A stretch of DNA of 45,920 bases from an uncultured Gammaproteobacteria bacterium. GTDB lineage: Bacteria > Patescibacteriota > Microgenomatia > Levybacterales > UBA12049. Shown one piece after another: positions 1 through 45,920 of the stretch. The translations under genes and the position numbers were made by a program. The number at the start of each line of letters is the position of its first letter. Positions within the stretch are counted from its first letter, which is position 1. The DNA is taken from positions 63,754 through 109,673 of the forward strand of contig CAYZZG010000001.1 in NCBI GenBank assembly GCA_964482825.1, given 5' to 3'. Under the pieces are notes generated by a model. It searched no databases, was not told the DNA's origin, and saw only the letters and a program-made list of their open reading frames with translations.

Positions 1-24
1 AAATGATATAGCATTTAAGTGCTA

Positions 25-591
25 CTAAGCATAGAGTTTTTGTTTAGCAATATATTTTTGAACTTCGTTTGGAACAAGGTGTTTGATAGAAAGTCCGTTT
101 TTTACCCGATCTCTTATTTTTGTGGAGGAAATATTGGCAGTAATCAAATTTTTATTCTGTACTAATTCAAATCCTTTTGGAAGATTTTTTGGCAAATGGT
201 AGGGATCGCGGGGGAAAATAAGAAATGTGGTAAGATTTATTAATTCCTCAGTTTTTTCCCAGCGGTCAAACTCATATAGTATGTCTGATCCTGCCAACCA
301 AAAAAGGGTGGCTTGTGTTTTTTGTTTTATCAATCTAACAGTATCAATGGTGTAACTTACACCTTTTCGTTCAATTTCGATATAAGAAATTTCCGTTTTC
401 TCCTGCACCAGTGACTTTGTCATCAAAAGCCGATCTTTAACACTTGCAAAACTAGGTTTCCATTGGTGTTTGTATGCAGGGATAAGTAGAATTTTGTCAA
501 TATCCGGACGAAAATCCAGAATTTGGCGAATCACTAAATAATGACCAATATGCGGCGGATCAAAACTTCCCCCCAAAACTGCTATGTTCAT
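25..591 (-). CDS. nadD: nicotinate-nucleotide adenylyltransferase
   Basis: 188-aa ORF with GGSFDPPHIGH (HxGH nucleotidyltransferase) and ISSTKIR motifs typical of NadD. Confidence 0.85.
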   Translation of the reverse strand: MNIAVLGGSFDPPHIGHYLVIRQILDFRPDIDKILLIPAYKHQWKPSFASVKDRLLMTKSLVQEKTEISYIEIERKGVSYTIDTVRLIKQKTQATLFWLAGSDILYEFDRWEKTEELINLTTFLIFPRDPYHLPKNLPKGFELVQNKNLITANISSTKIRDRVKNGLSIKHLVPNEVQKYIAKQKLYA

Positions 592-616
592 TGGATAAAT
601 TATATCAAATTGGGTA

Positions 617-645
617 TTGACGGAAGGGGAAAAATGTTATAATAT
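617..645 (+). promoter_or_regulatory. sigma70-like promoter upstream of tuf
   Basis: TTGACG 617-622. Extended -10 TGTTATAAT 635-643, or TAATAT 640-645 for a 17-nt spacer. Confidence 0.5.
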
Positions 646-714
646 ACAACCTAAGCTTACAAATTAATTAAGAAATAAGCCTTACGAGAGGTTTATTTTT
701 TTGAGTATAAATAT

Positions 715-1902
715 ATGGCAGATGCAACAAAATTTCAAAGGACAAAACCACATATTAATATTGGTACAATTGGCCATGTAGATCATGGAAAAACTACACT
801 TACAGCAGCAATTTCCACAGTGTTATCAAAACAAGGAATGGCCCAAGCCAAGAAGTACGAAGATATTGACAATGCTCCAGAAGAAAAAGCTCGAGGAGTT
901 ACCATTAATATTTCTCACATAGAATACGAGACAGACAAACGCCACTATGCCCACATCGATGCTCCAGGACACGCAGATTACATTAAAAACATGATTACCG
1001 GCGCAGCCCAGATGGATGGCGCAATATTGGTAGTTTCGGCTCCAGATGGTCCAATGCCACAAACCCGCGAGCACATCCTTTTGGCTCGACAAGTTGGCGT
1101 ACCAGCAATTGTGGTTTTTCTTAATAAAGTAGATATGGTACAAGACGCAGAGCTTTTGGATTTAGTCGAAATGGAAGTTAGAGAGCTTCTGACAAAATAT
1201 CAATATCCGGGAAATGATACTCCTATTGTTCGTGGTTCAGCGCTTAAGGCTTTGGAAGGTGACACTGATGCAGAAAAACAAATTATGGCATTAATGGAGA
1301 AGGTAGATGAATATATTCCCACCCCCACACGCGAAACAGATAAGCCATTCTTAATGCCGGTTGAAGATGTCTTTTCCATTAAGGGTCGCGGAACAGTAGT
1401 CACTGGAAGAATTGAGCGAGGAATGGTCAAGGTTAACGAGACCGTAGAGATTATTGGTATTAAGGCAACTAAATCAACTGTTGTTACCGGTGTTGAAATG
1501 TTTAAAAAGCAGCTCGATGAAGGGCAAGCAGGAGACAACGTAGGACTTTTACTTAGGGGTATCGAAAAAGCAGACGTTGAGAGAGGACAAGTAATTGCAA
1601 AGCCGGGAAGTATAACTCCACACAAGAAATTTGAAGCAGAAATTTATATTCTAACCAAAGAAGAAGGCGGTCGCCATACGCCATTTTTTACAGGATACAG
1701 ACCGCAATTTTATATTCGAACAACCGATGTAACAGGCGAAGTTACACTTCCGCAAGGGGTAGAGATGGTTATGCCAGGCGATAGTACCAAGATGACAGCA
1801 GAACTTATTGCGCCGATTGCAATAGAAGAAGGACTTCATTTTGCAGTCAGAGAGGGTGGAAAAACAGTCGGTGCGGGAGTTATATCTAAAGTTATCGCGT
1901 AG
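715..1902 (+). CDS. tuf: elongation factor Tu
   Basis: 395 aa with [14 protein letters not shown] and NKVD GTPase motifs. Full-length EF-Tu-like sequence. Confidence 0.98.
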
Positions 1903-1920
1903 TACATTGAAAGTTTTGCA

Positions 1921-2229
1921 ATGCCTAGAGGAAGAATTAGAGTACGTTTAAAAGCATATGACGCGCGAGTTATCGACTCATGTTGTCAGCAAATATTAGA
2001 TACGGCAATTCGAACCGGAGCAAAAGTTGTGGGTCCAATACCACTGCCTACTGACAGAAGCGTTTACGTTGTAAACAAATCGCCTTTTATCGACAAAGAC
2101 GCCCGCGATCACTTTGAAATACGAGTTCATAAACGACTAATAGATATTGTTTCACCAACCGATAAAACAATTGATAGTTTAACGCATCTAGAATTACCAG
2201 CGGGTGTTGATATTGAAATTAAAATGTAA
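1921..2229 (+). CDS. rpsJ: 30S ribosomal protein S10
   Basis: 102 aa, IRVRLKAYD...HKRLIDI pattern, follows tuf. Confidence 0.97.
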   Translation: MPRGRIRVRLKAYDARVIDSCCQQILDTAIRTGAKVVGPIPLPTDRSVYVVNKSPFIDKDARDHFEIRVHKRLIDIVSPTDKTIDSLTHLELPAGVDIEIKM

Positions 2230-2327
2230 TCCCACGCATCTTCCCGTTGCCTTCAGGTACTATCCGTCGAGCCAAGCTCGACTCGTACACGGTTTACGGA
2301 ACGATGCAGTAGGATAAGGGGTTTAGG

Positions 2328-2356
2328 TTGAATTTGATGGTTGTTTATAGTATAAT
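2328..2356 (+). promoter_or_regulatory. near-consensus sigma70 promoter inside the rpsJ-rplC spacer
   Basis: TTGAAT 2328-2333, 17-nt spacer, TATAAT 2351-2356. Confidence 0.55.
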
Positions 2357-2436
2357 TATAAGCATCATAAAGGAGGTTTTAAAGCCTAACTAGGCTTCAC
2401 GAGTTTATTTCGAACGACAACGTTCTCAATATGTGG

Positions 2437-2462
2437 GGTAGCCGGATAGGCTACCTTTTTTT
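2437..2462 (+). terminator. intrinsic terminator-like hairpin directly upstream of rplC
   Basis: GGTAGCC-ggata-GGCTACC (perfect 7-bp stem) followed by T7. Ends 11 nt before the rplC ATG. Confidence 0.6.
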
Positions 2463-2473
2463 GTTTTGGGACT

Positions 2474-3124
2474 ATGATTCATACATTAATAGGACAAAAG
2501 GTAGATCAAGTACAAGGGTTTCTGGAGAACGGAGTACGTATTCCTGTGACAAAAATTGCCATGTCGGGCAATACTGTTACTTTGCTTAAAACGCAAGAAA
2601 AGTCTGGATACAGTGCAATCCAGCTTGGATTTGGAACAAGAAAGAGGGCAAAAAAAACAAGCCCTCTTTTTTTGCGTGAAGTAAGAATAATTGATGGCGA
2701 GGTGCTCCTACAAGTAGGAGATGAGGTAAAACCATCTGATGTGTTTGAGCCAGGAGACATTATTGATGTTTCCGGAGTATCAAAAGGAAAAGGATATGCA
2801 GGTGGAGTAAAACGGTATCACTTTAAAGGAGGACCACGTACTCACGGACAATCAGATAGAGAAAGAGCACCAGGATCTATCGGCCAAACAACAACTCCGG
2901 GAAGAGTATATAAAGGTAAGCGCATGGCTGGAAATATGGGACATGTAAATGTAACGATAAAAAACTTGCAAGTAGTTGCAGTGCTTGATGATTATCTACT
3001 GGTTAGAGGTCTTATTCCAGGCCCAAAAAATAGCATAGTAACGGTGATAAAGAGAGGAAAAAATAAAAAATTTGTGCCTCTTTATCAAGAGGCGGAGAAG
3101 GAGGAAGAAAAGAATGCCAGCTAA
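2474..3124 (+). CDS. rplC: 50S ribosomal protein L3
   Basis: 216 aa, GKGYAGGVKRYHFKGGPRTHGQS motif, operon position. Confidence 0.95.
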   Translation: MIHTLIGQKVDQVQGFLENGVRIPVTKIAMSGNTVTLLKTQEKSGYSAIQLGFGTRKRAKKTSPLFLREVRIIDGEVLLQVGDEVKPSDVFEPGDIIDVSGVSKGKGYAGGVKRYHFKGGPRTHGQSDRERAPGSIGQTTTPGRVYKGKRMAGNMGHVNVTIKNLQVVAVLDDYLLVRGLIPGPKNSIVTVIKRGKNKKFVPLYQEAEKEEEKNAS

Positions 3125-3917
3125 AGAAGTTAAAAGTTCCCAGTTCGTTCTGCTGAGCAGAACTTCGAGGGGCAAGCAAAAGTTAAAAGTTAAAAGTTCA
3201 ACTAAAAAATCAAAAGTTACAAAGGCAGAAGTAGCATCATCTGTTAAAACATCAAAGACTGGATTGACGGTTGATCTTTTTGATGTAAAAGGAAAGGTTA
3301 CGGGTACGATTGATTTACCTAAAGAGATTTTCGCTGTACCTGTTAATGAAAAACTTATGATACAGGCTGTACGAGTGTATTTGGCAAATCAGCATAGAGG
3401 AACTGTCTCAACAAAAACACGCGGAGAAGTGCAGGGGTCAACACGAAAAATATATAGACAAAAGGGTACCGGGCGAGCAAGACATGGTTCGCTTCGAGCG
3501 CCAATTTTTGTTCATGGAGGAATAGTATTTGGTCCAAAGCCCCGAGATTATTCTCTTACTTTGCCTAAAGCCATGAGGCGTTTAGCTCTCTTTTCTGCGC
3601 TGTCAACACAAGTTAAAGCTGGAGCAGTAAAAATAGTTGGGGACATAGAGAAAATTGAGCCAAAAACAAAGGCAATGGCCAATTTTATGAAACAAATTGG
3701 TATTCCTGAAAAGAAGAAAAACGTTTTACTCGTTTTGCCAAAAACAGAAAAAGGTAAAGGAGATAGTATTATGCGAGCAGCAAGAAATATAGAAGGAGTA
3801 GATATCACCTTTGCAAATCAACTACATACCTACGCAGTAATGAAGCATAAAACGCTTCTTTTTAGTTTAGATGCAATTGATTCAATACGTACAGTATTTG
3901 CAAAAGAAACAAAATAA
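3114..3917 (+). CDS. rplD: 50S ribosomal protein L4. Start ambiguous: ATG 3114 gives a ~50-aa repeat-encoded extension, in-frame TTG 3264 gives a canonical N-terminus
   Basis: RQKGTGRARHGS motif. AAGGAGG lies 9 nt before ATG 3114. The 3072 start in the ORF track lies inside rplC. Confidence 0.88.
   Translation: MPAKEVKSSQFVLLSRTSRGKQKLKVKSSTKKSKVTKAEVASSVKTSKTGLTVDLFDVKGKVTGTIDLPKEIFAVPVNEKLMIQAVRVYLANQHRGTVSTKTRGEVQGSTRKIYRQKGTGRARHGSLRAPIFVHGGIVFGPKPRDYSLTLPKAMRRLALFSALSTQVKAGAVKIVGDIEKIEPKTKAMANFMKQIGIPEKKKNVLLVLPKTEKGKGDSIMRAARNIEGVDITFANQLHTYAVMKHKTLLFSLDAIDSIRTVFAKETK
3125..3224 (+). repeat. A-rich heptamer (AAAAGTT) arms flanking a GC-richer hairpin core (GTTCTGC-tga-GCAGAAC, 3147-3163)
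   Basis: Direct reading. Same arm/core architecture as 18485-18600 and 44806-44911. Confidence 0.7.
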
Positions 3918-4212
3918 TGAACAAAAATATTATTATCCGACCAATAATTACCGAAAAATCAATGCGGGATTAGGTAAATTTACATTTGCCGTAAATAGAA
4001 ATACAAATAAGTACGCGATTGCACAAGCAGTACAAGAAGCTTTTCAAGTAACGGTTGAACATATTTCTGTAAGCAGGGTAAAAGGTGCACGAAAACGAGC
4101 AGGAACAAGACGAATAGAAAAACAAGGAGATATATGGAAAAAAGCCATTATTACCCTTGCAAAAGGGCAAAAAATTGATTTATTCGATATAGCAGGAGGA
4201 AAAACAGCATGA
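3917..4212 (+). CDS. rplW: 50S ribosomal protein L23, split by an apparent -1 frameshift near 3968-3973
   Basis: MNKNIIIRPIITEKSMRD runs from ATG 3917 (TAATG overlap with rplD) into TAG 3971-3973. The remainder, LGKFTFAVNRNTNKYAI...KKAIITLAKGQKIDLF, is in the -1 frame. Confidence 0.8.
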
Positions 4213-4949
4213 GGAGATTAAAAAGAATTCGAAAAAAACATGGAGGGAGAGATGCAAGCGGAAAAGTTGTTGTTCGCCATCAGGGCGGGGAACAAAAGCG
4301 CTTTCTGCGAACAATTGACTTTAAGCGTAAAAAAAGAGATATTACTGGAAAAGTTATTGCTATAGAGTATGATCCTAATAGAAATGCAGACATAGCTCTG
4401 GTACAATATGCCGACGGAGATAAACAATACATTATAGCTCCCAACGGAATTACACTTGGGGCGAAGATATCTGCTGGACGTAATATAGATCTATATGCAG
4501 GAAACAGCATGCCGCTTGGAGATATTCCAATCGGAACTATGATTCATAACGTAGAGCTTACTCCTGGCAAGGGAGCTCAGATTGCGCGAAGTGCTGGAGC
4601 AGTCGTTATTATTGCGGCAAGAGAGGGAGGATTTGTTCATCTTAAGCTTCCTTCCGGGGAAATACGAAAAGTACGAAGCGATGCCTATGCTACTATTGGT
4701 CAAGTAGGAAATATTGAGTGGAAAAATGAAATATTTGGAAAAGCAGGGCGCAAGAGACTTATGGGTATTCGTCCATCTGTTCGTGGTGTGGCTATGAATC
4801 CACGCTCACATCCTCATGGTGGAGGAGAAGGACGAAGCGGTATTGGTATGAAATCGCCCAAAACATACGCAGGCCGCAAGGCGGTTGGAAAAACGAGAAA
4901 TAAAAATAAGTATTCTAATAAATATATACTAGAGCGGAGGAAGAAGTAA
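4209..4949 (+). CDS. rplB: 50S ribosomal protein L2 (short N-terminus)
   Basis: 246 aa with VRHQGG, EYDPNR and NPRSHPHGGGEGR motifs. Confidence 0.95.
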   Translation: MRRLKRIRKKHGGRDASGKVVVRHQGGEQKRFLRTIDFKRKKRDITGKVIAIEYDPNRNADIALVQYADGDKQYIIAPNGITLGAKISAGRNIDLYAGNSMPLGDIPIGTMIHNVELTPGKGAQIARSAGAVVIIAAREGGFVHLKLPSGEIRKVRSDAYATIGQVGNIEWKNEIFGKAGRKRLMGIRPSVRGVAMNPRSHPHGGGEGRSGIGMKSPKTYAGRKAVGKTRNKNKYSNKYILERRKK

Positions 4950-4951
4950 TG

Positions 4952-5035
4952 AATACTACCAATAATTACCAATTTCAAATATCCAATTTCAAATGTAACA
5001 TTGGTACTTATTTGAAATTTGAAATTTGTAGTATT
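4952..5035 (+). repeat. imperfect long hairpin built from AATTTCA/ATTTGAA heptamers (rplB-rpsS spacer)
   Basis: Arms 4977-4994 / 5010-5027 pair 16/18. Outer stem AATACTAC 4952-4959 / GTAGTATT 5028-5035. Confidence 0.7.
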
Positions 5036-5043
5036 GGAAATTA

Positions 5044-5055
5044 CGACTGAAAGGA
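5044..5055 (+). promoter_or_regulatory. CGACTGAAAGGA box (contains the SD) between hairpin and rpsS start
   Basis: Same box at 14853-14864 (CGACTGGAAGGA, rpsM) and 15835-15846 (TGACTGAAAGGA, rpsD). Confidence 0.55.
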
Positions 5056-5059
5056 ATTT

Positions 5060-5344
5060 ATGTCACGATCATCAAAAAAAGGTCCTTATATAGATAAGAA
5101 GTTACTTAAAAAAGTTTTGATCCAGAAAAACACTGGAGATCGAAATATTATTAAGACATGGTCACGAGCGTGCCAGATTTCACCGGAGTTTGTCGGACAT
5201 ACATTTGGTGTTCATAACGGAAGAAACTTTATCAATGTATTGATAACAGAGGCAATGGTAGGGTACAGATTAGGTGAATTTTCACTAACCAGAACTTTTA
5301 GGACTCACGGAAAAGTAGTGGCTAGGGAAATCAGTAAAACCTAG
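5060..5344 (+). CDS. rpsS: 30S ribosomal protein S19
   Basis: 94 aa, [11 protein letters not shown]...[10 protein letters not shown]. Confidence 0.97.
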
Positions 5345-5414
5345 CGTCTGGAGATTAGCGTTTAGCGTCTAGTTTAAGGAACTAACTGCTAGACGCTAGT
5401 AACTAAAAGCTAAT
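5342..5414 (+). repeat. hairpin built from TAGCGTCT repeats (rpsS-rplV spacer)
   Basis: Perfect 10-bp stem TAGCGTCTAG 5363-5372 / CTAGACGCTA 5389-5398. Outer ATTAGC 5354-5359 / GCTAAT 5409-5414. Confidence 0.75.
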
Positions 5415-5420
5415 AAGAAT

Positions 5421-5753
5421 ATGGAAGTTATTGCTTTAGCAAAATCAGTAAGAATAAGTCCAAGAAAAGTTCGTTTAGTTGCGGAAAGTATTCGAAATAA
5501 GCCGGCAGTGGAGGCTTTACAGACGCTTTCGCTTATTAGAAAACGAGCAGCTTCTTTTCTGGAAAAGACTCTTAAAAGTGCCATGGCTAACGCCATGCAC
5601 AATACAAAGGTAGCAGAAGAAGCATTATTTATTAAAAAAATTGAAGTAACAGAAGGCCCACCATTTAAGCGTTTTCATCCGTCAACCAGAGGAAGAATCC
5701 ATCCATATAAAAAGCGTACCAGCCATATAAAAATAATATTAAAAATAAAATAG
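5421..5753 (+). CDS. rplV: 50S ribosomal protein L22
   Basis: 110 aa, VRISPRKVRLVAESIR motif, operon order. Confidence 0.95.
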   Translation: MEVIALAKSVRISPRKVRLVAESIRNKPAVEALQTLSLIRKRAASFLEKTLKSAMANAMHNTKVAEEALFIKKIEVTEGPPFKRFHPSTRGRIHPYKKRTSHIKIILKIK

Positions 5754-5857
5754 AAAAAATAAAAGATATATATGAAATATAAAAAAGATAAATATATAAA
5801 AAAGTACCATAATTTTTCATTTTTCATTTTTAATTTTTAATTTTTAATTTAATTATT
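5754..5857 (+). repeat. A-rich tract followed by T-rich heptamer tract (TTTTTCA/TTTTTAA), potential AT-only hairpin
   Basis: Direct reading. AT-only pairing is promiscuous, so the structure is uncertain. Confidence 0.4.
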
Positions 5858-6502
5858 ATGGGACAGAAAGTAAATCCACACCTTTTGCGGCTTGGCCCTA
5901 TTTACAACTGGGAAAGTCGTTGGTTTGACAAAAAACACTATAAGGAAGTTTTGCTTGAAGATTATGCCTTGCGAAAGGCATTAATGGAAAAGTTAAGAAT
6001 ATCGGGCGTGTCAAGGATTGAGATCGAACGGTCAATCAATAGCATAAAAATTACCGTATATGTTTCAAGGCCTGGAATTGTTATTGGAAGAGCAGGAACA
6101 GGACTTGAAGAGTTAAAGAAATTTGTTGTTGCGCTTTTAACACAGGGAAAAAAGAAACATATGGCAAAAATTGATATTAGAATAGAGCAGGTAAAACAAC
6201 CAAATCTTGACGCATACTTGGTTGCAAAAATGATTGCAGATCAGTTAATAAAGCGCCTTCCTTACAAACGAATACTTGGTCAAGCGGCAGACAGAGTTAT
6301 GGAGTCTGGAGCAAAGGGAGTACGTATAGTTATTGCAGGAAGAATTGCGGGTGCGGAAATTGGTAGGCGGGAAAAAGCCCAAAGAGGAAAGGTACCACTT
6401 TCTACAATAAGAGAACACATTACTTTTGCAAGTGTACCTGCGCTTACCAAAAAAGGATATATTGGGATTAAGGTATGGATTAATAAACCAGAGGAGAAAT
6501 AA
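5858..6502 (+). CDS. rpsC: 30S ribosomal protein S3
   Basis: 214 aa, MGQKVNPHLLRLG start, KH-domain pattern. Confidence 0.97.
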   Translation: MGQKVNPHLLRLGPIYNWESRWFDKKHYKEVLLEDYALRKALMEKLRISGVSRIEIERSINSIKITVYVSRPGIVIGRAGTGLEELKKFVVALLTQGKKKHMAKIDIRIEQVKQPNLDAYLVAKMIADQLIKRLPYKRILGQAADRVMESGAKGVRIVIAGRIAGAEIGRREKAQRGKVPLSTIREHITFASVPALTKKGYIGIKVWINKPEEK

Positions 6503-6505
6503 TCT

Positions 6506-6910
6506 ATGTTAGTGCCAAAACGAACAAAATATCGAAAGCAACACAGAGGAACAATGAAGGGGAATGCCCATAGTGGAACAAATGTTTCATTTGGGGAATA
6601 TGCACTTCGCACACAAGAATCTGCTTGGATTACTGCTAGGCAAATTGAAGCAGCAAGACGTGCGATAACACATTATACACAACGTGGTGGAAGACTATGG
6701 ATACGTATCTTTCCCGATAAGCCAATTACTAAAAAACCTGCAGAAACCAGAATGGGAAGCGGCAAGGGTGATGTATACGAGTATGTTGCAAGAGTTTTAC
6801 CAGGCAGAGTTTTATTTGAAATGGGTGGTGTAAGCAAAGACGTGGCGCATACAGCGCTTCGTCTTGCCGCACATAAGCTGCCAGTAAAGACACTTATTAT
6901 TGATAAATAA
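6506..6910 (+). CDS. rplP: 50S ribosomal protein L16
   Basis: 134 aa, [15 protein letters not shown] start. Confidence 0.97.
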
Positions 6911-6913
6911 TAT

Positions 6914-7126
6914 ATGAAAACAAAAGCAAAGAAAGAATTACACACAAAAACGATCAAAGAGTTGCAAGAAACTGTAAGAGCGGCTAGAGCTGATTTGTTT
7001 AAACAAAAAATGGCATATGCACAGCGAAAACTCAAAGATGTCGCATTGCTGCATAGAAAACAAAAAGAAATAGCAATACTTCTAACAATTATTAGGGGAA
7101 AGGAGCAAATTAATGAAAACGCTTAA
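6914..7126 (+). CDS. rpmC: 50S ribosomal protein L29
   Basis: 70 aa helical protein in the L29 position between rplP and rpsQ. Confidence 0.9.
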
Positions 7127-7331
7127 TGGCATTGTTGTCGCAAAGAGCATGGACAAGACAGCAATTGTTGAGGTGATCAGGAGAACGCCTCATAAACTAT
7201 ATAAAAAACTTATTAAGCAAAGCAAGAGGTACTCTGTTGATACAAAAGGAAAAGACGTGATTGTAGGATCACAGGTAACTATAGTAGGAACACGACCAAT
7301 TTCTAAGAATAAACATTTTCGATTGCAATGA
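7113..7331 (+). CDS. rpsQ: 30S ribosomal protein S17
   Basis: 72 aa, [14 protein letters not shown]...RPISKNKHF. Confidence 0.93.
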
Positions 7332-7702
7332 TTCAACATAGAACCATTTTAAAGGTAGCAGACAATTCAGGCGCAAGGTCATTAAATGTAATTCATATTT
7401 TTGGCGGTTCCAAAAGAAAGTTTGGATACATAGGAGACGTGCTTAATTGTGTTGTTAGAGAGGCATCTCCTATTGGACAGGTAAAGGAAGGAGAGATTGT
7501 GAAAGTAGTGGTCGTGAGGACAAGAAAAGAATATAGAAGAAAAGATGGGTCATATATTCGCTTTTCTGAAAATGCAGGGGTATTAATTGATAATCCTAAA
7601 GATAAAAACCCGAGAGGGACACGTATTTTTGGCCCAATTGCCCGAGAGGTAAAGGATAAAGGCTTTGCAAAAATTGCAAGTATGGCTATAGAAGTTGTTT
7701 AG
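7328..7702 (+). CDS. rplN: 50S ribosomal protein L14
   Basis: 124 aa, [16 protein letters not shown] start, ATGA overlap with rpsQ. Confidence 0.97.
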
Positions 7703-7726
7703 TTAATAGTTGGGAAGGAAATAGTT

Positions 7727-8032
7727 ATGAAAATAAAAAAAGGAGATGAGGTGAAAATAGTTCGGGGGAAAGATAAGGATAAGATGGGGAAGATTGAAAA
7801 AATTTTTCCAGAAAGTCACAGGGTGCTAGTGACAAATATCAATCAATACAAGCGTCATTTGAAAGCAAGATCACAAAATCAACCATCAGAAATAGTAACG
7901 ATTACGAAGCCATTATCTTTGGCTAATGTAGCGCTTGTTTGTCCAAAATGCCATGTGGTTACAAGGGTAGGTTATTCTATGCAAAACAATAAGAAATTAC
8001 GAATGTGTAAGAAATGCAGGCAATTAATATGA
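7727..8032 (+). CDS. rplX: 50S ribosomal protein L24 (C-terminal CxxC...CxxC)
   Basis: KOW-like KKGDEVKIVRGKDKDKMGKI. Four Cys in the C-terminal part. Confidence 0.93.
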   Translation: MKIKKGDEVKIVRGKDKDKMGKIEKIFPESHRVLVTNINQYKRHLKARSQNQPSEIVTITKPLSLANVALVCPKCHVVTRVGYSMQNNKKLRMCKKCRQLI

Positions 8033-8586
8033 TTATTACACAAGATATATACAAAAAAGAGATAGCGCCAAAATTACAGCAAAAGCTTGGTATTAAAAAT
8101 CCATTAGCTGTGCCAAAAATTGAAAAAATTGTTGTAAATATGGGAGTAAAAGATGCACTTTCTGATAAAAAGAATATGGAGAAAGGCCTGCAGATACTTA
8201 CAGAGCTTACAGGACAAAAACCAAAGATAACTCAAGCAAAAAAATCCATTGCGTCGTTTAAGCTCCGAGAAGGAGATCAAATCGGTCTTATGGTAACCCT
8301 AAGAGGTAAAAGAATGTATAATTTTTACTCAAAACTTATCAGCGTTGTGTTTCCTCGTTTTAGGGATTTTCATGGGGTTTCAAGAAATCAGTTTGACTTA
8401 AAAGGTAACTATACATTAGGTATAAATGAATATACTGTTTTTCCCGAGATAGATCCGGGAAATATTGATAGAATACAGGGGCTTGCGGTGACGATTGTTA
8501 CAACCGCAAAGAACAAAGAAGAAGGATTGGCATTGCTTGAGACTATAGGTATGCCATTTCAAAAGTTAATAGTTAACAGAAAATAG
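8029..8586 (+). CDS. rplE: 50S ribosomal protein L5
   Basis: ATGA overlap with the rplX stop. L5-like sequence. ATG 8014 in the ORF track is an alternative. Confidence 0.92.
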
Positions 8587-8591
8587 TTATT

Positions 8592-8777
8592 ATGGCAAAA
8601 ACATCAGACGTTGTAAAATTTAAGAAAAGACAAAAATACGCAGTTCGAATGAAAAACCGTTGTAATCTTTGTGGGAAAGCGCGAGGATACATGCGCCGTT
8701 TTGGACTCTGTCGTATGTGCTTTAGAGAGCTTGCATCGAAGGGGGAGCTACCGGGAGTAACAAAAGCGAGCTGGTAA
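8592..8777 (+). CDS. rpsN: 30S ribosomal protein S14, type Z (zinc-binding)
   Basis: 61 aa, CNLCG...CRMCFRELA four-Cys pattern. Confidence 0.93.
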
Positions 8778-8805
8778 TCCTTCGACGTTGCTTGGGATAA
8801 AATAT

Positions 8806-9198
8806 ATGAATTACAATATCGCGGACTTTATTATAAGAATTAAAAATGCAGCGCTTGCGCATAGAAAGCAAGTAATACTGCCATATTCTAAAGTAACAAA
8901 GGCAGTAGGAGAAATCTTAGTTAAAGAACGTTTTTTAAGTGAGTGTAAAGAAGAAATGATTGACGGAAAAAAAGTATTGCGAGCGCAAATTCGCTATGAA
9001 AAAAGGATGCCCGTTTTTACAAATATTGCTGTCGTATCAAAACCATCACTCAGAATTTATACAAGATTAAAAGCGCTTCCTAAGAAATCACGACAGGGAA
9101 GAGGAATATCTATTGTTTCAACAAGCCAGGGAGTTATGACCGCATTTGACGCGGCTAGAAAAGGAGTAGGAGGAGAGGTATTGCTCACATTGTGGTAA
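8806..9198 (+). CDS. rpsH: 30S ribosomal protein S8
   Basis: MNYNIADFIIRIKNA start at ATG 8806. The track start 8788 is TTG. Confidence 0.92.
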   Translation: MNYNIADFIIRIKNAALAHRKQVILPYSKVTKAVGEILVKERFLSECKEEMIDGKKVLRAQIRYEKRMPVFTNIAVVSKPSLRIYTRLKALPKKSRQGRGISIVSTSQGVMTAFDAARKGVGGEVLLTLW

Positions 9199-9213
9199 TA
9201 CATAATAAAAACT

Positions 9214-9762
9214 ATGTCTAAGATTGGGCGAAAACCAATTACAATAAAGACTGGCGTATCAGTTACGGTAGATGGTCAAAAAGTTACAGTACAGGGCCAA
9301 AAAGGAACATACTTATATATGGTGCCGTCTGGTATTGCCGTTGTCGTTGAGGATGGGAAAGTACAGGTTTTACAGAAAGAAGATGTTGAGGGGGGCAGGG
9401 CGCTTTTTGGATTAACTCGTGCAACTATTGCAAATATGATAAAAGGTGTTTCAGAAGGGTTTGAGCGAAAACTTGAGCTATCTGGTGTTGGTTATAGAGC
9501 GCAAGTAGTGGGAAAAGACCTTTCTTTATCCGTGGGGTTTTCTCATCCAGTAATTGTAAAAGCCCCAGAGGGAATTACTTTTGCGGTTGGTGAAAATATT
9601 ATTACCGTTACTGGCAGCGATAATGTTTTGGTAGGAGATGTAGCATCAAAAATACGTGCCATACGTCCACCAGAGCCATATAAAGGAAAAGGTATTAAAT
9701 ATGTCGGAGAAAGAATTCGAAGAAAAGCTGGAAAAGCAGCAAAGGCAGTAGGGACTAAATAA
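9214..9762 (+). CDS. rplF: 50S ribosomal protein L6
   Basis: 182 aa, SKIGRKPI...PEPYKGKGIKY. Confidence 0.95.
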   Translation: MSKIGRKPITIKTGVSVTVDGQKVTVQGQKGTYLYMVPSGIAVVVEDGKVQVLQKEDVEGGRALFGLTRATIANMIKGVSEGFERKLELSGVGYRAQVVGKDLSLSVGFSHPVIVKAPEGITFAVGENIITVTGSDNVLVGDVASKIRAIRPPEPYKGKGIKYVGERIRRKAGKAAKAVGTK

Positions 9763-9793
9763 GTTAAAAATTAAAAATTAAAAGTTAAAAGTT
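9763..9793 (+). repeat. A-rich heptamer tract (AAAAATT/AAAAGTT) filling the rplF-rplR spacer
   Basis: gttaaaaattaaaaattaaaagttaaaagtt directly before the rplR ATG. No complementary arm seen. Confidence 0.7.
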
Positions 9794-10141
9794 ATGAGAA
9801 GATATACATCAAAACAAAAAAGAGAGAGACGGGTTAGATCAAAGATCGTGGGTACAAAGGAGAGGCCACGCCTTTCGGTGTTTAGATCTAATGTTCATAT
9901 CTATGCTCAATTGATTGATGATGAGCAAAGAAAAACAATAATGGGTGTTTCAGAAAAACAACTAGAAAAAGAAGAAAAACTAAAGAAAATAGAAAAAGCA
10001 CGAAAATTAGGAAAATTATTGGCAAAAATGGCAGTTGAAAAACATATCATACGGGTGGTATTTGATAGGGGAAGCTATGCCTATCATGGTAGAACAAAAG
10101 CGCTTGCAGAAGGGGCGCGAGAAGGAGGGCTTCAATTCTAA
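9794..10141 (+). CDS. rplR: 50S ribosomal protein L18
   Basis: 115 aa, [16 protein letters not shown]...[11 protein letters not shown]. Confidence 0.93.
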
Positions 10142-10635
10142 TGAGTAATAATGCATCTATGCAGCAGCGAGGGTTGAGCGAATTTGAAGAGAAAATCGTT
10201 CAGGTAAATAGAGTGTCAAAAAAAACCAAAGGTGGTAATAAGATTGGTTTCTCTGTCCTTGTTGTAGTGGGGGATAAAAAAGGGAAGGTTGGCGTAGGCC
10301 TTGGGAAGGCGCCTGACGTTTCCTCAGCGATTCGAAAAGGTGTTTCAACGGCAAAAAAACACATGATTACAGTACCTATTGTAAGAGGTACTATCCCGCT
10401 TGAAATACGAATAAAACTTGGAGCAGCGAGAGTTATGTTAAAGCCAGCACCAATAGGAAGCGGTGTTATTGCTGGTGGTGCGGTACGAAGTGTGGTTGAA
10501 GCAGCAGGCATTCATAATATATCTTCAAAGGTCCTTGGTACAGATAACCAAGCGTCAAATGTATATGCAGCAATGGAAGCGCTAAAACAATTAAAAGAGC
10601 GTTATAATAAGATAGAAAGCTATAGAAAAAAATAA
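10141..10635 (+). CDS. rpsE: 30S ribosomal protein S5
   Basis: 164 aa, VNRVSKKTKGGNKIGFSVLVVVGD. Confidence 0.95.
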   Translation: MSNNASMQQRGLSEFEEKIVQVNRVSKKTKGGNKIGFSVLVVVGDKKGKVGVGLGKAPDVSSAIRKGVSTAKKHMITVPIVRGTIPLEIRIKLGAARVMLKPAPIGSGVIAGGAVRSVVEAAGIHNISSKVLGTDNQASNVYAAMEALKQLKERYNKIESYRKK

Positions 10636-10636
10636 T

Positions 10637-11077
10637 ATGGAGTTACATAGGTTGCGCAAGGTTACTACGGGAAAGAAAAGACGTCTTGGACAAGGACATG
10701 GATCTGGACGTGGAAAAACTGCAGGAAGAGGTACAAAAGGCCAAAAAGCACGTGGAGATATTCCTTTGTCTTTCGAAGGAGGCGCACTCCGGCTTATTAA
10801 GCGCTTGCCATTTCGTAGAGGAAAAGGAAAAAATAAAGTGTTTAAAGCTCGGCCTATTGCAATCAATATTGTAGTGTTAAATATATTGCCTGAAGGTAGT
10901 GTTGTTGATGCAGAGATGCTTATTGCCAAAAAAATTGTAGATTCAGAAGATGCAAAGAAATACGGTATAAAGATTTTGGGAGATGGAAATCTTGCCATAC
11001 CACTTCAGGTAAAACTTCCAGTATCTAAAGGCGCTGCAAAAAAAATAACAAAAGCGGGCGGAACAGTAATACAATAG
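10637..11077 (+). CDS. rplO: 50S ribosomal protein L15
   Basis: 146 aa, GQGHGSGRGKTAGRGTKGQKAR. Follows rpsE directly, with no L30 gene. Confidence 0.93.
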   Translation: MELHRLRKVTTGKKRRLGQGHGSGRGKTAGRGTKGQKARGDIPLSFEGGALRLIKRLPFRRGKGKNKVFKARPIAINIVVLNILPEGSVVDAEMLIAKKIVDSEDAKKYGIKILGDGNLAIPLQVKLPVSKGAAKKITKAGGTVIQ

Positions 11078-11090
11078 TAAAGAGTAATAA

Positions 11091-12377
11091 ATGGAAAATT
11101 ATCTAAGCGTTTTTCGAAACGCTTTTAAAACAACGGAAGTAAGACAAAAGCTCCTGTTTACCGCTGGTATTTTTTTTATCTTTCGTCTTTTTGCTCACAT
11201 TCCCGTATCGGGGGTTAATTTGGCAAGTCTTAAGTCACTTTTTGCACAAAATCAATTTTTAGGACTGTTAGATATTTTCTCAGGCGGCACTTTGGCTAAT
11301 TTCTCTGTAATGGCACTTGGATTAAATCCTTATATTAATGCCTCAATCATACTGCAGCTTTTGACAATGGTTTTTCCAAAACTTGAGGCGTTATCAAAAG
11401 AAGGAGAAGCAGGAAGACAAAAAATTAACCAATATACACGTTTCCTTACCGTGCCACTCTCTGTGCTTCAGGCAGTAGGAATGTATGCTCTCTTGAGAAG
11501 TCAAGGAATTATATCCCTGCTCTCACCTGTCTATCTTGTATCATTTATTGTAACAATGACTGCCGGTACAATGCTGTTGGTTTGGCTTGGAGAGCTGATC
11601 TCAGAAAAAGGTATAGGAAACGGTATATCGCTTCTTATTTTTGCCGGAATTGTAGGTCGTATACCTATACTTGTCGGTCAGGCATTCTCCACAGCTACCC
11701 CGGAAAATACTTTTAATACCCTTATGCTTTTAGGACTAGGTATTATTGTTATCAGCGCAATTGTTACCATGAATGAAGCAACTCGCCGCATAAGTATCTA
11801 TTACGCAAAACGCGTACGGGGCAATAAAATGTACGGTGGGCAATCGACGCATCTGCCTCTTCGGCTTAATCAGGCGGGAGTAATTCCTATTATCTTTGCA
11901 GTGTCGCTTGTGCTTTTGCCTTCTCTTATTGCCAATTATTTTAGCAGTGCTAATAATTCGGTTTTGCAAAATGCCGCAAATATTCTTTCCTCCTTGTTTA
12001 ACCCTGGGGGTTTCTTCTATAATGTTTTCTACTTCATGCTGGTCGTAGCTTTTACCTACTTCTATACTGCGGTTATTTTTAATCCAAAAAAGATTGCCGA
12101 GGAAATACAAAAATATGGGGGTTTTATTCCTGGGATTAGGCCAGGAATACCAACGGCACAATTTCTTAATTATATTTTAACTCGTATTACACTTGCTGGC
12201 GCTCTTTTCCTTGGACTTATTGCCATTTTGCCTACTGTTGCTTCTGCAATAACTAATGTGCAGACACTCCTTATAGGAGGAACGGGAGTTTTAATCGTGG
12301 TATCAGTAGTATTAGAAACAATTAGGGCTATAGAAGCACAATTGGTAACAAGAAGCTACGATAAATTTACAAAGTAG
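11091..12377 (+). CDS. secY: preprotein translocase subunit SecY
   Basis: 428-aa polytopic membrane protein in the canonical spc-operon position. Confidence 0.97.
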
Positions 12378-12380
12378 GCT

Positions 12381-12929
12381 ATGAAAATAATTTTAATTGG
12401 CATTCCGGGATCTGGAAAATCAACACAAGGGAATATGCTTTCTAAAAAGCTAAATGTTCCGTATCTTTCTACAGGGCACATTTTTAGAGAGTTGGCAAAA
12501 GAGCATACAAAATTGGGACACCAGATTAAGCTGGTTATGAACGCCGGACTACTCATCTCGGATAAAAAAACATTGAAAATAGTGAGTGATTATTTATCAC
12601 GGCCGGAATATCAAAAAGGATATATTCTTGACGGTTTTCCTCGAACCTTATTTCAGGCAAAGGAATTTAAAAATGGAATAGATAAAGTAGTTTATCTGAA
12701 GGTTTCAGATAAAGAGATACTTTGGAGACTTGCCTATAGAAATTCTCAGGGAAGAGAGGACGACACGCTTTTGGCTATCAGAAGGCGGATAGAAATTTTC
12801 CATAAGTTCACAAAGCCTGTGCTTGAATACTATCGGAAAAGAGAAATGCTTCTGGAAATCGACGGAGAAAAGCCTATCGAAGACATCCATAAAGATATAA
12901 TGACTCACCTAACACATGGCAAAAGATAA
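12381..12929 (+). CDS. adk: adenylate kinase (short-lid form)
   Basis: GIPGSGKSTQ P-loop, ILDGFPRT motif, 182 aa. Confidence 0.92.
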   Translation: MKIILIGIPGSGKSTQGNMLSKKLNVPYLSTGHIFRELAKEHTKLGHQIKLVMNAGLLISDKKTLKIVSDYLSRPEYQKGYILDGFPRTLFQAKEFKNGIDKVVYLKVSDKEILWRLAYRNSQGREDDTLLAIRRRIEIFHKFTKPVLEYYRKREMLLEIDGEKPIEDIHKDIMTHLTHGKR

Positions 12930-13476
12930 ACTACTTTTAGCAATTGTTGGTATGCCGGGATCTGGTAAAAGTGAAGCAGTAGCCTACTTGCAAAATAAAG
13001 GAATTCCTGCTGTTAGATTTGGTCAACTTACCGACGAAGAACTTAAAAAAGCTGAATTACCGCTAACCGAGGAAAACGAGAAGATAGTGCGCGAAAACTT
13101 ACGAAAAGACTATGGCATGGCAGTATATGCAATCAGAGCAGAACCGAAAATAAAAGAACTTTTAGGAAAAAATAAAACTATTGTAATAGATGGTCTTTAT
13201 TCGTGGGAAGAATATGTTTATTTTAGAGAGAAATTCCCACAGCTTATTGTAATTTACATCTATACACAACCAGAAATTCGATATCAGAGACTTGCTAAAC
13301 GCTTGATTAGGCCGCTGACAGAAGATCAATCTCAACAAAGAGATATTGCCGAGATAGAGCAATTACATAAAGGAGGTCCAATTGCCATTGCGGATCATCT
13401 TATTGTTAACGATGAAGATGTTGAATCATTACATAAGAAAATAGACGCACTTCTTAGTAACCTCAATATTATTTAG
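12916..13476 (+). CDS. second P-loop nucleotide/nucleoside kinase-like protein (UPF0200/CoaE-like)
   Basis: GMPGSGKSE Walker A, 186 aa. Overlaps the adk end by 14 nt. Family assignment is from memory only. Confidence 0.5.
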   Translation: MAKDKLLLAIVGMPGSGKSEAVAYLQNKGIPAVRFGQLTDEELKKAELPLTEENEKIVRENLRKDYGMAVYAIRAEPKIKELLGKNKTIVIDGLYSWEEYVYFREKFPQLIVIYIYTQPEIRYQRLAKRLIRPLTEDQSQQRDIAEIEQLHKGGPIAIADHLIVNDEDVESLHKKIDALLSNLNII

Positions 13477-14258
13477 TGATGATAAATATTAAAACCCCGC
13501 AGGAAATAGTAATAATGGAAAAGGGCGGGAGAATATTGTCACAAGTTCTCCACCAGGTTTTAGATGTGATTAAACCAGGGATTACCGAACTAGAACTTGA
13601 TGCCTTGGCAGAAAAGCTCATTACAGAAAAGGGGGGACAACCAGGGTTTAAGAAAGTAGCAGGGTATAACCATACCATCTGTGTTTCAACCAATGATGTG
13701 GTGGTGCATGGCGTCCCAAGTTCGTATAAGCTCAAAGAAGGTGATGTTATCGGTATTGACTGTGGCGTGTATTACAAAGGGTTTCATACAGATATGTCTG
13801 AGACTCGAAGAGTCTCAACAGTTAACTATCAACAGTTAACAATTAACAATAAAAGTGACGTCGATAAGTTCCTTAAGACTGGAAAAATGGCGCTTGATGA
13901 AGCGATAAAACAGGCTAAAGTTGGTAACAGGGTTGGACATATTTCAAAGACGATTCAGGAGATTGTTGAGGGAAAGGGATATTCGGTTGTTCGAAGTCTC
14001 GTTGGACATGGAGTTGGAAAAAAACTACATGAAGAACCAGAAGTCCCAGGATTTTTGTCGGGACACATTGAACAAACACCGTTACTCAAAGAGGGTATGA
14101 CTATAGCAATAGAGGTTATTTATAATATGGGCAAACATGATGTGGTGTATGCTAATGATGATGGATGGACAATTAAGACAAAAGATGGTAGCCTCTCTGG
14201 AGTTTTTGAGCGAACAGTGGCTATTACAAAAAACGGCCCATTACATTTTACACCTTAA
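13476..14258 (+). CDS. map: type I methionine aminopeptidase
   Basis: 260 aa, VVHGVP...DCGV...GHGVG...IEV metal-ligand pattern. Confidence 0.95.
   Translation: MMINIKTPQEIVIMEKGGRILSQVLHQVLDVIKPGITELELDALAEKLITEKGGQPGFKKVAGYNHTICVSTNDVVVHGVPSSYKLKEGDVIGIDCGVYYKGFHTDMSETRRVSTVNYQQLTINNKSDVDKFLKTGKMALDEAIKQAKVGNRVGHISKTIQEIVEGKGYSVVRSLVGHGVGKKLHEEPEVPGFLSGHIEQTPLLKEGMTIAIEVIYNMGKHDVVYANDDGWTIKTKDGSLSGVFERTVAITKNGPLHFTP
13816..13855 (+). repeat. in-frame CAGTTAAC/CAATTAAC repeat module inside map (encodes STVNYQQLTINNKS)
   Basis: caacagttaactatcaacagttaacaattaacaat. Related copies at 26215-26251 and 37288-37326. Confidence 0.8.
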
Positions 14259-14263
14259 GCGTA

Positions 14264-14292
14264 TTGCGATTTAAAGGCTGGTTTGGTATAAT
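14264..14292 (+). promoter_or_regulatory. sigma70 promoter for infA
   Basis: TTGCGA 14264-14269, 17-nt spacer, TATAAT 14287-14292. Confidence 0.6.
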
Positions 14293-14299
14293 GGATTTG

Positions 14300-14410
14300 G
14301 ACGATAGATGATAGAAGGTTGAAGATAGATTATTGAGGATAGAAAGTAGAGTAGGTTCTTCTAGCTTCTATATTCTACTTTCAAAATACTACTTTCTATT
14401 TTCTATCGTC
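14300..14410 (+). repeat. ~110-nt 5'-UTR hairpin built from GATAGAA-type repeats
   Basis: Closing stem GACGATAGA 14300-14308 / TCTATCGTC 14402-14410 (9/9). Inner arms gatagaaagtagagtag / ctatattctactttc. Followed by TATTTTTTACT and the infA ATG. Confidence 0.7.
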
Positions 14411-14421
14411 TATTTTTTACT

Positions 14422-14640
14422 ATGGTGCATCAAGGCTCATTCGAGGTAGAAGGTATTGTTAAGGAATCCCTGCCTAATACATTATTTCGGGTAGAGCTTG
14501 CTGATGGCTCTATAGTTTTGTGCCATCTTTCAGGAAAAATGAGGATGCATTTTATTAAGATTTTACCTGGAGATAAAGTAAGAGTAGAAATGACACCGTA
14601 CGATAAGAGTAAAGGGAGAATTGTTTACAGAAATAAATAA
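14422..14640 (+). CDS. infA: translation initiation factor IF-1
   Basis: 72 aa, [17 protein letters not shown]...[17 protein letters not shown]. Confidence 0.95.
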
Positions 14641-14645
14641 AAGGT

Positions 14646-14759
14646 ATGAAAGTGCAAGCAAGTATCAAGGCACGATGTGCAAAATGCAAAATAATTAAGC
14701 GAAAAGGGGTTCTTCGCATTGTATGTGATAACCCTAGACATAAACAAAGACAAGGATAG
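14646..14759 (+). CDS. rpmJ: 50S ribosomal protein L36
   Basis: 37-aa ORF absent from the track: [37 protein letters not shown] (CxxC...C...H). Confidence 0.9.
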
Positions 14760-14850
14760 AGAAAATTCAAAATTCAAAATGCAAAACTCAAAATTACAAT
14801 TTAAAAAGCAAAATTTCACTTTTAACTTTTCACTTTTAATTTTCAACTTG
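14760..14850 (+). repeat. A-rich then T-rich heptamer tracts (AAAATTC / CTTTTAA) in the rpmJ-rpsM spacer
   Basis: Direct reading. Arms are only about 60 percent complementary. Confidence 0.5.
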
Positions 14851-14870
14851 AGCGACTGGAAGGAGCAAAC

Positions 14871-15362
14871 GTGAGAATAGCAGGTATTAATATACCCGAT
14901 GAAAAAAGAGTAGATATAGCGCTAACATATTTGTATGGCGTTGGTAGAAGTAATGTGGTGACAATATTAAAAAAGGCAGATGTTGAGGCAGCAAAAAGAG
15001 TAAAAACGTTGTCTGAGGATGAACAAAAACGAATTCAAAAAATACTTGAAAACTTTAAAATAGAAGGAGATTTGCGCGCTGAAGTTTTGGGTAATATTAA
15101 GCGATTAAAAGAGCTTGGAACCTACCGCGGAACAAGACATAACAGAAACCTTCCTGTCCGTGGACAAAGGACCAGGTCTAATGCTCGTACAAAACGTGGT
15201 AAGAGAGTAACAATTGGTGCTATCAAAAAAGAAGTGGCGGCAAAAATGGGTATTGATACCCGTTCGGCAGGCTCAGGGCAGGCCCGTTCGGCGGGTTCGA
15301 CAAGCTCACCGCAAGCAGGCTCAGGGCAGGCAAAAGCGACTGTAGCCCCAGAAAAGAAATAA
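14871..15362 (+). CDS. rpsM: 30S ribosomal protein S13 with ~40-aa C-terminal extension
   Basis: GTG start, RIAGINIPDEKRV..., GGAAGGAG upstream. Confidence 0.95.
   Translation: MRIAGINIPDEKRVDIALTYLYGVGRSNVVTILKKADVEAAKRVKTLSEDEQKRIQKILENFKIEGDLRAEVLGNIKRLKELGTYRGTRHNRNLPVRGQRTRSNARTKRGKRVTIGAIKKEVAAKMGIDTRSAGSGQARSAGSTSSPQAGSGQAKATVAPEKK
15259..15331 (+). repeat. GC-rich repeat core inside the rpsM 3' extension
   Basis: CCCGTTCGGC twice (15259-15268, 15283-15292). Exact 16-nt CAGGCTCAGGGCAGGC twice (15268-15283, 15316-15331). Confidence 0.85.
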
Positions 15363-15367
15363 ATTTC

Positions 15368-15763
15368 ATGAAAGATAAAAAAGAAATAGCAACAAAGAAA
15401 AAACCTATGGTTTCGGTGTCTGTGCATGGAAAAGTGTACATTACTTCGACTTTCAACAATACTTTGGTAACTATGACAAACGACAAAGGAGATACGATTG
15501 CCTGGAGTTCTTCGGGAGCGAGAGGATTTAAAGGTACAAGAAAATCAACCCCTTACGCAGCAACGCTTGCTGTTGAGGATGTAACAAAAAAAGGCCTAGA
15601 AAGAGGAATAAAATCTGTTGATATTTATGTAAAAGGGCCAGGATCGGGTCGTGATGCCGCGCTTAGGGCAATAAAAGCAGCCGGAATTTCAATCGCAATG
15701 ATAGCAGATATAACGCCCATTCCGCATAATGGGCCACGGGCAAAAAAGAAACGGAGAGTATAA
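15368..15763 (+). CDS. rpsK: 30S ribosomal protein S11
   Basis: 131 aa, ITSTFNNTLVTMTNDKGDTIAWSSSG. Confidence 0.96.
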   Translation: MKDKKEIATKKKPMVSVSVHGKVYITSTFNNTLVTMTNDKGDTIAWSSSGARGFKGTRKSTPYAATLAVEDVTKKGLERGIKSVDIYVKGPGSGRDAALRAIKAAGISIAMIADITPIPHNGPRAKKKRRV

Positions 15764-15770
15764 AATAGTT

Positions 15771-15826
15771 AAAAATTCAAAGTGCAAAGTGCAAAGTTAA
15801 TTTTGAATTTTTCATTTTGAATTTTA
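15771..15826 (+). repeat. 26-bp-stem hairpin from CAAAGTG/TTTTGAA repeats (rpsK-rpsD spacer)
   Basis: Left arm 15771-15796, loop TTAA, right arm 15801-15826. 23/26 positions pair, 3 of them G-U, which would be C-A mismatches on the antisense strand. Confidence 0.75.
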
Positions 15827-15852
15827 AATTTGAGTGACTGAAAGGAACGATT

Positions 15853-16455
15853 ATGGCAAGGTATACAGGACCAAAACATAAAATAGCACGAAGAGAAGGG
15901 GTAAATGTTTTGGATAAAACAACGGCTTCGTTGCAGCGTCGGCTTAATATTCCTCCTGGTATTCATGGTAAAAAGAGAAAAAGAGCTCTCTCGGAATTTG
16001 GACAGCAGCTTCGAGAAAAACAAAAGGCAAAAGCTACATATGGACTTTTGGAAAAGCAATTCAGAGGTTTAGTTAGGACAGTGCAAGGTAAAAAAGGAGA
16101 AACAGGAGAAATGCTTATTTCTCTTTTAGAAACACGTCTTGATAACATTGTTTATAGACTTGGATTCGCAAAAACTCGCTATCAAGCGCGTCAGTTTGTA
16201 TCTCATGGTCATGTACTCGTGAATGGAAAAAAAGTATCAATTCCGTCTTATCAAGTAAAAGAAGAAGATGTTATTTCGCTATCGGACAGAATGCTAAAAA
16301 ATCCTGCCGTTTTGGAGATGCTTAAAGAAGATGTAGTTACGCTTTCGTTTATTAAGCGGTCAGACGCTAAGGGAGTGCTTATGAGGATGCCAAAACGGGA
16401 AGATGTGCAAGTTCCATTCGATACGCAATTGATTATTGAATACTATTCGAGATAA
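15853..16455 (+). CDS. rpsD: 30S ribosomal protein S4
   Basis: 200 aa, MARYTGPKHKIARREG start. Confidence 0.96.
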   Translation: MARYTGPKHKIARREGVNVLDKTTASLQRRLNIPPGIHGKKRKRALSEFGQQLREKQKAKATYGLLEKQFRGLVRTVQGKKGETGEMLISLLETRLDNIVYRLGFAKTRYQARQFVSHGHVLVNGKKVSIPSYQVKEEDVISLSDRMLKNPAVLEMLKEDVVTLSFIKRSDAKGVLMRMPKREDVQVPFDTQLIIEYYSR

Positions 16456-16462
16456 TGCTATA

Positions 16463-17410
16463 ATGGCAAAGCAATCGTTTATGCAAGAGCTTGGTTTTAA
16501 AGTAAAAGAGGTAAAAACCGAACCAGAATATGGCGAATTTGTTATAGAGCCGCTTGAACCTGGGTATGGACATACTGTGGGAAATGCTTTGCGAAGAGTT
16601 CTCCTTACCTCTATTCCAGGAGCTGCGGCAACATCCATAAAGATTGCTGGTGTAAAACACAGATTCTCTACACTTCCAGGACTTAAAGAAAATATTGTGG
16701 ACTTAATTCTTAATATTAAAGGAATTAGCTTCAATCTTCTGGAAGATAAAACAAATGCTACCGTTAGATTGTCTGTAAAAGGTCCTAAGGAAGTGACTGC
16801 AGGAGATTTAGAACTCTCTGACGGCGTTGAGGTTGCAAACAAAAAACACTATATTGGTTCGCTGTCAGATAAAAAAGCAAAGCTTGAAATAGAATTTACC
16901 GTAGAAAGAGGATATGGATACGCACTTGCAGAAGAAGAAAAAGCAGGATCGCTTGGAATTATTCCGGTAGATGCTGTTTTCACTCCGGTTCGGCGAGTAA
17001 ATTACACCGTTGAGGCAACCCGTGTAGGACGCCAAACTAATTTAGATAAGCTCGTTTTTTCTATTTGGACTAATGGAACAATATCCCCAAAAGATGCACT
17101 AACCGAAGCGGCAAAAATTCTTGCATCTTACTTCCTGCAGATTTATGAGCCAAAGTCTTCCTCTCTGCAATCAGAGGTAGGAGTTGCAATTAGTCCTTCA
17201 GTCTCTGAGGATTTGCTTAAACTTACTATTGATGAACTTGATCTTCCGACACGTATCTATAATAGTCTTCGCAATGGAAATATAGAGACATTGGGACAAC
17301 TTCTTGGTACCTCTAAAAAAGACCTTATGGGAATGCGAAATATGGGCGGAAAATCAATTGCGATTATAGAAGATAAGTTAAGGGGAAAAGGAATATCGCT
17401 TACTGTGTAA
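16463..17410 (+). CDS. rpoA: DNA-directed RNA polymerase subunit alpha
   Basis: [25 protein letters not shown]-like motif. ATG 16463 lies after the rpsD stop, while the track start 16436 (TTG) overlaps rpsD. Confidence 0.94.
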   Translation: [315 protein letters not shown]

Positions 17411-17419
17411 GGAAATTCT

Positions 17420-17527
17420 AAATTCGAATTTCGAAATCCGAAACAAAGCCAAAATTCGAATGTTCAAATGATGAGAATTTATGTCATTTGAATTTGTTTC
17501 GAGTTTCGTGCTTCGGGTTTCGAATTT
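17420..17527 (+). repeat. ~108-nt hairpin built from ATTCGAA/TTTCGAA repeats (rpoA-rplQ spacer)
   Basis: AAATTCGAA 17420-17428 / TTCGAATTT 17519-17527 (9/9). TTCAAATGA 17463-17471 / TCATTTGAA 17484-17492 (9/9). Intermediate arms pair partly. Confidence 0.75.
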
Positions 17528-17535
17528 TTTGTACT

Positions 17536-18084
17536 ATGAAGAAAAATGTTTTTGGTAGACGATTTAAACGAGACACAAATGAAAGAAAAGCGCTTTTTAA
17601 GGGGCTTATGTCATCATTGGTACTTAAGGAGCGGATTAAGACCACAGAAGAAAAAGCAAAATCTATTAGAGGACAGGTTGAGAAACTTGTTACCAAGGTA
17701 ATGAAAAAAAATAGTGAATCATTAAGTTCTTCTCTGGGAAAATATCTTACTCCCCCTGCCATGCAAAAAATGATTGCCGAGATTGGACCTCGTTTTAAAG
17801 ATCGTAATGGTGGATACACCAGAATTATTCATATGGGTAATCGTTTTTCTGATAATGCTTCTATGGTAATTATGGAATGGGTGGAAGGAGAGGAAATTAA
17901 AAATGAAAAATTAAAAATGAAAAATTTAGAAATACAAGTTGAGAAAAAAAGCGAAGAAGATACAGTAAAAATGCAAAACGTTCAGAAAGCAAGAAAAGGA
18001 GTCAAGATAATCTCAAAAAAATTAACAGAAAAAATAAAAGAAACCGCGTCAAACGCGGCTGAGGCAAAGGAGAAAAAAAAGTAA
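17536..18084 (+). CDS. rplQ: 50S ribosomal protein L17 with Lys/Glu-rich C-terminal extension
   Basis: MKKNVFGRRFKRDTNERKALFKGL from ATG 17536. The track start 17488 lies inside the hairpin. Confidence 0.9.
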   Translation: MKKNVFGRRFKRDTNERKALFKGLMSSLVLKERIKTTEEKAKSIRGQVEKLVTKVMKKNSESLSSSLGKYLTPPAMQKMIAEIGPRFKDRNGGYTRIIHMGNRFSDNASMVIMEWVEGEEIKNEKLKMKNLEIQVEKKSEEDTVKMQNVQKARKGVKIISKKLTEKIKETASNAAEAKEKKK

Positions 18085-18085
18085 T

Positions 18086-18544
18086 ATGACAAAAGCAACA
18101 AAGCAGTCGGATATCAAAAGAGCATGGCACCTGATTAATCTTAAGGGAAAAATATTAGGCAGAAGTTCTACAGAAATAGCAAACTTACTTATGGGGAAGG
18201 CAAAGCCATATTTTATGAGAAACCTTGATTGTGGAGATTATGTTGTGATTATTAATGCAAAGCACGTTTCTGTTTCCGGAAAAAAAGAAGAAAAGAAACA
18301 ATACTTTCGATATTCTGGATATCCGGGTGGTCTTAGATCAGAAACATTAGGGCAACTACGTGAGCGAAAACCCGAAGAAGTTGTGAAACATGCTGTAAAA
18401 GGCATGTTGCCGCAAAATAAATTACGCGCTACAATGCTAAAGCGATTGTTGATTTTTGCGGAAGAACAATATCCTTATGAAGAAAAACTCAAAAGTCAAA
18501 GTTCAACCCTTCGACTTCACCCAGGGCGAGAAGTCAAAAGTTGA
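18086..18544 (+). CDS. rplM: 50S ribosomal protein L13
   Basis: 152 aa, WHLINLKGKILGR...YSGYPGG. Confidence 0.95.
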   Translation: MTKATKQSDIKRAWHLINLKGKILGRSSTEIANLLMGKAKPYFMRNLDCGDYVVIINAKHVSVSGKKEEKKQYFRYSGYPGGLRSETLGQLRERKPEEVVKHAVKGMLPQNKLRATMLKRLLIFAEEQYPYEEKLKSQSSTLRLHPGREVKS

Positions 18545-18600
18545 GGACTTTTTACTTTTGCATTGCAATTTTGCATTTTGCGTTTTGAATTTTAAATTTA
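18485..18600 (+). repeat. composite module: A-rich arm, GC core (18507-18532), A-rich arm, then complementary T-rich arm
   Basis: Overlaps the last ~15 codons of rplM. Contains the 20-nt ACTTTTTACTTTTGCATTGC (18547-18566), also present inverted at 44875-44894. Confidence 0.75.
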
Positions 18601-18604
18601 TTAT

Positions 18605-19093
18605 ATGGCCAGATTAACAAAAAAAACTGATGAGCAATTAGTACAAAAGAAGTCTATCGAGAAAAAAGAGTATGTCTACGCTGTGGGAAGAAGGAGAGAA
18701 GCAATTGCTCGGGTTAGGCTCTATGCTAATACAAAAGATGAGTTGCGTTGGGGAGACCTGGTTTTGGAAAAAGGAAAAATATACGTTAATCAACAGCCAG
18801 TCGAGAAATATTTTTCTACAGCAGCGGATAAGATTACATATGAAGGGCCATTTCAGACAACTAATACCATGGGTGTTTTTACTATTACTGCCAGAGTTGT
18901 CGGAGGAGGAAAACATGGGCAGCTAGAAGCAATGGTGCATGGTATTTCTAGGGCATTGGTAGCCTATAACACCAATTATCATTTGGCGTTGAAGAAAAAA
19001 GGATTTCTTACTAGAGATGCACGAATAAGAGAAAGGCGCAAAGTAGGAATGGGCGGCAAATCTCGCCGCGAAAAACAAAGTCCAAAGCGCTAA
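18605..19093 (+). CDS. rpsI: 30S ribosomal protein S9
   Basis: 162 aa, GRRREAIARVRLY...GGGKHGQ...RRKVG. Confidence 0.95.
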   Translation: MARLTKKTDEQLVQKKSIEKKEYVYAVGRRREAIARVRLYANTKDELRWGDLVLEKGKIYVNQQPVEKYFSTAADKITYEGPFQTTNTMGVFTITARVVGGGKHGQLEAMVHGISRALVAYNTNYHLALKKKGFLTRDARIRERRKVGMGGKSRREKQSPKR

Positions 19094-19779
19094 TGAACCA
19101 ACTGCTTTTCACCCTTTTCCTCGGTTTTCTTCTTGGCATAAAGCACGCATTTGAAGCAGATCATGTAGTTGCTGTTTCCACCATTGTCGCCAAAGAAAAA
19201 AATCCTTGGCAGGCAAGTTTGATAGGAGCGTTTTGGGGACTTGGGCACACCACCTCACTTTTTCTGTTCGGTCTTGTTATGCTAACATTCAAAATCTCTC
19301 TTCCTGCTTCTTTAGCATTGCTTTTTGAACTTCTGGTTGGTTGTATGCTCATACTTTTAGGACTGCGTGTTTTATTTCGCCAAGAAATATTTCATATACA
19401 CAAACACACACACAATGGAAAAGAACATGTTCACCAGCATGTTCATACATCTTTTGATAGGTCACATTTTCATCACAAAAAACCCTATGCAGTAGGAATG
19501 ATACATGGTCTGGCGGGAAGTGGTGGATTGATGCTTCTGGTGCTAGGTAGTGTCAATTCTTTTTTTCAGGGTCTTTCGTACATCTTAATTTTTGGTATAG
19601 GGTCGACACTCAGTATGACAATAATGAGTTTTTTGCTTGGTGTTCCATTTATGCTCTCAGCAAAAAAAATACCTTTCCTGCATCGCTATCTGGCAATTAT
19701 CGCGGGAGTATTAAGCGTATTACTTGGTGGAGTACTTATTTTTCAAATATCTACAAAACTGATGCCGTTTGGTATATAA
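19093..19779 (+). CDS. NicO/RcnA-like nickel/cobalt-type metal transporter with His-rich loop
   Basis: Polytopic protein, GIKHAFEADH motif, loop HIHKHTHNGKEHVHQHVHTSFDRSHFHH. TAATG overlap with the rpsI stop. Confidence 0.6.
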   Translation: MNQLLFTLFLGFLLGIKHAFEADHVVAVSTIVAKEKNPWQASLIGAFWGLGHTTSLFLFGLVMLTFKISLPASLALLFELLVGCMLILLGLRVLFRQEIFHIHKHTHNGKEHVHQHVHTSFDRSHFHHKKPYAVGMIHGLAGSGGLMLLVLGSVNSFFQGLSYILIFGIGSTLSMTIMSFLLGVPFMLSAKKIPFLHRYLAIIAGVLSVLLGGVLIFQISTKLMPFGI

Positions 19780-19932
19780 ACCAACGAAGATTACTTTATT
19801 GTCCAAGCATGCAGCAACCAGCCCTGCTGTCATATGACCTAAAGCATTCATTAAATTAGGAGCAGGAATCTTCTTATTCAGAACTGCTACAAATTTATGT
19901 GTTAAATATTCATTAGCTCTCATTGGTTTCAT
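19780..19932 (-). pseudogene. possible truncated DUF2000-like gene remnant
   Basis: N-terminal ~50 aa (KFVAVLNKKIPAPNLMNALGHMTAGLVA) resembles DUF2000 as recalled from memory. The ORF then runs antisense into the transporter gene. Confidence 0.25.
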
Positions 19933-19955
19933 ATTAACTGAGTGGATTCACTTCT

Positions 19956-20051
19956 TTATTTTTTCTTGCGCAGCATTGAGGGAAGAGCGATAAGAACAAG
20001 CGTTAGAACAACTATTGCCAGAATAAGATATACTAATAGAATATCTGTCAT
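19956..20051 (-). CDS. 31-aa hydrophobic peptide (MTDILLVYLILAIVVLTLVLIALPSMLRKKK)
   Basis: ATG 5 nt after the stop of the 65-aa ORF. Single TM plus basic tail. Not in the ORF track. Confidence 0.3.
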   Translation of the reverse strand: MTDILLVYLILAIVVLTLVLIALPSMLRKKK

Positions 20052-20056
20052 ATGTT

Positions 20057-20254
20057 TCACTTTCTTAAGGAAAGACTAGCAACCCAGCACGTAAATGTTA
20101 CAATCAATCCCAATATTATCGTAATGACACTAAACTTGTCAAGTAAAGCGGGTAGTACAACGGATGCAAGCGCAACTAAGCCTGCATCGGATAAAATATC
20201 AGATAATTTTTCAAGCTGACGTTCGCTTAACCTTAGTAAGCGGAATAACTTCAT
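20057..20254 (-). CDS. 65-aa small membrane protein, unknown function
   Basis: ORF with two hydrophobic segments, directly downstream of the tRNA. Confidence 0.4.
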   Translation of the reverse strand: MKLFRLLRLSERQLEKLSDILSDAGLVALASVVLPALLDKFSVITIILGLIVTFTCWVASLSLRK

Positions 20255-20285
20255 GTATAGATTCTATTATTGTTTAATTATAATG

Positions 20286-20359
20286 TCGGGGGAACTGGTT
20301 CCGCCCCAGCGACCTCTCGCACCCCATGCGAGTGCTCTGTCTATCTGAGCTATCCCCCG
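20286..20359 (-). tRNA. tRNA-Pro (anticodon GGG), non-canonical D and T loops, no encoded CCA
   Basis: Hand-folded 74-nt cloverleaf: acceptor CGGGGGA/TCCCCCG, D stem GCTC/GAGC, anticodon stem CTCGC/GCGAG, loop AT-GGG-GT, T stem GCTGG/CCAGT. Confidence 0.8.
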
Positions 20360-20387
20360 TTTCGAAAAAAAATACAAATTTTCCTTC

Positions 20388-20415
20388 TTGCATTTTATCA
20401 TAAATCTGTTATATT
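20388..20415 (+). promoter_or_regulatory. candidate recA promoter
   Basis: TTGCAT 20388-20393, 16-nt spacer, TATATT 20410-20415. Confidence 0.4.
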
Positions 20416-20424
20416 GAACATCAA

Positions 20425-21525
20425 ATGGCACGGCATAAGGGAAACTCAGAACCAAAACAATCGCACGGTCCTCAAACAGACGCTTCACAAAAACTCAACG
20501 CAATCAAAATGGCAATGGAGCAAATCCAGCAGCAATATGGCAGTGGGTCAATTATGAAATTCGGTGATGCTGCGCAAAAACTGGCTGTTGAAGTAATCCC
20601 AACAGGAGCATTTCCGCTTGATTTGGCGTTAGGTGTTGGAGGATTGCCTCGTGGAAGGATCATCGAAATTTTTGGTCCGGAAGCATCTGGTAAAACAACC
20701 CTTTGTTTATCGGTAATTTCCGAAGCGCAAAAAAAAGGCGGTGTGGCGGCGTTTATTGACGCAGAACATGCACTAGATCCCATGTGGGCGCAAATTATTG
20801 GAGTGAAGATTGAGGATTTGCTTATTTCGCAACCAGACACAGGAGAACAGGCATTAGAAATTGCCGAACATCTGATTCGAAGTGGCGGGATAGACATATT
20901 AGTTATCGATTCTGTTGCTGCACTGGTTCCACGGGCCGAAATAGAAGGAGAGATGGGAGATGCGATGGTGGGAGTGCAAGCAAGACTTATGTCGCAAGCG
21001 CTTCGAAAACTCACAGGAGTAGTTTCGAAGAGTAAAACAATTGTAATCTTTACCAATCAGCTTCGCCAAAAAATCGGCGTGATGTTTGGTAATCCAGAAA
21101 CGACCACCGGAGGTTTAGCTCTAAAGTTCTATTCCTCTATTCGTATTGATGTTCGGAGAATAGAAACTCTTAAAGATGGTGATAAAGCCATTGGTAACAG
21201 AGTGCGGGCAAAAATTGTCAAAAATAAAGTTGCGCCGCCATTTAGAGTTGCCGAATTTGACGTGATGGGAGATAGCGGTATTTCCAAAGAAGGGGGAATT
21301 TTGGACGTTGGTATCGAGACAGGCGTTATTCAAAAAAGCGGTGCATTTTTGCGATACGGCGACACAATGCTTGGACAAGGAAGAGAAGCGGCAAAAATGT
21401 TTCTTAAAGAAAAATCGGCACTAGCTCATAAAATCATCGAAGAAATCCTAAAGAAAAATAAAACCAGCGGTACTCCTTTGGCTGTTGGCGTTGAAGAAAC
21501 ACAGGAATCCACTCAAGATCTATAA
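20425..21525 (+). CDS. recA: recombinase RecA
   Basis: 366 aa, [10 protein letters not shown] Walker [17 protein letters not shown] motifs. Confidence 0.97.
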
Positions 21526-21533
21526 ATTTCCCC

Positions 21534-21564
21534 TTGACACCCGACTATATAGTCTACTATAGTA
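21534..21564 (+). promoter_or_regulatory. lexA promoter with two abutting perfect palindromes (candidate operator)
   Basis: TTGACA 21534-21539, TATAGT 21558-21563. GACTATATAGTC 21543-21554 and TACTATAGTA 21555-21564. Confidence 0.5.
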
Positions 21565-21569
21565 GTTGT

Positions 21570-22211
21570 ATGAATAAATCTGTTCTCACCGAGAGACAAA
21601 AACAGCTTCTTGATGTGATATATAAATATATCAAAGACACGGGGTATCCTCCTTCTTTTGAAGAAATGAAAAACAGCCTTGGTGTGGTTTCTAACCAATC
21701 AGTAATAGATTTATTAATGAAACTTGAAGGTCAAAAACTTATAAAGCGCAGTGGTTCTCAAGCCAGAGGAATAGTTATTCTACCATTGGGTTATGAGATT
21801 TTAGGACATCTTCTACAGATACCATTTTTAGGTGTTAGCCACGCCGGTTCTCCTACTGTACCATTCGAAATACAGGGAGAATGGCAACAGCTTTCACCTC
21901 AGGTTGCAAAACTTGAAGATGATGTATTTATTCTTCGGGTTTCCGGAGATTCAATGATTAATGCCGGCATCGATGATGGAAATAAAGTTTTGGTAAGAGC
22001 CCAAAAGGAATTTTCCTCCGGAGATATAGTTTTAGCTGATGTTGACGGAGAAACTACCATCAAAAGATTTATTTCAGAAGATAAACCACCGTATTTGTAC
22101 TTAAAACCTGAAAACCCCAATCATGAAATTGTTTACTTTACCGAGAAAGTAACATTAAAGGGTAAAGTCATATCAATCCTTAAGAAAGGACAATGGATGC
22201 CTGTATCTTAA
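21570..22211 (+). CDS. lexA: LexA repressor
   Basis: wHTH N-terminus (LTERQKQLLDVI), HAG-SP cleavage-site context, SGDSM Ser and TIKRF Lys. ATG 21570 lies downstream of the promoter. Confidence 0.92.
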   Translation: MNKSVLTERQKQLLDVIYKYIKDTGYPPSFEEMKNSLGVVSNQSVIDLLMKLEGQKLIKRSGSQARGIVILPLGYEILGHLLQIPFLGVSHAGSPTVPFEIQGEWQQLSPQVAKLEDDVFILRVSGDSMINAGIDDGNKVLVRAQKEFSSGDIVLADVDGETTIKRFISEDKPPYLYLKPENPNHEIVYFTEKVTLKGKVISILKKGQWMPVS

Positions 22212-22217
22212 ATTAAA

Positions 22218-22477
22218 ATGCCAACAGTAAAACTCAATAAATCAGAAGAAATAATTGGCAAGATTTTCAAAGGTCAAGAATTGGTTATAAATTAAATAGA
22301 CTCTACGGTTACTCATTCGACCGTATCGAAACTGAAAAAAGCATCCAATTTGGAACAGAAGTTCACGCGAAAAGAGCGGATATTGTTATCTTCAAAGAAG
22401 ATAAAATCACCCCCTACATTATCTTTGAAACTAAGGAGCCAAACGCCAAAAAGGCAGAAGAGCAACTAAAAACCTAC
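22218..22477 (+). pseudogene. HsdR_N / PD-(D/E)XK nuclease-like N-terminal region of the methyltransferase gene, out of frame with its own ATG
   Basis: ATG 22218 frame (MPTVKLNKSEEIIGKIFKGQELVIN) stops at 22293-22295. The methyltransferase frame is open from 22241 and encodes ...YGYSFDRIETEK...RADIVIF...PYIIFETKEP...LKTY with no ATG before 22478. Confidence 0.6.
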
Positions 22478-24013
22478 ATGGCAGGTGAGTGGGCAGAAGG
22501 CGGTGTATGGTCAAATGGTATTCAGAAATTTATTCTTTACCGGCCTTTTCCCAAGGAATACGTTACTACTTTTCCAGACATCCCAAAAGTTGACCAGACA
22601 TGGGATGATTTATTTGAGGAAAAGCTTACCTATAAATCTTTAAATAAAAACTTTGACCTAGCTTTTATTATAGAGCGCCTAGAAGAATTGGTTTTGGCCC
22701 AATCCGGAGAAACTGTTTTTGATGAAGTTTTCAAACTCCTATACGCCAAACTTTACGATGAGGATCAGGCAAAAAACTATCGCGCTAATGAAGAAGTTAT
22801 TTTTAAGCAATATAAAGACCCAAAAAAGACATATCAAGTTATAAATGATACACTTTTTAAGTCCTCGATCGCAAAATGGCCAAATATTTTCAATCCGTTG
22901 GACAAAATCGAGCTTTCTCCCGACCAACTGCAAGTTTGTATACCACTTTTACAAACAATAAAACTTTTTGGAACTGGTAGAGAAGAACTTGAGATTGTAG
23001 ATCGTGCTTTTGAACACCTTATAACAGAAGTTTCAAAAGGGCAAAAAGGCCAATATTTTACTCCAAGAAATGTTGTTAAGATGTGCATCCAAATGCTTAA
23101 TCCTAAGCAAGATGAATTTGTTTTAGATCCTGCTTGCGGCTCAGGAGGATTCTTGCTCCATACCATGTATTATGCTTGGGATAATTATCTTGCCAATGTT
23201 TCACAAGAGGCAAGGAAAGAGTATGCAGGTAAATATTTATTCGGTATAGATTTTGACGATAAGATGCGCAAAATTTCCCAGGCTCTTATGTTGATTGCAG
23301 GAGATGGTAAACACCATATTTTTAGGAGGAATTCTTTGGATGCAAGAGATTGGGTGGGAGATAGCGCAGAAGAGGCTCGGGTTGAATTAAAGTCACTGCT
23401 TAGGGATTTTTCTACTCCATTTCGCTATTTAAATTTTGATGTTCTTCTGACAAATCCTCCATTTGCCGGTGAGATTACTGATGGGGGGCTTCTTAGGCAA
23501 TACGAATTTGCCAAGAAAAATGGAAAATTAAAATCAAAGATGGAAAGACACCTTCTTTTTATAGAACGCTCTCTTGATGCAATAAAACCTGGAGGCAGGG
23601 TGGCTATTGTACTTCCTCAGGGAGTTTTTAATAACACTAATATGGAATTTGTGCGTCTGTGGTTATTTAATAAAGCCAGAATTTTAGCAGTTGTTGGCCT
23701 GCATGGAAATACCTTCAAACTCCCAGCTCCGGCTAAAGGAACTGGAACAAAAACTTCTGTATTATTCTTGCAAAAATGGGATGAGAAAGACTTGTCCGCC
23801 GAAGCTTCAGCGAAGGCGGATTACCCAATTTTTATGGCAGTTTCCAAAAAAGGAGGAAAAGATAATGCCGGTGATTATGTTTATAAAAAAGATGCAAACG
23901 GTAATTATGTCCACGACTCCCGCGGCCGCAAAGTCCTAGATCATGACCTCGACCAAATCGCCAACAAATTTATAGAATTTGCCAAAGGGCAAGGATTTAA
24001 TTTTTGGAGGTAA
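22478..24013 (+). CDS. N6-adenine DNA methyltransferase (gamma class, HsdM/BcgI-A-like)
   Basis: LDPACGSGGFL (motif I) and LTNPPFAG (motif IV). Minimal ORF from the first in-frame ATG. Confidence 0.9.
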   Translation: MAGEWAEGGVWSNGIQKFILYRPFPKEYVTTFPDIPKVDQTWDDLFEEKLTYKSLNKNFDLAFIIERLEELVLAQSGETVFDEVFKLLYAKLYDEDQAKNYRANEEVIFKQYKDPKKTYQVINDTLFKSSIAKWPNIFNPLDKIELSPDQLQVCIPLLQTIKLFGTGREELEIVDRAFEHLITEVSKGQKGQYFTPRNVVKMCIQMLNPKQDEFVLDPACGSGGFLLHTMYYAWDNYLANVSQEARKEYAGKYLFGIDFDDKMRKISQALMLIAGDGKHHIFRRNSLDARDWVGDSAEEARVELKSLLRDFSTPFRYLNFDVLLTNPPFAGEITDGGLLRQYEFAKKNGKLKSKMERHLLFIERSLDAIKPGGRVAIVLPQGVFNNTNMEFVRLWLFNKARILAVVGLHGNTFKLPAPAKGTGTKTSVLFLQKWDEKDLSAEASAKADYPIFMAVSKKGGKDNAGDYVYKKDANGNYVHDSRGRKVLDHDLDQIANKFIEFAKGQGFNFWR

Positions 24014-24015
24014 AA

Positions 24016-24576
24016 ATGTGTAATGACAACATAGCATTTTTAAGCGTTAGACCCTGGACAGAAGTGTTTACCGCGGTTGGAACGGTAAGTGCCACTATAG
24101 TGGCTTTGGGCATAGCAATCAAAAATGCAAACGATCTCAAAAGAGAAAAGTTTTCAGGGATAAGCATAATTGACATAAACAAACTTGCAGTAGCAACATT
24201 AGAGAATAATGCGAAGATTGATGTGTATGTATTGATCGAAAAGTGTCTTCTGACTGATGGTCAAAACAAAAAAGATTCTCTTACGTACTTAACAACTAGT
24301 AACGAGAAATTGAGGAAAGAGGTCAAAAAAATCAAAGATTGGAAAACAATCTCAAAATACAGTCTTAACTCACAAGAAAAAGTTCAATTTCACTTTTCAG
24401 ATATTGTTAGTGAAAATGTATATGCTACTTTTGTTGCTTTGAAAATTGTGATCGATGATAAAAAAACCAGATACTATGTATTAAGGTTTACTGGAAATAA
24501 AGCTACAGAATCAGATGTGATGCTATTTGCCCACCCAATGAAGCAATGGGTAATAGCGTTTTCCTTCGAGGAGTAA
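24016..24576 (+). CDS. hypothetical protein with one N-terminal TM helix, between methyltransferase and S genes
   Basis: GGAGG 24006-24010 then ATG 24016. TM segment VFTAVGTVSATIVALGIAI. No recognisable motif. Confidence 0.6.
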   Translation: MCNDNIAFLSVRPWTEVFTAVGTVSATIVALGIAIKNANDLKREKFSGISIIDINKLAVATLENNAKIDVYVLIEKCLLTDGQNKKDSLTYLTTSNEKLRKEVKKIKDWKTISKYSLNSQEKVQFHFSDIVSENVYATFVALKIVIDDKKTRYYVLRFTGNKATESDVMLFAHPMKQWVIAFSFEE

Positions 24577-24581
24577 TATAT

Positions 24582-25931
24582 ATGAATTTTTCTATCATCC
24601 AAAAATCTCAACTTGAAGAAGCCCATCGACTGGACGCTGAATATTATCAGCCAGAATATTTTATAGATTTTTCAAAAGGGAAATGGTTACCCATCGGCGA
24701 AGCTTTGGAAGTTTGCCAATACGGTATCTCCCAAGCAATGAATGAAGATGGTATAGGTTATCCGATTCTCAGAATGGATGATATAAAAGATGCGTATTTA
24801 GTCGATGACGAGATCAAATATGTAGAAATTGCAGATTCTATTTTCAACCAGTATAAATTATTAGTTAATGATGTCTTATTTAATCGTGTAAATTCAGAAG
24901 AATTTGTGGGTAGGACTGGAATATTTAAGATTGGTGTCAATTTTGTTTTTGCGTCATATCTAATCAGACTTAGAATTAGGCAGGACGCCAACATTTTACC
25001 AGACTATCTAAACATTTTTCTTAATTCTTCGTATGGACTTAAACAAATAAGAAAATTTAGAAGACGTGCAGTAAATCAGGCTAATGTAAATGCAGAAGAG
25101 CTAAAACAAATAAAAATTTCTATTTTGCCACCGGAAGTTCAAGAAGAAATTAGTAAATTAGCAAACGAATCATGGGAACAAATAAAACAGTCAAAGTCTT
25201 TTTATCAGCAAGCTGAAGAGTTGCTTTTGCAGGAGTTGGAACTTAAAGATTTTCAAGTTGATGATGACTTGAGTTTTGTAGTTAATCTTTCAGATGTAAA
25301 GTCTGCAAACCGCATCGATGCAGATTATTTCCAGCCGAAATTTGAGAAACTAATATCAGAAATTAAAAAGAAAATTGCAAAACGACTGGAGGAATTTATT
25401 GCAAGTTACTCAACAGGTTTTCCTTTCAAAAGCGATAATTATTTAGAAGAAGGGATACCTTTAATCAGGATAAACAATATTAAAAAGGGATATCTGGATT
25501 TAAATGATACTACTTTTTTAAGTAATCGAGACCACATGCTTTCCCTAAAAGATATAGCAAAAACGGGAGATATCGTTTTATCGATGTCTGGAACAATTGG
25601 TATGTCCGCAGTAATTCCAGTAGATGTACCTAAATGTAGTGTAAATCAGCGAATATTGAGATTTAGTTCTAAAAATATAGATAAAGATTATATAGTCTTG
25701 GTTTTAAATTCGATAGTTGGTTTCTATCAATTAGAAAGAATCGGGACTGGCGGAGTACAAACCAATATTAGTTATAGGGATATACAAAATATTTTAATTC
25801 CAGTTTTGCCAAGGGAAATTCAGGAAAAAATTGGGGAGTTGGTGAGGAAGTCACATGAAGCAAGAAAGAAATCAAAAGAGCTTTTAGAAGAGGCAAAAGG
25901 GAAAGTTGAAGAGATGATTGAGCATGAATGA
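24582..25931 (+). CDS. hsdS: restriction-modification specificity subunit (HsdS-like, two target-recognition domains)
   Basis: Duplicated RLDAEYYQPEY / RIDADYFQPKF half-starts and two coiled-coil conserved regions. GAGGAG precedes ATG 24582. Confidence 0.88.
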   Translation: MNFSIIQKSQLEEAHRLDAEYYQPEYFIDFSKGKWLPIGEALEVCQYGISQAMNEDGIGYPILRMDDIKDAYLVDDEIKYVEIADSIFNQYKLLVNDVLFNRVNSEEFVGRTGIFKIGVNFVFASYLIRLRIRQDANILPDYLNIFLNSSYGLKQIRKFRRRAVNQANVNAEELKQIKISILPPEVQEEISKLANESWEQIKQSKSFYQQAEELLLQELELKDFQVDDDLSFVVNLSDVKSANRIDADYFQPKFEKLISEIKKKIAKRLEEFIASYSTGFPFKSDNYLEEGIPLIRINNIKKGYLDLNDTTFLSNRDHMLSLKDIAKTGDIVLSMSGTIGMSAVIPVDVPKCSVNQRILRFSSKNIDKDYIVLVLNSIVGFYQLERIGTGGVQTNISYRDIQNILIPVLPREIQEKIGELVRKSHEARKKSKELLEEAKGKVEEMIEHE

Positions 25932-26415
25932 GTCTGAAAAATACTACAATAAAGCTCTTCGGTATCTCTCATATCGTCCTCGAAGCGAAAAAGAAATAAG
26001 AGAGAAACTCACAAGAACTAGGAGTAGAGAGAAAGTAGAAAGAGTAGATAAGGTAATTGATCAAATAATCAATAAACTAAAAGAACAAAATCTGATTAAC
26101 GATGAAGAATTTGCCAGGTGGTGGGTTGAACAGCGGACAACATTTCGGCCAAAAGGAATACGGTTAATCAAGCTCGAGTTAAAACAAAAAGGAATCAGCC
26201 CAGATATAATAGAGGTAACAATTAACAGTTCACAATTAACAATTAACAAAGAAACAGAAAGGGCGAAAAAACTGATTCAGAAAAAAATAGAGCGATACAG
26301 AAGCTTGCCAAAAAGGGAACGGAATCAAAAACTAGGATTATTTCTACAGCGAAGAGGATTTGATTTTGAGACTATCAAGAAGAGCATTGACGAACTGTTT
26401 AGAGAAGGAGTATAA
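25924..26415 (+). CDS. recX: recombination regulator RecX
   Basis: YYNKALRYLSYRPRSEKEIREKL RecX-type N-terminus. ATG 25924 overlaps the hsdS stop (ATGAATGA). TTG 25918 is an alternative. Confidence 0.88.
   Translation: MNESEKYYNKALRYLSYRPRSEKEIREKLTRTRSREKVERVDKVIDQIINKLKEQNLINDEEFARWWVEQRTTFRPKGIRLIKLELKQKGISPDIIEVTINSSQLTINKETERAKKLIQKKIERYRSLPKRERNQKLGLFLQRRGFDFETIKKSIDELFREGV
26215..26251 (+). repeat. in-frame CAATTAAC/CAGTT repeat module inside recX (encodes EVTINSSQLTINK)
   Basis: gtaacaattaacagttcacaattaacaattaacaaag. Confidence 0.8.
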
Positions 26416-26416
26416 T
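26387..26416 (+). promoter_or_regulatory. sigma70-like promoter at the recX 3' end
   Basis: TTGACG 26387-26392, 18-nt spacer, TATAAT 26411-26416. Confidence 0.45.
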
Positions 26417-26497
26417 TATAAAAAGACAAAGAAGGGTAGGTCTATTTCAGTTTGGTTTATGACTAAGACAATCCCTACTGTATTTAGAACACTGTAA

Positions 26498-26528
26498 ACA
26501 CGCATGAGAGCGTGTGTTTCTTCTTTTG
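26498..26528 (+). terminator. terminator-like hairpin plus T-rich tract upstream of rny
   Basis: ACACGC-atgaga-GCGTGT 26498-26515, then GTTTCTTCTTTTG. Confidence 0.5.
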
Positions 26529-26546
26529 TCTTCAAAATACTAAATT

Positions 26547-27815
26547 ATGACATCACAAACACAAGATCTTATAGAACTTGAGAAAAAGCTTCTCGAGAAA
26601 CAGGAAAAAATTGAAAAAGAGCAGGAAAAGCTGGAGGAGGAAAAAGAAAAGATTAATGAACTTGCTGAAGAATACAGCAAAAAGCTACAAAAAGTGGCTG
26701 GTCTAACCGCGGAAGAAGCAAAAGAAGAACTCCTTAAAGAAGTAGAACAAAAAGAAGCTCAAACAATCGCCCGCCTTATTAAAGAAAGGGAAGAAGAAGC
26801 AAAACGAACCGCCGATAAAAAGGCTCAAGAAATTCTAGTTGATAGCATGCGTCATGGAGCGCTCAATTACATTGCCGAATACACAGTTTCCATAGTTAAG
26901 GTTGAGGACGAAGAAATGAAGGGTCGGATTATCGGAAAGGAAGGTCGCAATATCCGCGCATTTGAGCAGGCAACTGGCGTTGATGTTGATCTTGATGAAG
27001 AAGGCATTATTCGCCTTTCTTCTTTTGATCAGGTGCGCCGGGAAGTAGCCAGACGTTCTTTGGAAAAACTTCTCAAAGACACCCGCATTCAGCCATTTCG
27101 CATAGAAGAAATCGTTGAACAGACTAAAAAAGAGGTGGAAAAAATTATGTTAGAGGCAGGTGAATGGCTGGCCCATGAAGCAGGAGTATTTAATCTTCCT
27201 GTTGATCTGCTTTCTATTTTAGGCCGTTTTAAGTTCCGTACCTCATACGGTCAAAATCTGGTTGTTCATACTCTCGAGGAAACAAAAATAGGCATACATA
27301 TTGCATCAGAAATTGGCGCTGATGCAAATATTGTTCGTCTTGGCTGTTTGTTTCATGATATTGGAAAGGTCGTTGAGGGAGAAGGAAGTCATGTGAAACT
27401 TGGCGTTGAACTACTAAAGAAATTTAATATTCCAGAGGCAATTATTAATTGTGTCGCGGAGCACCATGAAGATAAGCCATTTTCATCCATAGAATCAGTT
27501 ATAGTTGCTATATCAGACGCAATCTCCGGTGCTCGTCCTGGAGCGCGCTATGAAGATTTTGAGGAATATGTCAAGCGATTAACTGCTATTGAAGAAATTG
27601 CCAAAAGGTATGATGGTGTTAGTGATGCGTACGCATTTGAGGCAGGACGAGAAATCCGTGTGATTATTAATCCTTCAAGAGTCGATGATTCTCAAACAAC
27701 AATCATTGCCAATAAGATTCGTGAGGAGGTAAGTAAAACTTTGGCAATTCCAGGTGAGGTTAAAGTTACCGCCATTCGCGAATTCCGCGCGGTTTCTTCG
27801 GAGTCAGCAGTTTAA
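26547..27815 (+). CDS. rny: ribonuclease Y (no N-terminal TM helix)
   Basis: Coiled-coil N-terminus, KH domain (GRIIGKEGRNIR), HD domain (LFHDIGK...AEHHED). Confidence 0.92.
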   Translation: MTSQTQDLIELEKKLLEKQEKIEKEQEKLEEEKEKINELAEEYSKKLQKVAGLTAEEAKEELLKEVEQKEAQTIARLIKEREEEAKRTADKKAQEILVDSMRHGALNYIAEYTVSIVKVEDEEMKGRIIGKEGRNIRAFEQATGVDVDLDEEGIIRLSSFDQVRREVARRSLEKLLKDTRIQPFRIEEIVEQTKKEVEKIMLEAGEWLAHEAGVFNLPVDLLSILGRFKFRTSYGQNLVVHTLEETKIGIHIASEIGADANIVRLGCLFHDIGKVVEGEGSHVKLGVELLKKFNIPEAIINCVAEHHEDKPFSSIESVIVAISDAISGARPGARYEDFEEYVKRLTAIEEIAKRYDGVSDAYAFEAGREIRVIINPSRVDDSQTTIIANKIREEVSKTLAIPGEVKVTAIREFRAVSSESAV

Positions 27816-27946
27816 TTTTAATTTCCTAAAAGCTTTATCTTAGTATAACAAGCTAATTACAGAATTGCCTCTTGACAAAGTGTTTAATTGCATTGTATTG
27901 TTTAGCTAAATCACTAATAATGAATTTTCTGCCCGGGAGGGGGTGA

Positions 27947-28225
27947 GTGAATTTGACAAAAAAAGATCTAATTGATCTGGTTGCCAAGAAAGCAAATCTT
28001 ACCAATAAAGCTGCGCGAGATGCGGTTGGTTCATTTCTAAATGCCATCCGTGACTCGCTAAAACGAGGAGAGAAAGTAGTAATAACCGGATTTGGTACCT
28101 TTAGCGTTCGCAGTCGCGCATCACGGCCTGGACGAAATCCAAAGACCGGTGAAAAAATTACTATCGCAGCAAGAAAAGCGCCTGGATTCACACCGGGCAA
28201 AACCTTAAAAAAGGTAGTGCGATAA
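27947..28225 (+). CDS. hup: DNA-binding protein HU
   Basis: GTG start after GGGAGGGGG. 92 aa, GFGTFSVRSRASRPGRNPKTGEKI motif. Confidence 0.93.
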   Translation: MNLTKKDLIDLVAKKANLTNKAARDAVGSFLNAIRDSLKRGEKVVITGFGTFSVRSRASRPGRNPKTGEKITIAARKAPGFTPGKTLKKVVR

Positions 28226-28241
28226 ACTTTCTACAAACATC

Positions 28242-28284
28242 AAAAGAGGCTTCTTTTAAAACAGGAGGCCTCTTTTGCTATAAT
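28242..28284 (+). terminator. hup terminator (AAAAGAGGC...GCCTCTTTT) overlapping an extended -10 (TGCTATAAT) for the ABC operon
   Basis: Stem 28242-28250 / 28268-28276. TG 28276-28277 and TATAAT 28279-28284. Confidence 0.55.
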
Positions 28285-28295
28285 GGAGGTGGTTT

Positions 28296-29291
28296 ATGTT
28301 CGTCATTTCCGTTGATCACCTTTCGAAATTCTACCGCGTGTACCAAAAAGAGCCGGGTTTTATTGGTTCTCTAAAATCACTCTTTGCTCGAAAGTACCAA
28401 ACAGTCAAAGCGGTTGATGACATTTCTTTTCAAATAGAAGAAGGAGAACTCATTGGTTTTATCGGACCAAATGGAGCTGGGAAAACTACCACATTAAAAT
28501 GCCTTTCTGGTCTTTTATATCCAACTAAGGGGTCAGTATCGGTTCTTCACTTTACACCATACGAAAGAAAACACCCATTTCTTAAGCAAATTGCCTTAGT
28601 AATGGGACAAAAAAATCAATTGTGGTGGGATTTACCGCCAATGGAATCATTTATCCTCAATAAAGAGATTTATGAAATTTCTGATAAGAGATTCCAAGAA
28701 ACCATAGATGAGTTATCAACATTGCTTGAAGTGAAAGATATTCTACATATTCAGGTACGAAAATTATCCCTTGGACAACGGATGAAATGCGAACTAATTG
28801 CAGCGCTTCTTCATAGTCCAAAGGTTCTTTTTCTCGACGAACCAACCATTGGTCTGGATGTGGTTATGCAGCAAAAGCTTCGTGAATTTATAAAAGAATA
28901 CAATACGCGGTATAAATCCACAATTCTTTTAACCAGTCATTATATGGAAGACGTAAAAGAACTTTGTAAAAGAGTGATTATTATTGATCATGGGAAAATT
29001 CTTTTTGATGGGGAATTAGAACAAATTGTTAGAAAATATGCTCCTCACAAATTTCTTTCAGTTATATTTGATAAGACGGTGAAGAAAGAATCGCTAGAAA
29101 AACTAGGCACAGTGCATAGTTTTGATTTTCCTAAAGTTGTACTTTCTAAAAAAAAAAAAAAATCAAGTCATGTAGCAGCAAAGCTTTTAGAGTCATTTCC
29201 GGTTGATGATTTAAATATAGAAGAACCAGATATTGAAGATATTATTCGTGATGTGTTTACGAAAGAGCCGCAAAGCAGCAAAGTTGCATAG
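28296..29291 (+). CDS. ABC transporter ATP-binding protein
   Basis: GPNGAGKTT Walker A, LSLGQRM signature, LFLDEPT Walker B. Confidence 0.93.
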   Translation: MFVISVDHLSKFYRVYQKEPGFIGSLKSLFARKYQTVKAVDDISFQIEEGELIGFIGPNGAGKTTTLKCLSGLLYPTKGSVSVLHFTPYERKHPFLKQIALVMGQKNQLWWDLPPMESFILNKEIYEISDKRFQETIDELSTLLEVKDILHIQVRKLSLGQRMKCELIAALLHSPKVLFLDEPTIGLDVVMQQKLREFIKEYNTRYKSTILLTSHYMEDVKELCKRVIIIDHGKILFDGELEQIVRKYAPHKFLSVIFDKTVKKESLEKLGTVHSFDFPKVVLSKKKKKSSHVAAKLLESFPVDDLNIEEPDIEDIIRDVFTKEPQSSKVA

Positions 29292-29350
29292 TAGCAGAGT
29301 AGATTTTACTTTGTACCCTTGTACCTTTGTAGCTTTGTAACTCTGCGCCT
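29275..29350 (+). repeat. CAAAGC / CTTTGTA repeat module spanning the ATPase stop
   Basis: gcaaagcagcaaagttgca...ctttgtacccttgtacctttgtagctttgtaac. Same word family as 32524-32567 and 32932-32975. Confidence 0.7.
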
Positions 29351-29356
29351 GGTATT

Positions 29357-30148
29357 ATGCGTTATGTTAGATTATTCCTTCTTCATTTTCAAAACCTCTT
29401 AGAACATAGAAGCAGACCGCTCGTCTGGTTTTTAGTCGGAATAATTGATCCTCTTGTTATTCTTTTATACTGGAAAGGTGCATATGTTGGAAAAGAATCT
29501 ATTGCAGGCTGGACATTTGAGCACATAGTATCTTACTATATATTTCTTCTTGTACTAGCTCCATTTCTTTTCGTTCATATAGAGGAAGATATTGCAAAAA
29601 TTGATATTCAAAAAGGAGAACTTGTAAAGTATATTATTCGCCCATTTTCTTATTTTTGGTTTAAATTTTTTGAAGAGATTCCTTATCGATTACTGGAAGG
29701 AATCTATGGAATATTTTTTTGTCTGCTTTTTATATTACTGGGGAATATAGTAATTATCAGTAACAATATAGAGATATTAGTACTTAGTAGTATTGTCATC
29801 GTTTTAGCATATGGTATTTCTTATATCTTTAAGGCGATTTTGGGTTTGCTCGCGTTTTGGATAACTGATATCAGTGGAGTGCTTCAATTTATGGAAGTAG
29901 TTTTTCTCATTTTTGCGGGTTTTATTGTCCCAATTAGCTTACTTCCAGAAGGATTATATATAATTTCCAAACTCTTACCCTTTGCGTATATGATGTATTT
30001 TCCTGTTATTGCTTTGCAAGGAAAACTAGCATATGGGGAGCTTCTCCGTGTTATTAGTATACAAATACTATGGATTCTTTGCCTGTATTCTGTATACCGT
30101 TTTCTTTGGAATAAGGGCGTAAGAACATTTACTGCAGTTGGACAATAA
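29357..30148 (+). CDS. ABC-2 type permease, paralog class A (ends WNKGVRTFTAVGQ)
   Basis: 263-aa polytopic membrane protein downstream of the ATPase. Confidence 0.75.
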   Translation: MRYVRLFLLHFQNLLEHRSRPLVWFLVGIIDPLVILLYWKGAYVGKESIAGWTFEHIVSYYIFLLVLAPFLFVHIEEDIAKIDIQKGELVKYIIRPFSYFWFKFFEEIPYRLLEGIYGIFFCLLFILLGNIVIISNNIEILVLSSIVIVLAYGISYIFKAILGLLAFWITDISGVLQFMEVVFLIFAGFIVPISLLPEGLYIISKLLPFAYMMYFPVIALQGKLAYGELLRVISIQILWILCLYSVYRFLWNKGVRTFTAVGQ

Positions 30149-30149
30149 T

Positions 30150-30938
30150 ATGAAACAATACATACGGATATATAAAACATTACTAAAAATAAATTTAGTT
30201 GCTTTACTTACGTATCGAGGAAATTTTGTGAGTAGTGTTTTCTCAAGTATTCTTTGGGCATCATTCTCGCTCTTTATTATCTCGTTGTTAACATTACGAG
30301 TTCCTAAAATATACGGGTGGAATAGGGAAGAACTATTCATGTTAATGCTTGGGTACAATATAATTGTCGGAACATTTCATTCATTATTTTCAAGAAACTT
30401 TGAACGTTTCTCTCAAATAATCCATTATGGAGAGCTAGACGGATTATTATTAAAACCCGTTGATTCACAATTTTTGTTAAGTTTTTGGCTATTTAACTAT
30501 GCGAGTTTAAGTCGTATCATTATTGGTATTATTGGTTTTGTCATCCTTTTTTCGCAACATCAGATCTTTCCATCATTACTACAATTTTTTTTATTTTTTA
30601 TGCTTGGTATCATTTCAATACTGTTGTTATATTCTATATGGTATAGTGTTACGACACTAATGATATGGTTTACTCGACTGTCTAATTTAGTAGATTTTCT
30701 CTACCATATGAATGGTGCAACTCGTTTTCCACAGGAAATGTATAAAGGGAGTAATCAGCTTATTTTTTTTCTTGTGTTTCCTCTGACACTTGTTATAACA
30801 ACACCGATAAAAGCACTTTTAGAAAAAGCAACCATAGCAGATGTATACATCATACTTATTTGTGCAACACTACTTTTCTCTTTTTCACGTTTATTTTGGA
30901 AATTTGCACTGCGGTTTTATACCAGTGCAAGTGGATAA
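30150..30938 (+). CDS. ABC-2 type permease, paralog class B (ends WKFALRFYTSASG)
   Basis: ATG 30150 lies 1 nt after the preceding stop. The track start 30138 is TTG. Confidence 0.75.
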   Translation: MKQYIRIYKTLLKINLVALLTYRGNFVSSVFSSILWASFSLFIISLLTLRVPKIYGWNREELFMLMLGYNIIVGTFHSLFSRNFERFSQIIHYGELDGLLLKPVDSQFLLSFWLFNYASLSRIIIGIIGFVILFSQHQIFPSLLQFFLFFMLGIISILLLYSIWYSVTTLMIWFTRLSNLVDFLYHMNGATRFPQEMYKGSNQLIFFLVFPLTLVITTPIKALLEKATIADVYIILICATLLFSFSRLFWKFALRFYTSASG

Positions 30939-30941
30939 GAT

Positions 30942-39097: not shown

Positions 39098-40129
39098 TCA
39101 TTGGCCGTTGGGGATGGTTTTTGAAGTTGGTTCTTCCAAACTTTTTGTGGTATTCAATTTATGGCCTAATTGTGTAAAGCCGGTTGAGACATTGTGAAAC
39201 TGTGAGGAAGCGTTGGTCAGATGTTTGCCTAAAATTGCCATATTTTCGTCTACCTTTTCATAATCTAGTTGTAAAGCACGTAGTAAACGAAAGACTTCTT
39301 TTGATTGTTCTTCGATCTTCTTCCCTTCAAAAGAAAGTAAAATAGTTTGCAAATGCATGTAAAGCGTGGCTGGAGATACAATATATACTCTGGCGCGTCT
39401 GGCATAGTCTGTAAGTTCGGTAAGATTAATTACTTCATAATATACAGATTCACTGGGTACATACATCAGGGCAAAATCCATAGTGCCTTCGTCCGGCAAA
39501 ATATATTTTTTGGCAATTGCGTCAATATGTTTTTTAACATCACGGACAAACTCTTTTTGCAAAGAGATATGTTCATCTTGCGACTTACTTTTCGACATTT
39601 TCTGAAAATTTTCCATGGGAAATTTTGCATCAATAGGTAAAATGCCGGCATCTGTTTTTATGGCAGCATCAACCCGTTCACCGGATTTAAACTGATACTG
39701 TAAGTGAAAACTTTGTTTTGGAAACATTTGGGAAATTAAATCTTTTAAAACATGCTCGCCAATATTGCCTCTAAGTTTTGGGCTTTTAAGAAATTCCTGA
39801 AGTTCTCTCATGCTTCTACCAATCTCGCTCATTTGTCCTACCTCTTTTCCGACATCGCGAATAACGGCGGCTGCCCTATCCAGCCGCTCATTAAGTTGTT
39901 TTGAATTTTCCTGCAGTGTTTTTACCATGTCAGTTGATGAGGAACGTAGCGCTTCGTTAAGGGTTTTATTCGTTATCTCAAGTGAGCTCTGCATTGTTTT
40001 TAACCACTCAAGTAAAGGAGTATTGTCTTTTGTTTTTTGCAGTTCTGAGAATTTACGATTAAATAAATAGATAAAAATAACGAAGCACCCAACAATAAGA
40101 GTAATAGCAATAAACAGGTCGGATTGCAT
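39098..40129 (-). CDS. rmuC: DNA recombination protein RmuC
   Basis: 343 aa, N-terminal TM, coiled coil, C-terminal RmuC-type domain (VDAAIK...LPIDAKFP...YVPSE). Confidence 0.88.
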   Translation of the reverse strand: MQSDLFIAITLIVGCFVIFIYLFNRKFSELQKTKDNTPLLEWLKTMQSSLEITNKTLNEALRSSSTDMVKTLQENSKQLNERLDRAAAVIRDVGKEVGQMSEIGRSMRELQEFLKSPKLRGNIGEHVLKDLISQMFPKQSFHLQYQFKSGERVDAAIKTDAGILPIDAKFPMENFQKMSKSKSQDEHISLQKEFVRDVKKHIDAIAKKYILPDEGTMDFALMYVPSESVYYEVINLTELTDYARRARVYIVSPATLYMHLQTILLSFEGKKIEEQSKEVFRLLRALQLDYEKVDENMAILGKHLTNASSQFHNVSTGFTQLGHKLNTTKSLEEPTSKTIPNGQ

Positions 40130-40170
40130 ATCTTTTATTGTATCACGAGTACGTAAGAAGAATTTTATGC

Positions 40171-40184
40171 GTGATCTAGATCAC
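40171..40184. promoter_or_regulatory. perfect 14-bp palindrome GTGATCTAGATCAC in the rmuC / secreted-protein divergent spacer
   Basis: Direct reading. Lies 13 nt upstream of TTGACA 40197-40202 (18-nt spacer, TATGCT 40221-40226). Confidence 0.35.
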
Positions 40185-40239
40185 AAATTTGGGGTATTGA
40201 CAAACGGTTTTTAAGTTGCGTATGCTGATATTGCTGTCC

Positions 40240-42786
40240 ATGTTGCGACTAAGAAATTATTTTATATTTCTATTCTTAATATCATTCTACTTTTTATTAA
40301 GCGCTGCTTCTGTATCTGCCCAAACCCCCAGACGCTACTATGACTGGAGTTCTACCTTGGATCAAGGGAAACAACAGGTTTTAGGAATACAAGCTTTCGC
40401 TCAGGAAAATGCTGGATCAACTACTACATCAAAAGATTTACAAGAATTTAATAGATATTTTATTGGAGGAAATCTAACCCCCAGCAGCCCCTTTTACTTT
40501 ATTAAACCATTCCAAGAAAACATGCAAATGACCTTTACTTTTGACCCAAAAACAAAAGAAAATATGCGACTTGGTATCACAGGGGAAAGAGTTGCAGAAA
40601 TGCAAGAATTAATAAAGCAAAATCAGATTAATGCGCTTTCCGCAGCAGCTTCAGGCTATGAGCATGCGATGACTGATCTTGCGGGAAATGCAGAAAGCCT
40701 GCAAAAACAAAAGATAAACATAAGCGACATTCTTAAAAAAATAGAAGAAGAAACAGCCAAACATAATGTTGTTCTGGAAGAAGTTGCCGTACAAGTTCCT
40801 GATACCCAGAAGCAGTCAATAGAAAAAGCACTCGAGGCCAACTGGCAAGGAGTTGATACGGTGGCTGATCTTTCTAATCGTCCGGCTGTTCCACCGGACG
40901 TTGTTGACAGAATTCAAGCGCTTAAAGCCCAAGGACTTTTAACAGAAGAGGAATCATCAAAACTAATCAGCGCCAAAAATCGAACAGAAGCCCGTCAAGA
41001 GTTACGCAAATATGTAACAGAAGGTGTTCTTCCCGAAGCAGACTTTATGCGGATGAATGAAAATGTAAAGCAGTTATATCCAGATGATTTTTATAAAATT
41101 CATGAAGTAAAAAGATTTTACGAGATGAAAAGACTGGAAACAGAAAAACCGGATGACGCCACATTAACAAAAGTTCAAGAATTTGCTAAAACCTATAAAC
41201 AAGGGGATATAGTTCCAGCAGATATTAGGCGATACTGGGTACCAGTAGTAAGACTAGAGGAAATTCAAAATACGCTGCGTCCTGATCTGATTGACTCCAA
41301 TATTTTTAAGAATAGACAAGACGACTATAAAAAATTTACCGAGGTGGTGGAGCGGTTCAAACCAAAACCGGAAGACCTAGCGTACATCAATAACTATATA
41401 CAGAATAATAATGCCGATGTTAATAGTCTTCCTCCTGAGTATCAGAGAATGTATAAATTGTCGCAACAGTATGGAGCTGCTTGCGGTGCGGGTCAACGAT
41501 GGATACCTCAGTCTCAATCTGGAGGTTATTGCGCTCCAGAGGGCTCATCTAATCTAGGAGATCTACCAAAAACAGAGGACTTTGCAAAAGGGAAATCATG
41601 TAGCAGAGCAGTAACTGCTGCAAAGGGGCCAGGCGGAGTGTGTTCGGCATATCCTACAGATTGCGTGCCTCCAGGTTGGACTTCTGCTTCTACTTGTGTA
41701 GAAACTCCTCGATCTGAAACTACAGGCGGACAATTTGGTCAAGCAGTGACCAAAGGAGCAACTAGTTGTCCATCCAATGCGCATTTTGTCGCTGTTCCTT
41801 TCGATCCAAATGGCGGCTATTGTATTCCAAATTATACCTCCACACAAACAGCTATCACAGGTAACAATGCAACAGGAGCTACATTTACCGAGTCATCTTG
41901 TTCGTCAGGATATCATCGTAATTACCCAGGTGGTCCGTGTCTGCAAGATTATGGGTCAAACAGAACAGGCATAGCATCCTTGCCTCCCTTAACATCAACA
42001 CCGGGAAACTACCCAAGTCCTACATATCCAACTAGGCAGTGCGGACCGGGATCTCGTTTTGTGTCCGATCCGTTTGGAGGAGGATACTGTGCTCCAGACA
42101 ATTATCCAGGTCCTGGTTCATCAGGCGGAACAGGAGGAACCGCTTCTTGCACACAACCGGCGGGTGGATGTCCAAGCGGCTGGAGCTGGAATCAGAGTGC
42201 TTGTTCATGTTTGTCAACAAGTGGTAAAGCTGCCGATAGCGCAACCTGCAAACCTCCTTCTGGCGGCTGCCCGGGAGGATGGAATTGGAATCAAAATAAT
42301 TGTTCCTGCGTTTCTAATTCATATCAACCATCTTCTTCTGGAACGTCTATTCCTTATTCCGGAAGCACCTCTCCTTCGGGATATGGTAGTTGTCCGTCAG
42401 GTATGTCATGGAATGGCAGTTATTGTACAGGAACATATACTGGTGGTACTAGCGGAGGAAGCAGTGGTGGGACATACACCGGTTCGGGTACTTCAGGAGG
42501 AACATACTCTGGCTCGGGTACCCAAACATCTGGCGGTAATTATCAACCTCCTTCTGGCGGATCATCAGGAACCTACCAAGCACCTCAACCGTACTATTCC
42601 CAACCACCTACTCAGACAACGACCACTACCTCACCACCGCCATCTGAAACATCATCATCAAGTCCTCCACCGTCATCAGAACCTTCATCAAGTTCTCCTC
42701 CTCCAACTGAGTCAACTTCAAGCTCACCACCTCCATCTACAACAACCACCAGTGGTTGCGGGGGCGGTAGCGGAATCCCGTGCTAA
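40240..42786 (+). CDS. large secreted/surface protein: signal peptide, DUF5667-like N-domain, Cys-repeat region, Ser/Thr/Pro tail
   Basis: ATG 40240 gives MLRLRNYFIFLFLISFYFLLSAASVSA-Q. SSPFYFIKPFQENMQMTFTF...RVAEMQEL resembles DUF5667 (from memory). The track start 40216 (TTG) lies in the promoter spacer. Confidence 0.7.
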   Translation: MLRLRNYFIFLFLISFYFLLSAASVSAQTPRRYYDWSSTLDQGKQQVLGIQAFAQENAGSTTTSKDLQEFNRYFIGGNLTPSSPFYFIKPFQENMQMTFTFDPKTKENMRLGITGERVAEMQELIKQNQINALSAAASGYEHAMTDLAGNAESLQKQKINISDILKKIEEETAKHNVVLEEVAVQVPDTQKQSIEKALEANWQGVDTVADLSNRPAVPPDVVDRIQALKAQGLLTEEESSKLISAKNRTEARQELRKYVTEGVLPEADFMRMNENVKQLYPDDFYKIHEVKRFYEMKRLETEKPDDATLTKVQEFAKTYKQGDIVPADIRRYWVPVVRLEEIQNTLRPDLIDSNIFKNRQDDYKKFTEVVERFKPKPEDLAYINNYIQNNNADVNSLPPEYQRMYKLSQQYGAACGAGQRWIPQSQSGGYCAPEGSSNLGDLPKTEDFAKGKSCSRAVTAAKGPGGVCSAYPTDCVPPGWTSASTCVETPRSETTGGQFGQAVTKGATSCPSNAHFVAVPFDPNGGYCIPNYTSTQTAITGNNATGATFTESSCSSGYHRNYPGGPCLQDYGSNRTGIASLPPLTSTPGNYPSPTYPTRQCGPGSRFVSDPFGGGYCAPDNYPGPGSSGGTGGTASCTQPAGGCPSGWSWNQSACSCLSTSGKAADSATCKPPSGGCPGGWNWNQNNCSCVSNSYQPSSSGTSIPYSGSTSPSGYGSCPSGMSWNGSYCTGTYTGGTSGGSSGGTYTGSGTSGGTYSGSGTQTSGGNYQPPSGGSSGTYQAPQPYYSQPPTQTTTTTSPPPSETSSSSPPPSSEPSSSSPPPTESTSSSPPPSTTTTSGCGGGSGIPC

Positions 42787-43835
42787 TTAAAATGGAGTTC
42801 TGGATCTGCGGTAACTTTTTGCCAAGGGACTTCTTTGTAGCTAAAAAAAGCAGCTGCGGCGATCATGGCAGCATTATCGGTACATAAACTTTTTGCAGGA
42901 GCAAAAAGTTTAACTTTGGACTTTGGACTTAGAACTTTGAACTTCAACTGCTCACGCAGTTTTTCATTTGCTGCAACACCGCCACCAAGTAAAATTGATT
43001 TTACTTTAAACTCTTTTGCAGCTTTTAGGGTTTTTGCTACTAAGACGTCTATAATTGCCTGTTGAACAGAGGCGCAGAGGTCATAAATTGCTGTATTGTT
43101 AAATTGTTTTGTTGCTTTAACTTCACGAAGAACAGCAGTTTTTAATCCACTAAAACTAAAGTCGAAATCATCAGAATCAATTATTGGGCGTGGAAATATA
43201 AAACGATTAGGATTTCCTTTTTGAGCAAGTTTTTCAATCATTGGCCCTGCTGGGTAGGTAAGTCCAAGCAGGCGACCTATTTTATCAAATGCTTCTCCAG
43301 CTGCGTCATCACGCGTTCCGCCAAGCCACTCCCAGCTGCCATGTTCTTTAAACACTAATAAGTCAGTATGGCCCCCAGAGACTATTAATGCAACTACAGG
43401 AAAGGTAATATTGGCATCTGAATTTGAAATTTGAAATTTGAAATTTGAAATTTCGCTAATGAAATTAGCGTAGATATGGCCAAGTAGGTGGTTTACTGGA
43501 ATTATGGGCTTATTCCATGTATATGCCAAAGTCTTTGCGGTTTCTACTCCCACCAAAAGAGAACCAATAAGTCCCGGGCCATACGTTACCGCAATTGCGT
43601 CAATATCCAAGGACCTAACGTTTGCTTTACGCAGTGCTTCTTTAATAACAGGTAGAATATATTGTATTTGCTGACGGGCTGCTATTTCGGGAATAATACC
43701 GCCGGTTTTTGCATGTAGTTCCAAAGAGGATGTTACTGTATTGGAAAAAAGAGTAACCAATTGAGAATTCTTTTTTGCTGAAATTAACGCTACCGCTGTT
43801 TCGTCACAGGAGGTTTCGATACCTAAAATTATCAT
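42783..43835 (-). CDS. tsaD: tRNA N6-adenosine threonylcarbamoyltransferase TsaD
   Basis: 350 aa, ILGIETSCDETA, VNHLLGH, SGGHT, GGVAAN motifs. Confidence 0.95.
   Translation of the reverse strand: MIILGIETSCDETAVALISAKKNSQLVTLFSNTVTSSLELHAKTGGIIPEIAARQQIQYILPVIKEALRKANVRSLDIDAIAVTYGPGLIGSLLVGVETAKTLAYTWNKPIIPVNHLLGHIYANFISEISNFKFQISNSDANITFPVVALIVSGGHTDLLVFKEHGSWEWLGGTRDDAAGEAFDKIGRLLGLTYPAGPMIEKLAQKGNPNRFIFPRPIIDSDDFDFSFSGLKTAVLREVKATKQFNNTAIYDLCASVQQAIIDVLVAKTLKAAKEFKVKSILLGGGVAANEKLREQLKFKVLSPKSKVKLFAPAKSLCTDNAAMIAAAAFFSYKEVPWQKVTADPELHFN
43421..43455. repeat. tandem heptamer (AATTTGA) x4 plus one partial copy, inside tsaD
   Basis: aatttgaaatttgaaatttgaaatttgaaatttcg. Encodes EISNFKFQISNS on the minus strand. 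Confidence 0.9.
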
Positions 43836-44302
43836 TACTTCTCTATTTTTACTTCATCACCTTTCTTAAAGCCGTATTTCTGGGTAAGACCAGCATTGAT
43901 TTCTAAAACAGCGTTAGCAGGCTCTTCTGGTTTATAAATTGTAAGGCTATCATCTTTGGATTTGGGAGGTTGAACACTACTGTGAATAGTAACAATGCGA
44001 TTATCTCTAATAAAGATAATATCAATAGGAAATTTCATGTCTCTCATCCAAAAAGAATAATAGTCGGGTGCAGCAAAAGTAAATAACATGCCATAATCTT
44101 GCGGCATGTTATTTCTATTTGATAGACCAACCTCTTTGTCTTTATCGGAATCTGTGCTATACAGACGAAATGTTTGGTTGTCTATTTTTGCCGTAGCTGT
44201 TTTGGAAAACGGCAGTCGGTTGTTTTTTAAATAATTTTGCGAGAATGGAATTGCCGCAGCTACCAAGAGAAGAATAACAGCTAGAACAATAATCTTTTTC
44301 AT
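43835..44302 (-). CDS. DUF192 domain protein with N-terminal signal/anchor
   Basis: GLSNRNNMPQDYGMLFTF...FWMRDMKFPIDIIF pattern. Confidence 0.8.
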   Translation of the reverse strand: MKKIIVLAVILLLVAAAIPFSQNYLKNNRLPFSKTATAKIDNQTFRLYSTDSDKDKEVGLSNRNNMPQDYGMLFTFAAPDYYSFWMRDMKFPIDIIFIRDNRIVTIHSSVQPPKSKDDSLTIYKPEEPANAVLEINAGLTQKYGFKKGDEVKIEK

Positions 44303-44805
44303 AAGCTAAAATGCTTTGATAATATTTTCGCAAGGCGACTACTTGACGAATCTATGACTTGTTCTATTACATCTACTACCTTTGCAGATAGCATGGTTGC
44401 CTGTCTTTCCTTATGCTTTCGTTCTGGATCGCCTTTTGTTGTTGCAATTATAGCAGGTTTTAGTCCAATAACAAGATTGTCGTAGTCTTGATCAGAAAAA
44501 TTGTTTGGAATGAGCACTACATAATCAACAAAGCGCAAAGACGAAAGTATTTTTGCTCTGTCTTTCTGTCTATTAATTGGTCGATCAATGCCTTTATTTT
44601 GCTTAACGGCTGCGTCATTTTCTAATAAAACAAAAAGAACATCTCCTTCTTTACTGGCTGCTTCAAGAAAAGCTACATGACCAATATGAAGAATGTCAAA
44701 ACAACCACCCACCAAAACGATGGTTTTTCCTTCACGTTTTAGTTGTCTACTTAGCTTAATTGCTTGCTCTATACTTAGAATTTTCTTCACACAACTATAA
44801 TTCAA
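44299..44805 (-). CDS. cytidylyltransferase-family nucleotidyltransferase (RfaE domain II / TagD-like)
   Basis: GGCFDILHIGHVAFL (HxGH) motif. The 44805 start is TTG and a GTG 5 codons downstream is possible. Confidence 0.7.
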   Translation of the reverse strand: MNYSCVKKILSIEQAIKLSRQLKREGKTIVLVGGCFDILHIGHVAFLEAASKEGDVLFVLLENDAAVKQNKGIDRPINRQKDRAKILSSLRFVDYVVLIPNNFSDQDYDNLVIGLKPAIIATTKGDPERKHKERQATMLSAKVVDVIEQVIDSSSSRLAKILSKHFSL

Positions 44806-44911
44806 AAGTCAAAAGGCAAAGGTCAAAATTACTCGCCTCGCGGCCAGCCTCGCCGAGTCTAGGCGGGCGAAGCGGGCAATGCAAAAGTAAAAAGTTTTCA
44901 AAATTTTGATT
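44806..44911. repeat. composite module: A-rich arm, GC-rich core (44831-44876), A-rich arm
   Basis: caaaagtcaaaaggcaaaggtcaaaatta + ctcgcctcgcggccagcctcgccgagtctaggcgggcgaagcgggc + aatgcaaaagtaaaaagtt. 44875-44894 is the reverse complement of 18547-18566. Confidence 0.75.
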
Positions 44912-45920
44912 TCATTCTTTCGTTCCCCTAAGGTACACTGCCTGCCATGGTCTGTATGACGAAACAAATGTTTCTGAGATTATTACTTTTCCATTTTTTG
45001 TGACCTGGCGCGAAAACGATACTTTAGCGCCGGATGCCGCAAAATCAACTTGCTTAACAATTCCTTTTGCAAGAGTTAGATCATCTTGATAAAGTGGCTC
45101 GGGCGGGGCACTCTGTGCGGTAATAATTGGTTTGGTAATCGAAACTTCTCGACCATCTTTTGTTCCATAAAGTGCAAATGTTAAGCGTTCATAGTTTGGA
45201 TCTAAATAGGTTTGTACAAGAATATGATTACCTGTATCATTTTTAAACTTTAAGTCTATATTTGGTACGTAAATTGTAGCATCAAAACCTGGCGGAGAAT
45301 CTTGTTCGTAATATCCAACCCGATATGCATGTGCATTTCGCTCGACTATCGGTAATCCTGCATTAAGTAACGCACGAAAAAACGTAGTGGAAACTTGACA
45401 AACTCCGCCCCCATCTCCTAAAACAGTTCTTCCGTTTTGAATAATGTAGGCTTGTTTGTATCCGGTAAACGCGGAAATATCACCCAATGCTTTATTAAAG
45501 GAAAATACCTCGCCTGGTGCAATTAGTATACCGTTTAGTCTTGTTGCGGCAAGGGTAATATTGTAAATGCGTCCCGGAATTGATCCTTGAAAAAGCGATG
45601 TTCCTGTTCCGATTACTTCTTTAATGCCGTAGGTATTAACTTCTTCTGTGGTAACTTTTGGTTTAATAGTTTGAATTGGAATATGAAAAACAATAGTCTT
45701 AGGGCGATTTTCGGAAATAATTGTTAATGTCCGAGCAGTAATATTCCTTTTGAGTGAGTCTATATCTATATCCTTTCCTTCCAAGGAAAGACGGAAAGCG
45801 GAAACTCTCCCATCTCGAAAGGTAAAAAGGGCATCCACGGGGTCGACTCTTGTCTTCTCTGCTAGCGGTTGTATAGCATTGGTAAGTTTTTCTTCTGAGT
45901 AGCGAAAAGAAGAAGGAAGG
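44912..45920 (-). CDS. VanW family protein, 5'-partial (frame stays open to the window end)
   Basis: PGEVFSFNKALG...GGGVCQVSTTFFRALLNAGLPIVERNAHAYRVGYY...DATI pattern. No stop upstream of GTG 45838 in this frame. Confidence 0.8.
   Translation of the reverse strand, partial: LPSSFRYSEEKLTNAIQPLAEKTRVDPVDALFTFRDGRVSAFRLSLEGKDIDIDSLKRNITARTLTIISENRPKTIVFHIPIQTIKPKVTTEEVNTYGIKEVIGTGTSLFQGSIPGRIYNITLAATRLNGILIAPGEVFSFNKALGDISAFTGYKQAYIIQNGRTVLGDGGGVCQVSTTFFRALLNAGLPIVERNAHAYRVGYYEQDSPPGFDATIYVPNIDLKFKNDTGNHILVQTYLDPNYERLTFALYGTKDGREVSITKPIITAQSAPPEPLYQDDLTLAKGIVKQVDFAASGAKVSFSRQVTKNGKVIISETFVSSYRPWQAVYLRGTKE

Follow-up and report, generated by a model that had tools for sequence, protein, structure and literature searches.

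A candidate transcription-attenuating leader ahead of rplC in Levybacteria, with a dispersed structured repeat as its neighbour

The spacer between rpsJ and rplC in a genome of Levybacteria harbours a conserved promoter/leader/terminator unit (positions 2328-2462) that probably, with a likelihood put at roughly 60%, is a transcription-attenuating leader of rplC-rplD and the following genes. Positions are those of the window, i.e. the whole stretch of DNA analysed (45,920 nt). The analysis establishes the anatomy of the leader, its conservation as a single copy at one position and the preservation of its pairing, from which termination in vivo and its modulation are inferred. To our knowledge, next to nothing is known of how genes are regulated in Patescibacteria (CPR). 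The element would be a candidate for the control in cis, by RNA, of the largest ribosomal-protein operon in these bacteria; it has no counterpart in Rfam, and its design is clear, a promoter being followed by an SD-like box, a pair of hairpins and a terminator. The boundary of the operon is shifted as well, with a terminator cutting rpsJ off rplC in most sampled Patescibacteria, so that the annotation of the S10 operon changes there. Furthermore, two non-homologous leader families at one site in sister lineages constitute a natural comparison for the evolution of attenuators.

The gene order in the window is nadD (minus strand), tuf (715-1902), rpsJ, the spacer, rplC and the remaining S10/spc genes. 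The product of rpsJ is 83-95% identical to S10 of Levybacteria MAGs, and its top matches assign this ultra-small bacterium to Candidatus Levybacteria (Patescibacteria/CPR). The rpsJ-rplC spacer covers 244 nt, and rplC is devoid of an SD and preceded by a U-rich stretch. Two elements that are unrelated to each other make up this spacer: a dispersed repeat (2225-2319) and the promoter/leader/terminator unit (2328-2462). The features of the locus are as follows.

1921-2229, plus strand: rpsJ (S10), taken from the list of open reading frames; 18 nt after tuf and the last gene ahead of the spacer
2225-2319, plus strand: copy of a dispersed hairpin repeat, the 'GC-richer block' of the preliminary description; matched by covariance model R2 (62.7 bits, E = 1.7e-17) and overlapping the rpsJ stop codon
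2266-2282, plus strand: perfect 7-bp hairpin GTCGAGC-CAA-GCTCGAC, inside a copy-specific 19-nt insertion in the apical loop of the repeat
2328-2356, plus strand: sigma-70-type promoter TTGAAT-17-TATAAT, recognized by sequence scan and by the same spacing to h1 in GGAGG-type relatives
2369-2377, plus strand: SD-like AAAGGAGGU, ~6 nt from the predicted 5' end and not followed by a start codon
2382-2397, plus strand: hairpin h1, AAGCCU-aacu-AGGCUU (fold -6.7 kcal/mol), with the family consensus AGCCUA-loop-GGCU
2398-2435, plus strand: hairpin h2, variable in sequence, identified by folding, with the outer stem CACG/UGUG
2435-2462, plus strand: intrinsic terminator with the stem GGGGUAGCC/GGCUACCUU, core 2437-2443/2449-2455, loop GGAUA and U7 at 2456-2462
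2474-3124, plus strand: rplC (L3), taken from the list of open reading frames and confirmed by an L3-typical N-terminus; it heads the rplC-rplD-rplW-rplB... operon

A check of the sequence recovered every feature that the preliminary description had listed. Thus TTGAAT-17-TATAAT lies at 2328-2356, AGGAGG at 2371-2376 is followed by 12 nt free of ATG, GTG and TTG, and the hairpin AAGCC-taacta-GGCTT occupies 2382-2397. The inverted repeat GGTAGCC-ggata-GGCTACC (2437-2455) runs into T7 (2456-2462), with 11 nt left before the rplC ATG. Upstream, the stem 2236-2247/2296-2307 (10 of 12 pairs) encloses the perfect hairpin at 2266-2282. Comparison with Rfam gave nothing meaningful at E values up to 10 for positions 1700-3200 and nothing at the gathering score over the whole window; the sole overlap with the leader is GibS, whose 19 bits fall far short of the gathering score of 115 (E = 9.3). 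A search for tRNA and tmRNA was negative. A metagenome search for relatives of the same genus returned none, the top L3 identity being 62%.

Transcription of the leader is predicted from the promoter sequence to start near 2363. Behind h1, hairpin h2 begins with a conserved CAC(G)AG, and its inner stem joins GAACG (2412-2416) to CGUUC (2421-2425); relatives display a hairpin of differing sequence at this site, e.g. GUUAC/GUAAC in L008. The terminator consists of 9 pairs, 5 of them G-C, with a 5-nt loop and a run of seven U residues (-14.5 kcal/mol), and so has the G+C-rich hairpin with an immediate U-run by which intrinsic terminators are recognized. No other terminator-like site in the first 12 kb is as strong, and the 0.98-Mb genome has only 33 hairpin-plus-U-run sites with a perfect stem, this one included. 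The leader as a whole folds better than shuffled sequences (z = -2.8). In these folds, the 5' segment AAAGGAGG is able to pair with the 3' segment CCUUUUUU, an arrangement that would close off the terminated RNA at both ends, and the SD-like box can also pair with CCUUUUUU, which forms the 3' flank of the terminator.

The leader recurs in the order. In a relative that belongs to a different family, 2372-2461 is matched at 72% identity at the same rpsJ-rplC position, with a promoter-like TTGAAC-17-TATACT, GGAGGU, the same h1, the same terminator and a different second hairpin. The pattern GRTAGCY-N2-8-RGCTAYY-T5 occurs exactly once in 66 of 245 genomes of the order (33 of 103 genera), as compared with 3 matches for the reversed-pattern control. 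Among 30 pattern loci that were fetched, 28 are flanked by rpsJ and/or rplC and the other two are chance matches elsewhere. From such loci, 61 distinct pattern-bearing spacers were collected for comparison. Covariance model R1, which combines h1 and the terminator, gives one match each in 67 of the 245 related genomes; the seven new matches are all situated between rpsJ and rplC, as are the leader copies checked for context. In a 400-genome sample of the class, only one marginal match (E = 0.009) was obtained outside the family.

Pairing is maintained throughout. Every one of 66 distinct sequences (100%) has the terminator stem paired, with alternation of G-C, G-U and A-U at pair 2 and rare double changes. 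In h1, 81% of cells are paired, compensatory changes are few (e.g. GCC:GGC to GCU:AGC) and the GCCU segment is invariant in alignment A2; the CAC motif is conserved together with h1. Taken together, the two stems have 92% of cells paired and double changes in 5 of 12 pairs, in few cells, both stems being highly conserved. Covariation in h1 and the terminator is thus weak because the stems are nearly invariant. This near-invariance of the terminator stem extends across 35 genera, in genomes where L3 itself is only ~50-60% identical. The preliminary description had named conservation or covariation of the spacer in related genomes as a check. Conservation is borne out, the leader being single-copy with its pairing preserved; covariation is strong in the neighbouring repeat (10 of 15 pairs) and weak in h1 and the terminator, with few double changes.

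The position of the terminator relative to rplC is informative. Between the end of the U-run (5-10 nt long, mode 7, in the 61 relatives) and the rplC ATG, the median distance is 11 nt, and it is 12 nt or less in 34 of the 61. An 11-nt gap leaves no room for a promoter between the terminator and rplC, and rplC must therefore be transcribed through the terminator. In the remaining 27 relatives the gap spans 13-117 nt, and the U-run stays with the hairpin, not with the start codon. The absence of an SD ahead of rplC is not exceptional, since the genome itself mixes SD-led and SD-less genes. A fold bridging the SD-like box to the rplC ATG was considered and discarded: the effective spacing never falls below 18 nt, and members of the family that have no box are likewise devoid of a local SD.

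Promoter and box show a more uneven distribution. Taken alone, the promoter match is at chance level, with 35 promoter-like sites in 12 kb versus 31.7 expected. At the same place in the 61 leaders, a promoter is found in 17 by a strict criterion, versus 5.8 expected from shuffles; nearly all GGAGG-type leaders appear to have one, by eye and without a count. In about 20 GGAGGU leaders, that of the window included, TTGnnn-17-TATAAT lies 25-28 nt ahead of h1. In some 20 related leaders GGAGGU itself precedes h1 by 6-8 nt, and it does so also in a sister family described below. From the promoter spacing in the GGAGGU leaders, the box would therefore lie ~5-8 nt from the predicted 5' end. About two-thirds of the family members have neither a GGAGG box nor a good -10 element. 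A conserved GAUGCCCAAAC..AAUUAAACA box occupies the corresponding place in these other members, without a good -10, and leaders of this kind, devoid of a recognizable promoter, may be read only from upstream.

The organism uses canonical SD/anti-SD sequences. A 16S 3'-end fragment on contig C72 reads ..GGAUCACCUCCUUUC, and AAAGGAGGU is fully complementary to it. Elsewhere in the genome, AAGGAGGT functions as an SD, 15 of its 27 occurrences being followed by a start codon. RNase J is encoded (488 bits, above cut-off). An ORF-less SD near the 5' end is the defining feature of STAB-SD stabilizers (PMC4113751). As in the STAB-SD of Bacillus thuringiensis cry3A (PMC4113751), an SD-like sequence here lies in a long leader, close to its predicted 5' end, does not direct translation and can pair with the 16S 3' end, in an organism with RNase J. 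The sequence features of a STAB-SD, i.e. a box complementary to 16S rRNA, no start codon behind it and RNase J, are thus all present, the position of the 5' end being a predicted one. By this analogy, the box may protect the 5' end from RNase J. Unlike STAB-SD, it belongs to a putative attenuator leader of a ribosomal-protein operon, and about two-thirds of the leader family have it in degenerate form or not at all. Besides, a mini-ORF of the form AUG-GAG-GUN...GCC-UAA (MEVxxA) is kept in at least 13 GGAGG-type leaders; in the window AUA replaces its AUG, and other members have frames of 2-4 codons.

Within the family of the window, the search for an antiterminator gave no convincing candidate, the 5' arm of h1 and the 3' arm of the terminator forming only 4-7 bp. 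The pairing AGCCUA:UAGGCU (a:b') is short and does not coevolve, native pairs being no better than swapped ones (p = 0.25), and the a':b pairing is limited to 4 bp; neither was accepted as a demonstrated feature. The picture changes in a sister leader family, single-copy in 62 of the 245 genomes and located at the same site in other Levybacteria. It is made of TTGCAT-17-TATAAT, GGAGGU, a box GRCURCAUAG, a variable hairpin and a terminator AGCGACU..AGUCGCU-U6. The box pairs over 8-11 bp with the loop and the 3' arm of the terminator (mean ~-11 kcal/mol, mean z = -3.3 versus shuffles), with compensatory variants such as GCUGCA:UGCAGU versus GCUACA:UGUAGU, and the test of native against swapped pairs gives p = 0.04. 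It is therefore plausible, from these sequence comparisons, that the sister-family box acts as an antiterminator; such complementarity between box and terminator is what a regulated attenuator would need.

Beyond these two families, a terminator-like hairpin with a U-run occurs within 100 nt upstream of rplC in 37 of 49 Patescibacteria loci (~75%), versus 0-9 of 49 for control windows. The sequences of these pre-rplC terminators are unrelated across Patescibacteria. In the window itself, the tuf leader has a weak hairpin and a U-run before an SD-less ATG, a layout suggesting that such hairpins could be a general 5'-UTR habit of the organism and not regulated terminators.

In the S10 leader of E. 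coli, L4 stimulates NusA-dependent termination and represses translation, and terminator-based leaders of ribosomal proteins also include those of L10, L13, L19 and L21. The effect of L4 on the S10 leader is exerted via the terminator hairpin and an upstream hairpin (PMC3616713), and the use of conditional terminators by ribosomal-protein leaders is well established (PMC7247131). The element described here is a conserved structured element in the 5' UTR of a ribosomal-protein operon, a feature of autoregulatory ribosomal-protein leaders. The analogy in logic that the preliminary description drew with the E. coli S10 leader holds, hairpins and then a terminator being found shortly before the first gene of an operon that encodes L4. 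Both are structured 5' leaders of an operon encoding L3, L4, L23 and L2, with an upstream hairpin and a terminator hairpin whose U-run lies shortly before the first gene (Lindahl/Zengel; PMC3616713). The E. coli leader needs no obvious antiterminator fold, which fits the lack of one in the family of the window. On the other hand, the Levybacteria element follows rpsJ, itself part of the tuf unit, instead of preceding it at the head of the operon. Its terminator looks intrinsically strong and it has an SD-like box at its 5' end. No similarity with the E. coli leader (helices HD, HE and HG) emerged from the Rfam scan, the presence of an S10-leader model in Rfam being itself unconfirmed. Since nothing matches in Rfam and the position relative to rpsJ differs, the leader is not a member of this or of the other terminator-type families; its relation to the E. 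coli S10 leader is most likely one of functional analogy, and not of homology.

Other terminator-based leaders, exemplified by that of L20 in Bacillus subtilis (PMC7247131), are likewise cis-regulatory and rely on a terminator, a conditional intrinsic one being proposed here. An L4 r-leader candidate has been described upstream of rplC-rplD-rplW-rplB in Archaeoglobi (PMC7247131); the Levybacteria leader stands ahead of the same genes and, like terminator-based leaders and the Archaeoglobi candidate, is restricted to one lineage. It differs from the terminator-based families by the lack of an Rfam match, by its host (Patescibacteria), by weak covariation and in that no rRNA mimicry was found. 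Regarding this last point, a motif and BLAST comparison of the 61 leaders with 23S regions of three relatives (the MAG itself being devoid of 23S rRNA) disclosed no convincing mimicry. The sole resemblance is short, concerns the hairpin GCCUA-GUGG-UAGGC of domain V in two of the three relatives and is at chance level.

The mechanism we favour is attenuation. The sigma-70 promoter would yield an RNA starting near 2363 whose first element would be the full-strength SD-like AAAGGAGGU, with no ORF behind it. Hairpin h1, the variable hairpin h2 and the strong intrinsic terminator would follow, with a U-tract ending 11 nt before the SD-less rplC. Transcripts from this promoter would have to pass the terminator to express rplC, rplD and later genes, and read-through from tuf-rpsJ would have to pass the same terminator. 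With all transcription into rplC crossing it, the element would therefore act as a transcription attenuator, and terminated transcripts would be leader RNAs of ~100 nt. The putative effector would most likely be a product of the operon that acts on h1 and/or on the sequence-conserved terminator hairpin, L4 being suggested by analogy with E. coli. An alternative trigger would be the binding of 30S subunits to the 5' SD-like box. In such a ribosome-sensing attenuator, the ORF-less box would titrate free 30S subunits, and a bound subunit would cover the adjacent segment (h1 in the family of the window, the terminator-complementary box in the sister family) and thereby decide on terminator formation. 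This version is speculative and we hold it to be quite improbable. If true, transcription of the main ribosomal-protein operon would receive direct feedback from idle ribosomes without any protein repressor, a mode of control that would suit genomes stripped of most regulators.

Three other explanations compete with attenuation. The terminator could be constitutive and leaky, setting a fixed ratio between tuf-rpsJ and the downstream genes, with the hairpins and the SD-like box serving as elements of mRNA stability. This agrees with the lack of an antiterminator or a coevolving alternative pairing in the family of the window and with the wide occurrence of pre-rplC terminators of unrelated sequence in Patescibacteria. 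The SD-like box at the predicted 5' end, in the presence of RNase J, would have its counterpart in STAB-SD (PMC4113751). However, a plain terminator needs a conserved structure and not a conserved sequence, and here the stem is near-invariant over 35 genera in which L3 has drifted to ~50-60% identity; h1 and the CAC motif are conserved too. The explicit complementarity between box and terminator in the sister family also speaks against constitutive termination, and a dedicated promoter that runs into a strong constitutive terminator would be wasteful. Overall, a merely leaky terminator is rather unlikely, although it deserves some weight.

The preliminary description had hesitated between an attenuation leader and an sRNA. 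Its promoter/leader/terminator unit before an SD-less rplC is confirmed and found to be conserved, and the 11-nt geometry favours the leader over a stand-alone sRNA gene. For the latter, the promoter (2328-2356) and the terminator (2435-2462) would delimit a stable trans-acting RNA of ~100 nt, and the rplC operon would be expressed by incidental read-through. A promoter and a strong terminator ~100 nt apart are indeed the classic layout of an sRNA gene, the AAAGGAGG:CCUUUUUU pairing would seal both ends of the RNA, and the sequence is conserved beyond the needs of a plain terminator. Yet the element is found always and only directly upstream of rplC, no promoter fits between its terminator and the ATG, most family members are without a recognizable promoter of their own and Rfam holds no match, which makes an independent sRNA distinctly unlikely. 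Finally, hairpin and U-tract might serve the translation of the SD-less rplC and not termination, by loading ribosomes or as an operator, either as a U-rich enhancer of the S1 type or as a protein-bound translational operator. The U-run ending 11 nt before an ATG devoid of an SD, the similar hairpin/U-run/SD-less ATG layout of tuf and the repression of translation by L4 via the E. coli S10 leader (PMC3616713) are in line with this possibility. It is at odds with the 27 of 61 relatives in which the U-run follows the hairpin and leaves 13-117 nt before the start codon, and the hairpin with U7 has every feature of an intrinsic terminator. A purely translational role is thus very improbable; being compatible with attenuation, it would not exclude it in any case.

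The other half of the spacer has a different origin. The preliminary description had taken the GC-rich block for a part of the leader, a view that has to be abandoned: the block is a multi-copy dispersed repeat whose fold is revealed by covariation among other copies. On its own, its fold does not differ significantly from shuffles (z = -1.7), it is absent from the rpsJ-rplC spacers of the closest relatives and BLAST disclosed no second copy in the genome itself. The lead came from a match of 31 nt in another genome, from which a conserved core, CUUCAGGUACUAUUCGUACACGG, emerged, with nested stems on both sides. The 11 repeat copies that could be aligned form a rod, with 98% of cells paired and compensatory changes in 10 of 15 pairs, and this covariation far exceeds that of shuffled and slid controls. 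Relative to the 10 other copies, that of the window has an insertion of 19 nt (alignments A4 and R2).

The covariance model R2, built from the 11 aligned copies, detects the repeat (~77 nt) in 154 of the 245 genomes of the order, with 1-19 copies each. In the genome under study it gives seven matches (nhmmer found six), two of them in the window, at 2225-2319 (plus strand) and 33403-33479 (minus strand). Since the element is multi-copy, 2225-2319 is not SRP RNA, an identity that had been considered; no match to RF00169 was found in 12 Levybacteria genomes at E values up to 1. Its many copies, varied contexts and covarying hairpin therefore assign it to the dispersed structured repeats of the REP/BIME/ERIC kind. 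Like these, the repeat is located at gene boundaries, in multiple copies whose insertion positions differ between genomes, and has hairpin stems that covary around a fixed core. Unlike these, it is specific to Patescibacteria, uncatalogued and endowed with a conserved asymmetric internal loop and an apical hairpin. Judged from its sequence, 2225-2319 is a passenger, one copy of a hairpin repeat of conserved structure that occurs in Levybacteria and in other Patescibacteria, inserted at the rpsJ stop codon. The separation of such a mobile structured repeat from the true leader matters for RNA motif alignments built from rpsJ-rplC spacers. Contexts of the repeat vary, with copies upstream of mreB, rpsU, rplC, genes of small membrane proteins and a 16S gene. 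Copies are also present within a sister-type rplC leader and within an RNase P-like RNA.

Among window-type leaders of rplC, the L3 gene, a short reading frame (the MEVxxA frame, AUG-GAG-GUN-...-GCC-UAA/UAG) of 5–7 codons overlaps the SD-like GGAGG box and stops in the 5′ arm of h1, the first leader hairpin. The frame is carried by the rpsJ–rplC loci L111, L107, L093, L095, L135, L152, L190, L192, L193, L196, L213 and L220, and in leaders bearing AUGAGGAGGU it is preserved by a spacer 1 nt longer. The window leader has AUA where these relatives have AUG. The MEVxxA frame may encode a leader peptide. In about 40 related leaders, L015, L024 and L028 among them, h1 is preceded by a conserved box, GAUGCCCAAAC-N-AAUUAAACA(UGC), at the position occupied by the promoter spacer and −10 element of window-type leaders; the window version is degenerate (TTGATGGTTGTTTATAG).

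A sister family of rplC leaders, single-copy and non-homologous to the window type, is seen at loci L197–L228, L021 and L026 and is found in 62 of the 245 genomes of the order. Its members consist of GGAGGU, a box GRCURCAUAG, a hairpin and a terminator AGCGACU..AGUCGCU-U6, the loop and 3′ arm of which are complementary to the GRCURCAUAG box over 8–11 bp. A 3-codon frame, UUG-RCU-ACA-UAR, overlaps the same box at SD distance.

In two relatives, the dispersed hairpin repeat R2 is inserted within a sister-type leader (L290, G160:C1:223021-223097, and L205), with the GGAGGU box on one side of the insertion point and the CUACAUAG box on the other. The apical stem of the L205 copy is fully compensated, with CAUGCAU..AUGCA in place of CAGGUAC..GUAC. 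In roughly half of 61 relatives, a small hairpin spans the rpsJ stop codon, the last codons (AAAAUGUAG) pairing with the adjoining downstream sequence; in the window, this site is occupied by R2. The second window copy of R2 (33403-33479, 31 bits) forms the hairpin immediately 5′ of the GAGGAAAGUCC box in the following gene, where it would be in the P3 position:

33060-33490, minus strand, RNase P RNA-like gene, with GAGGAAAGUCC at about 33408-33398 and GGUGAAACGG farther along.

This gene was not called by Rfam at the gathering score. For SRP RNA, the Rfam model Bacteria_small_SRP (RF00169) gave no match, even at E = 1, in any of 12 Levybacteria genomes, two of them assembled as single contigs; by this search, the Levybacteria SRP RNA would be either very divergent or of a different type.

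In the 23S rRNA of two relatives (L157 and L159), a domain V hairpin GCCUA-GUGG-UAGGC, following GGUCAUAGUGAUCC, resembles h1 (GCCUA-AC-UAGGC); an exact-anchor search did not find it in the 23S rRNA of a third relative. No mimicry is claimed, because the match is too short.

Two further terminator-like elements of the window lie outside the rplC leader:

617-714, tuf leader, promoter TTGACG-17-TAATAT, then AUAAGCCU-uacgag-AGGUUUAU, then U7.
2642-2672, terminator-like AGAGGGC-a8caa-GCCCUCU, then T7, within the rplC coding sequence (RKRAKKTSPLFL).

The segment within rplC may be an in-frame insertion; L3 of one relative (L008) is 52 residues shorter. The tuf ATG is SD-less and lies 15 nt after the U7 of its leader, and the words AAGCCU and ACGAG are common to the tuf and rplC leaders of the window.

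Follow-up and report, generated by a model that had tools for sequence, protein, structure and literature searches.

Inverted heptamer arrays between genes of a ribosomal operon in a Levybacteria-like CPR bacterium: two apparent RNA signals among probable passenger elements

The window (the whole stretch of 45,920 nt analyzed here) belongs to a Levybacteria-like CPR bacterium, with a SecY at most 79% identical to those of Levyibacteriota metagenome-assembled genomes. Several spacers of its long ribosomal operon are occupied by inverted arrays of short tandem words (Table 1) and, given their location within the operon, these elements are expected to be co-transcribed with the genes around them. 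Each spacer was scored as a DNA palindrome against 200 of its own shuffles and folded as RNA with RNAfold, the z-scores being taken against 200 dinucleotide shuffles. The period of the arrays was surveyed with TRF over 1.35 Mb, made up of the window and 80 related (SecY) loci, and hairpins were searched for in 336 junction spacers with a cut-off at roughly the 99th percentile of the shuffles.

Table 1. Features of the window, all on the + strand where a strand is given. Palindrome scores are followed by the shuffle mean and the number of shuffles reaching the score; RNA z is for the sense strand unless stated; classes are putative.
Feature	Position	Arms	Words and other traits	Palindrome score	RNA z	Class
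L2-S19 hairpin	4963..5043 (+)	4963-4994 / 5010-5043	AATTTCA / ATTTGAA, outer AATACTACCAAT / TTTGTAGTATTGG	36 (17.6; 0/200)	-2.3	passenger
3' tail	5045..5055 (+)		GACTGAAAGGA; TGA stop and S19 Shine-Dalgarno (SD) sequence, read from sequence			
S19-L22 hairpin	5342..5412 (+)	5342-5374 / 5380-5412	family TAGCGTCT / AGACGCTA; S19 stop codon within first word	28 (12.6; 0/200)	-3.6	passenger
L22-S3 spacer	5754..5845 (+)		A-rich run, then (TTTTTCA / TTTTTAA)n	35 (26.9; 12/200), over 5754-5857	+0.4	weak palindrome
Single A-rich array	9762..9795 (+)		AAAAATT / AAAAGTT; abuts L18 start codon, upstream side			
Promoter-like site	14264..14292 (+)		TTGCGA, 17 nt, TATAAT, with TG; just upstream of infA hairpin			
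infA-leader (map-infA) hairpin	14304..14418 (+)	14304-14350 / 14367-14413	GATAGAA / TTCTATC; basal stem GACGATAGA / TCTATCGTC; T6 14413-14418	45 (16.8; 0/200)	-3.5	conserved RNA
L36 gene	14646-14759		read from sequence			
L36-S13 hairpin	14763..14849 (+)	14763-14802 / 14811-14849	AAAATTC / AAAATGC, TTTTCAC / TTTTAAC	36 (16.1; 0/200)	+2.1; antisense -0.9	passenger
S11-S4 hairpin	15767..15830 (+)	15767-15795 / 15802-15830	CAAAGTG, TTTTGAA; tail AATTTGAGTGACTGAAAGGA at 15827-15846	34 (15.6; 0/200)	-2.1	passenger
rpoA-L17 hairpin	17413..17530 (+)	17413-17453 / 17487-17527	GAAATTC / GTTTCGA; basal stem CGAAATCCG / CGGGTTTCG; T6 17525-17530	44 (15.9; 0/200)	-4.2	conserved RNA
L13-S9 element	18484..18593 (+)	A-rich 18484-18506	GC-rich core about 18507-18535; T-rich arm TTTTGCA / TTTTGAA	25 (16.3; 5/200), over 18476-18604	-0.8; antisense -4.2 (18480-18604)	weak palindrome
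Gene-less hairpin	29264..29344 (+)		between ABC ATPase and first ABC-2 permease gene; 8-nt words GCAAAGTA / CTTTGTAC	28 (0/200)		
Full cassette	32522..32995 (+)	32522-32567 / 32940-32995	AAAGGTAC words (5'), CTTTGTAC words (3'); PF05635 gene 32568-32939	39 across the gene (shuffle maximum 24)		

A preliminary description of this DNA had listed eight spacer hairpins. Six of them are DNA palindromes that no shuffle reached, whereas those at 5754-5857 and 18485-18600 are weak. The single A-rich arm that it placed at 9763-9793 is indeed single, as neither the palindrome score nor RNA folding gave a partner arm or a hairpin. The picture from sense RNA is weaker than that from DNA palindromes. Folding was strong at S19-L22, map-infA and rpoA-L17 and moderate at L2-S19 and S11-S4, so that five sites stood above the shuffles, but L22-S3, L36-S13 and 18480-18604 did not. 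The 3' arms end 8–22 nt before the next start codon in the window, close to it as had been described, and the median distance over the 106 hairpins found in the junction survey was 10.5 nt.

Nearly every window site has 7-nt tandem arrays in both arms, which confirms that they are built of tandem repeats. TRF detected 130 arrays with a period of 7 nt and only seven with 6 nt and 11 with 8 nt; shuffled sequence yielded no 7-nt array. The 170 period-7 rows contained 87 distinct words, i.e., the constant feature of the arrays is the period rather than the word. That each site has a word of its own is true in part, since an A4N3 heptamer family is common to 5810-5850 (period 7, 5.9 copies), 9762-9795 (period 7, 4.4 copies), 14762-14849, 15767-15831 and 18549-18600, and arms of different sites are 78–91% complementary. 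As the arrays are low in complexity, part of this similarity could be convergent. Similar arrays lie beyond the ribosomal operon, at 29264-29344, 32522-32995 and partly 44806-44911, and also in-frame within genes. The L13-S9 element has a 31-nt stretch 87% complementary to 44876-44906, and its 5' arm falls within a C-terminal extension of L13 (14–16 extra residues compared with relatives). Palindromes were common in the junction survey (106 of the 336 spacers above the cut-off). The closest known counterpart are the cyanobacterial STRRs, whose 7-bp repeats give rise to hairpins in intercistronic regions, e.g., between hupS and hupL (PMC2670836); our literature search found no report of such heptamer hairpins in CPR bacteria.

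Two junctions look like working RNA signals, the remaining sites forming a passenger class. At rpoA-L17, 18 of 24 Levy-like relatives have a long hairpin, 18 a T-run and 15 both, while an SD-like motif appears in one. The window element is orthologous to those of two related loci (L009 and L012), its stem being retained through G:U-type changes and one compensatory change, and changes of the G:U type also preserve the basal stem within word groups. Distant relatives carry at this junction a classic short terminator, CTGCGTCATCATGACGCATTTTT. The map-infA spacers of Levy-like relatives have a T-run in 14 of 28 cases and an SD-like motif in four, and the TGnTATAAT motif of the promoter-like site is found at the equivalent position in most relatives. 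Both hairpins are retained across Levybacteria with a word that varies. The possibility of a conserved structure with a variable word had been raised for all the spacers and holds only for these two; at the other junctions most orthologous spacers lack the elements. Stem mismatches tell the same classes apart. At rpoA-L17 and map-infA we counted 77 G:T against 37 A:C (p = 2e-4), and at all other junctions 83 G:T against 116 A:C (A:C excess, p = 0.02), the contrast between both classes being significant (Fisher's test, p = 1.3e-5). Of the 106 hairpins, 22 have a T-run after the stem, 21 of them at rpoA-L17 or map-infA.

Both window copies have the geometry of a terminator, with T6 after a basal stem that contains GC, and the next start codons (infA ATG at 14422, L17 ATG at 17536, the latter read from sequence) lack an SD. 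The terminator scan called neither of the two. An efficient terminator 8 nt before an essential gene with no promoter between would be awkward, and read-through or a role other than termination must be assumed. We propose that selection on the RNA keeps these hairpins, with U6 and then, 3–9 nt on, an ATG without SD, and that they would act as intrinsic terminators or attenuators, or as structured leaders that load ribosomes without an SD.

It had been suggested that the hairpins in general are RNA-level elements, i.e., that every one is selected in the polycistronic mRNA for processing by RNase III or RNase Y, for stabilization of the 5' end of the processed cistron or for insulation of translational coupling. 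The sense orientation of all sites within one long operon, the short distance to the start codons, the five sites that fold better than shuffles and the SD tail of some of them are in agreement, and so is the fact that RNase III acts on the hairpin stems of rRNA intervening sequences (PMC4990558). However, the same junctions hold 0–15 nt in most close relatives, stems outside the two junctions show no tolerance of G:U, three window sites do not fold in sense RNA, and the same elements appear at unrelated junctions and in-frame inside genes. We consider this general version unlikely. The L36-S13 element is a palindrome as DNA without a sense-RNA fold, and its stem mismatches are 0 G:T and 4 A:C.

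Most copies have the appearance of passenger DNA that spreads. Many relatives have 0–15 nt at every junction, and L030, L012, L005, L035 and L038 carry elements of 65–130 nt at many. The L2-S19 junction measures only 0–12 nt in most relatives, and the window element recurs with both arms at the non-orthologous S11-S4 junction, and also at L36-S13, of L003. Similarly, L005 carries at S8-L6, a non-orthologous junction, an element that matches the S11-S4 one of the window over 65 nt of 3' arm and tail (about 88% identity). The TAGCGTCT / AGACGCTA family is shared by the window, L001, L005 and L030 at S19-L22, and L030 has it at about 15 further junctions. Spacers of different junctions share 12-mers in 9.2% of same-genome pairs versus 0.93% of pairs from different genomes. 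In the window the tail GACTGAAAGGA is found behind two more T-rich arms (tail at 14854-14864 and 15836-15846), and it has the same place in L003, L006, L021 and L070; at L2-S19 its TGA closes a 33-codon ORF that starts at the ATG at 4949; the motif by itself is not enriched (26 observed, 26.7 in shuffles). We found no transposase, target-site duplication or transposition intermediate, so mobility is inferred from the distribution. Most sites agree with the earlier proposal that they were generated by local expansion of repeats or by a small mobile module. The statement that ordinary terminators and REP elements fail to account for the hairpins was misjudged in essence, given the terminator geometry of two of them and the behavior of the non-conserved ones, which resembles that of dispersed palindromes of the REP, MITE or STRR type.

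A purely local origin, in which slippage and palindrome-templated strand switching built each hairpin where it stands, in a lineage with a tendency to 7-nt repeats and with neither movement nor function, seems about as improbable to us as selection on every hairpin. The fixed period with so many words speaks for it, as do the arrays that are single (9762-9795) or inside genes and the prevalence of heptanucleotide repeats, which rank first among the long simple-sequence repeats of prokaryotes and for which polymerase slippage has been proposed as the source (Mrazek 2007, cited in PMC4679880). Against it stand whole elements, nearly identical in both arms and also in their non-repetitive parts, that recur at non-orthologous junctions in genomes with SecY only about 76% identical, the copy number of one family in L030, the ten-fold higher 12-mer sharing within genomes, and the RNA-level selection at two junctions. 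Least probable is that the heptamers bind a single-strand nucleic-acid-binding protein with a 6–7-nt footprint (such as a cold-shock-domain protein, S1 or IF1) that melts the hairpin and tunes termination or translation: B. subtilis CspB does bind heptamer repeats, one protein per heptamer, and Csp, S1 and CsrA have been proposed as readers of TAACTGA repeats (PMC4679880), the period is conserved and the sequence is not, T-rich heptamers of the 3' arms lie just before start codons and one conserved hairpin leads infA, which encodes an OB-fold protein, but words such as TAGCGTC or GATAGAA are not rich in T, relatives can do without the passengers and arrays flanking PF05635 genes have periods of 7–12.

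These genes suggest a link with the intervening sequences of rRNA, which have inverted repeats at their borders, are sporadically distributed and are cut out by RNase III (PMC4990558). The product of 32568-32939 matches Pfam 23S_rRNA_IVP (PF05635, 23S-rRNA intervening-sequence protein; E = 1.2e-37), and its flanks pair with each other and not with themselves (scores 16 and 12). Among the PF05635 genes examined, 13 of 21 had significant inverted flanks, not self-complementary in 11 of the 13. Between the 5' arm of the window cassette and the 3' arm of the hairpin at 29264-29344, complementarity amounts to 87%. L081, L082, L084 and L086 have a PF05635 gene immediately upstream of the permease homologue. 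In addition, L081 has the ATPase homologue (65.6% identity) and the window word CTTTGTAC in its 3' arm (both arms read from sequence), and the arms of L084 have a different word. This comparison suggests filled and empty states of one junction, with the gene in relatives and only the hairpin in the window. A tblastn search of the 80 SecY loci with the window PF05635 protein (E <= 1e-4) matched the window's own copy only, so the connection between operon hairpins and cassettes rests on a shared architecture and one junction outside the operon.

Overall, we think it probable that these are STRR-like inverted arrays of 7 nt (sometimes 8 nt), two of them RNA signals, the rest passengers, with a relationship to intervening sequences. 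Arrays would arise and change by replication slippage, and complete palindromes would additionally spread as small non-autonomous elements, in several families common to Levybacteria genomes at different gene junctions. Passengers would survive only at harmless places, exactly between stop and start codon, and oriented so that an SD-bearing tail or a U/A-rich stretch precedes the next gene. RNase III may cut the gene-less hairpins, by analogy with rRNA intervening sequences. The PF05635 (Avd-like) gene in the loop may represent the cassette form of the same architecture, a link that is partly shown, and from this shared architecture the gene-less hairpins could plausibly be solo versions of an intervening-sequence-like (IVS-like) element.

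We have found that the hairpins in the ribosomal-protein spacers are real, and that the phenomenon is broader than first described. The elements are best classed as heptamer hairpins similar to the short tandemly repeated repetitive (STRR) sequences; most copies are tolerated, spreading palindromes, and two are conserved RNA signals with the geometry of terminators. Palindromes were scored by DNA alignment (Watson-Crick pairs +2, both transition mismatches -1, other mismatches -3) against 200 shuffles per spacer. At the L2-S19, S19-L22, map-infA, L36-S13, S11-S4 and rpoA-L17 junctions (named after their flanking genes) none of the 200 shuffles reached the observed score, but the hairpins placed at L22-S3 and L13-S9 are weak, with 12/200 and 5/200 shuffles reaching their scores. 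At L13-S9, the last of the sites, the 5' arm is translated as an L13 extension of 14-16 residues. The tandem-repeat program TRF detected 7-nt arrays in both arms at almost all the sites, and the one described as having a single arm (see Table) has one arm only. An assembly artefact can be discarded, the same architecture being present in dozens of independent assemblies and in-frame inside conserved genes.

Other parts of the preliminary description had to be changed. Each site had been assigned its own word, but one family with the pattern A4N3 recurs at several sites of the window, as does a Shine-Dalgarno (SD) tail, and arms taken from separate sites show 78-91% complementarity. Nor are the elements restricted to the operon: a gene-less hairpin and a gene of the PF05635 family (proteins of 23S-rRNA intervening sequences) flanked by similar arrays are found downstream. 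Folded as sense RNA, only five of the eight are more stable than their dinucleotide shuffles; of the three that are not, the L36-S13 RNA folds less well than its shuffles (z = +2.1). Together, folding and palindrome scores indicate that hairpins can form between co-transcribed genes. The idea that the structure is kept while the word changes holds at map-infA and rpoA-L17, but at the other junctions presence is patchy.

The ribosomal-protein superoperon runs from tuf and S10 to L17, L13 and S9. As the genomes of CPR bacteria are small and streamlined, one would not expect palindromes of 65-130 nt at many of the junctions in the most conserved operon. The SecY protein of the window had its best identity (79%) to metagenome-assembled genomes of Candidatus Levyibacteriota. 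For comparison we used 80 loci (SecY plus or minus 10 kb, one genome per species; L001-L080), with gene boundaries set in each by tblastn. Exact-protein matches to S19, IF1 and L36 of the window were sought in the contig collection for a strain-level comparison and none was recorded. No tRNA or rRNA was detected in the window, Rfam gave no matches at gathering score across its whole length, and at E <= 0.1 over 1900-19000 there was one chance-level miRNA match only, no spacer matching any family.

The operon has other peculiarities. The L30 gene is absent between S5 and L15, as expected in CPR bacteria, and an extra AAA-domain gene lies between adk and map. The S10-L3 spacer, of 244 nt, contains a promoter-like site and, just 5' of L3, a clean terminator-like hairpin with a T-run; the corresponding spacers of the relatives are also long (95-1094 nt), and it could be a leader, an attenuator or a small transcript.

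Positions in the window of the features discussed in the text; for the GC-rich cores, examples in related loci are added
Feature	Position	Strand	Remark
Ribosomal-protein superoperon	715 to about 19100	+
S10-L3 spacer	2230-2473
Promoter-like site	2328-2356
Terminator-like hairpin and T-run	2435-2457
33-codon ORF	4949-5050		across the L2-S19 hairpin
Single arm	9760-9793
S5 to L15 interval	10141-11077
AAA-domain gene	12916-13476
Conserved RNA hairpin	14304-14418	+	map-infA junction; extended -10 promoter 5' of hairpin, 14264-14292
T6 of map-infA hairpin	14413-14418
Conserved RNA hairpin	17413-17530	+	rpoA-L17 junction
T6 of rpoA-L17 hairpin	17525-17530
In-frame arrays	3178-3224, 13815-13850, 17894-17934, 26213-26249, 37289-37323, 42912-42944, 43421-43453
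GC-rich cores	18507-18535, about 33010-33050, 44828-44880		also L005 S8-L6, L030 rpoA-L17, L001 map gene
Gene-less hairpin	29264-29344
PF05635 cassette	32522-32995		gene at 32568-32939
RNase P RNA candidate	32995-33448	-

What stays constant is the period of seven. Over 1.35 Mb (the window and the 80 loci) the non-overlapping TRF arrays numbered 130 for period 7, 7 for period 6 and 11 for period 8, and block-shuffled sequence gave no period-7 arrays at all. The window alone contributed 19 period-7 rows. Among 170 such rows there were 87 distinct words, and 50 of the rows were deep within long ORFs, the remaining 120 not. The provision of stop codons in all three frames can be rejected as the cause of the period, since many words are stop-free (e.g., AAAAGTC, AAAATTC). 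Within the window, in-frame arrays were found in the L4 N-terminal region, the MAP loop, the L17 tail, RecX and a further two genes, and are translated into peptide repeats of 7 residues. In MAP the insert corresponds to a variable loop in which many relatives have similar heptamer-encoded peptides. We also observed short GC-rich palindromic cores nested in the A-rich heptamer arrays (e.g., CCCGCCCGCCAGCGAG...CGGGCGGG and CTTCGCCTCGCC...GGCGGG), the one in L001 being in-frame within the MAP gene. These cores look like a second small element landing in the arrays.

Comparison of orthologous junctions revealed a very uneven distribution. Many genomes have spacers of 0-15 nt at all junctions, and elements of 65-130 nt occupy many junctions in the window and in L030, L012, L005, L035, L038, L006 and L004; only at map-infA and rpoA-L17 is the spacer nearly universal. 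The extreme case is L030, with about 19 such spacers, some 15 of them in one family (TAGCGTCTAGGGTATAGCGGCTAGCGTCTAG, loop, CTAGACCCTAGAAGCTAGAAGCTAAACGCTCA). Sharing of 12-mers affected 9.2% of the spacer pairs from different junctions of the same genome (5.5% without L030) and 0.93% of those from different junctions of different genomes. Individual elements also recur between genomes: that of L2-S19 in the window aligns through both arms with the S11-S4 element of L003, whose L36-S13 spacer has the same family, the 3' arm and tail of the window S11-S4 element are ~88% identical over 65 nt to the L005 S8-L6 element, and the TAGCGTCT family is found in the window, L001, L005 and L030. As the SecY proteins of these genomes differ by ~25%, such identity at non-orthologous sites argues for copying and not descent. 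Orthologous sites differ in whether an element is present, and one element can occupy sites that are not orthologous. No transposase for the elements was seen in the 46-kb window, nor a consistent target-site duplication, the closest Levybacteria pair being ~82% identical in DNA. Some elements are bounded by ATG...ATG, as in the CCCGTTAGAAG family of L012 and L005, and that of L2-S19 in the window starts at TAATG.

This TAATG, in which the ATG overlaps the L2 stop, opens a 33-codon ORF that spans the whole L2-S19 hairpin and stops at a TGA inside GACTGAAAGGA, 9 nt 5' of the S19 start. The ATG could be left over from an earlier start, or the ORF could let translation be coupled through the element. 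As a signature of the elements GACTGAAAGGA had to be rejected, with no overall enrichment (26 matches vs 26.7 in shuffles); only the copies that follow T-rich arms carry meaning. A different, MITE-like family of ~85-115 nt has the terminal inverted repeat ATCCCGTTAGAAG...CTTCTAACGGGAT and an internal AAAGGAGGA. It was found in L012 (L16-L29, L14-L24, secY-adk and L36-S13), L005 (L14-L24) and L038 (rpoA-L17), reaches precisely from the stop of the gene before it to the ATG of the gene after it, and is often itself ATG-initial.

The two nearly universal junctions are different in nature. Of 336 junction spacers of 40-200 nt, 106 had a palindrome score of at least 24, a value near the 99th percentile of shuffles, and in these hairpins the 3' arm ended a median of 10.5 nt from the start codon. 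A run of at least five T right after the 3' arm was present in 22 of the 106, 14 at rpoA-L17 and 7 at map-infA, and an A-run 5' of the 5' arm in only four. Among the 24 rpoA-L17 spacers of Levy-like genomes, 18 had the long hairpin, 18 the T-run, located 3-9 nt from the ATG, and one an SD-like motif. In more distant Microgenomates this place is taken by a classic terminator of short length (CTGCGTCATCATGACGCATTTTT), after which comes an SD. The words change with the lineage (ATTCGAA, ATCTCAA, CAGTTTT, GATAGAA, ACACGAA) and the hairpin and U-run are retained. Alignment-based covariation applies within word groups only, the arms of different groups being unalignable, and within them the basal stem is retained through G:U-type changes and one compensatory pair.

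A simple count of mismatches separates both classes. A sense RNA tolerates G:T mismatches and not A:C. Pooling all hairpins there was no bias (160 vs 153), and one emerged only when the junctions were counted separately: the stems of rpoA-L17 and map-infA (30 hairpins) had 77 G:T vs 37 A:C (p = 2e-4), and those of all other junctions (76 hairpins) 83 vs 116, the two classes differing with p = 1.3e-5 in Fisher's test. The mismatch bias, the T-runs and the retained stems together indicate that the rpoA-L17 and map-infA hairpins are under selection as sense RNA and that the others are not. In these other, passenger stems (window and L001-L080) the excess of A:C (p = 0.02) is the reverse of what sense-RNA selection would produce; mutational strand bias, or selection against stable structure in the sense RNA, are possible causes. 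Both conserved hairpins have a basal stem of 9 bp with T6 no more than 2 nt away, an arrangement kept at both junctions, and a consensus terminator scan calls neither of them because their loops exceed 8 nt. Judging from geometry and conservation only, they may be terminators; attenuators or structured leaders devoid of SD are roles that they may have as well.

The same hairpin architecture is common to the PF05635 hairpin cassettes. The PF05635 gene of the window (family match E = 1.2e-37) is flanked by arrays of an 8-nt word, GTACAAAG, in inverted orientation. Scored across the gene the arms reach 39, the best shuffle reaching 24, and neither of the flanks pairs with itself. When metagenomes were scanned with the protein, 27 loci were obtained, 20 of them with usable flanks. 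Including the window, 13 of 21 genes had significant inverted flanks within 90 nt, and 11 of those 13 pair only across the gene. In most cases the flanks consist of tandemly repeated 7-12-nt words that vary from locus to locus, with GC contents from 0.33 to 0.65. In four relatives with the gene (L081, L082, L084, L086) it is located directly 5' of a gene homologous to the first ABC-2 permease in the window, and in L081 there are also a homologue of the ATPase (65.6% identity) and both arms. The window has at this junction only the gene-less hairpin, with the word CTTTGTAC that is also the L081 word. The gene in the relatives vs the hairpin alone in the window means, therefore, that the ATPase-permease junction has filled and empty states, between which the gene may have been either lost or inserted. 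The operon hairpins are without a PF05635-family ORF; among the 80 loci, no PF05635 gene was found inside the ribosomal operon, and no homologue anywhere in the SecY loci except the window's own copy. Adjoining the 3' arm of the cassette we detected a divergent bacterial class A RNase P RNA (36.5 bits, E = 9e-10; the Rfam gathering score is 100). It probably has insertions, because 454 nt are needed to cover the complete model (1-367).

Among known systems the cyanobacterial STRR sequences are the closest. They are 7-bp repeats that form hairpins, for instance at hupS-hupL, and have been suggested to act in transcript stability or translational coupling (PMC2670836), and in Nostoc 7120 (TTTTGAA)n arrays are found upstream of genes near start codons (bioRxiv 10.1101/2022.06.06.494920). 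The likeness includes tandem 7-nt words, many per genome and TTTTGAA itself among them, an intergenic location near starts and inverted arrays between co-transcribed genes. Unlike STRR, the host is a CPR bacterium (Levybacteria) and not a cyanobacterium, the site is the ribosomal-protein superoperon, the inverted arrays are paired regularly and not exceptionally, whole elements recur at non-orthologous junctions, some with an SD tail, and one class has a U-tract and RNA-level selection. The TAACTGA heptamers of Beggiatoaceae, Cyanobacteria and Bacteroidetes are also sporadic, located a few nucleotides 5' of starts and occasionally in-frame (PMC4679880), features shared by our elements. However, they are a single word and almost always direct (169 direct sets and 1 indirect; PMC4679880), whereas the window has many words in inverted pairs. 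The same work considers heptanucleotides the commonest units of long simple-sequence repeats, with polymerase slippage held responsible, and reports that each CspB protein binds a single heptamer (PMC4679880).

Aspects of the general class of dispersed palindromic elements and MITEs are reviewed in PMC2229807, PMC10969869 and PMC3116915. Like REP/REPIN, Correia/NEMIS, ERIC and Rickettsia palindromic elements, those described here are short, multicopy, intergenic, hairpin-forming, patchy among strains and co-transcribed. Unlike MITE or REP, their arms consist of tandem 7-nt words and not of one unique terminal inverted repeat, they change in sequence through the replacement of words, no target-site duplication was identified, and no associated RAYT/IS transposase was found in the 46-kb window. 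Some Correia/NEMIS copies are cut by RNase III, and Rickettsia palindromic elements are inserted in-frame in genes. The intervening sequences (IVS) of rRNA are sporadic, bordered by inverted repeats, excised by RNase III and can carry an S23p/PF05635 ORF (PMC4990558); such ORFs are present in CPR rRNA insertions (PMC11270868). Shared with them are the inverted-repeat stem, the PF05635 ORF in the loop of the window cassette, the sporadic presence and a transcribed site tolerant to an extra stem-loop. However, the copies described here are between or inside protein-coding genes and not in rRNA helices 9, 25 or 45, their arms are tandem word arrays, and most in the window are gene-less. Rho-independent terminators resemble only the two conserved hairpins, in the GC-containing stem base followed by T6, and a classic terminator occupies rpoA-L17 in distant relatives. 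Unlike them, the stems have 40-46 pairs, are AU-rich and heptamer-built, the loops have 16-33 nt, and no more than 3-9 nt separate the U-tract from the start of an essential gene without SD.

A limited literature search found no paper on such repeats in CPR/Patescibacteria, no report of word-repeat arms around PF05635 genes and no description of an association between STRR and PF05635. The PF05635 protein resembles the Avd of diversity-generating retroelements (PMC10053308). A wider reading, tentative and rather unlikely when all its parts are taken together, is that inverted tandem-word arrays and PF05635 (Avd-like four-helix-bundle) genes would form one widespread and unrecognised class of hairpin cassettes. 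The full element would be a long stem of 7-10-nt words with the PF05635 gene in the loop; it would colonise places of transcripts that tolerate stem-loops, both rRNA helices (the classical IVS) and intercistronic spacers; its solo derivatives would be the word hairpins of CPR that have no gene and, possibly, the cyanobacterial STRR hairpins; and the host would have recruited some hairpins as attenuators.

These data indicate that heptamer-repeat hairpins extend far beyond the cyanobacteria and the few further lineages in which they had mainly been described. The simple mismatch test tells hairpins selected as RNA from passenger palindromes, and is a caution against the regulatory reading of intergenic stem-loops. 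The elements will mislead the prediction of operons, terminators and small ORFs in CPR metagenome-assembled genomes, and they lengthen proteins, as in the L13 tail of the window and the inserts in MAP and L17. If the link with PF05635 is true, it would provide a genomic context and a testable origin for the rRNA IVS that carry the S23p ORF and for the STRR repeats.

Follow-up and report, generated by a model that had tools for sequence, protein, structure and literature searches.

Tandem arrays of heptanucleotide units lie in frame within housekeeping genes of a Candidatus Levybacteria bacterium

How can nearly the same short stretch of DNA come to lie, in the same reading phase, within three unrelated genes? 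The question was raised by a window of 45,920 nucleotides (the whole stretch of DNA analyzed here), in which a sequence-only reading had noticed CAGTTAAC/CAATTAAC stretches in map, in recX, and in a gene for an RnfD-like protein, and had interpreted them as one module inserted into all three genes. The three stretches were found exactly as claimed, and each of them is located in frame within an ORF (Table 1). Their translations are STVNYQQLTINNK in map, TINSSQLTINK in recX, and WQQLTVNNLLLTI in the RnfD-like gene. The methionine aminopeptidase (MAP) also matched the PDB structures 1o0x and 3tb5. The genome that contains the window comprises 978 kb in 95 contigs and has a GC content of 39%, and its proteins match Candidatus Levybacteria (Patescibacteria).

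Table 1. Heptamer arrays in the window and the genes that contain three of them.
Feature	Position	Strand	Details
Array in map	13815..13850	+	Units ACAGTTA ACTATCA ACAGTTA ACAATTA ACAAT; peptide STVNYQQLTINN
Array in recX	26218..26247	+	Exact 30-mer ACAATTAACAGTTCACAATTAACAATTAAC; peptide TINSSQLTIN; HTH2-HTH3 linker
Array in gene of RnfD/NqrB-family membrane protein	37287..37326	-	Units CAGTTAA CAGTTAA CAATTTA CTATTAA CAATTT; peptide QQLTVNNLLLTI
Host gene, type I methionine aminopeptidase (map)	13476..14258	+	Pfam PF00557 (Peptidase_M24), E = 4e-40
Host gene, recX	25918..26415	+	Pfam RecX_HTH1, HTH2, HTH3
Host gene, NQR2/RnfD/RnfE-family membrane protein	36853..37722	-	Pfam PF03116 (NQR2_RnfD_RnfE), E = 4e-15
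Related array, AGTTAAT/AGTTAAC type	8559..8589	+	3' end of ORF 8014-8586; TRF 8564-8589, period 7
Array of another unit, AATTTGA x4.7, perfect	43421..43453	-	In frame, ORF 42783-43835
Array of another unit, AAATGAA/AAATTAA x4.6	17894..17926	+	In frame, near the 3' end of ORF 17488-18084

The presumed module is a head-to-tail tandem array of a seven nucleotide unit, [A/C]ACA[A/G]TT, and this tandem nature had not been recognized in the earlier description. TRF reported a period of seven for positions 13817-13850 in map (4.9 copies; a period of 14 was reported as well), for positions 26216-26249 in recX (4.9 copies), and for positions 37305-37322 in the RnfD-like gene (2.6 perfect copies). Within the window, CARTTAACARTT is present five times, compared with 0.10 expected occurrences, and none of 100 shuffled sequences reached this number. 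The 14-mer TTAACAATTAACAA was found 12 times when up to two mismatches were allowed (1.7 expected). About 25 further period-7 arrays in the window are built from other units, including AAAAGTT, TAATTTT, GATAGAA, AAAATTC, and AATTTGA. The related array of the AGTTAAT/AGTTAAC type corresponds to positions 72312-72332 of contig C1 of the genome and encodes the peptide FQKLIVN. The hairpins that had been proposed to form from repeated GTTAAC palindromes were not borne out: the predicted DNA folds have energies of -0.4 to -3.9 kcal/mol and z-scores of -1.4 to +0.5, and are thus no better than those of shuffled sequences.

A separate observation concerns two spacers of the window, at 29270-29302/29309-29339 and 14303-14344/14366-14416, which contain paired tandem arrays in inverted orientation. 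Their units are 8-mers (GCAAAGTA / CTTTGTAC) and 7-mers (GATAGAA / TTCTATT). Such inverted intergenic pairs would give long hairpins, and they are possibly terminators made of repeats.

At the level of the whole genome, TRF detected 931 arrays, of which 335 had a period of 7, 70 a period of 14, and 30 a period of 21. Period-7 arrays numbered 34 and 39 in two simulations with a fifth-order Markov model, in which periods of 14 or 21 were not in excess either. Period 7 therefore exceeded the Markov control about ninefold, whereas periods of 8-11 exceeded it by factors of just 1-4. The period-7 arrays use 104 canonical units; the most frequent one, AACAATT (a rotation of CAATTAA), accounts for 28 arrays, and 61 arrays of the CARTTAA type were found with a dedicated genome scan. 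Both the genome-wide number of period-7 arrays, by the Markov control, and the motif counts in the window, by the shuffled sequences, are above the expectation from composition.

After merging, 341 non-redundant arrays remained, which together occupy 11.7 kb or 1.2% of the genome. Their density is about fivefold greater outside of ORFs than inside. Nevertheless, 138 arrays are located strictly inside 82 of the 578 ORFs of at least 200 amino acids (14%), and 36 of these ORFs contain two or more; an array was counted when it was at least 20 codons inside the ORF, and as the ORF calls are crude, the coding counts are approximate. None of the 138 arrays contains an in-frame stop codon, and the encoded peptides are rich in N, Q, K, and S. 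The hosts include MAP and RecX as well as ORFs that read as RadA, RuvC, IleRS, DnaX, and RecJ. Family searches confirmed the assignments of MAP, of RecX, and of the RnfD-like protein only, and the other names were read from the sequence. The coding arrays are found at positions where the protein is tolerant, and at no fixed distance from the starts. DNA of the module also occurs in non-coding spacers, and it lies antisense in some ORFs, which then contain VNCQL peptides. Some ORFs have accumulated several copies. The RecJ-like ORF (contig C13, 14690-16432) contains at least four arrays, among them those with the peptides TINSSQLTIN (twice), SNIKSQISNIQ, and EISNFKFQISN and a copy on the antisense strand that reads LIVNCQMLNV; the IleRS-like ORF (contig C39, 1558-4422) contains two arrays.

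The common reading phase of the three stretches was confirmed, but it follows from the length and sequence of the unit. Because seven and three are coprime, any frame runs through each of the three unit phases once in 21 nt. The unit CA(A/G)TTAA contains a TAA, and therefore a run of three intact units leaves no open frame on that strand, so that in-frame copies need an altered stop (TCA, TTA, or CAA) in one of three units. The three window arrays have each of these solutions once, with CAA in place of TAA in map, TCA in recX, and TTA in the RnfD-like gene. Once the stop is altered, the codons CAR TTA ACA RTT AAC remain, which yield the peptide Q L T I/V N and force the common phase.

The genome-wide distribution of unit variants bears this out. 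At the variable position of TTNAC, the non-coding arrays have A in 26, G in 23, C in 3, and T in 6 cases, whereas the sense arrays in ORFs have A in 35, C in 14, T in 3, and G in one case. All 11 copies of the stop-free form TTCAC in the genome are located in long ORFs, and the two uninterrupted three-unit copies of the TTAAC form are both intergenic. The first base of the unit is C in other genera (CAAAGTT, CAGAATT, CAAGATT); here it is A, but C in the phase in which A would give TAA (TTCAC). These results demonstrate that stop codons force both the shared phase and the QLT[IV]N peptide.

The orthologs from 30 relatives of the same family or order were used for comparison. In map, as the sequence-only reading had suggested, the segment represents 9-10 extra residues relative to the solved MAP structures and to the sister family. 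The loop is missing in part of the sister family. Other genera have arrays of other units in this loop, namely CTCAAAA x4 (in three genera), TTCAGAA x4, CTCAAAT x4, CTCAAAG, AAGGATT/A, and AACAGTT. In 120 MAP homologs from Levybacteria, the loop has a length of 12-37 amino acids between fixed flanks, and its peptide families fit the heptamer arrays of the relatives, the most similar homologs having STINNQQLT.NKK. Identity to the nearest of the MAP homologs is just 77%. An ortholog with 73% identity contains a homologous array at the DNA level, in the same register and with the same CAA; therefore, the map array was inherited. In one further MAP ortholog (genome G012, contig C15, 3854-4699), the identical loop is occupied by a GC-rich, non-periodic insert of 33 amino acids, which indicates that the site accepts other kinds of inserted sequence as well.

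Similar patterns were observed at three further sites. In the HTH2-HTH3 linker of RecX, other genera have arrays of AATTCAG x4, AATTCAG/T, AATTCAT, or AATTTCT in the same register. The linker is as long as in sister genera and is eight residues shorter in the more distant family f2. The closest RecX homolog (74% identity) has retained only a remnant of a different unit, and therefore the AACAATT form in recX is specific to this lineage and has replaced another unit. The RadA linker after the zinc finger shows the same pattern, with heptamer arrays of other units in other genera. The RuvC hairpin, from GWGVI to YGCIET, has one length in nearly all orthologs, irrespective of whether it is periodic, and in at least ten genera its codons consist of heptamer repeats whose unit is specific to the genus. 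The registers are also shared: in RuvC, TCA occupies one column in eight of the ten array-bearing orthologs shown and the xTT and TTx columns are aligned, and the RecX orthologs likewise have a common codon register. As the lengths in RuvC and RecX are unchanged relative to sister genera, the sequence has been overwritten rather than inserted. Empty sites for MAP and RecX were found only in family f2. As judged from these alignments, the array sites are old and common across the order, with MAP, RecX, RadA, and RuvC carrying arrays at the same codons with other units.

The RnfD-like gene differs in this respect. In its close orthologs, a loop about as long (WQQFSPAKGG.., FQQFRVQN..) contains a native caacaattt but not the repeat. 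Here, the array has probably grown in place, as the alignment points to no clear insertion. At this site, the orthologs thus partly provide what the sequence-only reading had named as its refutation, i.e. homologous residues without the nucleotide repeat. The more general proposal, a single module that entered all three genes by insertion, is not supported, as arrays of other units occupy the same codons of MAP and RecX in other genera, the map array was inherited, the length of the recX linker is unchanged, and the RnfD-like case is not clearly an insertion.

The arrays at these sites have a common skeleton, N-A-N-N-R-T-T. The variable positions differ between genomes and are uniform within each array, and this combination demonstrates concerted evolution. 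In the present genome, AACA[AG]TT was found at all four tested sites (MAP, RecX, RadA, RuvC), whereas the units are mixed in other genomes. Units within one mismatch of each other made up 38% of the pairs from the same genome, 22% of the pairs from the same site, and 18% of the background pairs.

Similarity between dispersed copies has to be interpreted with care, as most of their positions are constrained by stop avoidance and by the unit family. At the A/G positions that are otherwise free, the pattern AGAA was found in 8 of 15 modules, compared with 10% expected (binomial p = 4e-5, and 7e-4 after correction for 16 patterns); GAAG and AAAA were each found twice. In addition, the 30-mer of the recX array is present without any mismatch in six ORFs, i.e. 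in recX and in ORFs that, by sequence appearance, are RecJ-, RadA-, S1-, DHH-, and IleRS-like. The borders of these copies are sharp, and their flanks are unrelated. Together, these results establish that the array copies are not independent. The simplest and probable cause is that arrays exchange sequence by ectopic gene conversion or template switching, a mechanism that we infer from the copies themselves.

Some arrays are interrupted by a different sequence. At several loci, on contigs C43 (in an ORF of 485 amino acids), C16, C2, and C75, a GC-rich core, CTTCGACTTCGCTCAG[CT]GCAGGC, is nested between the two halves of an AACAATT array and encodes TSTSLSAG or LRLRSGQ, depending on the frame. 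Similar GC-rich cores (PPAGG, RQAQGK, LRAGS) split arrays in the MAP, RecX, RuvC, and RadA homologs of other Levybacteria. The core has the appearance of a further small element for which arrays are the landing sites.

The abundance of arrays varies strongly between relatives. In 20-kb samples around map, 16 period-7 arrays were present in this genome and 8-12 in six relatives; several other relatives, including most of family f2, had 0-2 per sample. MutS (PF00488) was detected in 7 of the 31 genomes of the order and is missing here and in all array-rich relatives. None of the five sampled MutS-positive genomes was array-rich, versus 7 of the 16 sampled MutS-negative genomes, a difference that is not significant (p ~0.10). 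Loss of MutS was thus rejected as the cause, since many array-poor genomes are also devoid of MutS and the association is suggestive at most. A telomerase-like addition of units templated by a reverse transcriptase was rejected as well, as no RVT_1 match was obtained here or in the heptamer-rich genomes G001, G008, G011, and G019.

Beyond the order, a scan of GTDB species-representative genomes for exact copies of a 23-mer revealed more than 114 loci in many phyla. The hosts include Planctomycetota, Bacteroidota (Prevotellaceae, Flavobacterium), cyanobacteria (Moorena, Microcoleaceae), Candidatus Parabeggiatoa, and Patescibacteria. In Patescibacteria, the copies are located in ORFs of 300-880 amino acids. 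Outside of this group, they are mostly non-coding and in many cases closely followed by an SD-like GGAG. The Planctomycetota JAISJR01 and BNUQ01 each deserve mention, as they carry dozens of identical AACAATT/AATTCAC arrays, mostly in non-coding DNA; the Planctomycetota arrays are directly upstream of an SD-like ..AATTG(A/T)GGAG.. sequence.

We consider it likely that the arrays are heptanucleotide microsatellites at ancient, tolerant sites, that stop avoidance shapes them, and that they undergo concerted evolution with some copying from locus to locus. They would be created, and their units kept uniform, by replication slippage or by local duplication. In genes, arrays would persist only at tolerant places, such as surface loops, domain linkers, beta-hairpins, and termini, and only in those combinations of strand and phase that are open. 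On top of slippage, copies may be transferred between loci by ectopic gene conversion or template switching. Slippage by one unit would shift the reading frame of a gene, and only steps of 21 nt or conversion would preserve it. A genome scan for gene breaks at arrays, which would be the signature of a one-unit slip, yielded 34 matches, all of which turned out to be ordinary gene junctions in operons. The N/Q/K/S-rich peptides encoded by the arrays are most likely neutral passengers.

Several other explanations were weighed against this one. A tiny mobile module (about 30-33 nt), which copies itself in frame into genes and prefers existing heptamer arrays, would leave the trace that the six identical 30-mers with their sharp borders and unrelated flanks represent, and the A/G patterns would then define subfamilies. 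The replacement of another unit in recX since the split from its 74%-identical homolog would also fit, as would the nested GC-rich core, which at several loci indicates that small elements do land in arrays. Nevertheless, we regard such a module as unlikely. Terminal inverted repeats are lacking, no hairpin was obtained in the folds, and the flanks of 11 copies were unrelated and showed no visible target duplication. There is no net change in length at RuvC or RecX relative to sister genera, the orthologous sites contain homologous arrays of other units in the same register, and the map copy has been inherited vertically. Moreover, the arrays form a continuum in the number and the variants of their units, and the search with RVT_1 revealed no reverse transcriptase in the genome. 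Alternatively, the arrays might be putative nucleic-acid elements that are bound by a protein reading heptamers, e.g. of the cold-shock or S1 type, so that the periodicity itself would be selected. The near-perfect periodicity at sites common to genera whose host proteins are only ~60-70% identical would agree with such a role, and so would the recurrence of the unit family across phyla and its position just upstream of SD-like GGAG motifs in Planctomycetota; a role of this kind has been proposed for intergenic TAACTGA repeats (PMC4679880). However, 104 units in one genome and differences in the unit from site to site in most genomes are unlike the target of a single reader protein, the coding arrays follow tolerant positions rather than the distance from starts, and the modules have no predicted structure, which together make selected binding elements rather improbable.

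Selection at the protein level for a QLT[IV]N motif in unrelated proteins might be invoked because similar peptides occur in more than 15 proteins. Yet the copies are identical at the nucleotide level, including every synonymous position, and the DNA is found in spacers and on antisense strands as well. Furthermore, orthologs have unrelated peptides at the same sites, and the peptide is set by the only open phase. We therefore consider a selected peptide motif very improbable, and the view of the sequence-only reading that the similarity exists at the DNA level and is not due to convergence of proteins is upheld. Chance, base composition, or an assembly artefact might at first seem plausible in an AT-rich genome with AT-rich units, but motif counts exceeded those of every shuffle, period 7 is about nine times as frequent as in the fifth-order Markov control, the frames stay open in conserved genes, and the same sites recur in genomes that were assembled independently. 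The probability of such a trivial origin is close to nil.

Microsatellites at tolerant sites thus remain the preferred explanation. In addition, dispersed arrays in Levybacteria and related Patescibacteria might be homogenized by an active, sequence-directed process that operates via conversion or template switching; we put this forward as a tentative proposal that is more doubtful than probable. The loss of MutS possibly enabled such homogenization. If the process were real, segments of essential genes under low constraint would be overwritten repeatedly while frame and length are preserved, and the sets of orthologous sites would switch their unit jointly within a lineage. Concerted evolution in this mode, within the coding sequences of bacteria, would not have been described before.

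Heptamer repeats, a recognized but little understood peculiarity of some bacterial genomes, have so far been described almost only between genes, and here they are present in roughly every seventh long gene of a CPR bacterium with a minimal genome. In the literature covered, which was incomplete, no description was found of in-frame heptamer arrays in many housekeeping genes at sites shared across genera. The hosts include enzymes that read as proteins of DNA repair, translation, and replication, and the positions are common to genera while the unit turns over. The arrays mark, as a natural map, where core enzymes tolerate any sequence. They also explain many hitherto unexplained "insertions" and N/Q/K/S-rich segments of low complexity in CPR proteins, both a source of confusion in annotation and alignment. 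How a repeat whose length is not a multiple of three is kept uniform in frame is a mechanistic puzzle.

The cyanobacteria Calothrix and Nostoc contain intergenic STRR heptamers, and one STRR unit is CAACAGT. The arrays described here resemble heptamer LSSRs and STRRs in that tandem units of seven nucleotides are over-represented, that many units coexist in a genome, that the distribution across lineages is patchy, and that the density is highest between genes. In contrast, the described cases are essentially intergenic, whereas here 138 arrays are in frame, 14% of the long ORFs are affected, and the sites are shared across genera. A second likeness is to Rickettsia palindromic elements and to small dispersed repeats, the latter reported from cyanobacteria by Elhai et al. 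(2008, as cited in PMC3116915). In both cases, short DNA is found in frame at tolerant sites of unrelated housekeeping genes, and just as small elements are nested in heptamer repeats there, a GC-rich core splits arrays here. The module differs from these elements in that it has no palindrome, hairpin, defined termini, or pairs of empty and filled sites. Phase-variable contingency loci, in which changes by one SSR unit turn a gene on or off, are typically surface or virulence genes, whereas the hosts here are essential housekeeping genes, which makes switching unlikely.

According to those passages of PMC4679880 and PMC4692102 that refer to Mrazek 2007, heptamer SSRs are over-represented in prokaryotes and slippage has been proposed as their origin; PMC4679880 attributes to Mrazek et al. 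the observation that the repeats of coding regions have units divisible by three. Intergenic sets of heptamers, namely TAACTGA and GGGAATC, were already known. The TAACTGA unit is one mismatch away from TAACTGT, which, together with TAATTGT, is the unit of the present arrays on the reverse strand, and the same stop codon logic was spelled out for it by MacGregor (2015; PMC4679880). The 23-mer scan recovered the same taxa (Parabeggiatoa, Moorena/Microcoleaceae, Bacteroidota) and, in addition, Planctomycetota. However, TAACTGA sets lie between genes, with a start codon following within a few nucleotides, whereas the three sites in the window are internal to ORFs, and related heptamers are rarely repeated in the TAACTGA genome (PMC4679880), whereas more than 100 units were found here. 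The aaTRs of Borgs (PMC9879509) are similar in another respect, as fast-evolving, lineage-specific DNA repeats add polar protein segments of low complexity and leave the frame intact. In Borgs, all units within ORFs have lengths divisible by three, whereas the units described here have seven nucleotides, their stop is edited in every third unit, the encoded peptides have a period of seven amino acids, and the sites are conserved across genera.

What the first reader, a model, noticed from the sequence alone, without database searches (positions are those of the whole stretch)
15259..15331. GC-rich cores embedded in the AT-rich modules share words and are translated as protein termini
Seen: GC-rich blocks interrupt A-rich arms at several sites. 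These are 3140-3175 (cccagttcgttctgctgagcagaacttcgaggggc), 15259-15331 (two 10-nt and two exact 16-nt direct repeats), 18507-18532 (cccttcgacttcacccagggcgagaag) and 44831-44876. The block at 2236-2307 may belong too. They share the words TTCGAC, CAAGCTC/TCACC and CAGGGC. For example, ttcgacaagctcacc in rpsM compares with ttcgacttcaccc in rplM. In rpsM the block encodes SAGSGQARSAGSTSSPQAGSGQA, in rplM it encodes STLRLHPGRE, and in rplD (if ATG 3114 is used) SQFVLLSRTSRGK. Inference: a GC-rich mini-element that rides within the simple-repeat arms and has been absorbed into the 5' or 3' ends of essential genes.
Basis: partly seen in the sequence, partly recalled or inferred. Interest (0 to 1): 0.6.

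Follow-up and report, generated by a model that had tools for sequence, protein, structure and literature searches.

The report
Tiny 24-base repeat inside ribosomal genes
The GC-rich stretch at the end of the ribosomal protein S13 gene is three copies of a 24-base repeat, one nested inside another, that also occurs almost letter for letter in many bacterial phyla. It has been inserted in frame into this and at least a dozen other essential genes of this tiny-genome (Levybacteria) bacterium, where it appears to be read as a harmless floppy peptide.

Summary

**What the rpsM block is.** It parses exactly as a 24-nt unit (15259-15282) followed by the same unit carrying a second 24-nt unit nested in its centre (15283-15330, nested part 15293-15316).

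**Evidence for insertion.**
- The closest S13 genes carry one unit at the same codon. More distant relatives carry none, giving a 0/1/3-unit series.
- The unit, CCC(G)TTCG-N(3-14)-CTCAGGGCA(A/G)GC, has 20-23 copies in this 978-kb genome against 0-1 in controls.
- Copies sit in frame in bipA, guaB, leuS, alaS, infB, recJ, rho, folA and others.
- The core 21-mer occurs exactly in at least 120 genome stretches from more than 15 phyla and in 23 viral contigs.
- All 13 genic copies here are in sense orientation, and most are read in the Ser/Gly/Gln/Ala frame.

**The other four sites.** The rplM block is a diverged member. 3140-3175 and 2236-2307 are singletons. 44831-44876 belongs to another GC-core family.

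**Interpretation.** This is a very small REP/SDR/RPE-like dispersed repeat, tolerated and translated in loops and tails. The copying enzyme is unknown. RAYT-like genes are present, but their link to this repeat is unproven.

The parts
14871..15362 (+). rpsM (ribosomal protein S13), 163 aa instead of about 129-145 aa in relatives
   Evidence: ORF and translation. Pfam PF00416 for its cluster. Homology to solved S13 structures ends at residue 120.
15259..15282 (+). Unit 1 of the 24-nt repeat: CCCGTTCGGC-AGG-CTCAGGGCAGG, read as (T)RSAGSGQA
   Evidence: 22/24 identical to the single unit at the same codon in the two closest S13 genes (L170, L171).
15283..15330 (+). Unit 2: an identical copy of unit 1 split by a nested unit
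   Evidence: Removing 15293-15316 from this 48-nt piece gives unit 1 exactly. The 48-nt composite is 38/42 identical to part of the bipA insert.
15293..15316 (+). Nested 24-nt unit GGGTTCGACAAGCTCACCGCAAGC, lying between the left half and the spacer of unit 2
   Evidence: 19/24 identical to the cross-phylum consensus CCCTTCGACAAGCTCAGGGCAAGC. The same left-left-loop-right-right layout occurs in bipA, guaB, folA and in other phyla.
18086..18544 (+). rplM (L13), with a 14-aa tail SSTLRLHPGREVKS not found in relatives
   Evidence: Four relatives end at ..EEKLKTQ / ..GDKIK / ..KISPKS.
18507..18533 (+). Diverged member of the same family (CCCTTCGAC-TTCAC-CCAGGG-CGAGAAG), between arms AAAACTCAAAAGTCAAAGTTCAA (18484-18506) and TCAAAAGTTGA (18534-18544, which supplies the stop codon)
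   Evidence: Fits the family pattern. No significant BLAST partner. The arms share a 7-mer.
3140..3175 (+). Separate GC core in the N-terminal tail of rplD: a 7-bp hairpin GTTCTGC-TGA-GCAGAAC inside CCC...GGG. Not shown to belong to the family.
   Evidence: Single copy in the genome. Predicted fold -13 kcal/mol. L4 N-tails differ in every relative, and G002 has the true family core (PIRQAQGKR) there.
44831..44876 (+). Intergenic GC core of a different family (ACTCGCCTCGC...GGCGAAGCGGGCAA) between TCAAAAG-type arms
   Evidence: Matches C25, C29, C31 and C14 but none of the rpsM-type copies.
2236..2307 (+). GC-richer block in the rpsJ-rplC spacer; not part of the family
   Evidence: No other copy in the genome. 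No Rfam match even at E<=1.

Best explanation
The block is DNA of a very small dispersed repeat. The unit is 24 nt (8 codons), with consensus CCC-TTCGAC-AAG-CTCAGGGCA(A/G)GC: a left half, a 3-nt spacer and a right half.

Proposed history in S13:
1. One unit was copied into the Lys-rich C-terminal tail of S13, between codons GAT-ACx and AAA-GCx, in an ancestor shared with the two closest known relatives.
2. In this lineage the unit was duplicated head to tail.
3. The second copy then received a further unit in its own centre, or was replaced by such a composite, which also exists in bipA.

Why copies can persist in genes:
- The unit is 24 nt long and has no stop codon in any of its three sense frames. 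An insertion therefore keeps a gene open.
- Copies persist in genes only where the extra 8-24 residues are harmless (tails, loops, linkers), in sense orientation, and mostly in the frame that reads small polar residues (..STSSGQA..).
- The inserts are therefore most likely transcribed and translated as disordered peptide.
- They are passengers, not functional parts of the proteins.

Shown: family membership, presence/absence at orthologous sites, nesting, cross-phylum identity, and orientation and frame bias.

Inferred: translation, neutrality, and the copying mechanism. That mechanism is unknown. The candidates are single-strand HUH/Y1 (RAYT-like) enzymes or template switching during replication.
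For: **Parsing.** The exact parse is unit1 + unit1 with a 24-nt insert.

**Orthologous sites.**
- S13: G007, G011 and the P0008 contig have no unit. P0005 and P0006 have one (CCCATTCGACAGGCTCAGGGCAGGC). This genome has three.
- bipA: four relatives have no insert. G002 has the same outer shell (TGGAA|CCCTTCGAC ... GGCAAGC|GAC) but different inner units.
- PDB homologues show clean 18-aa (BipA) and 12-aa (IMPDH) gaps at the insert positions.

**Copy number and spread.**
- 20-23 copies here, against 0-1 in controls.
- Present in 35 of the 41 genomes searched (this genome plus 40 relatives), with almost no reversed-pattern hits.
- The strict full unit is in 30 of 301 Patescibacteria genomes, with zero control hits.
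- The exact 21-mer is in at least 120 genome stretches from more than 15 phyla, where about 0.5 is expected from database size, and in 23 viral contigs.

**Host genes.** Pfam confirms LeuRS, AlaRS, IF-2, RecJ, GT1, FemAB, DHFR, Rho and transketolase.

**Bias.**
- Genic copies: 13 sense, 0 antisense (p=2.4e-4).
- Frames: 10 SGQA, 2 LRA, 1 QGK (p=0.004).
- Intergenic copies point both ways.
Against: - No direct evidence of translation.
- The unit folds weakly: -2.7 to -3.8 kcal/mol as RNA, with only a 4-bp CCCT/AGGG stem. It is not a classical palindromic REP.
- No target-site duplication or terminal inverted repeats were seen.
- No enzyme is tied to it. The five Y1_Tnp genes here are bracketed by other hairpin families. 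Only 1 of 120 cross-phylum loci has a Y1 gene nearby.
- The extreme sequence constancy across phyla is hard to explain for neutral junk and hints at recognition by something conserved.
Confidence: 0.72

Rival explanations
1. REP-RAYT system: the unit is a REP-type element cut and pasted as single-stranded DNA by the genome's Y1 (HUH) RAYT-like transposases.
For: - This 978-kb genome has five Y1_Tnp genes above the Pfam cut-off.
- Across the 41 genomes searched (this genome plus 40 relatives), unit copy number rises with Y1 gene count: Spearman 0.58, p=7e-5; Mann-Whitney p=0.001. This is not corrected for phylogeny.
- On the bottom strand the unit can form CCCT-GA-G / C-GA-AGGG with tandem G.A pairs.
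Against: - The Y1 genes are flanked by other hairpins (CACCTCGTAGG, AAGGTCGCACCTT, AGGACAGTCCTT, and others), some of which are dispersed families in their own right.
- G014, G030 and G040 have 9-13 units and no Y1 gene.
- Only 1 of 120 cross-phylum loci has a Y1 gene within 8 kb.
- There is no GTAG or CGTC tag and no 5-13-bp stem as defined by Di Nocera et al. 2013. The predicted fold is weak.
Confidence: 0.2
2. Functional nucleic-acid motif: the 24-nt word is a conserved binding site or RNA signal kept by selection. The genic copies would then be by-products or regulators.
For: - Letter-for-letter conservation of a 21-mer across more than 15 phyla and in phage contigs.
- In other phyla its immediate flanks form an inverted repeat of at least 6 bp in 20% of cases, against 3.7% at random sites.
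- One copy lies inside an RNase P RNA gene in a Nealsonbacteria locus.
Against: - Presence or absence differs between close relatives at the same codon.
- Distribution is patchy: 10% of sampled Patescibacteria genomes.
- No consistent gene neighbourhood.
- No Rfam family.
- Weak fold.
- Copy number differs widely between sister genera.
Confidence: 0.12
3. Ordinary low-complexity tail: the S/G/Q/A-rich stretch grew by local slippage in a disordered tail, with no dispersed element involved.
For: - S13, L13 and L4 tails in this family are naturally variable in length and sequence.
- Unit 1 and unit 2 are a local tandem duplication.
Against: - The same 24-48-nt sequence occurs in unrelated genes and spacers of this genome and in other phyla.
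- It is GC-rich in a 39% GC genome.
Confidence: 0.03
4. The inserts are not translated: they are bypassed by the ribosome or removed from the mRNA, as with the byp elements of Magnusiomyces mitochondria.
For: GC-rich mini-inserts in an AT-rich genome recall mobile GC clusters and byps (from my own knowledge of Lang et al. 2014 PNAS; not checked here).
Against: - Every genic copy keeps the frame and has no stop.
- Frame use is biased towards benign residues and orientation is always sense.
- Inserts sit at loops, linkers and tails.
- These are constraints expected only if the insert is translated.
Confidence: 0.03

Closest known systems
Small dispersed repeats SDR1-8 of Nostoc/Anabaena (Elhai et al. 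2008, Genome Res 18:1484; paper not held, features recalled from memory; cited in PMC5861425 and PMC3116915)
   Same: - Unit size of 21-27 nt.
- Many dispersed copies.
- Absent from orthologous sites in relatives.
- Found inside other repeats and next to tandem heptamer repeats.
- No transposase known.
   Different: - SDRs were reported only in Nostocaceae. This unit spans more than 15 phyla and phage contigs.
- Sequence identity to any SDR could not be checked.
- Here many copies are in frame inside essential genes.
Rickettsia palindromic elements (RPE; Ogata et al. 2000, as summarised in PMC3733652)
   Same: Selfish repeats inserted in frame into functional protein-coding genes, encoding extra surface peptide.
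   Different: RPE-1 elements are longer palindromic inserts restricted to Rickettsia. RPE-4 and RPE-6 are CGTC-type REPs. This unit is 24 nt, barely palindromic and cross-phylum.
GTAG- and CGTC-tagged REPs, including intragenic REPs (Di Nocera, De Gregorio, Rocco 2013, PMC3733652)
   Same: - Short GC-rich repeats, mostly intergenic.
- Sometimes inside genes at termini or flexible loops.
- Occur as single units, dimers and clusters.
- CGTC REPs lack a dedicated transposase.
   Different: - The defining tag and the 8-9-bp stem with a 4-5-nt loop are absent.
- A different family in this genome (TGTCATTCTGAGC.../GTCATCCTGAA...) looks closer to the CGTC type.
Cyanobacterial STRR heptanucleotide arrays and mobile GC clusters of yeast mitochondrial DNA (from my own knowledge)
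   Same: AT-rich genome, tandem 7-mers, and GC-rich mini-inserts that can lie inside genes and structural RNAs.
   Different: Different sequences and hosts. No evidence of shared machinery.

Membership tests
Small dispersed repeats (SDR, Elhai 2008) | Unit of about 21-27 nt present in many dispersed copies | tested here: met
   24-nt unit; 20-23 copies against 0-1 in controls.
Small dispersed repeats (SDR, Elhai 2008) | Insertions absent from orthologous sites of related genomes | tested here: met
   S13 shows a 0/1/3-unit series. bipA is empty in four relatives.
Small dispersed repeats (SDR, Elhai 2008) | Sequence identity to one of SDR1-8, and occurrence in Nostocaceae | not testable with these tools
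   The paper and its sequences are not held. A later paper says no SDR-like repeat was found outside Nostocaceae.
REP (GTAG/CGTC super-families, Di Nocera 2013) | Palindrome with a 5-13-bp (CGTC type: 8-9-bp) stem and a short loop | tested here: not met
   Best fold is a 4-bp CCCT/AGGG stem with an 11-nt loop, -2.7 to -3.8 kcal/mol.
REP (GTAG/CGTC super-families, Di Nocera 2013) | Unpaired GTAG or CGTC (TGTC/CCTC) tag at one end, and a CCA-like tail | tested here: not met
   The consensus CCCTTCGACAAGCTCAGGGCAAGC has neither.
REP (GTAG/CGTC super-families, Di Nocera 2013) | Association with a RAYT (Y1) transposase | tested here: inconclusive
   Five Y1 genes and a copy-number correlation of rho 0.58. 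However, the Y1 genes are flanked by other hairpins, and 1 of 120 loci has a Y1 gene nearby.
Rickettsia palindromic elements (RPE) | In-frame insertion in functional ORFs | tested here: met
   At least 13 host genes remain open and keep their Pfam domains.
Rickettsia palindromic elements (RPE) | Long palindromic element confined to Rickettsia | tested here: not met
   24-nt unit, weak palindrome, found in more than 15 phyla.
MITE | Terminal inverted repeats of 15-30 bp, target-site duplication, 70-300 bp | tested here: not met
   No terminal inverted repeats. The filled versus empty S13 and bipA sites show no duplication beyond a 1-2-nt ambiguity.

The most novel reading that the evidence does not exclude
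The 24-nt unit may be one of the smallest self-propagating DNA modules known. It is shared nearly unchanged by more than 15 bacterial phyla and their phages. It is coding-compatible by construction: 8 codons, no sense-frame stop, and benign peptides. It preferentially lands in its own centre, giving nested left-left-loop-right-right stacks, in hairpin loops and in heptamer arrays. On this reading it is moved by a conserved host or HUH-type single-strand activity rather than by an element-encoded enzyme, and it continually remodels loops and tails of essential proteins in small-genome bacteria.
Probability: 0.3. Interest if true: 0.85.

Novelty: new variant of a known kind. Interest (0 to 1): 0.6.

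Why it matters
- **Protein evolution in minimal genomes.** If correct, core proteins of minimal genomes (ribosomal proteins, tRNA synthetases, GTPases, Rho) are being lengthened stepwise by a mobile 8-codon cassette. That would be a source of new loops and tails, and a confounder for gene calling, alignments and phylogenies of CPR bacteria.
- **An open puzzle.** The near-identity of a 21-24-nt non-coding word across phyla and phages is unexplained. Literal sequence and peptide strings found no paper in the searchable library. This makes the mechanism of "very small mobile repeats" directly testable.
- **S13 specifically.** The insert lies about 10 residues beyond the point where the Thermus and E. 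coli proteins end. From published ribosome structures, that tail reaches towards the P-site tRNA. A 24-residue floppy addition there is notable, but it is probably tolerated because the tail is dispensable in E. coli (my knowledge of Hoang, Fredrick and Noller 2004; not checked here).

Tried and rejected
- **Sequencing runs.** I could not do read-level tests for allele polymorphism or transcription.
- **Elhai 2008.** The paper is not held. The SDR comparison rests on memory and on two citing papers.
- **Rfam.**
  - No hit in the window at gathering score.
  - Nothing for the core in ten cross-phylum loci.
  - Nothing for 2200-2480.
- **Full-text search.** STSSGQA, FDKLRA, ACPELVE and the DNA word on both strands found 0 papers.
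- **Hairpin idea.** Thermodynamic folds are weak on both strands. I do not claim a stable hairpin. The stems were fixed by my search patterns, so covariation could not be tested.
- **RAYT adjacency.** Rejected as a direct link.
- **Replication-strand bias as the cause of sense orientation.** Rejected because intergenic copies point both ways relative to neighbouring genes and GC skew.
- **First tandem-arm detector.** It was too strict and I replaced it with a shared-7-mer test.
- **Two mistakes corrected.**
  - One search pattern wrongly required CCC+K+TTCG; I redid it.
  - One DNA alignment used the wrong strand for minus-strand loci; I redid it.
- **Loose regex hits.** C3:13418 and C27:4555 were treated as chance matches.

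Full report
**1. Setting**

The window is a ribosomal-protein superoperon. It lies on contig C1 (63754-109673) of a 978-kb, 95-contig, 39% GC genome. The closest named S13 proteins are from Candidatus Levybacteria, Patescibacteria. The genome is dense in short tandem arrays: about 1,500 non-overlapping arrays at a permissive TRF score (1,762 before merging overlaps), with periods 6 and 7 dominating. It also holds several families of short GC-rich cores.

**2. The observation**

The long exact repeat is 17 nt, not 16: GCAGGCTCAGGGCAGGC at 15267 and 15315.
- The block lies inside rpsM (14871-15362) and encodes RSAGSGQARSAGSTSSPQAGSGQA.
- It parses exactly as follows.
  - Unit 1, 15259-15282: CCCGTTCGGC-AGG-CTCAGGGCAGG.
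  - Unit 2, 15283-15330: identical to unit 1 once the 24 nt at 15293-15316 (GGGTTCGACAAGCTCACCGCAAGC) are removed.
They arise from a tandem duplication plus a nested copy of the same kind of unit.

**3. Is it a family?**

- TTCGACAAGCTC occurs 9 times in the genome.
- The pattern CCC(G/A)TTCG-N3-14-CTCAGGG occurs 20 times, or 23 in a looser form. It occurs 0 times in the reversed genome and 0-1 times in ten Markov-3 simulations.
- By BLAST, the rpsM block matches inserts in bipA (38/42), guaB (33/38) and an intergenic copy on C7 (24/26).
  - The rplM block fits the pattern but is diverged.
  - 3140-3175 and 2236-2307 are single-copy.
  - 44831-44876 belongs to another family, ACTCGCCTCGC...GGCGAAGCGGG.

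**4. Insertion, shown by orthologous sites**

*S13*
- In relatives, S13 ends ...AAKMGLDTKAETPTKTSDQGGKK...GIDSKTDSAPKAAAGGKK...GITTA and so on.
- Ours reads GIDT-[24 aa]-KATVAPEKK.
- The two closest S13 proteins in a 5.8-billion-protein collection have exactly one 8-codon unit at that codon: GIDT-HSTGSGQA-K.., with DNA CCCATTCGACAGGCTCAGGGCAGGC.
- This gives a 0/1/3-unit series.

*L13 and L4*
- L13 of four relatives stops at ..EEKLKTQ or similar. Ours runs on for 14 residues through the core and takes its stop codon from the right arm.
- L4 N-terminal tails differ in every relative. In G002 the tail holds a true family unit, PIRQAQGKR.

*bipA*
- Four relatives have an uninterrupted ..W(E/N)..TKINIIDTPGH.
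- G000 has 54 extra bases and G002 has 48.
- The two share the same outer left and right halves but have different inner units. This again indicates growth from the centre.

*Solved structures*
- E. coli BipA shows a clean 18-residue gap at the insert position. Thermotoga IMPDH shows a clean 12-residue gap.

**5. Host genes and constraints**

- In-frame copies lie in IF-2, BipA, IMPDH, LeuRS, AlaRS, RecJ, a GT1 glycosyltransferase, a FemAB-type protein, DHFR, Rho, transketolase and others. All keep their Pfam domains.
- All 13 genic copies are in sense orientation (p=2.4e-4). Intergenic copies point either way relative to neighbouring genes and GC skew.
- Frame use is 10 (..S-G-Q-A): 2 (L-R-A): 1 (Q-G-K), p=0.004.
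- The unit is 24 nt and has no stop codon in any sense frame. One of the three antisense frames has TGA.
- These are the marks of selection acting on a translated product. This is why I favour translation over bypass or excision, although translation was not observed directly.

**6. Beyond this genome**

| Search | Result |
|---|---|
| Hairpin-type pattern, this genome plus 40 relatives | 35 of 41 genomes, 0-45 copies each, almost no reversed-pattern control hits |
| Strict full unit, 301 evenly sampled Patescibacteria genomes | 30 genomes, control zero everywhere |
| Same 21-mer, IMG/VR viral contigs | 23 contigs |

- The genome-collection stretches come from Acidobacteriota, Chloroflexota, Alpha- and Gammaproteobacteria, Verrucomicrobiota, Planctomycetota, Lentisphaerota, Bacteroidota, Chlamydiota, Gemmatimonadota, Saccharibacteria, Paceibacterota and others, including isolates. 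About 0.5 matches are expected from the collection size.
- In other phyla most copies are intergenic: 80 of 129 lie in no ORF of at least 200 aa.
- Their immediate flanks form an inverted repeat of at least 6 bp in 20% of cases, against 3.7% at random sites.
- The flanks share a 7-mer in 14% of cases, against 6% at random sites.
- Several copies sit in heptamer arrays (for example GTGACGA in a Chloroflexaceae MAG) or in nested left-left-left-loop-right-right-right stacks.
- In this genome 6 of 17 copies have matching arms, against 6.7% of random sites (p=7e-4). The rpsM copy has none.

**7. Mechanism**

- The fold is weak: -2.7 kcal/mol for the sense strand and -3.8 for the antisense strand as RNA, with a 4-bp stem. 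The unit is therefore not a classical REP.
- It lacks the GTAG/CGTC tags and the stems defined by Di Nocera et al..
- The genome has five RAYT-like Y1 genes. Unit number correlates with Y1 gene number across the 41 genomes searched (rho 0.58, p=7e-5, uncorrected for phylogeny).
- Against a direct link:
  - Each Y1 gene is bracketed by a different hairpin family.
  - Three genomes have 9-13 units and no Y1 gene.
  - Only 1 of 120 cross-phylum loci has a Y1 gene nearby.
- I conclude that units were copied in at the DNA level, head to tail and into their own centre. The enzyme remains open.

**8. Comparison and novelty**

- The closest described things are:
  - the 21-27-nt small dispersed repeats of Nostocaceae (Elhai 2008; from memory);
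  - intragenic REPs and RPEs.
- The behaviour matches these. Membership in REP, RPE or MITE fails on defining features, and SDR identity could not be tested.
- Literal searches for the DNA word and its peptides found no paper.
- Earlier notes of this scan describe the same 24-nt module in other genomes. I treated them as leads only. What is added here:
  - the exact nested parse;
  - the 0/1/3-unit series in S13;
  - the shared-shell, different-core pair in bipA;
  - the orientation and frame statistics;
  - the negative RAYT-adjacency tests.

**9. Verdict**

- The feature is real.
- The element is a cross-phylum 24-nt repeat tolerated in frame, not a module specific to gene ends.

Noticed in passing
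window 18044-18058 (in the rplQ tail; rplQ ORF 17488-18084): The hairpin CCGCG-TCAAA-CGCGG is read as ..ETASNAAEAK.. in the C-terminal tail of L17. GCGTCAAACGC has 14 copies in the genome, several of them nested inside CACCTCGGAGG...CCATCCGAGGTG modules.
   Followed up: partly
G000 contigs C16:13627-14232, C8:17376-17996, and C25, C46, C53 (not in the window): There are five RAYT-like Y1_Tnp genes (201-224 aa) in a genome of about 1 Mb. Each is bracketed by its own small hairpin. Some of these hairpins (AAGGACAGTCCTT, CCACCTTAGAGGTGG) are dispersed families. This looks like several REP-RAYT pairs.
   Followed up: partly
G000 C3:11055-13007 (bipA): There is a second in-frame insert of 6 residues (TPASPA) relative to E. 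coli BipA. It appears to come from the palindromic CCGCCAGCTGGCGG family.
   Followed up: no
G000 C10 (transketolase), C37 (alaS), C36 (folA): The transketolase inter-domain linker reads SVILKTKSEESRTGSFPIRFAQGQDDIV, a GTCATCCTGAA...TTCAGGATGAC hairpin with the 24-nt-type core in its loop. AlaRS has VILKPKAEESRSFAASDAAQDD. The DHFR domain is split by a composite of about 50 aa made of heptamer arms plus a nested core.
   Followed up: partly
L093:3154-3521 (Candidatus Nealsonbacteria contig): The exact 21-mer core (3334-3354, + strand) lies inside a bacterial RNase P RNA gene on the minus strand (114.9 bits). This recalls the STRR inserts in cyanobacterial RNase P RNA.
   Followed up: no
window 32995-33448 (-): RNase P RNA is found only below threshold (36.5 bits against a gathering score of 100). 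It spans 454 nt for a 367-position model, so it may carry insertions.
   Followed up: no
window 3114-3260 (rplD N-terminus): L4 N-terminal tails differ in length and sequence in every relative examined (proteins of 226-274 aa in total). The tail looks like a recurrent landing site for different GC cores and heptamer arms.
   Followed up: partly
L182, L188, L177 (IMG/VR viral contigs): Viral contigs carry the same core next to GGCAGTA heptamer arrays or BoxC-like CCCTCCCC/GGGGAGGG hairpins. Phages are therefore possible carriers between hosts.
   Followed up: no

Follow-up and report, generated by a model that had tools for sequence, protein, structure and literature searches.

A predicted lexA-headed restriction-modification operon of Patescibacteria, with the enzyme gene broken in one copy

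The window (the whole 45.9 kb stretch of DNA that was analyzed) probably carries one copy of an operon, widespread among Patescibacteria, that is headed by lexA and has a restriction-modification (RM) system as its cargo, the enzyme gene being broken in this copy. We put the probability of this reading at about 0.7. Compared across related loci, the conserved unit is a predicted LexA-box promoter, lexA, a nuclease-methyltransferase (nuclease-MTase) gene, a variable accessory slot and a specificity (S) gene. On the same kind of comparison, recA-recX-rny is a separate conserved block.

Gene order in the window

Six genes lie on the same strand. Pfam identifies recA (20425–21525, plus strand; RecA, E = 1.6e-129), lexA (21570, an ATG, to 22211, plus strand; LexA_DNA_bind and Peptidase_S24), a gene with HSDR_N_2 and N6_Mtase domains, an S gene with Methylase_S, and recX (25924–26415, plus strand; RecX_HTH1/2/3). 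The remaining gene, ORF-X, precedes the S gene and has no Pfam match. The lexA-RM unit has recA as its left and recX as its right neighbor, and its successive genes are 2–6 nt apart. Read directly, the nuclease-MTase stop codon TAA (24011–24013) is followed after 2 nt by ATG 24016 of ORF-X, the ORF-X stop (24574–24576) is followed after 5 nt by ATG 24582 of the S gene, and the S stop and recX start share an 8-nt overlap (ATGAATGA, 25924–25931), which recurs in one relative, L006 (ATGGGTGA). A preliminary description of this DNA had given the same gene order, junction coordinates and promoter, and the Pfam identifications and the junctions bear it out.

The 213 aa LexA scores 145.8 bits against the lexA equivalog model TIGR00498 (cut-off 110.95) and has the winged-helix and S24 domains. 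Its Ala92-Gly93 cleavage site, Ser128 and Lys165 are invariant (alignment A2), with the same spacing as in E. coli LexA, where cleavage is at 84/85 and the catalytic residues are 119 and 156. Its own promoter contains a palindrome that it putatively binds. These features mark it as a member of the LexA family.

The S subunit (449 aa; 24582–25931, plus strand) has two target-recognition domains, seen as two Pfam Methylase_S matches, a PADLOC Specificity_I match (6e-52) and an internal duplication. An epigenetic specificity switch, raised earlier, finds no footing: the S gene is single, and no invertase or inverted S repeats were found.

ORF-X (24016–24576, plus strand) occupies the variable accessory slot and encodes an N-terminal long hydrophobic helix followed by an Ig-like beta-sandwich. 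It has zero matches in Pfam, NCBIfam and PADLOC. Its AlphaFold2 model has a pLDDT of 89.5 and generic fold matches only, and one of its 21 remote homologs likewise lies between M and S. The M-S slot of related loci holds abortive-infection-like genes (NYN, RnlA-like, AAA_21, DUF4145 and DUF3800). Classical Type I loci may hold embedded accessory genes, for example prrC in EcoprrI, and they resemble the present loci in having a variable M-S slot with abortive-infection-like genes.

The disrupted enzyme gene

The preliminary description had an intact nuclease-MTase starting at ATG 22218. This does not stand: that ATG opens a dead-end ORF of 25 codons in another frame, and the gene is disrupted. 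The relic 5' end (22218–22295, plus strand) retains the ancestral start codon and 22 matching codons (MPTVKLNKSEEIIGKIFKGQEL) that correspond to the N-termini of intact relatives. It runs into a deletion junction (22284–22309, plus strand) where, as read from the metagenome assembly, a net 172 nt are missing relative to relatives L092 and L001 and the frame is shifted. BLASTN splits the alignment with L092 into two segments around the deletion, and counting offsets against L001 likewise yields 172 nt. By alignment with intact relatives of 650–659 aa (90% and 87% identical), the loss takes out approximately residues 23–80.

The body of the protein follows in a second frame (22296–24013, plus strand), with an HSDR_N_2 domain of the PD-(D/E)xK type (Pfam, 6e-13) and a gamma-class N6-adenine MTase domain (N6_Mtase, 1e-32); the MTase body is 90% identical to the intact homolog P0001. 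This frame is closed 5' of 22241, and the earliest ATG, GTG or TTG in it, at 22478, lies 3' of the nuclease catalytic motif D...ExK, whose residues D112, E128 and K130 are invariant among 30 homologs. The public annotation of the contig has a 511-aa product from 22478 (P0003). Because dN/dS is low on both sides of ATG 22478 (0.026 upstream and 0.084 downstream), the deletion appears to be recent. Restriction has most likely been lost in this genome, since the enzyme gene carries this recent out-of-frame deletion; at most, a predicted 511-aa methyltransferase lacking the nuclease motif could be produced from ATG 22478.

The lexA and recA neighborhoods of relatives

We compared lexA loci by a LexA-centered scan of species-representative genomes with tblastn mapping, covering the best 80 of at least 579 LexA relatives, a non-random sample. 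Downstream genes were counted at the 67 species-level loci whose sequence continues for 2.2 kb or more past lexA. A full-length nuclease-MTase lies directly 3' of lexA in 51 of these. Between the lexA stop and the M start the median distance is 4.5 nt, and 52 of 56 loci have no more than 25 nt there; the two genes are always on the same strand, and S lies further downstream. At 14 of the other 16 loci lexA is followed by another DNA methyltransferase gene, in most cases with an adjoining partner, either an S gene or an endonuclease of the HNH, TdeIII, BsaWI, MvaI/BcnI or HinP1I kind. The RM type after lexA is replaced between relatives. LexA similarity tracks taxonomy, the closest relatives being in Levy-, Davies- and Curtissbacteria.

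The genes outside the lexA-RM unit in relatives are unrelated housekeeping genes. Of 49 loci, a single one has recA 5' of lexA, and of 43, a single one has recX 3' of S; both cases are L006. Nesting of the entire unit between recA and recX is limited to L006 and the window. The synteny comparison that the preliminary description proposed can also be read from the recA side: none of 80 recA loci of relatives has lexA within 8 kb; recA, recX and rny are contiguous there, and in 44 of 66 relatives recX comes directly after recA. The window shares with the recA-recX operon the presence of an SOS-linked recX, but differs from it in that recX is not immediately 3' of recA. Here 4.4 kb, the lexA-RM unit, separates the two, and recX is coupled to S by the 8-nt overlap.

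These counts bear on the idea, put forward in the preliminary description, that a free-standing RM module (MTase, ORF-X and S) landed in a recA-lexA-recX SOS operon that was already there and fell under LexA control only by chance. The window by itself looks that way, with the RM genes between lexA and recX and with recA and recX being classical partners. However, lexA is missing from all 80 recA loci of relatives, the nuclease-MTase gene follows lexA in 51 of 67 loci whose outer neighbors are unrelated, and recA or recX adjoins the unit in L006 alone. Together, the recA and lexA loci indicate that lexA was part of the inserted block along with the RM genes, and we consider accidental capture of an RM module very improbable.

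Promoter and predicted regulation

The lexA promoter, TTGACA-N18-TATAGT (21534–21563, plus strand; 11/12 match), is the top promoter-like match in the 8.6 kb scanned and has a conserved position upstream of lexA in about 80 related loci. Since its -10 element ends 6 nt before the ATG, the lexA mRNA is probably leaderless or nearly so. The spacer between -35 and -10 contains a putative LexA operator, CCCGACTATATAGTCT, with core palindrome GACTATATAGTC (21540–21555), scoring 25.8 bits with a matrix derived from 75 related lexA promoters. A palindrome of the type CCCGACTA-N2-TAGTCGGG, a predicted operator between -35 and -10, is present in 76 of 82 lexA promoters, a conservation that could partly mirror promoter elements because GTCGGGTA adjoins the -10. 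In a matrix scan the putative operator is the sole strong site in the 45.9 kb window, with no second one even upstream of recA, and strong sites are very few in the 1.2 Mb of lexA flanks scanned. These scans give no evidence of a wider SOS regulon.

The transcript probably ends at a terminator-like hairpin with a T-rich tail (26496–26519, plus strand; -9 kcal/mol), the strongest plus-strand hairpin with a T-run, close to where one had been described (26498–26528). The MTase gene itself contains two weak candidates on the plus strand, at 23611–23625 (-5.0) and 23978–23993 (-6.2). The segment 23611–23625 codes for a conserved VLPQG motif.

Comparison across 56 loci strongly supports transcription of the RM genes together with lexA, from a promoter predicted to be LexA-repressed: the median lexA-MTase gap is 4.5 nt, and the two genes always lie on the same strand. 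The proposal of such co-transcription was already made in the preliminary description, and spacing, strand and the conserved spacer palindrome all favor it. Transcription would start at the sigma-70-type promoter with its palindromic operator, and LexA would hold the operon at a basal level. RecA could be activated by DNA damage, phage replication or self-restriction; LexA would then cleave itself, and expression of the whole set, from lexA through the RM enzyme and slot genes to recX, would rise together.

In a narrower role, the LexA-like protein would be mainly a dedicated RM controller (a cleavable analog of a C protein), not the master SOS repressor, and the unit would move as a block. 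Such a role would fit the nesting of the whole unit as a block between recA and recX in the window and L006, the near-confinement of strong operators to lexA promoters with none before recA, and locus L025, where two tandem lexA genes each head RM remnants or genes. Yet LexA scores above the NCBI equivalog cut-off, its similarity follows taxonomy while the RM type is replaced, and homologous M-S modules outside Patescibacteria come without lexA. The operator search spanned only ~20 kb per genome, so a wider regulon may still exist. We regard a dedicated controller as unlikely.

Type of the restriction-modification system

The window enzyme is BcgI/BsaXI-like, that is Type IIB-like, in its predicted architecture and would act as a two-component system of that type without a translocase. 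In intact relatives of 650–680 aa, nuclease and methyltransferase are one polypeptide; in the window the deletion splits the ORF. As in BcgI and BsaXI, an N-terminal PD-(D/E)xK domain is joined to a gamma-class N6-adenine MTase in these intact proteins, specificity comes from a separate two-TRD S protein, and there is no helicase or translocase. The best solved relative is the Type IIB RM.BsaXI (8w0p), with a PDB sequence E-value of 1.2e-26 over the MTase part and a Foldseek E-value of 1.4e-13; the MTase structure model is of low confidence (pLDDT 52.8), which makes the fold match weak support. BsaXI differs in that the window enzyme is only ~21% identical to it, with confident similarity over the MTase part only, and in that the BsaXI RM protein is ~270 aa longer. 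Enzymes of the BcgI/BsaXI type depend on AdoMet and cut on both sides of a bipartite site, which intact members of the present family may do as well; the gene in the window is disrupted.

The preliminary description had favored a Type IIB-like over a classical Type I system and had noted the lack of an HsdR helicase gene. Both points stand, given the nuclease-MTase fusion with a separate S, BsaXI as the closest solved relative, and the absence of any HsdR/ResIII gene from the 46 kb window and among 43 genes downstream of S in relatives. The sole large helicase ORF in the window (33628–36543, minus strand) has UvrD and PDDEXK_1 domains and is AddA-like.

The system shares the N6_Mtase domain and the two-TRD S with classical Type I systems, and might be an ordinary Type I M/S pair with hsdR elsewhere, sitting with its own promoters at an RM hotspot after lexA and with no LexA link. 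The top PADLOC model is indeed 'Type I methyltransferase' (MTase_I, E = 4e-152), and the S protein is typical of Type I. A hotspot would also yield the swapping of RM types seen at the post-lexA site, and homologs outside Patescibacteria lie in mobile, toxin-antitoxin-rich islands. Against this, an HsdR gene is lacking in the 46 kb and beside S in the 43 loci, and it is M that carries a fused HsdR-type nuclease domain, whose catalytic residues are invariant. Moreover, a neutral hotspot would be expected to show both orientations and spacers, but the orientation is always that of lexA and a median gap of 4.5 nt leaves no space for a promoter. An ordinary Type I pair at this site is quite unlikely.

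We also considered MADS, the methylation-associated defense system. In NCBIfam the MTase matches MAD2 best (294 bits, nearly full length) and S matches MAD5 best (136 bits), and PADLOC matches mad2 and mad5. The scores are far under the curated cut-offs (720 and 400, respectively), and other mad genes are absent, the neighbors being lexA, ORF-X, recX and rny. With no multi-gene mad locus, membership was rejected.

Implications

No description of lexA-RM linkage was found in the literature looked through, which did not take in one likely relevant 2017 paper. Taken as a whole, our broadest reading is tentative and falls somewhat short of an even chance: that an RM operon headed by the SOS repressor gene is the ancestral and almost universal arrangement in Patescibacteria, that this linkage outlasts repeated non-orthologous replacement of the RM genes (Type IIB-like, several Type II and m5C systems) and comes with an abortive-infection-like slot, that restriction and the linked defense are inducible by DNA damage or RecA, and that the pattern is previously undescribed.

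RM systems and LexA-repressed operons are each textbook items, and LexA-autoregulated operons with cargo are known from colicins and SOS-induced toxins. As in those, a LexA operator (putative here) would control a nuclease that may harm its own host, along with the protection against it. They differ in that lexA itself is the first gene here, the cargo is a chromosomal RM system, and the linkage appears to persist across a whole radiation despite RM replacement. In E. coli, EcoKI restriction is alleviated after DNA damage (PMC11109961). The sign predicted here is the opposite, with damage leading to more restriction enzyme.

The lexA loci offer a natural series in which modules are replaced or decay, with the window as a fresh case of decay. 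As a practical handle, RM and accessory defense genes can be searched for after lexA in Patescibacteria genomes, and the palindrome is a candidate LexA operator for regulon reconstruction. If the reading is true, restriction and toxin-like slot genes would rise on RecA activation, whether from phage replication, damage or the enzyme's own mis-cutting, and the regulation would run opposite to E. coli restriction alleviation. Restriction and linked defense would then be damage- or RecA-inducible in a whole radiation largely without CRISPR, and a systematic fusion of lexA and RM throughout this very large radiation, most of it uncultured, would represent a regulatory logic new to defense.

Gene content

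The preliminary description had read six genes as one same-strand series, and the ORF listing and Pfam return the same order and identities, all on the + strand: recA (20425–21525); lexA, from ATG 21570 to 22211, with LexA_DNA_bind and Peptidase_S24 domains; a gene (M, ending at 24013) that joins an HSDR_N_2 nuclease-type domain to an N6_Mtase domain; ORF-X (24016–24576); a Methylase_S specificity gene with two target-recognition domains (S, 24582–25931); and recX (25924–26415). The next gene is rny (26547–27815, +). Read directly, the first two junctions after M are as originally reported: the M stop TAA at 24011–24013 is followed by ATG 24016, and the ORF-X stop TAA at 24574–24576 by ATG 24582.

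No RNA genes or riboswitches were found in the region by Rfam (gathering threshold and E ≤ 1) or ARAGORN. Both missed an 80-nt cloverleaf fold on the minus strand at 20283–20362 (−33.8 kcal/mol, z = −3.66), Rfam even at E ≤ 1. Its acceptor stem has 7 bp and its T arm 5 bp; a D arm is present, the anticodon loop is AUGGGGU (GGG, Pro), and the T-loop, GGCGGAA, is not of the usual T-Psi-C type. Also near the recA region are a RmuC gene (39098–40129, −) and, by eye only, an HU/IHF-type protein (27947–28225, +).

Two conserved blocks

An RM insert had been described within a recA–lexA…recX operon. The insert is real, but synteny in relatives shows that the inserted piece includes lexA. Since lexA lay directly upstream in all of the first contigs checked for close MTase homologues, with more distant neighbours varying, species-representative genomes were scanned with a LexA alignment. 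This gave 80 loci from many Patescibacteria lineages, the closest of at least 579 LexA relatives, onto which the window proteins were mapped with tblastn. Where at least 2.2 kb of sequence follows lexA (67 loci), the window-type MTase comes directly after it at full length in 51; in several further loci the contig ends inside the MTase gene. Genes outside the unit of lexA, M, intervening slot and S are unrelated housekeeping genes; recA lies upstream of it in one of 49 loci and recX downstream in one of 43, both times at locus L006.

Scanning metagenome contigs with RecA gave another 80 loci, 66 of which extend 700 nt or more beyond recA. recX directly follows recA in 44 of the 66 and lies 0.4–1.9 kb away in 16; the inserts sampled in other relatives hold unrelated genes and no RM remnants. 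In most recA loci rny comes after recX. This is the recA/lexA/recX synteny comparison that the preliminary description had proposed, and at none of the 80 loci did LexA, the MTase or S match within 8 kb of recA. Linkage of lexA to the MTase, together with recA loci free of lexA, indicates that recA–recX–rny and lexA–M–slot–S are two separate conserved blocks, and the same two observations contradict insertion of an RM system alone into a pre-existing recA–lexA–recX operon, which we regard as highly improbable. The second block is nested inside the first only in the window and in L006 (RecA 76% identical). The recA stop-to-promoter junction is homologous between the two, and the overlap of S stop and recX start noted earlier is borne out by the sequence, spanning 8 nt in both (window, ATGAATGA; L006, ATGGGTGA).

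Between the lexA stop and the M start the median gap is 4.5 nt (at most 25 nt in 52 of 56 loci), and M has the orientation of lexA throughout these 56 loci. MTase starts 1–10 nt past the lexA stop suggest translational coupling. These short gaps and the fixed orientation, like the nuclease domain fused to the MTase and the lack of HsdR, argue against a plain Type I M/S pair that uses a promoter of its own at a neutral hotspot, a reading we consider quite unlikely. The lexA–MTase spacer is unusually long at locus L003, where it is filled by a 21-nt unit, TTCGAAGAAAAGCTTTGCTTA, repeated in tandem about 4.5 times (9962–10072); database protein P0009 reads these copies as an extension of its N-terminus. 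Among loci whose lexA promoters and lexA–RM units are of the typical Patescibacteria type, several (L009, L011, L026, L028, L040, L045, L049, L066, L075) derive from MAGs titled ‘uncultured Gammaproteobacteria bacterium’, and these titles look unreliable.

S follows M at a distance of 0–2.7 kb in relatives, and the interval is a variable slot whose ORFs are almost all on the same strand. Slot domains include NYN, DUF3800, Trypsin_2, RnlA-toxin DBD, AAA_21, DUF4145, PBECR3, AAA_15 and GIY-YIG, a set that, judged by domain content, looks like abortive-infection or defence cargo. ORF-X is the slot occupant at the window locus. It matched no family in Pfam, NCBIfam or PADLOC, and a word-indexed search found no homologue; exhaustive HMMER search found 21 remote homologues, and the single one with informative context is likewise flanked by the C-terminal end of an M and by an S gene. 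Its AlphaFold2 model is confident (pLDDT 89.5) and has two parts: a long helix at the N-terminus, partly hydrophobic and plausibly anchoring the protein in a membrane, and an Ig-like sandwich. Fold searches returned only generic Ig-like matches (e.g. Asf1 and GH2 domains, TM ~0.3). A phase-variable form of the specificity switch proposed earlier was rejected: there is a single S gene, with no recombinase and no long inverted repeats.

Enzyme class and homologues elsewhere

Intact relatives have the BcgI/BsaXI (Type IIB) layout of a nuclease–MTase fusion, a separate S and no translocase. Among solved structures, RM.BsaXI ranks first both in sequence similarity (E 1.2e-26, MTase part) and in fold (E 1.4e-13), the latter from a poor MTase model (AlphaFold2, full-length homologue, pLDDT 52.8). 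No HsdR was found in the 45.9 kb, as had been stated; the sole large helicase ORF, also near the recA region, combines UvrD helicase and PDDEXK_1 nuclease domains and is AddA-like (33628–36543, −). Fusion, separate S, absence of HsdR and the RM.BsaXI match agree with the earlier preference for a Type IIB-like over a Type I enzyme, and the enzyme probably works like Type IIB, short of proven membership. PADLOC's nearest model to the MTase is one labelled Type I MTase. The nearest NCBIfam models are MADS MAD2 and MAD5; scores far under their cut-offs, and the gene content, led us to reject MADS membership.

Nitrospirae, Deltaproteobacteria and others have homologues of about 70% identity, arranged as M–(DUF3800)–S without lexA, in islands rich in toxin–antitoxin genes and transposases. 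A rough NJ tree places these homologues as a single derived clade within the lexA-linked Patescibacteria diversity, which suggests export from Patescibacteria. The Nitrospirae contigs L084 and L085 have DUF3800 between M and S. In three Deltaproteobacteria contigs (L087–L089) a RadC/UPF0758 gene ends 4 nt before the M–S pair, with DUF3800 after it, so that another DNA-repair-annotated gene holds the position of lexA in Patescibacteria.

A disrupted nuclease–MTase gene

ATG 22218, previously taken as the MTase start, opens only 25 codons in a frame different from that of the MTase. The MTase frame is open from 22241, and its earliest ATG/GTG/TTG is at 22478, where the public annotation begins its product (P0003, 511 aa); intact relatives have 650–680 aa. 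The 25-codon ORF aligns to the N-terminus of the intact relatives (MPTVKPNKSEEIIGEIFKDQEL...), about 57 of whose residues are then absent from the window before it rejoins them at ...YKLN.LYGY.FDRIETEK in the other frame. Compared at the DNA level with loci L092 (protein 90% identical) and L001, the gene has lost a net 172 nt, a length not divisible by three. A product from 22478 would be without D...ExK, whose residues (D112, E128 and K130, numbered as in the intact relative P0001) do not vary across 30 homologues. Relative to L092, dN/dS is 0.026 over the 57 codons from the deletion to 22478 and 0.084 over the remainder, so the gene was strongly constrained until recently. The disruption, known from a metagenome assembly, would be young, or else an assembly or population variant.

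Replacement of the module after lexA

In the 16 loci without the window-type MTase, other RM systems or remnants follow lexA. The occupants are N6_Mtase with S (L004, L028, L035, L068); N6_N4_Mtase with an HNH endonuclease (L005), TdeIII (L026) or BsaWI (L041); a second lexA, then an MTase with MvaI/BcnI (L025); a C5 methylase with R.HinP1I (L046); two methylases (L024, L071); an Eco57I-type MTase (L078); a D12-class fragment (L018); an unassigned ORF followed by N6_N4_Mtase (L031); and DUF3800 alone (L010, L047). Bro-N follows lexA at L066, the sole locus with nothing RM-related. Directly after the different MTase/S module, L004 (13511–13603), L028 (9336–9431) and L068 (13690–13785) retain a window-type S C-terminus of ~31 aa (75–87% identical); these relics are footprints of module replacement. 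The first 28 codons of the old MTase are kept in L025 and the first 63 in L026. Relics and varied RM types together indicate that the position after lexA has been refilled repeatedly by different RM types, always co-oriented with lexA. In L025 (1241–4261) the 28-codon relic of the Type IIB-like MTase lies between a tandem lexA pair, and the second lexA has its own perfect operator, TGACTATATAGTCA, and heads the pair of N6_N4 MTase and MvaI/BcnI endonuclease.

Promoter and operator

Of all promoter-like sites in the 8.6 kb scanned, the lexA promoter reported earlier, TTGACA-N18-TATAGT at 21534–21563, is the best match. One layout is common to the 90 nt preceding lexA in 82 loci: TTGAC(A/C), the palindrome CC(C/A)GA(C/A)(T/C)A-WW-T(A/G)GTCGGG, TA-AT, 6–9 nt and ATG. 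The palindrome is a candidate LexA site, CCCGACTA-N2-TAGTCGGG, with GAACATAT as left half-site in some loci, and in 76 of the 82 upstream regions at least 13 positions agree with the 20-nt consensus. The Gram-positive box is CGAAC-N4-GTTCG, which the Patescibacteria half-site resembles. Over the whole window, a matrix built from these matching regions finds a single strong site (21540–21555, 25.8 bits), with the runner-up at 11.6 bits and no site ahead of recA. The −10 hexamer ends 6–9 nt before the lexA ATG in most of ~80 loci (21563 to 21570 in the window), so lexA mRNA is probably nearly leaderless.

Window LexA scores above the NCBI equivalog cut-off and retains Ala92-Gly93, Ser128 and Lys165. 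Operator binding and inducibility are predicted. LexA could instead be a dedicated controller of a mobile cassette, given that the unit has moved as a block and that scanning 1.2 Mb of lexA surroundings for operators gave no clear further regulon members. The equivalog score, LexA similarity that tracks taxonomy and the lexA-free homologues elsewhere speak against a dedicated controller, and we think it unlikely.

In 26 of 82 loci, though not in the window, the stretch immediately before the lexA −35 holds the exact DnaA-box consensus, TTATCCACA; with at most one mismatch the box is present in 53. It is ~43–77 nt (mostly 50–60) before the lexA ATG in loci L012–L081; the background is ~0.005 per region, and half of the exact copies in 1.3 Mb are at this position. 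Directly after the window operator, a second perfect palindrome of 12 nt, CTACTATAGTAG (21555–21566), overlaps the −10 region; other lexA loci lack it and have GGGTATAAT-like sequence there.

The clearest + strand hairpin with a T-run is at 26496–26519 (−9 kcal/mol), and two weaker ones lie within the MTase gene (−5.0 and −6.2 kcal/mol). One of these two encodes the conserved VLPQG motif, and we judged both chance matches. The recX 3' end contains a further strong promoter-like match, TTGACG-N18-TATAAT (11/12, 26387–26416). With the hairpin at 26496–26519 placed between this match and the rny start, the hairpin could be both the operon terminator and part of an rny leader.

Interpretation

We favour, with a probability of about 0.7, a LexA-repressed, RecA-inducible operon with an RM system and an accessory gene as cargo, here with recX appended and the enzyme gene freshly broken. 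We found no account of a lexA–RM operon in Patescibacteria in the literature searched. A 2017 paper by Sanchez-Osuna, Barbe and Erill in Environ Microbiol, reportedly on the Patescibacteria SOS network, may mention it. The window itself is a decayed example, and its interest lies in the radiation-wide lexA–RM rule that was reached from it.
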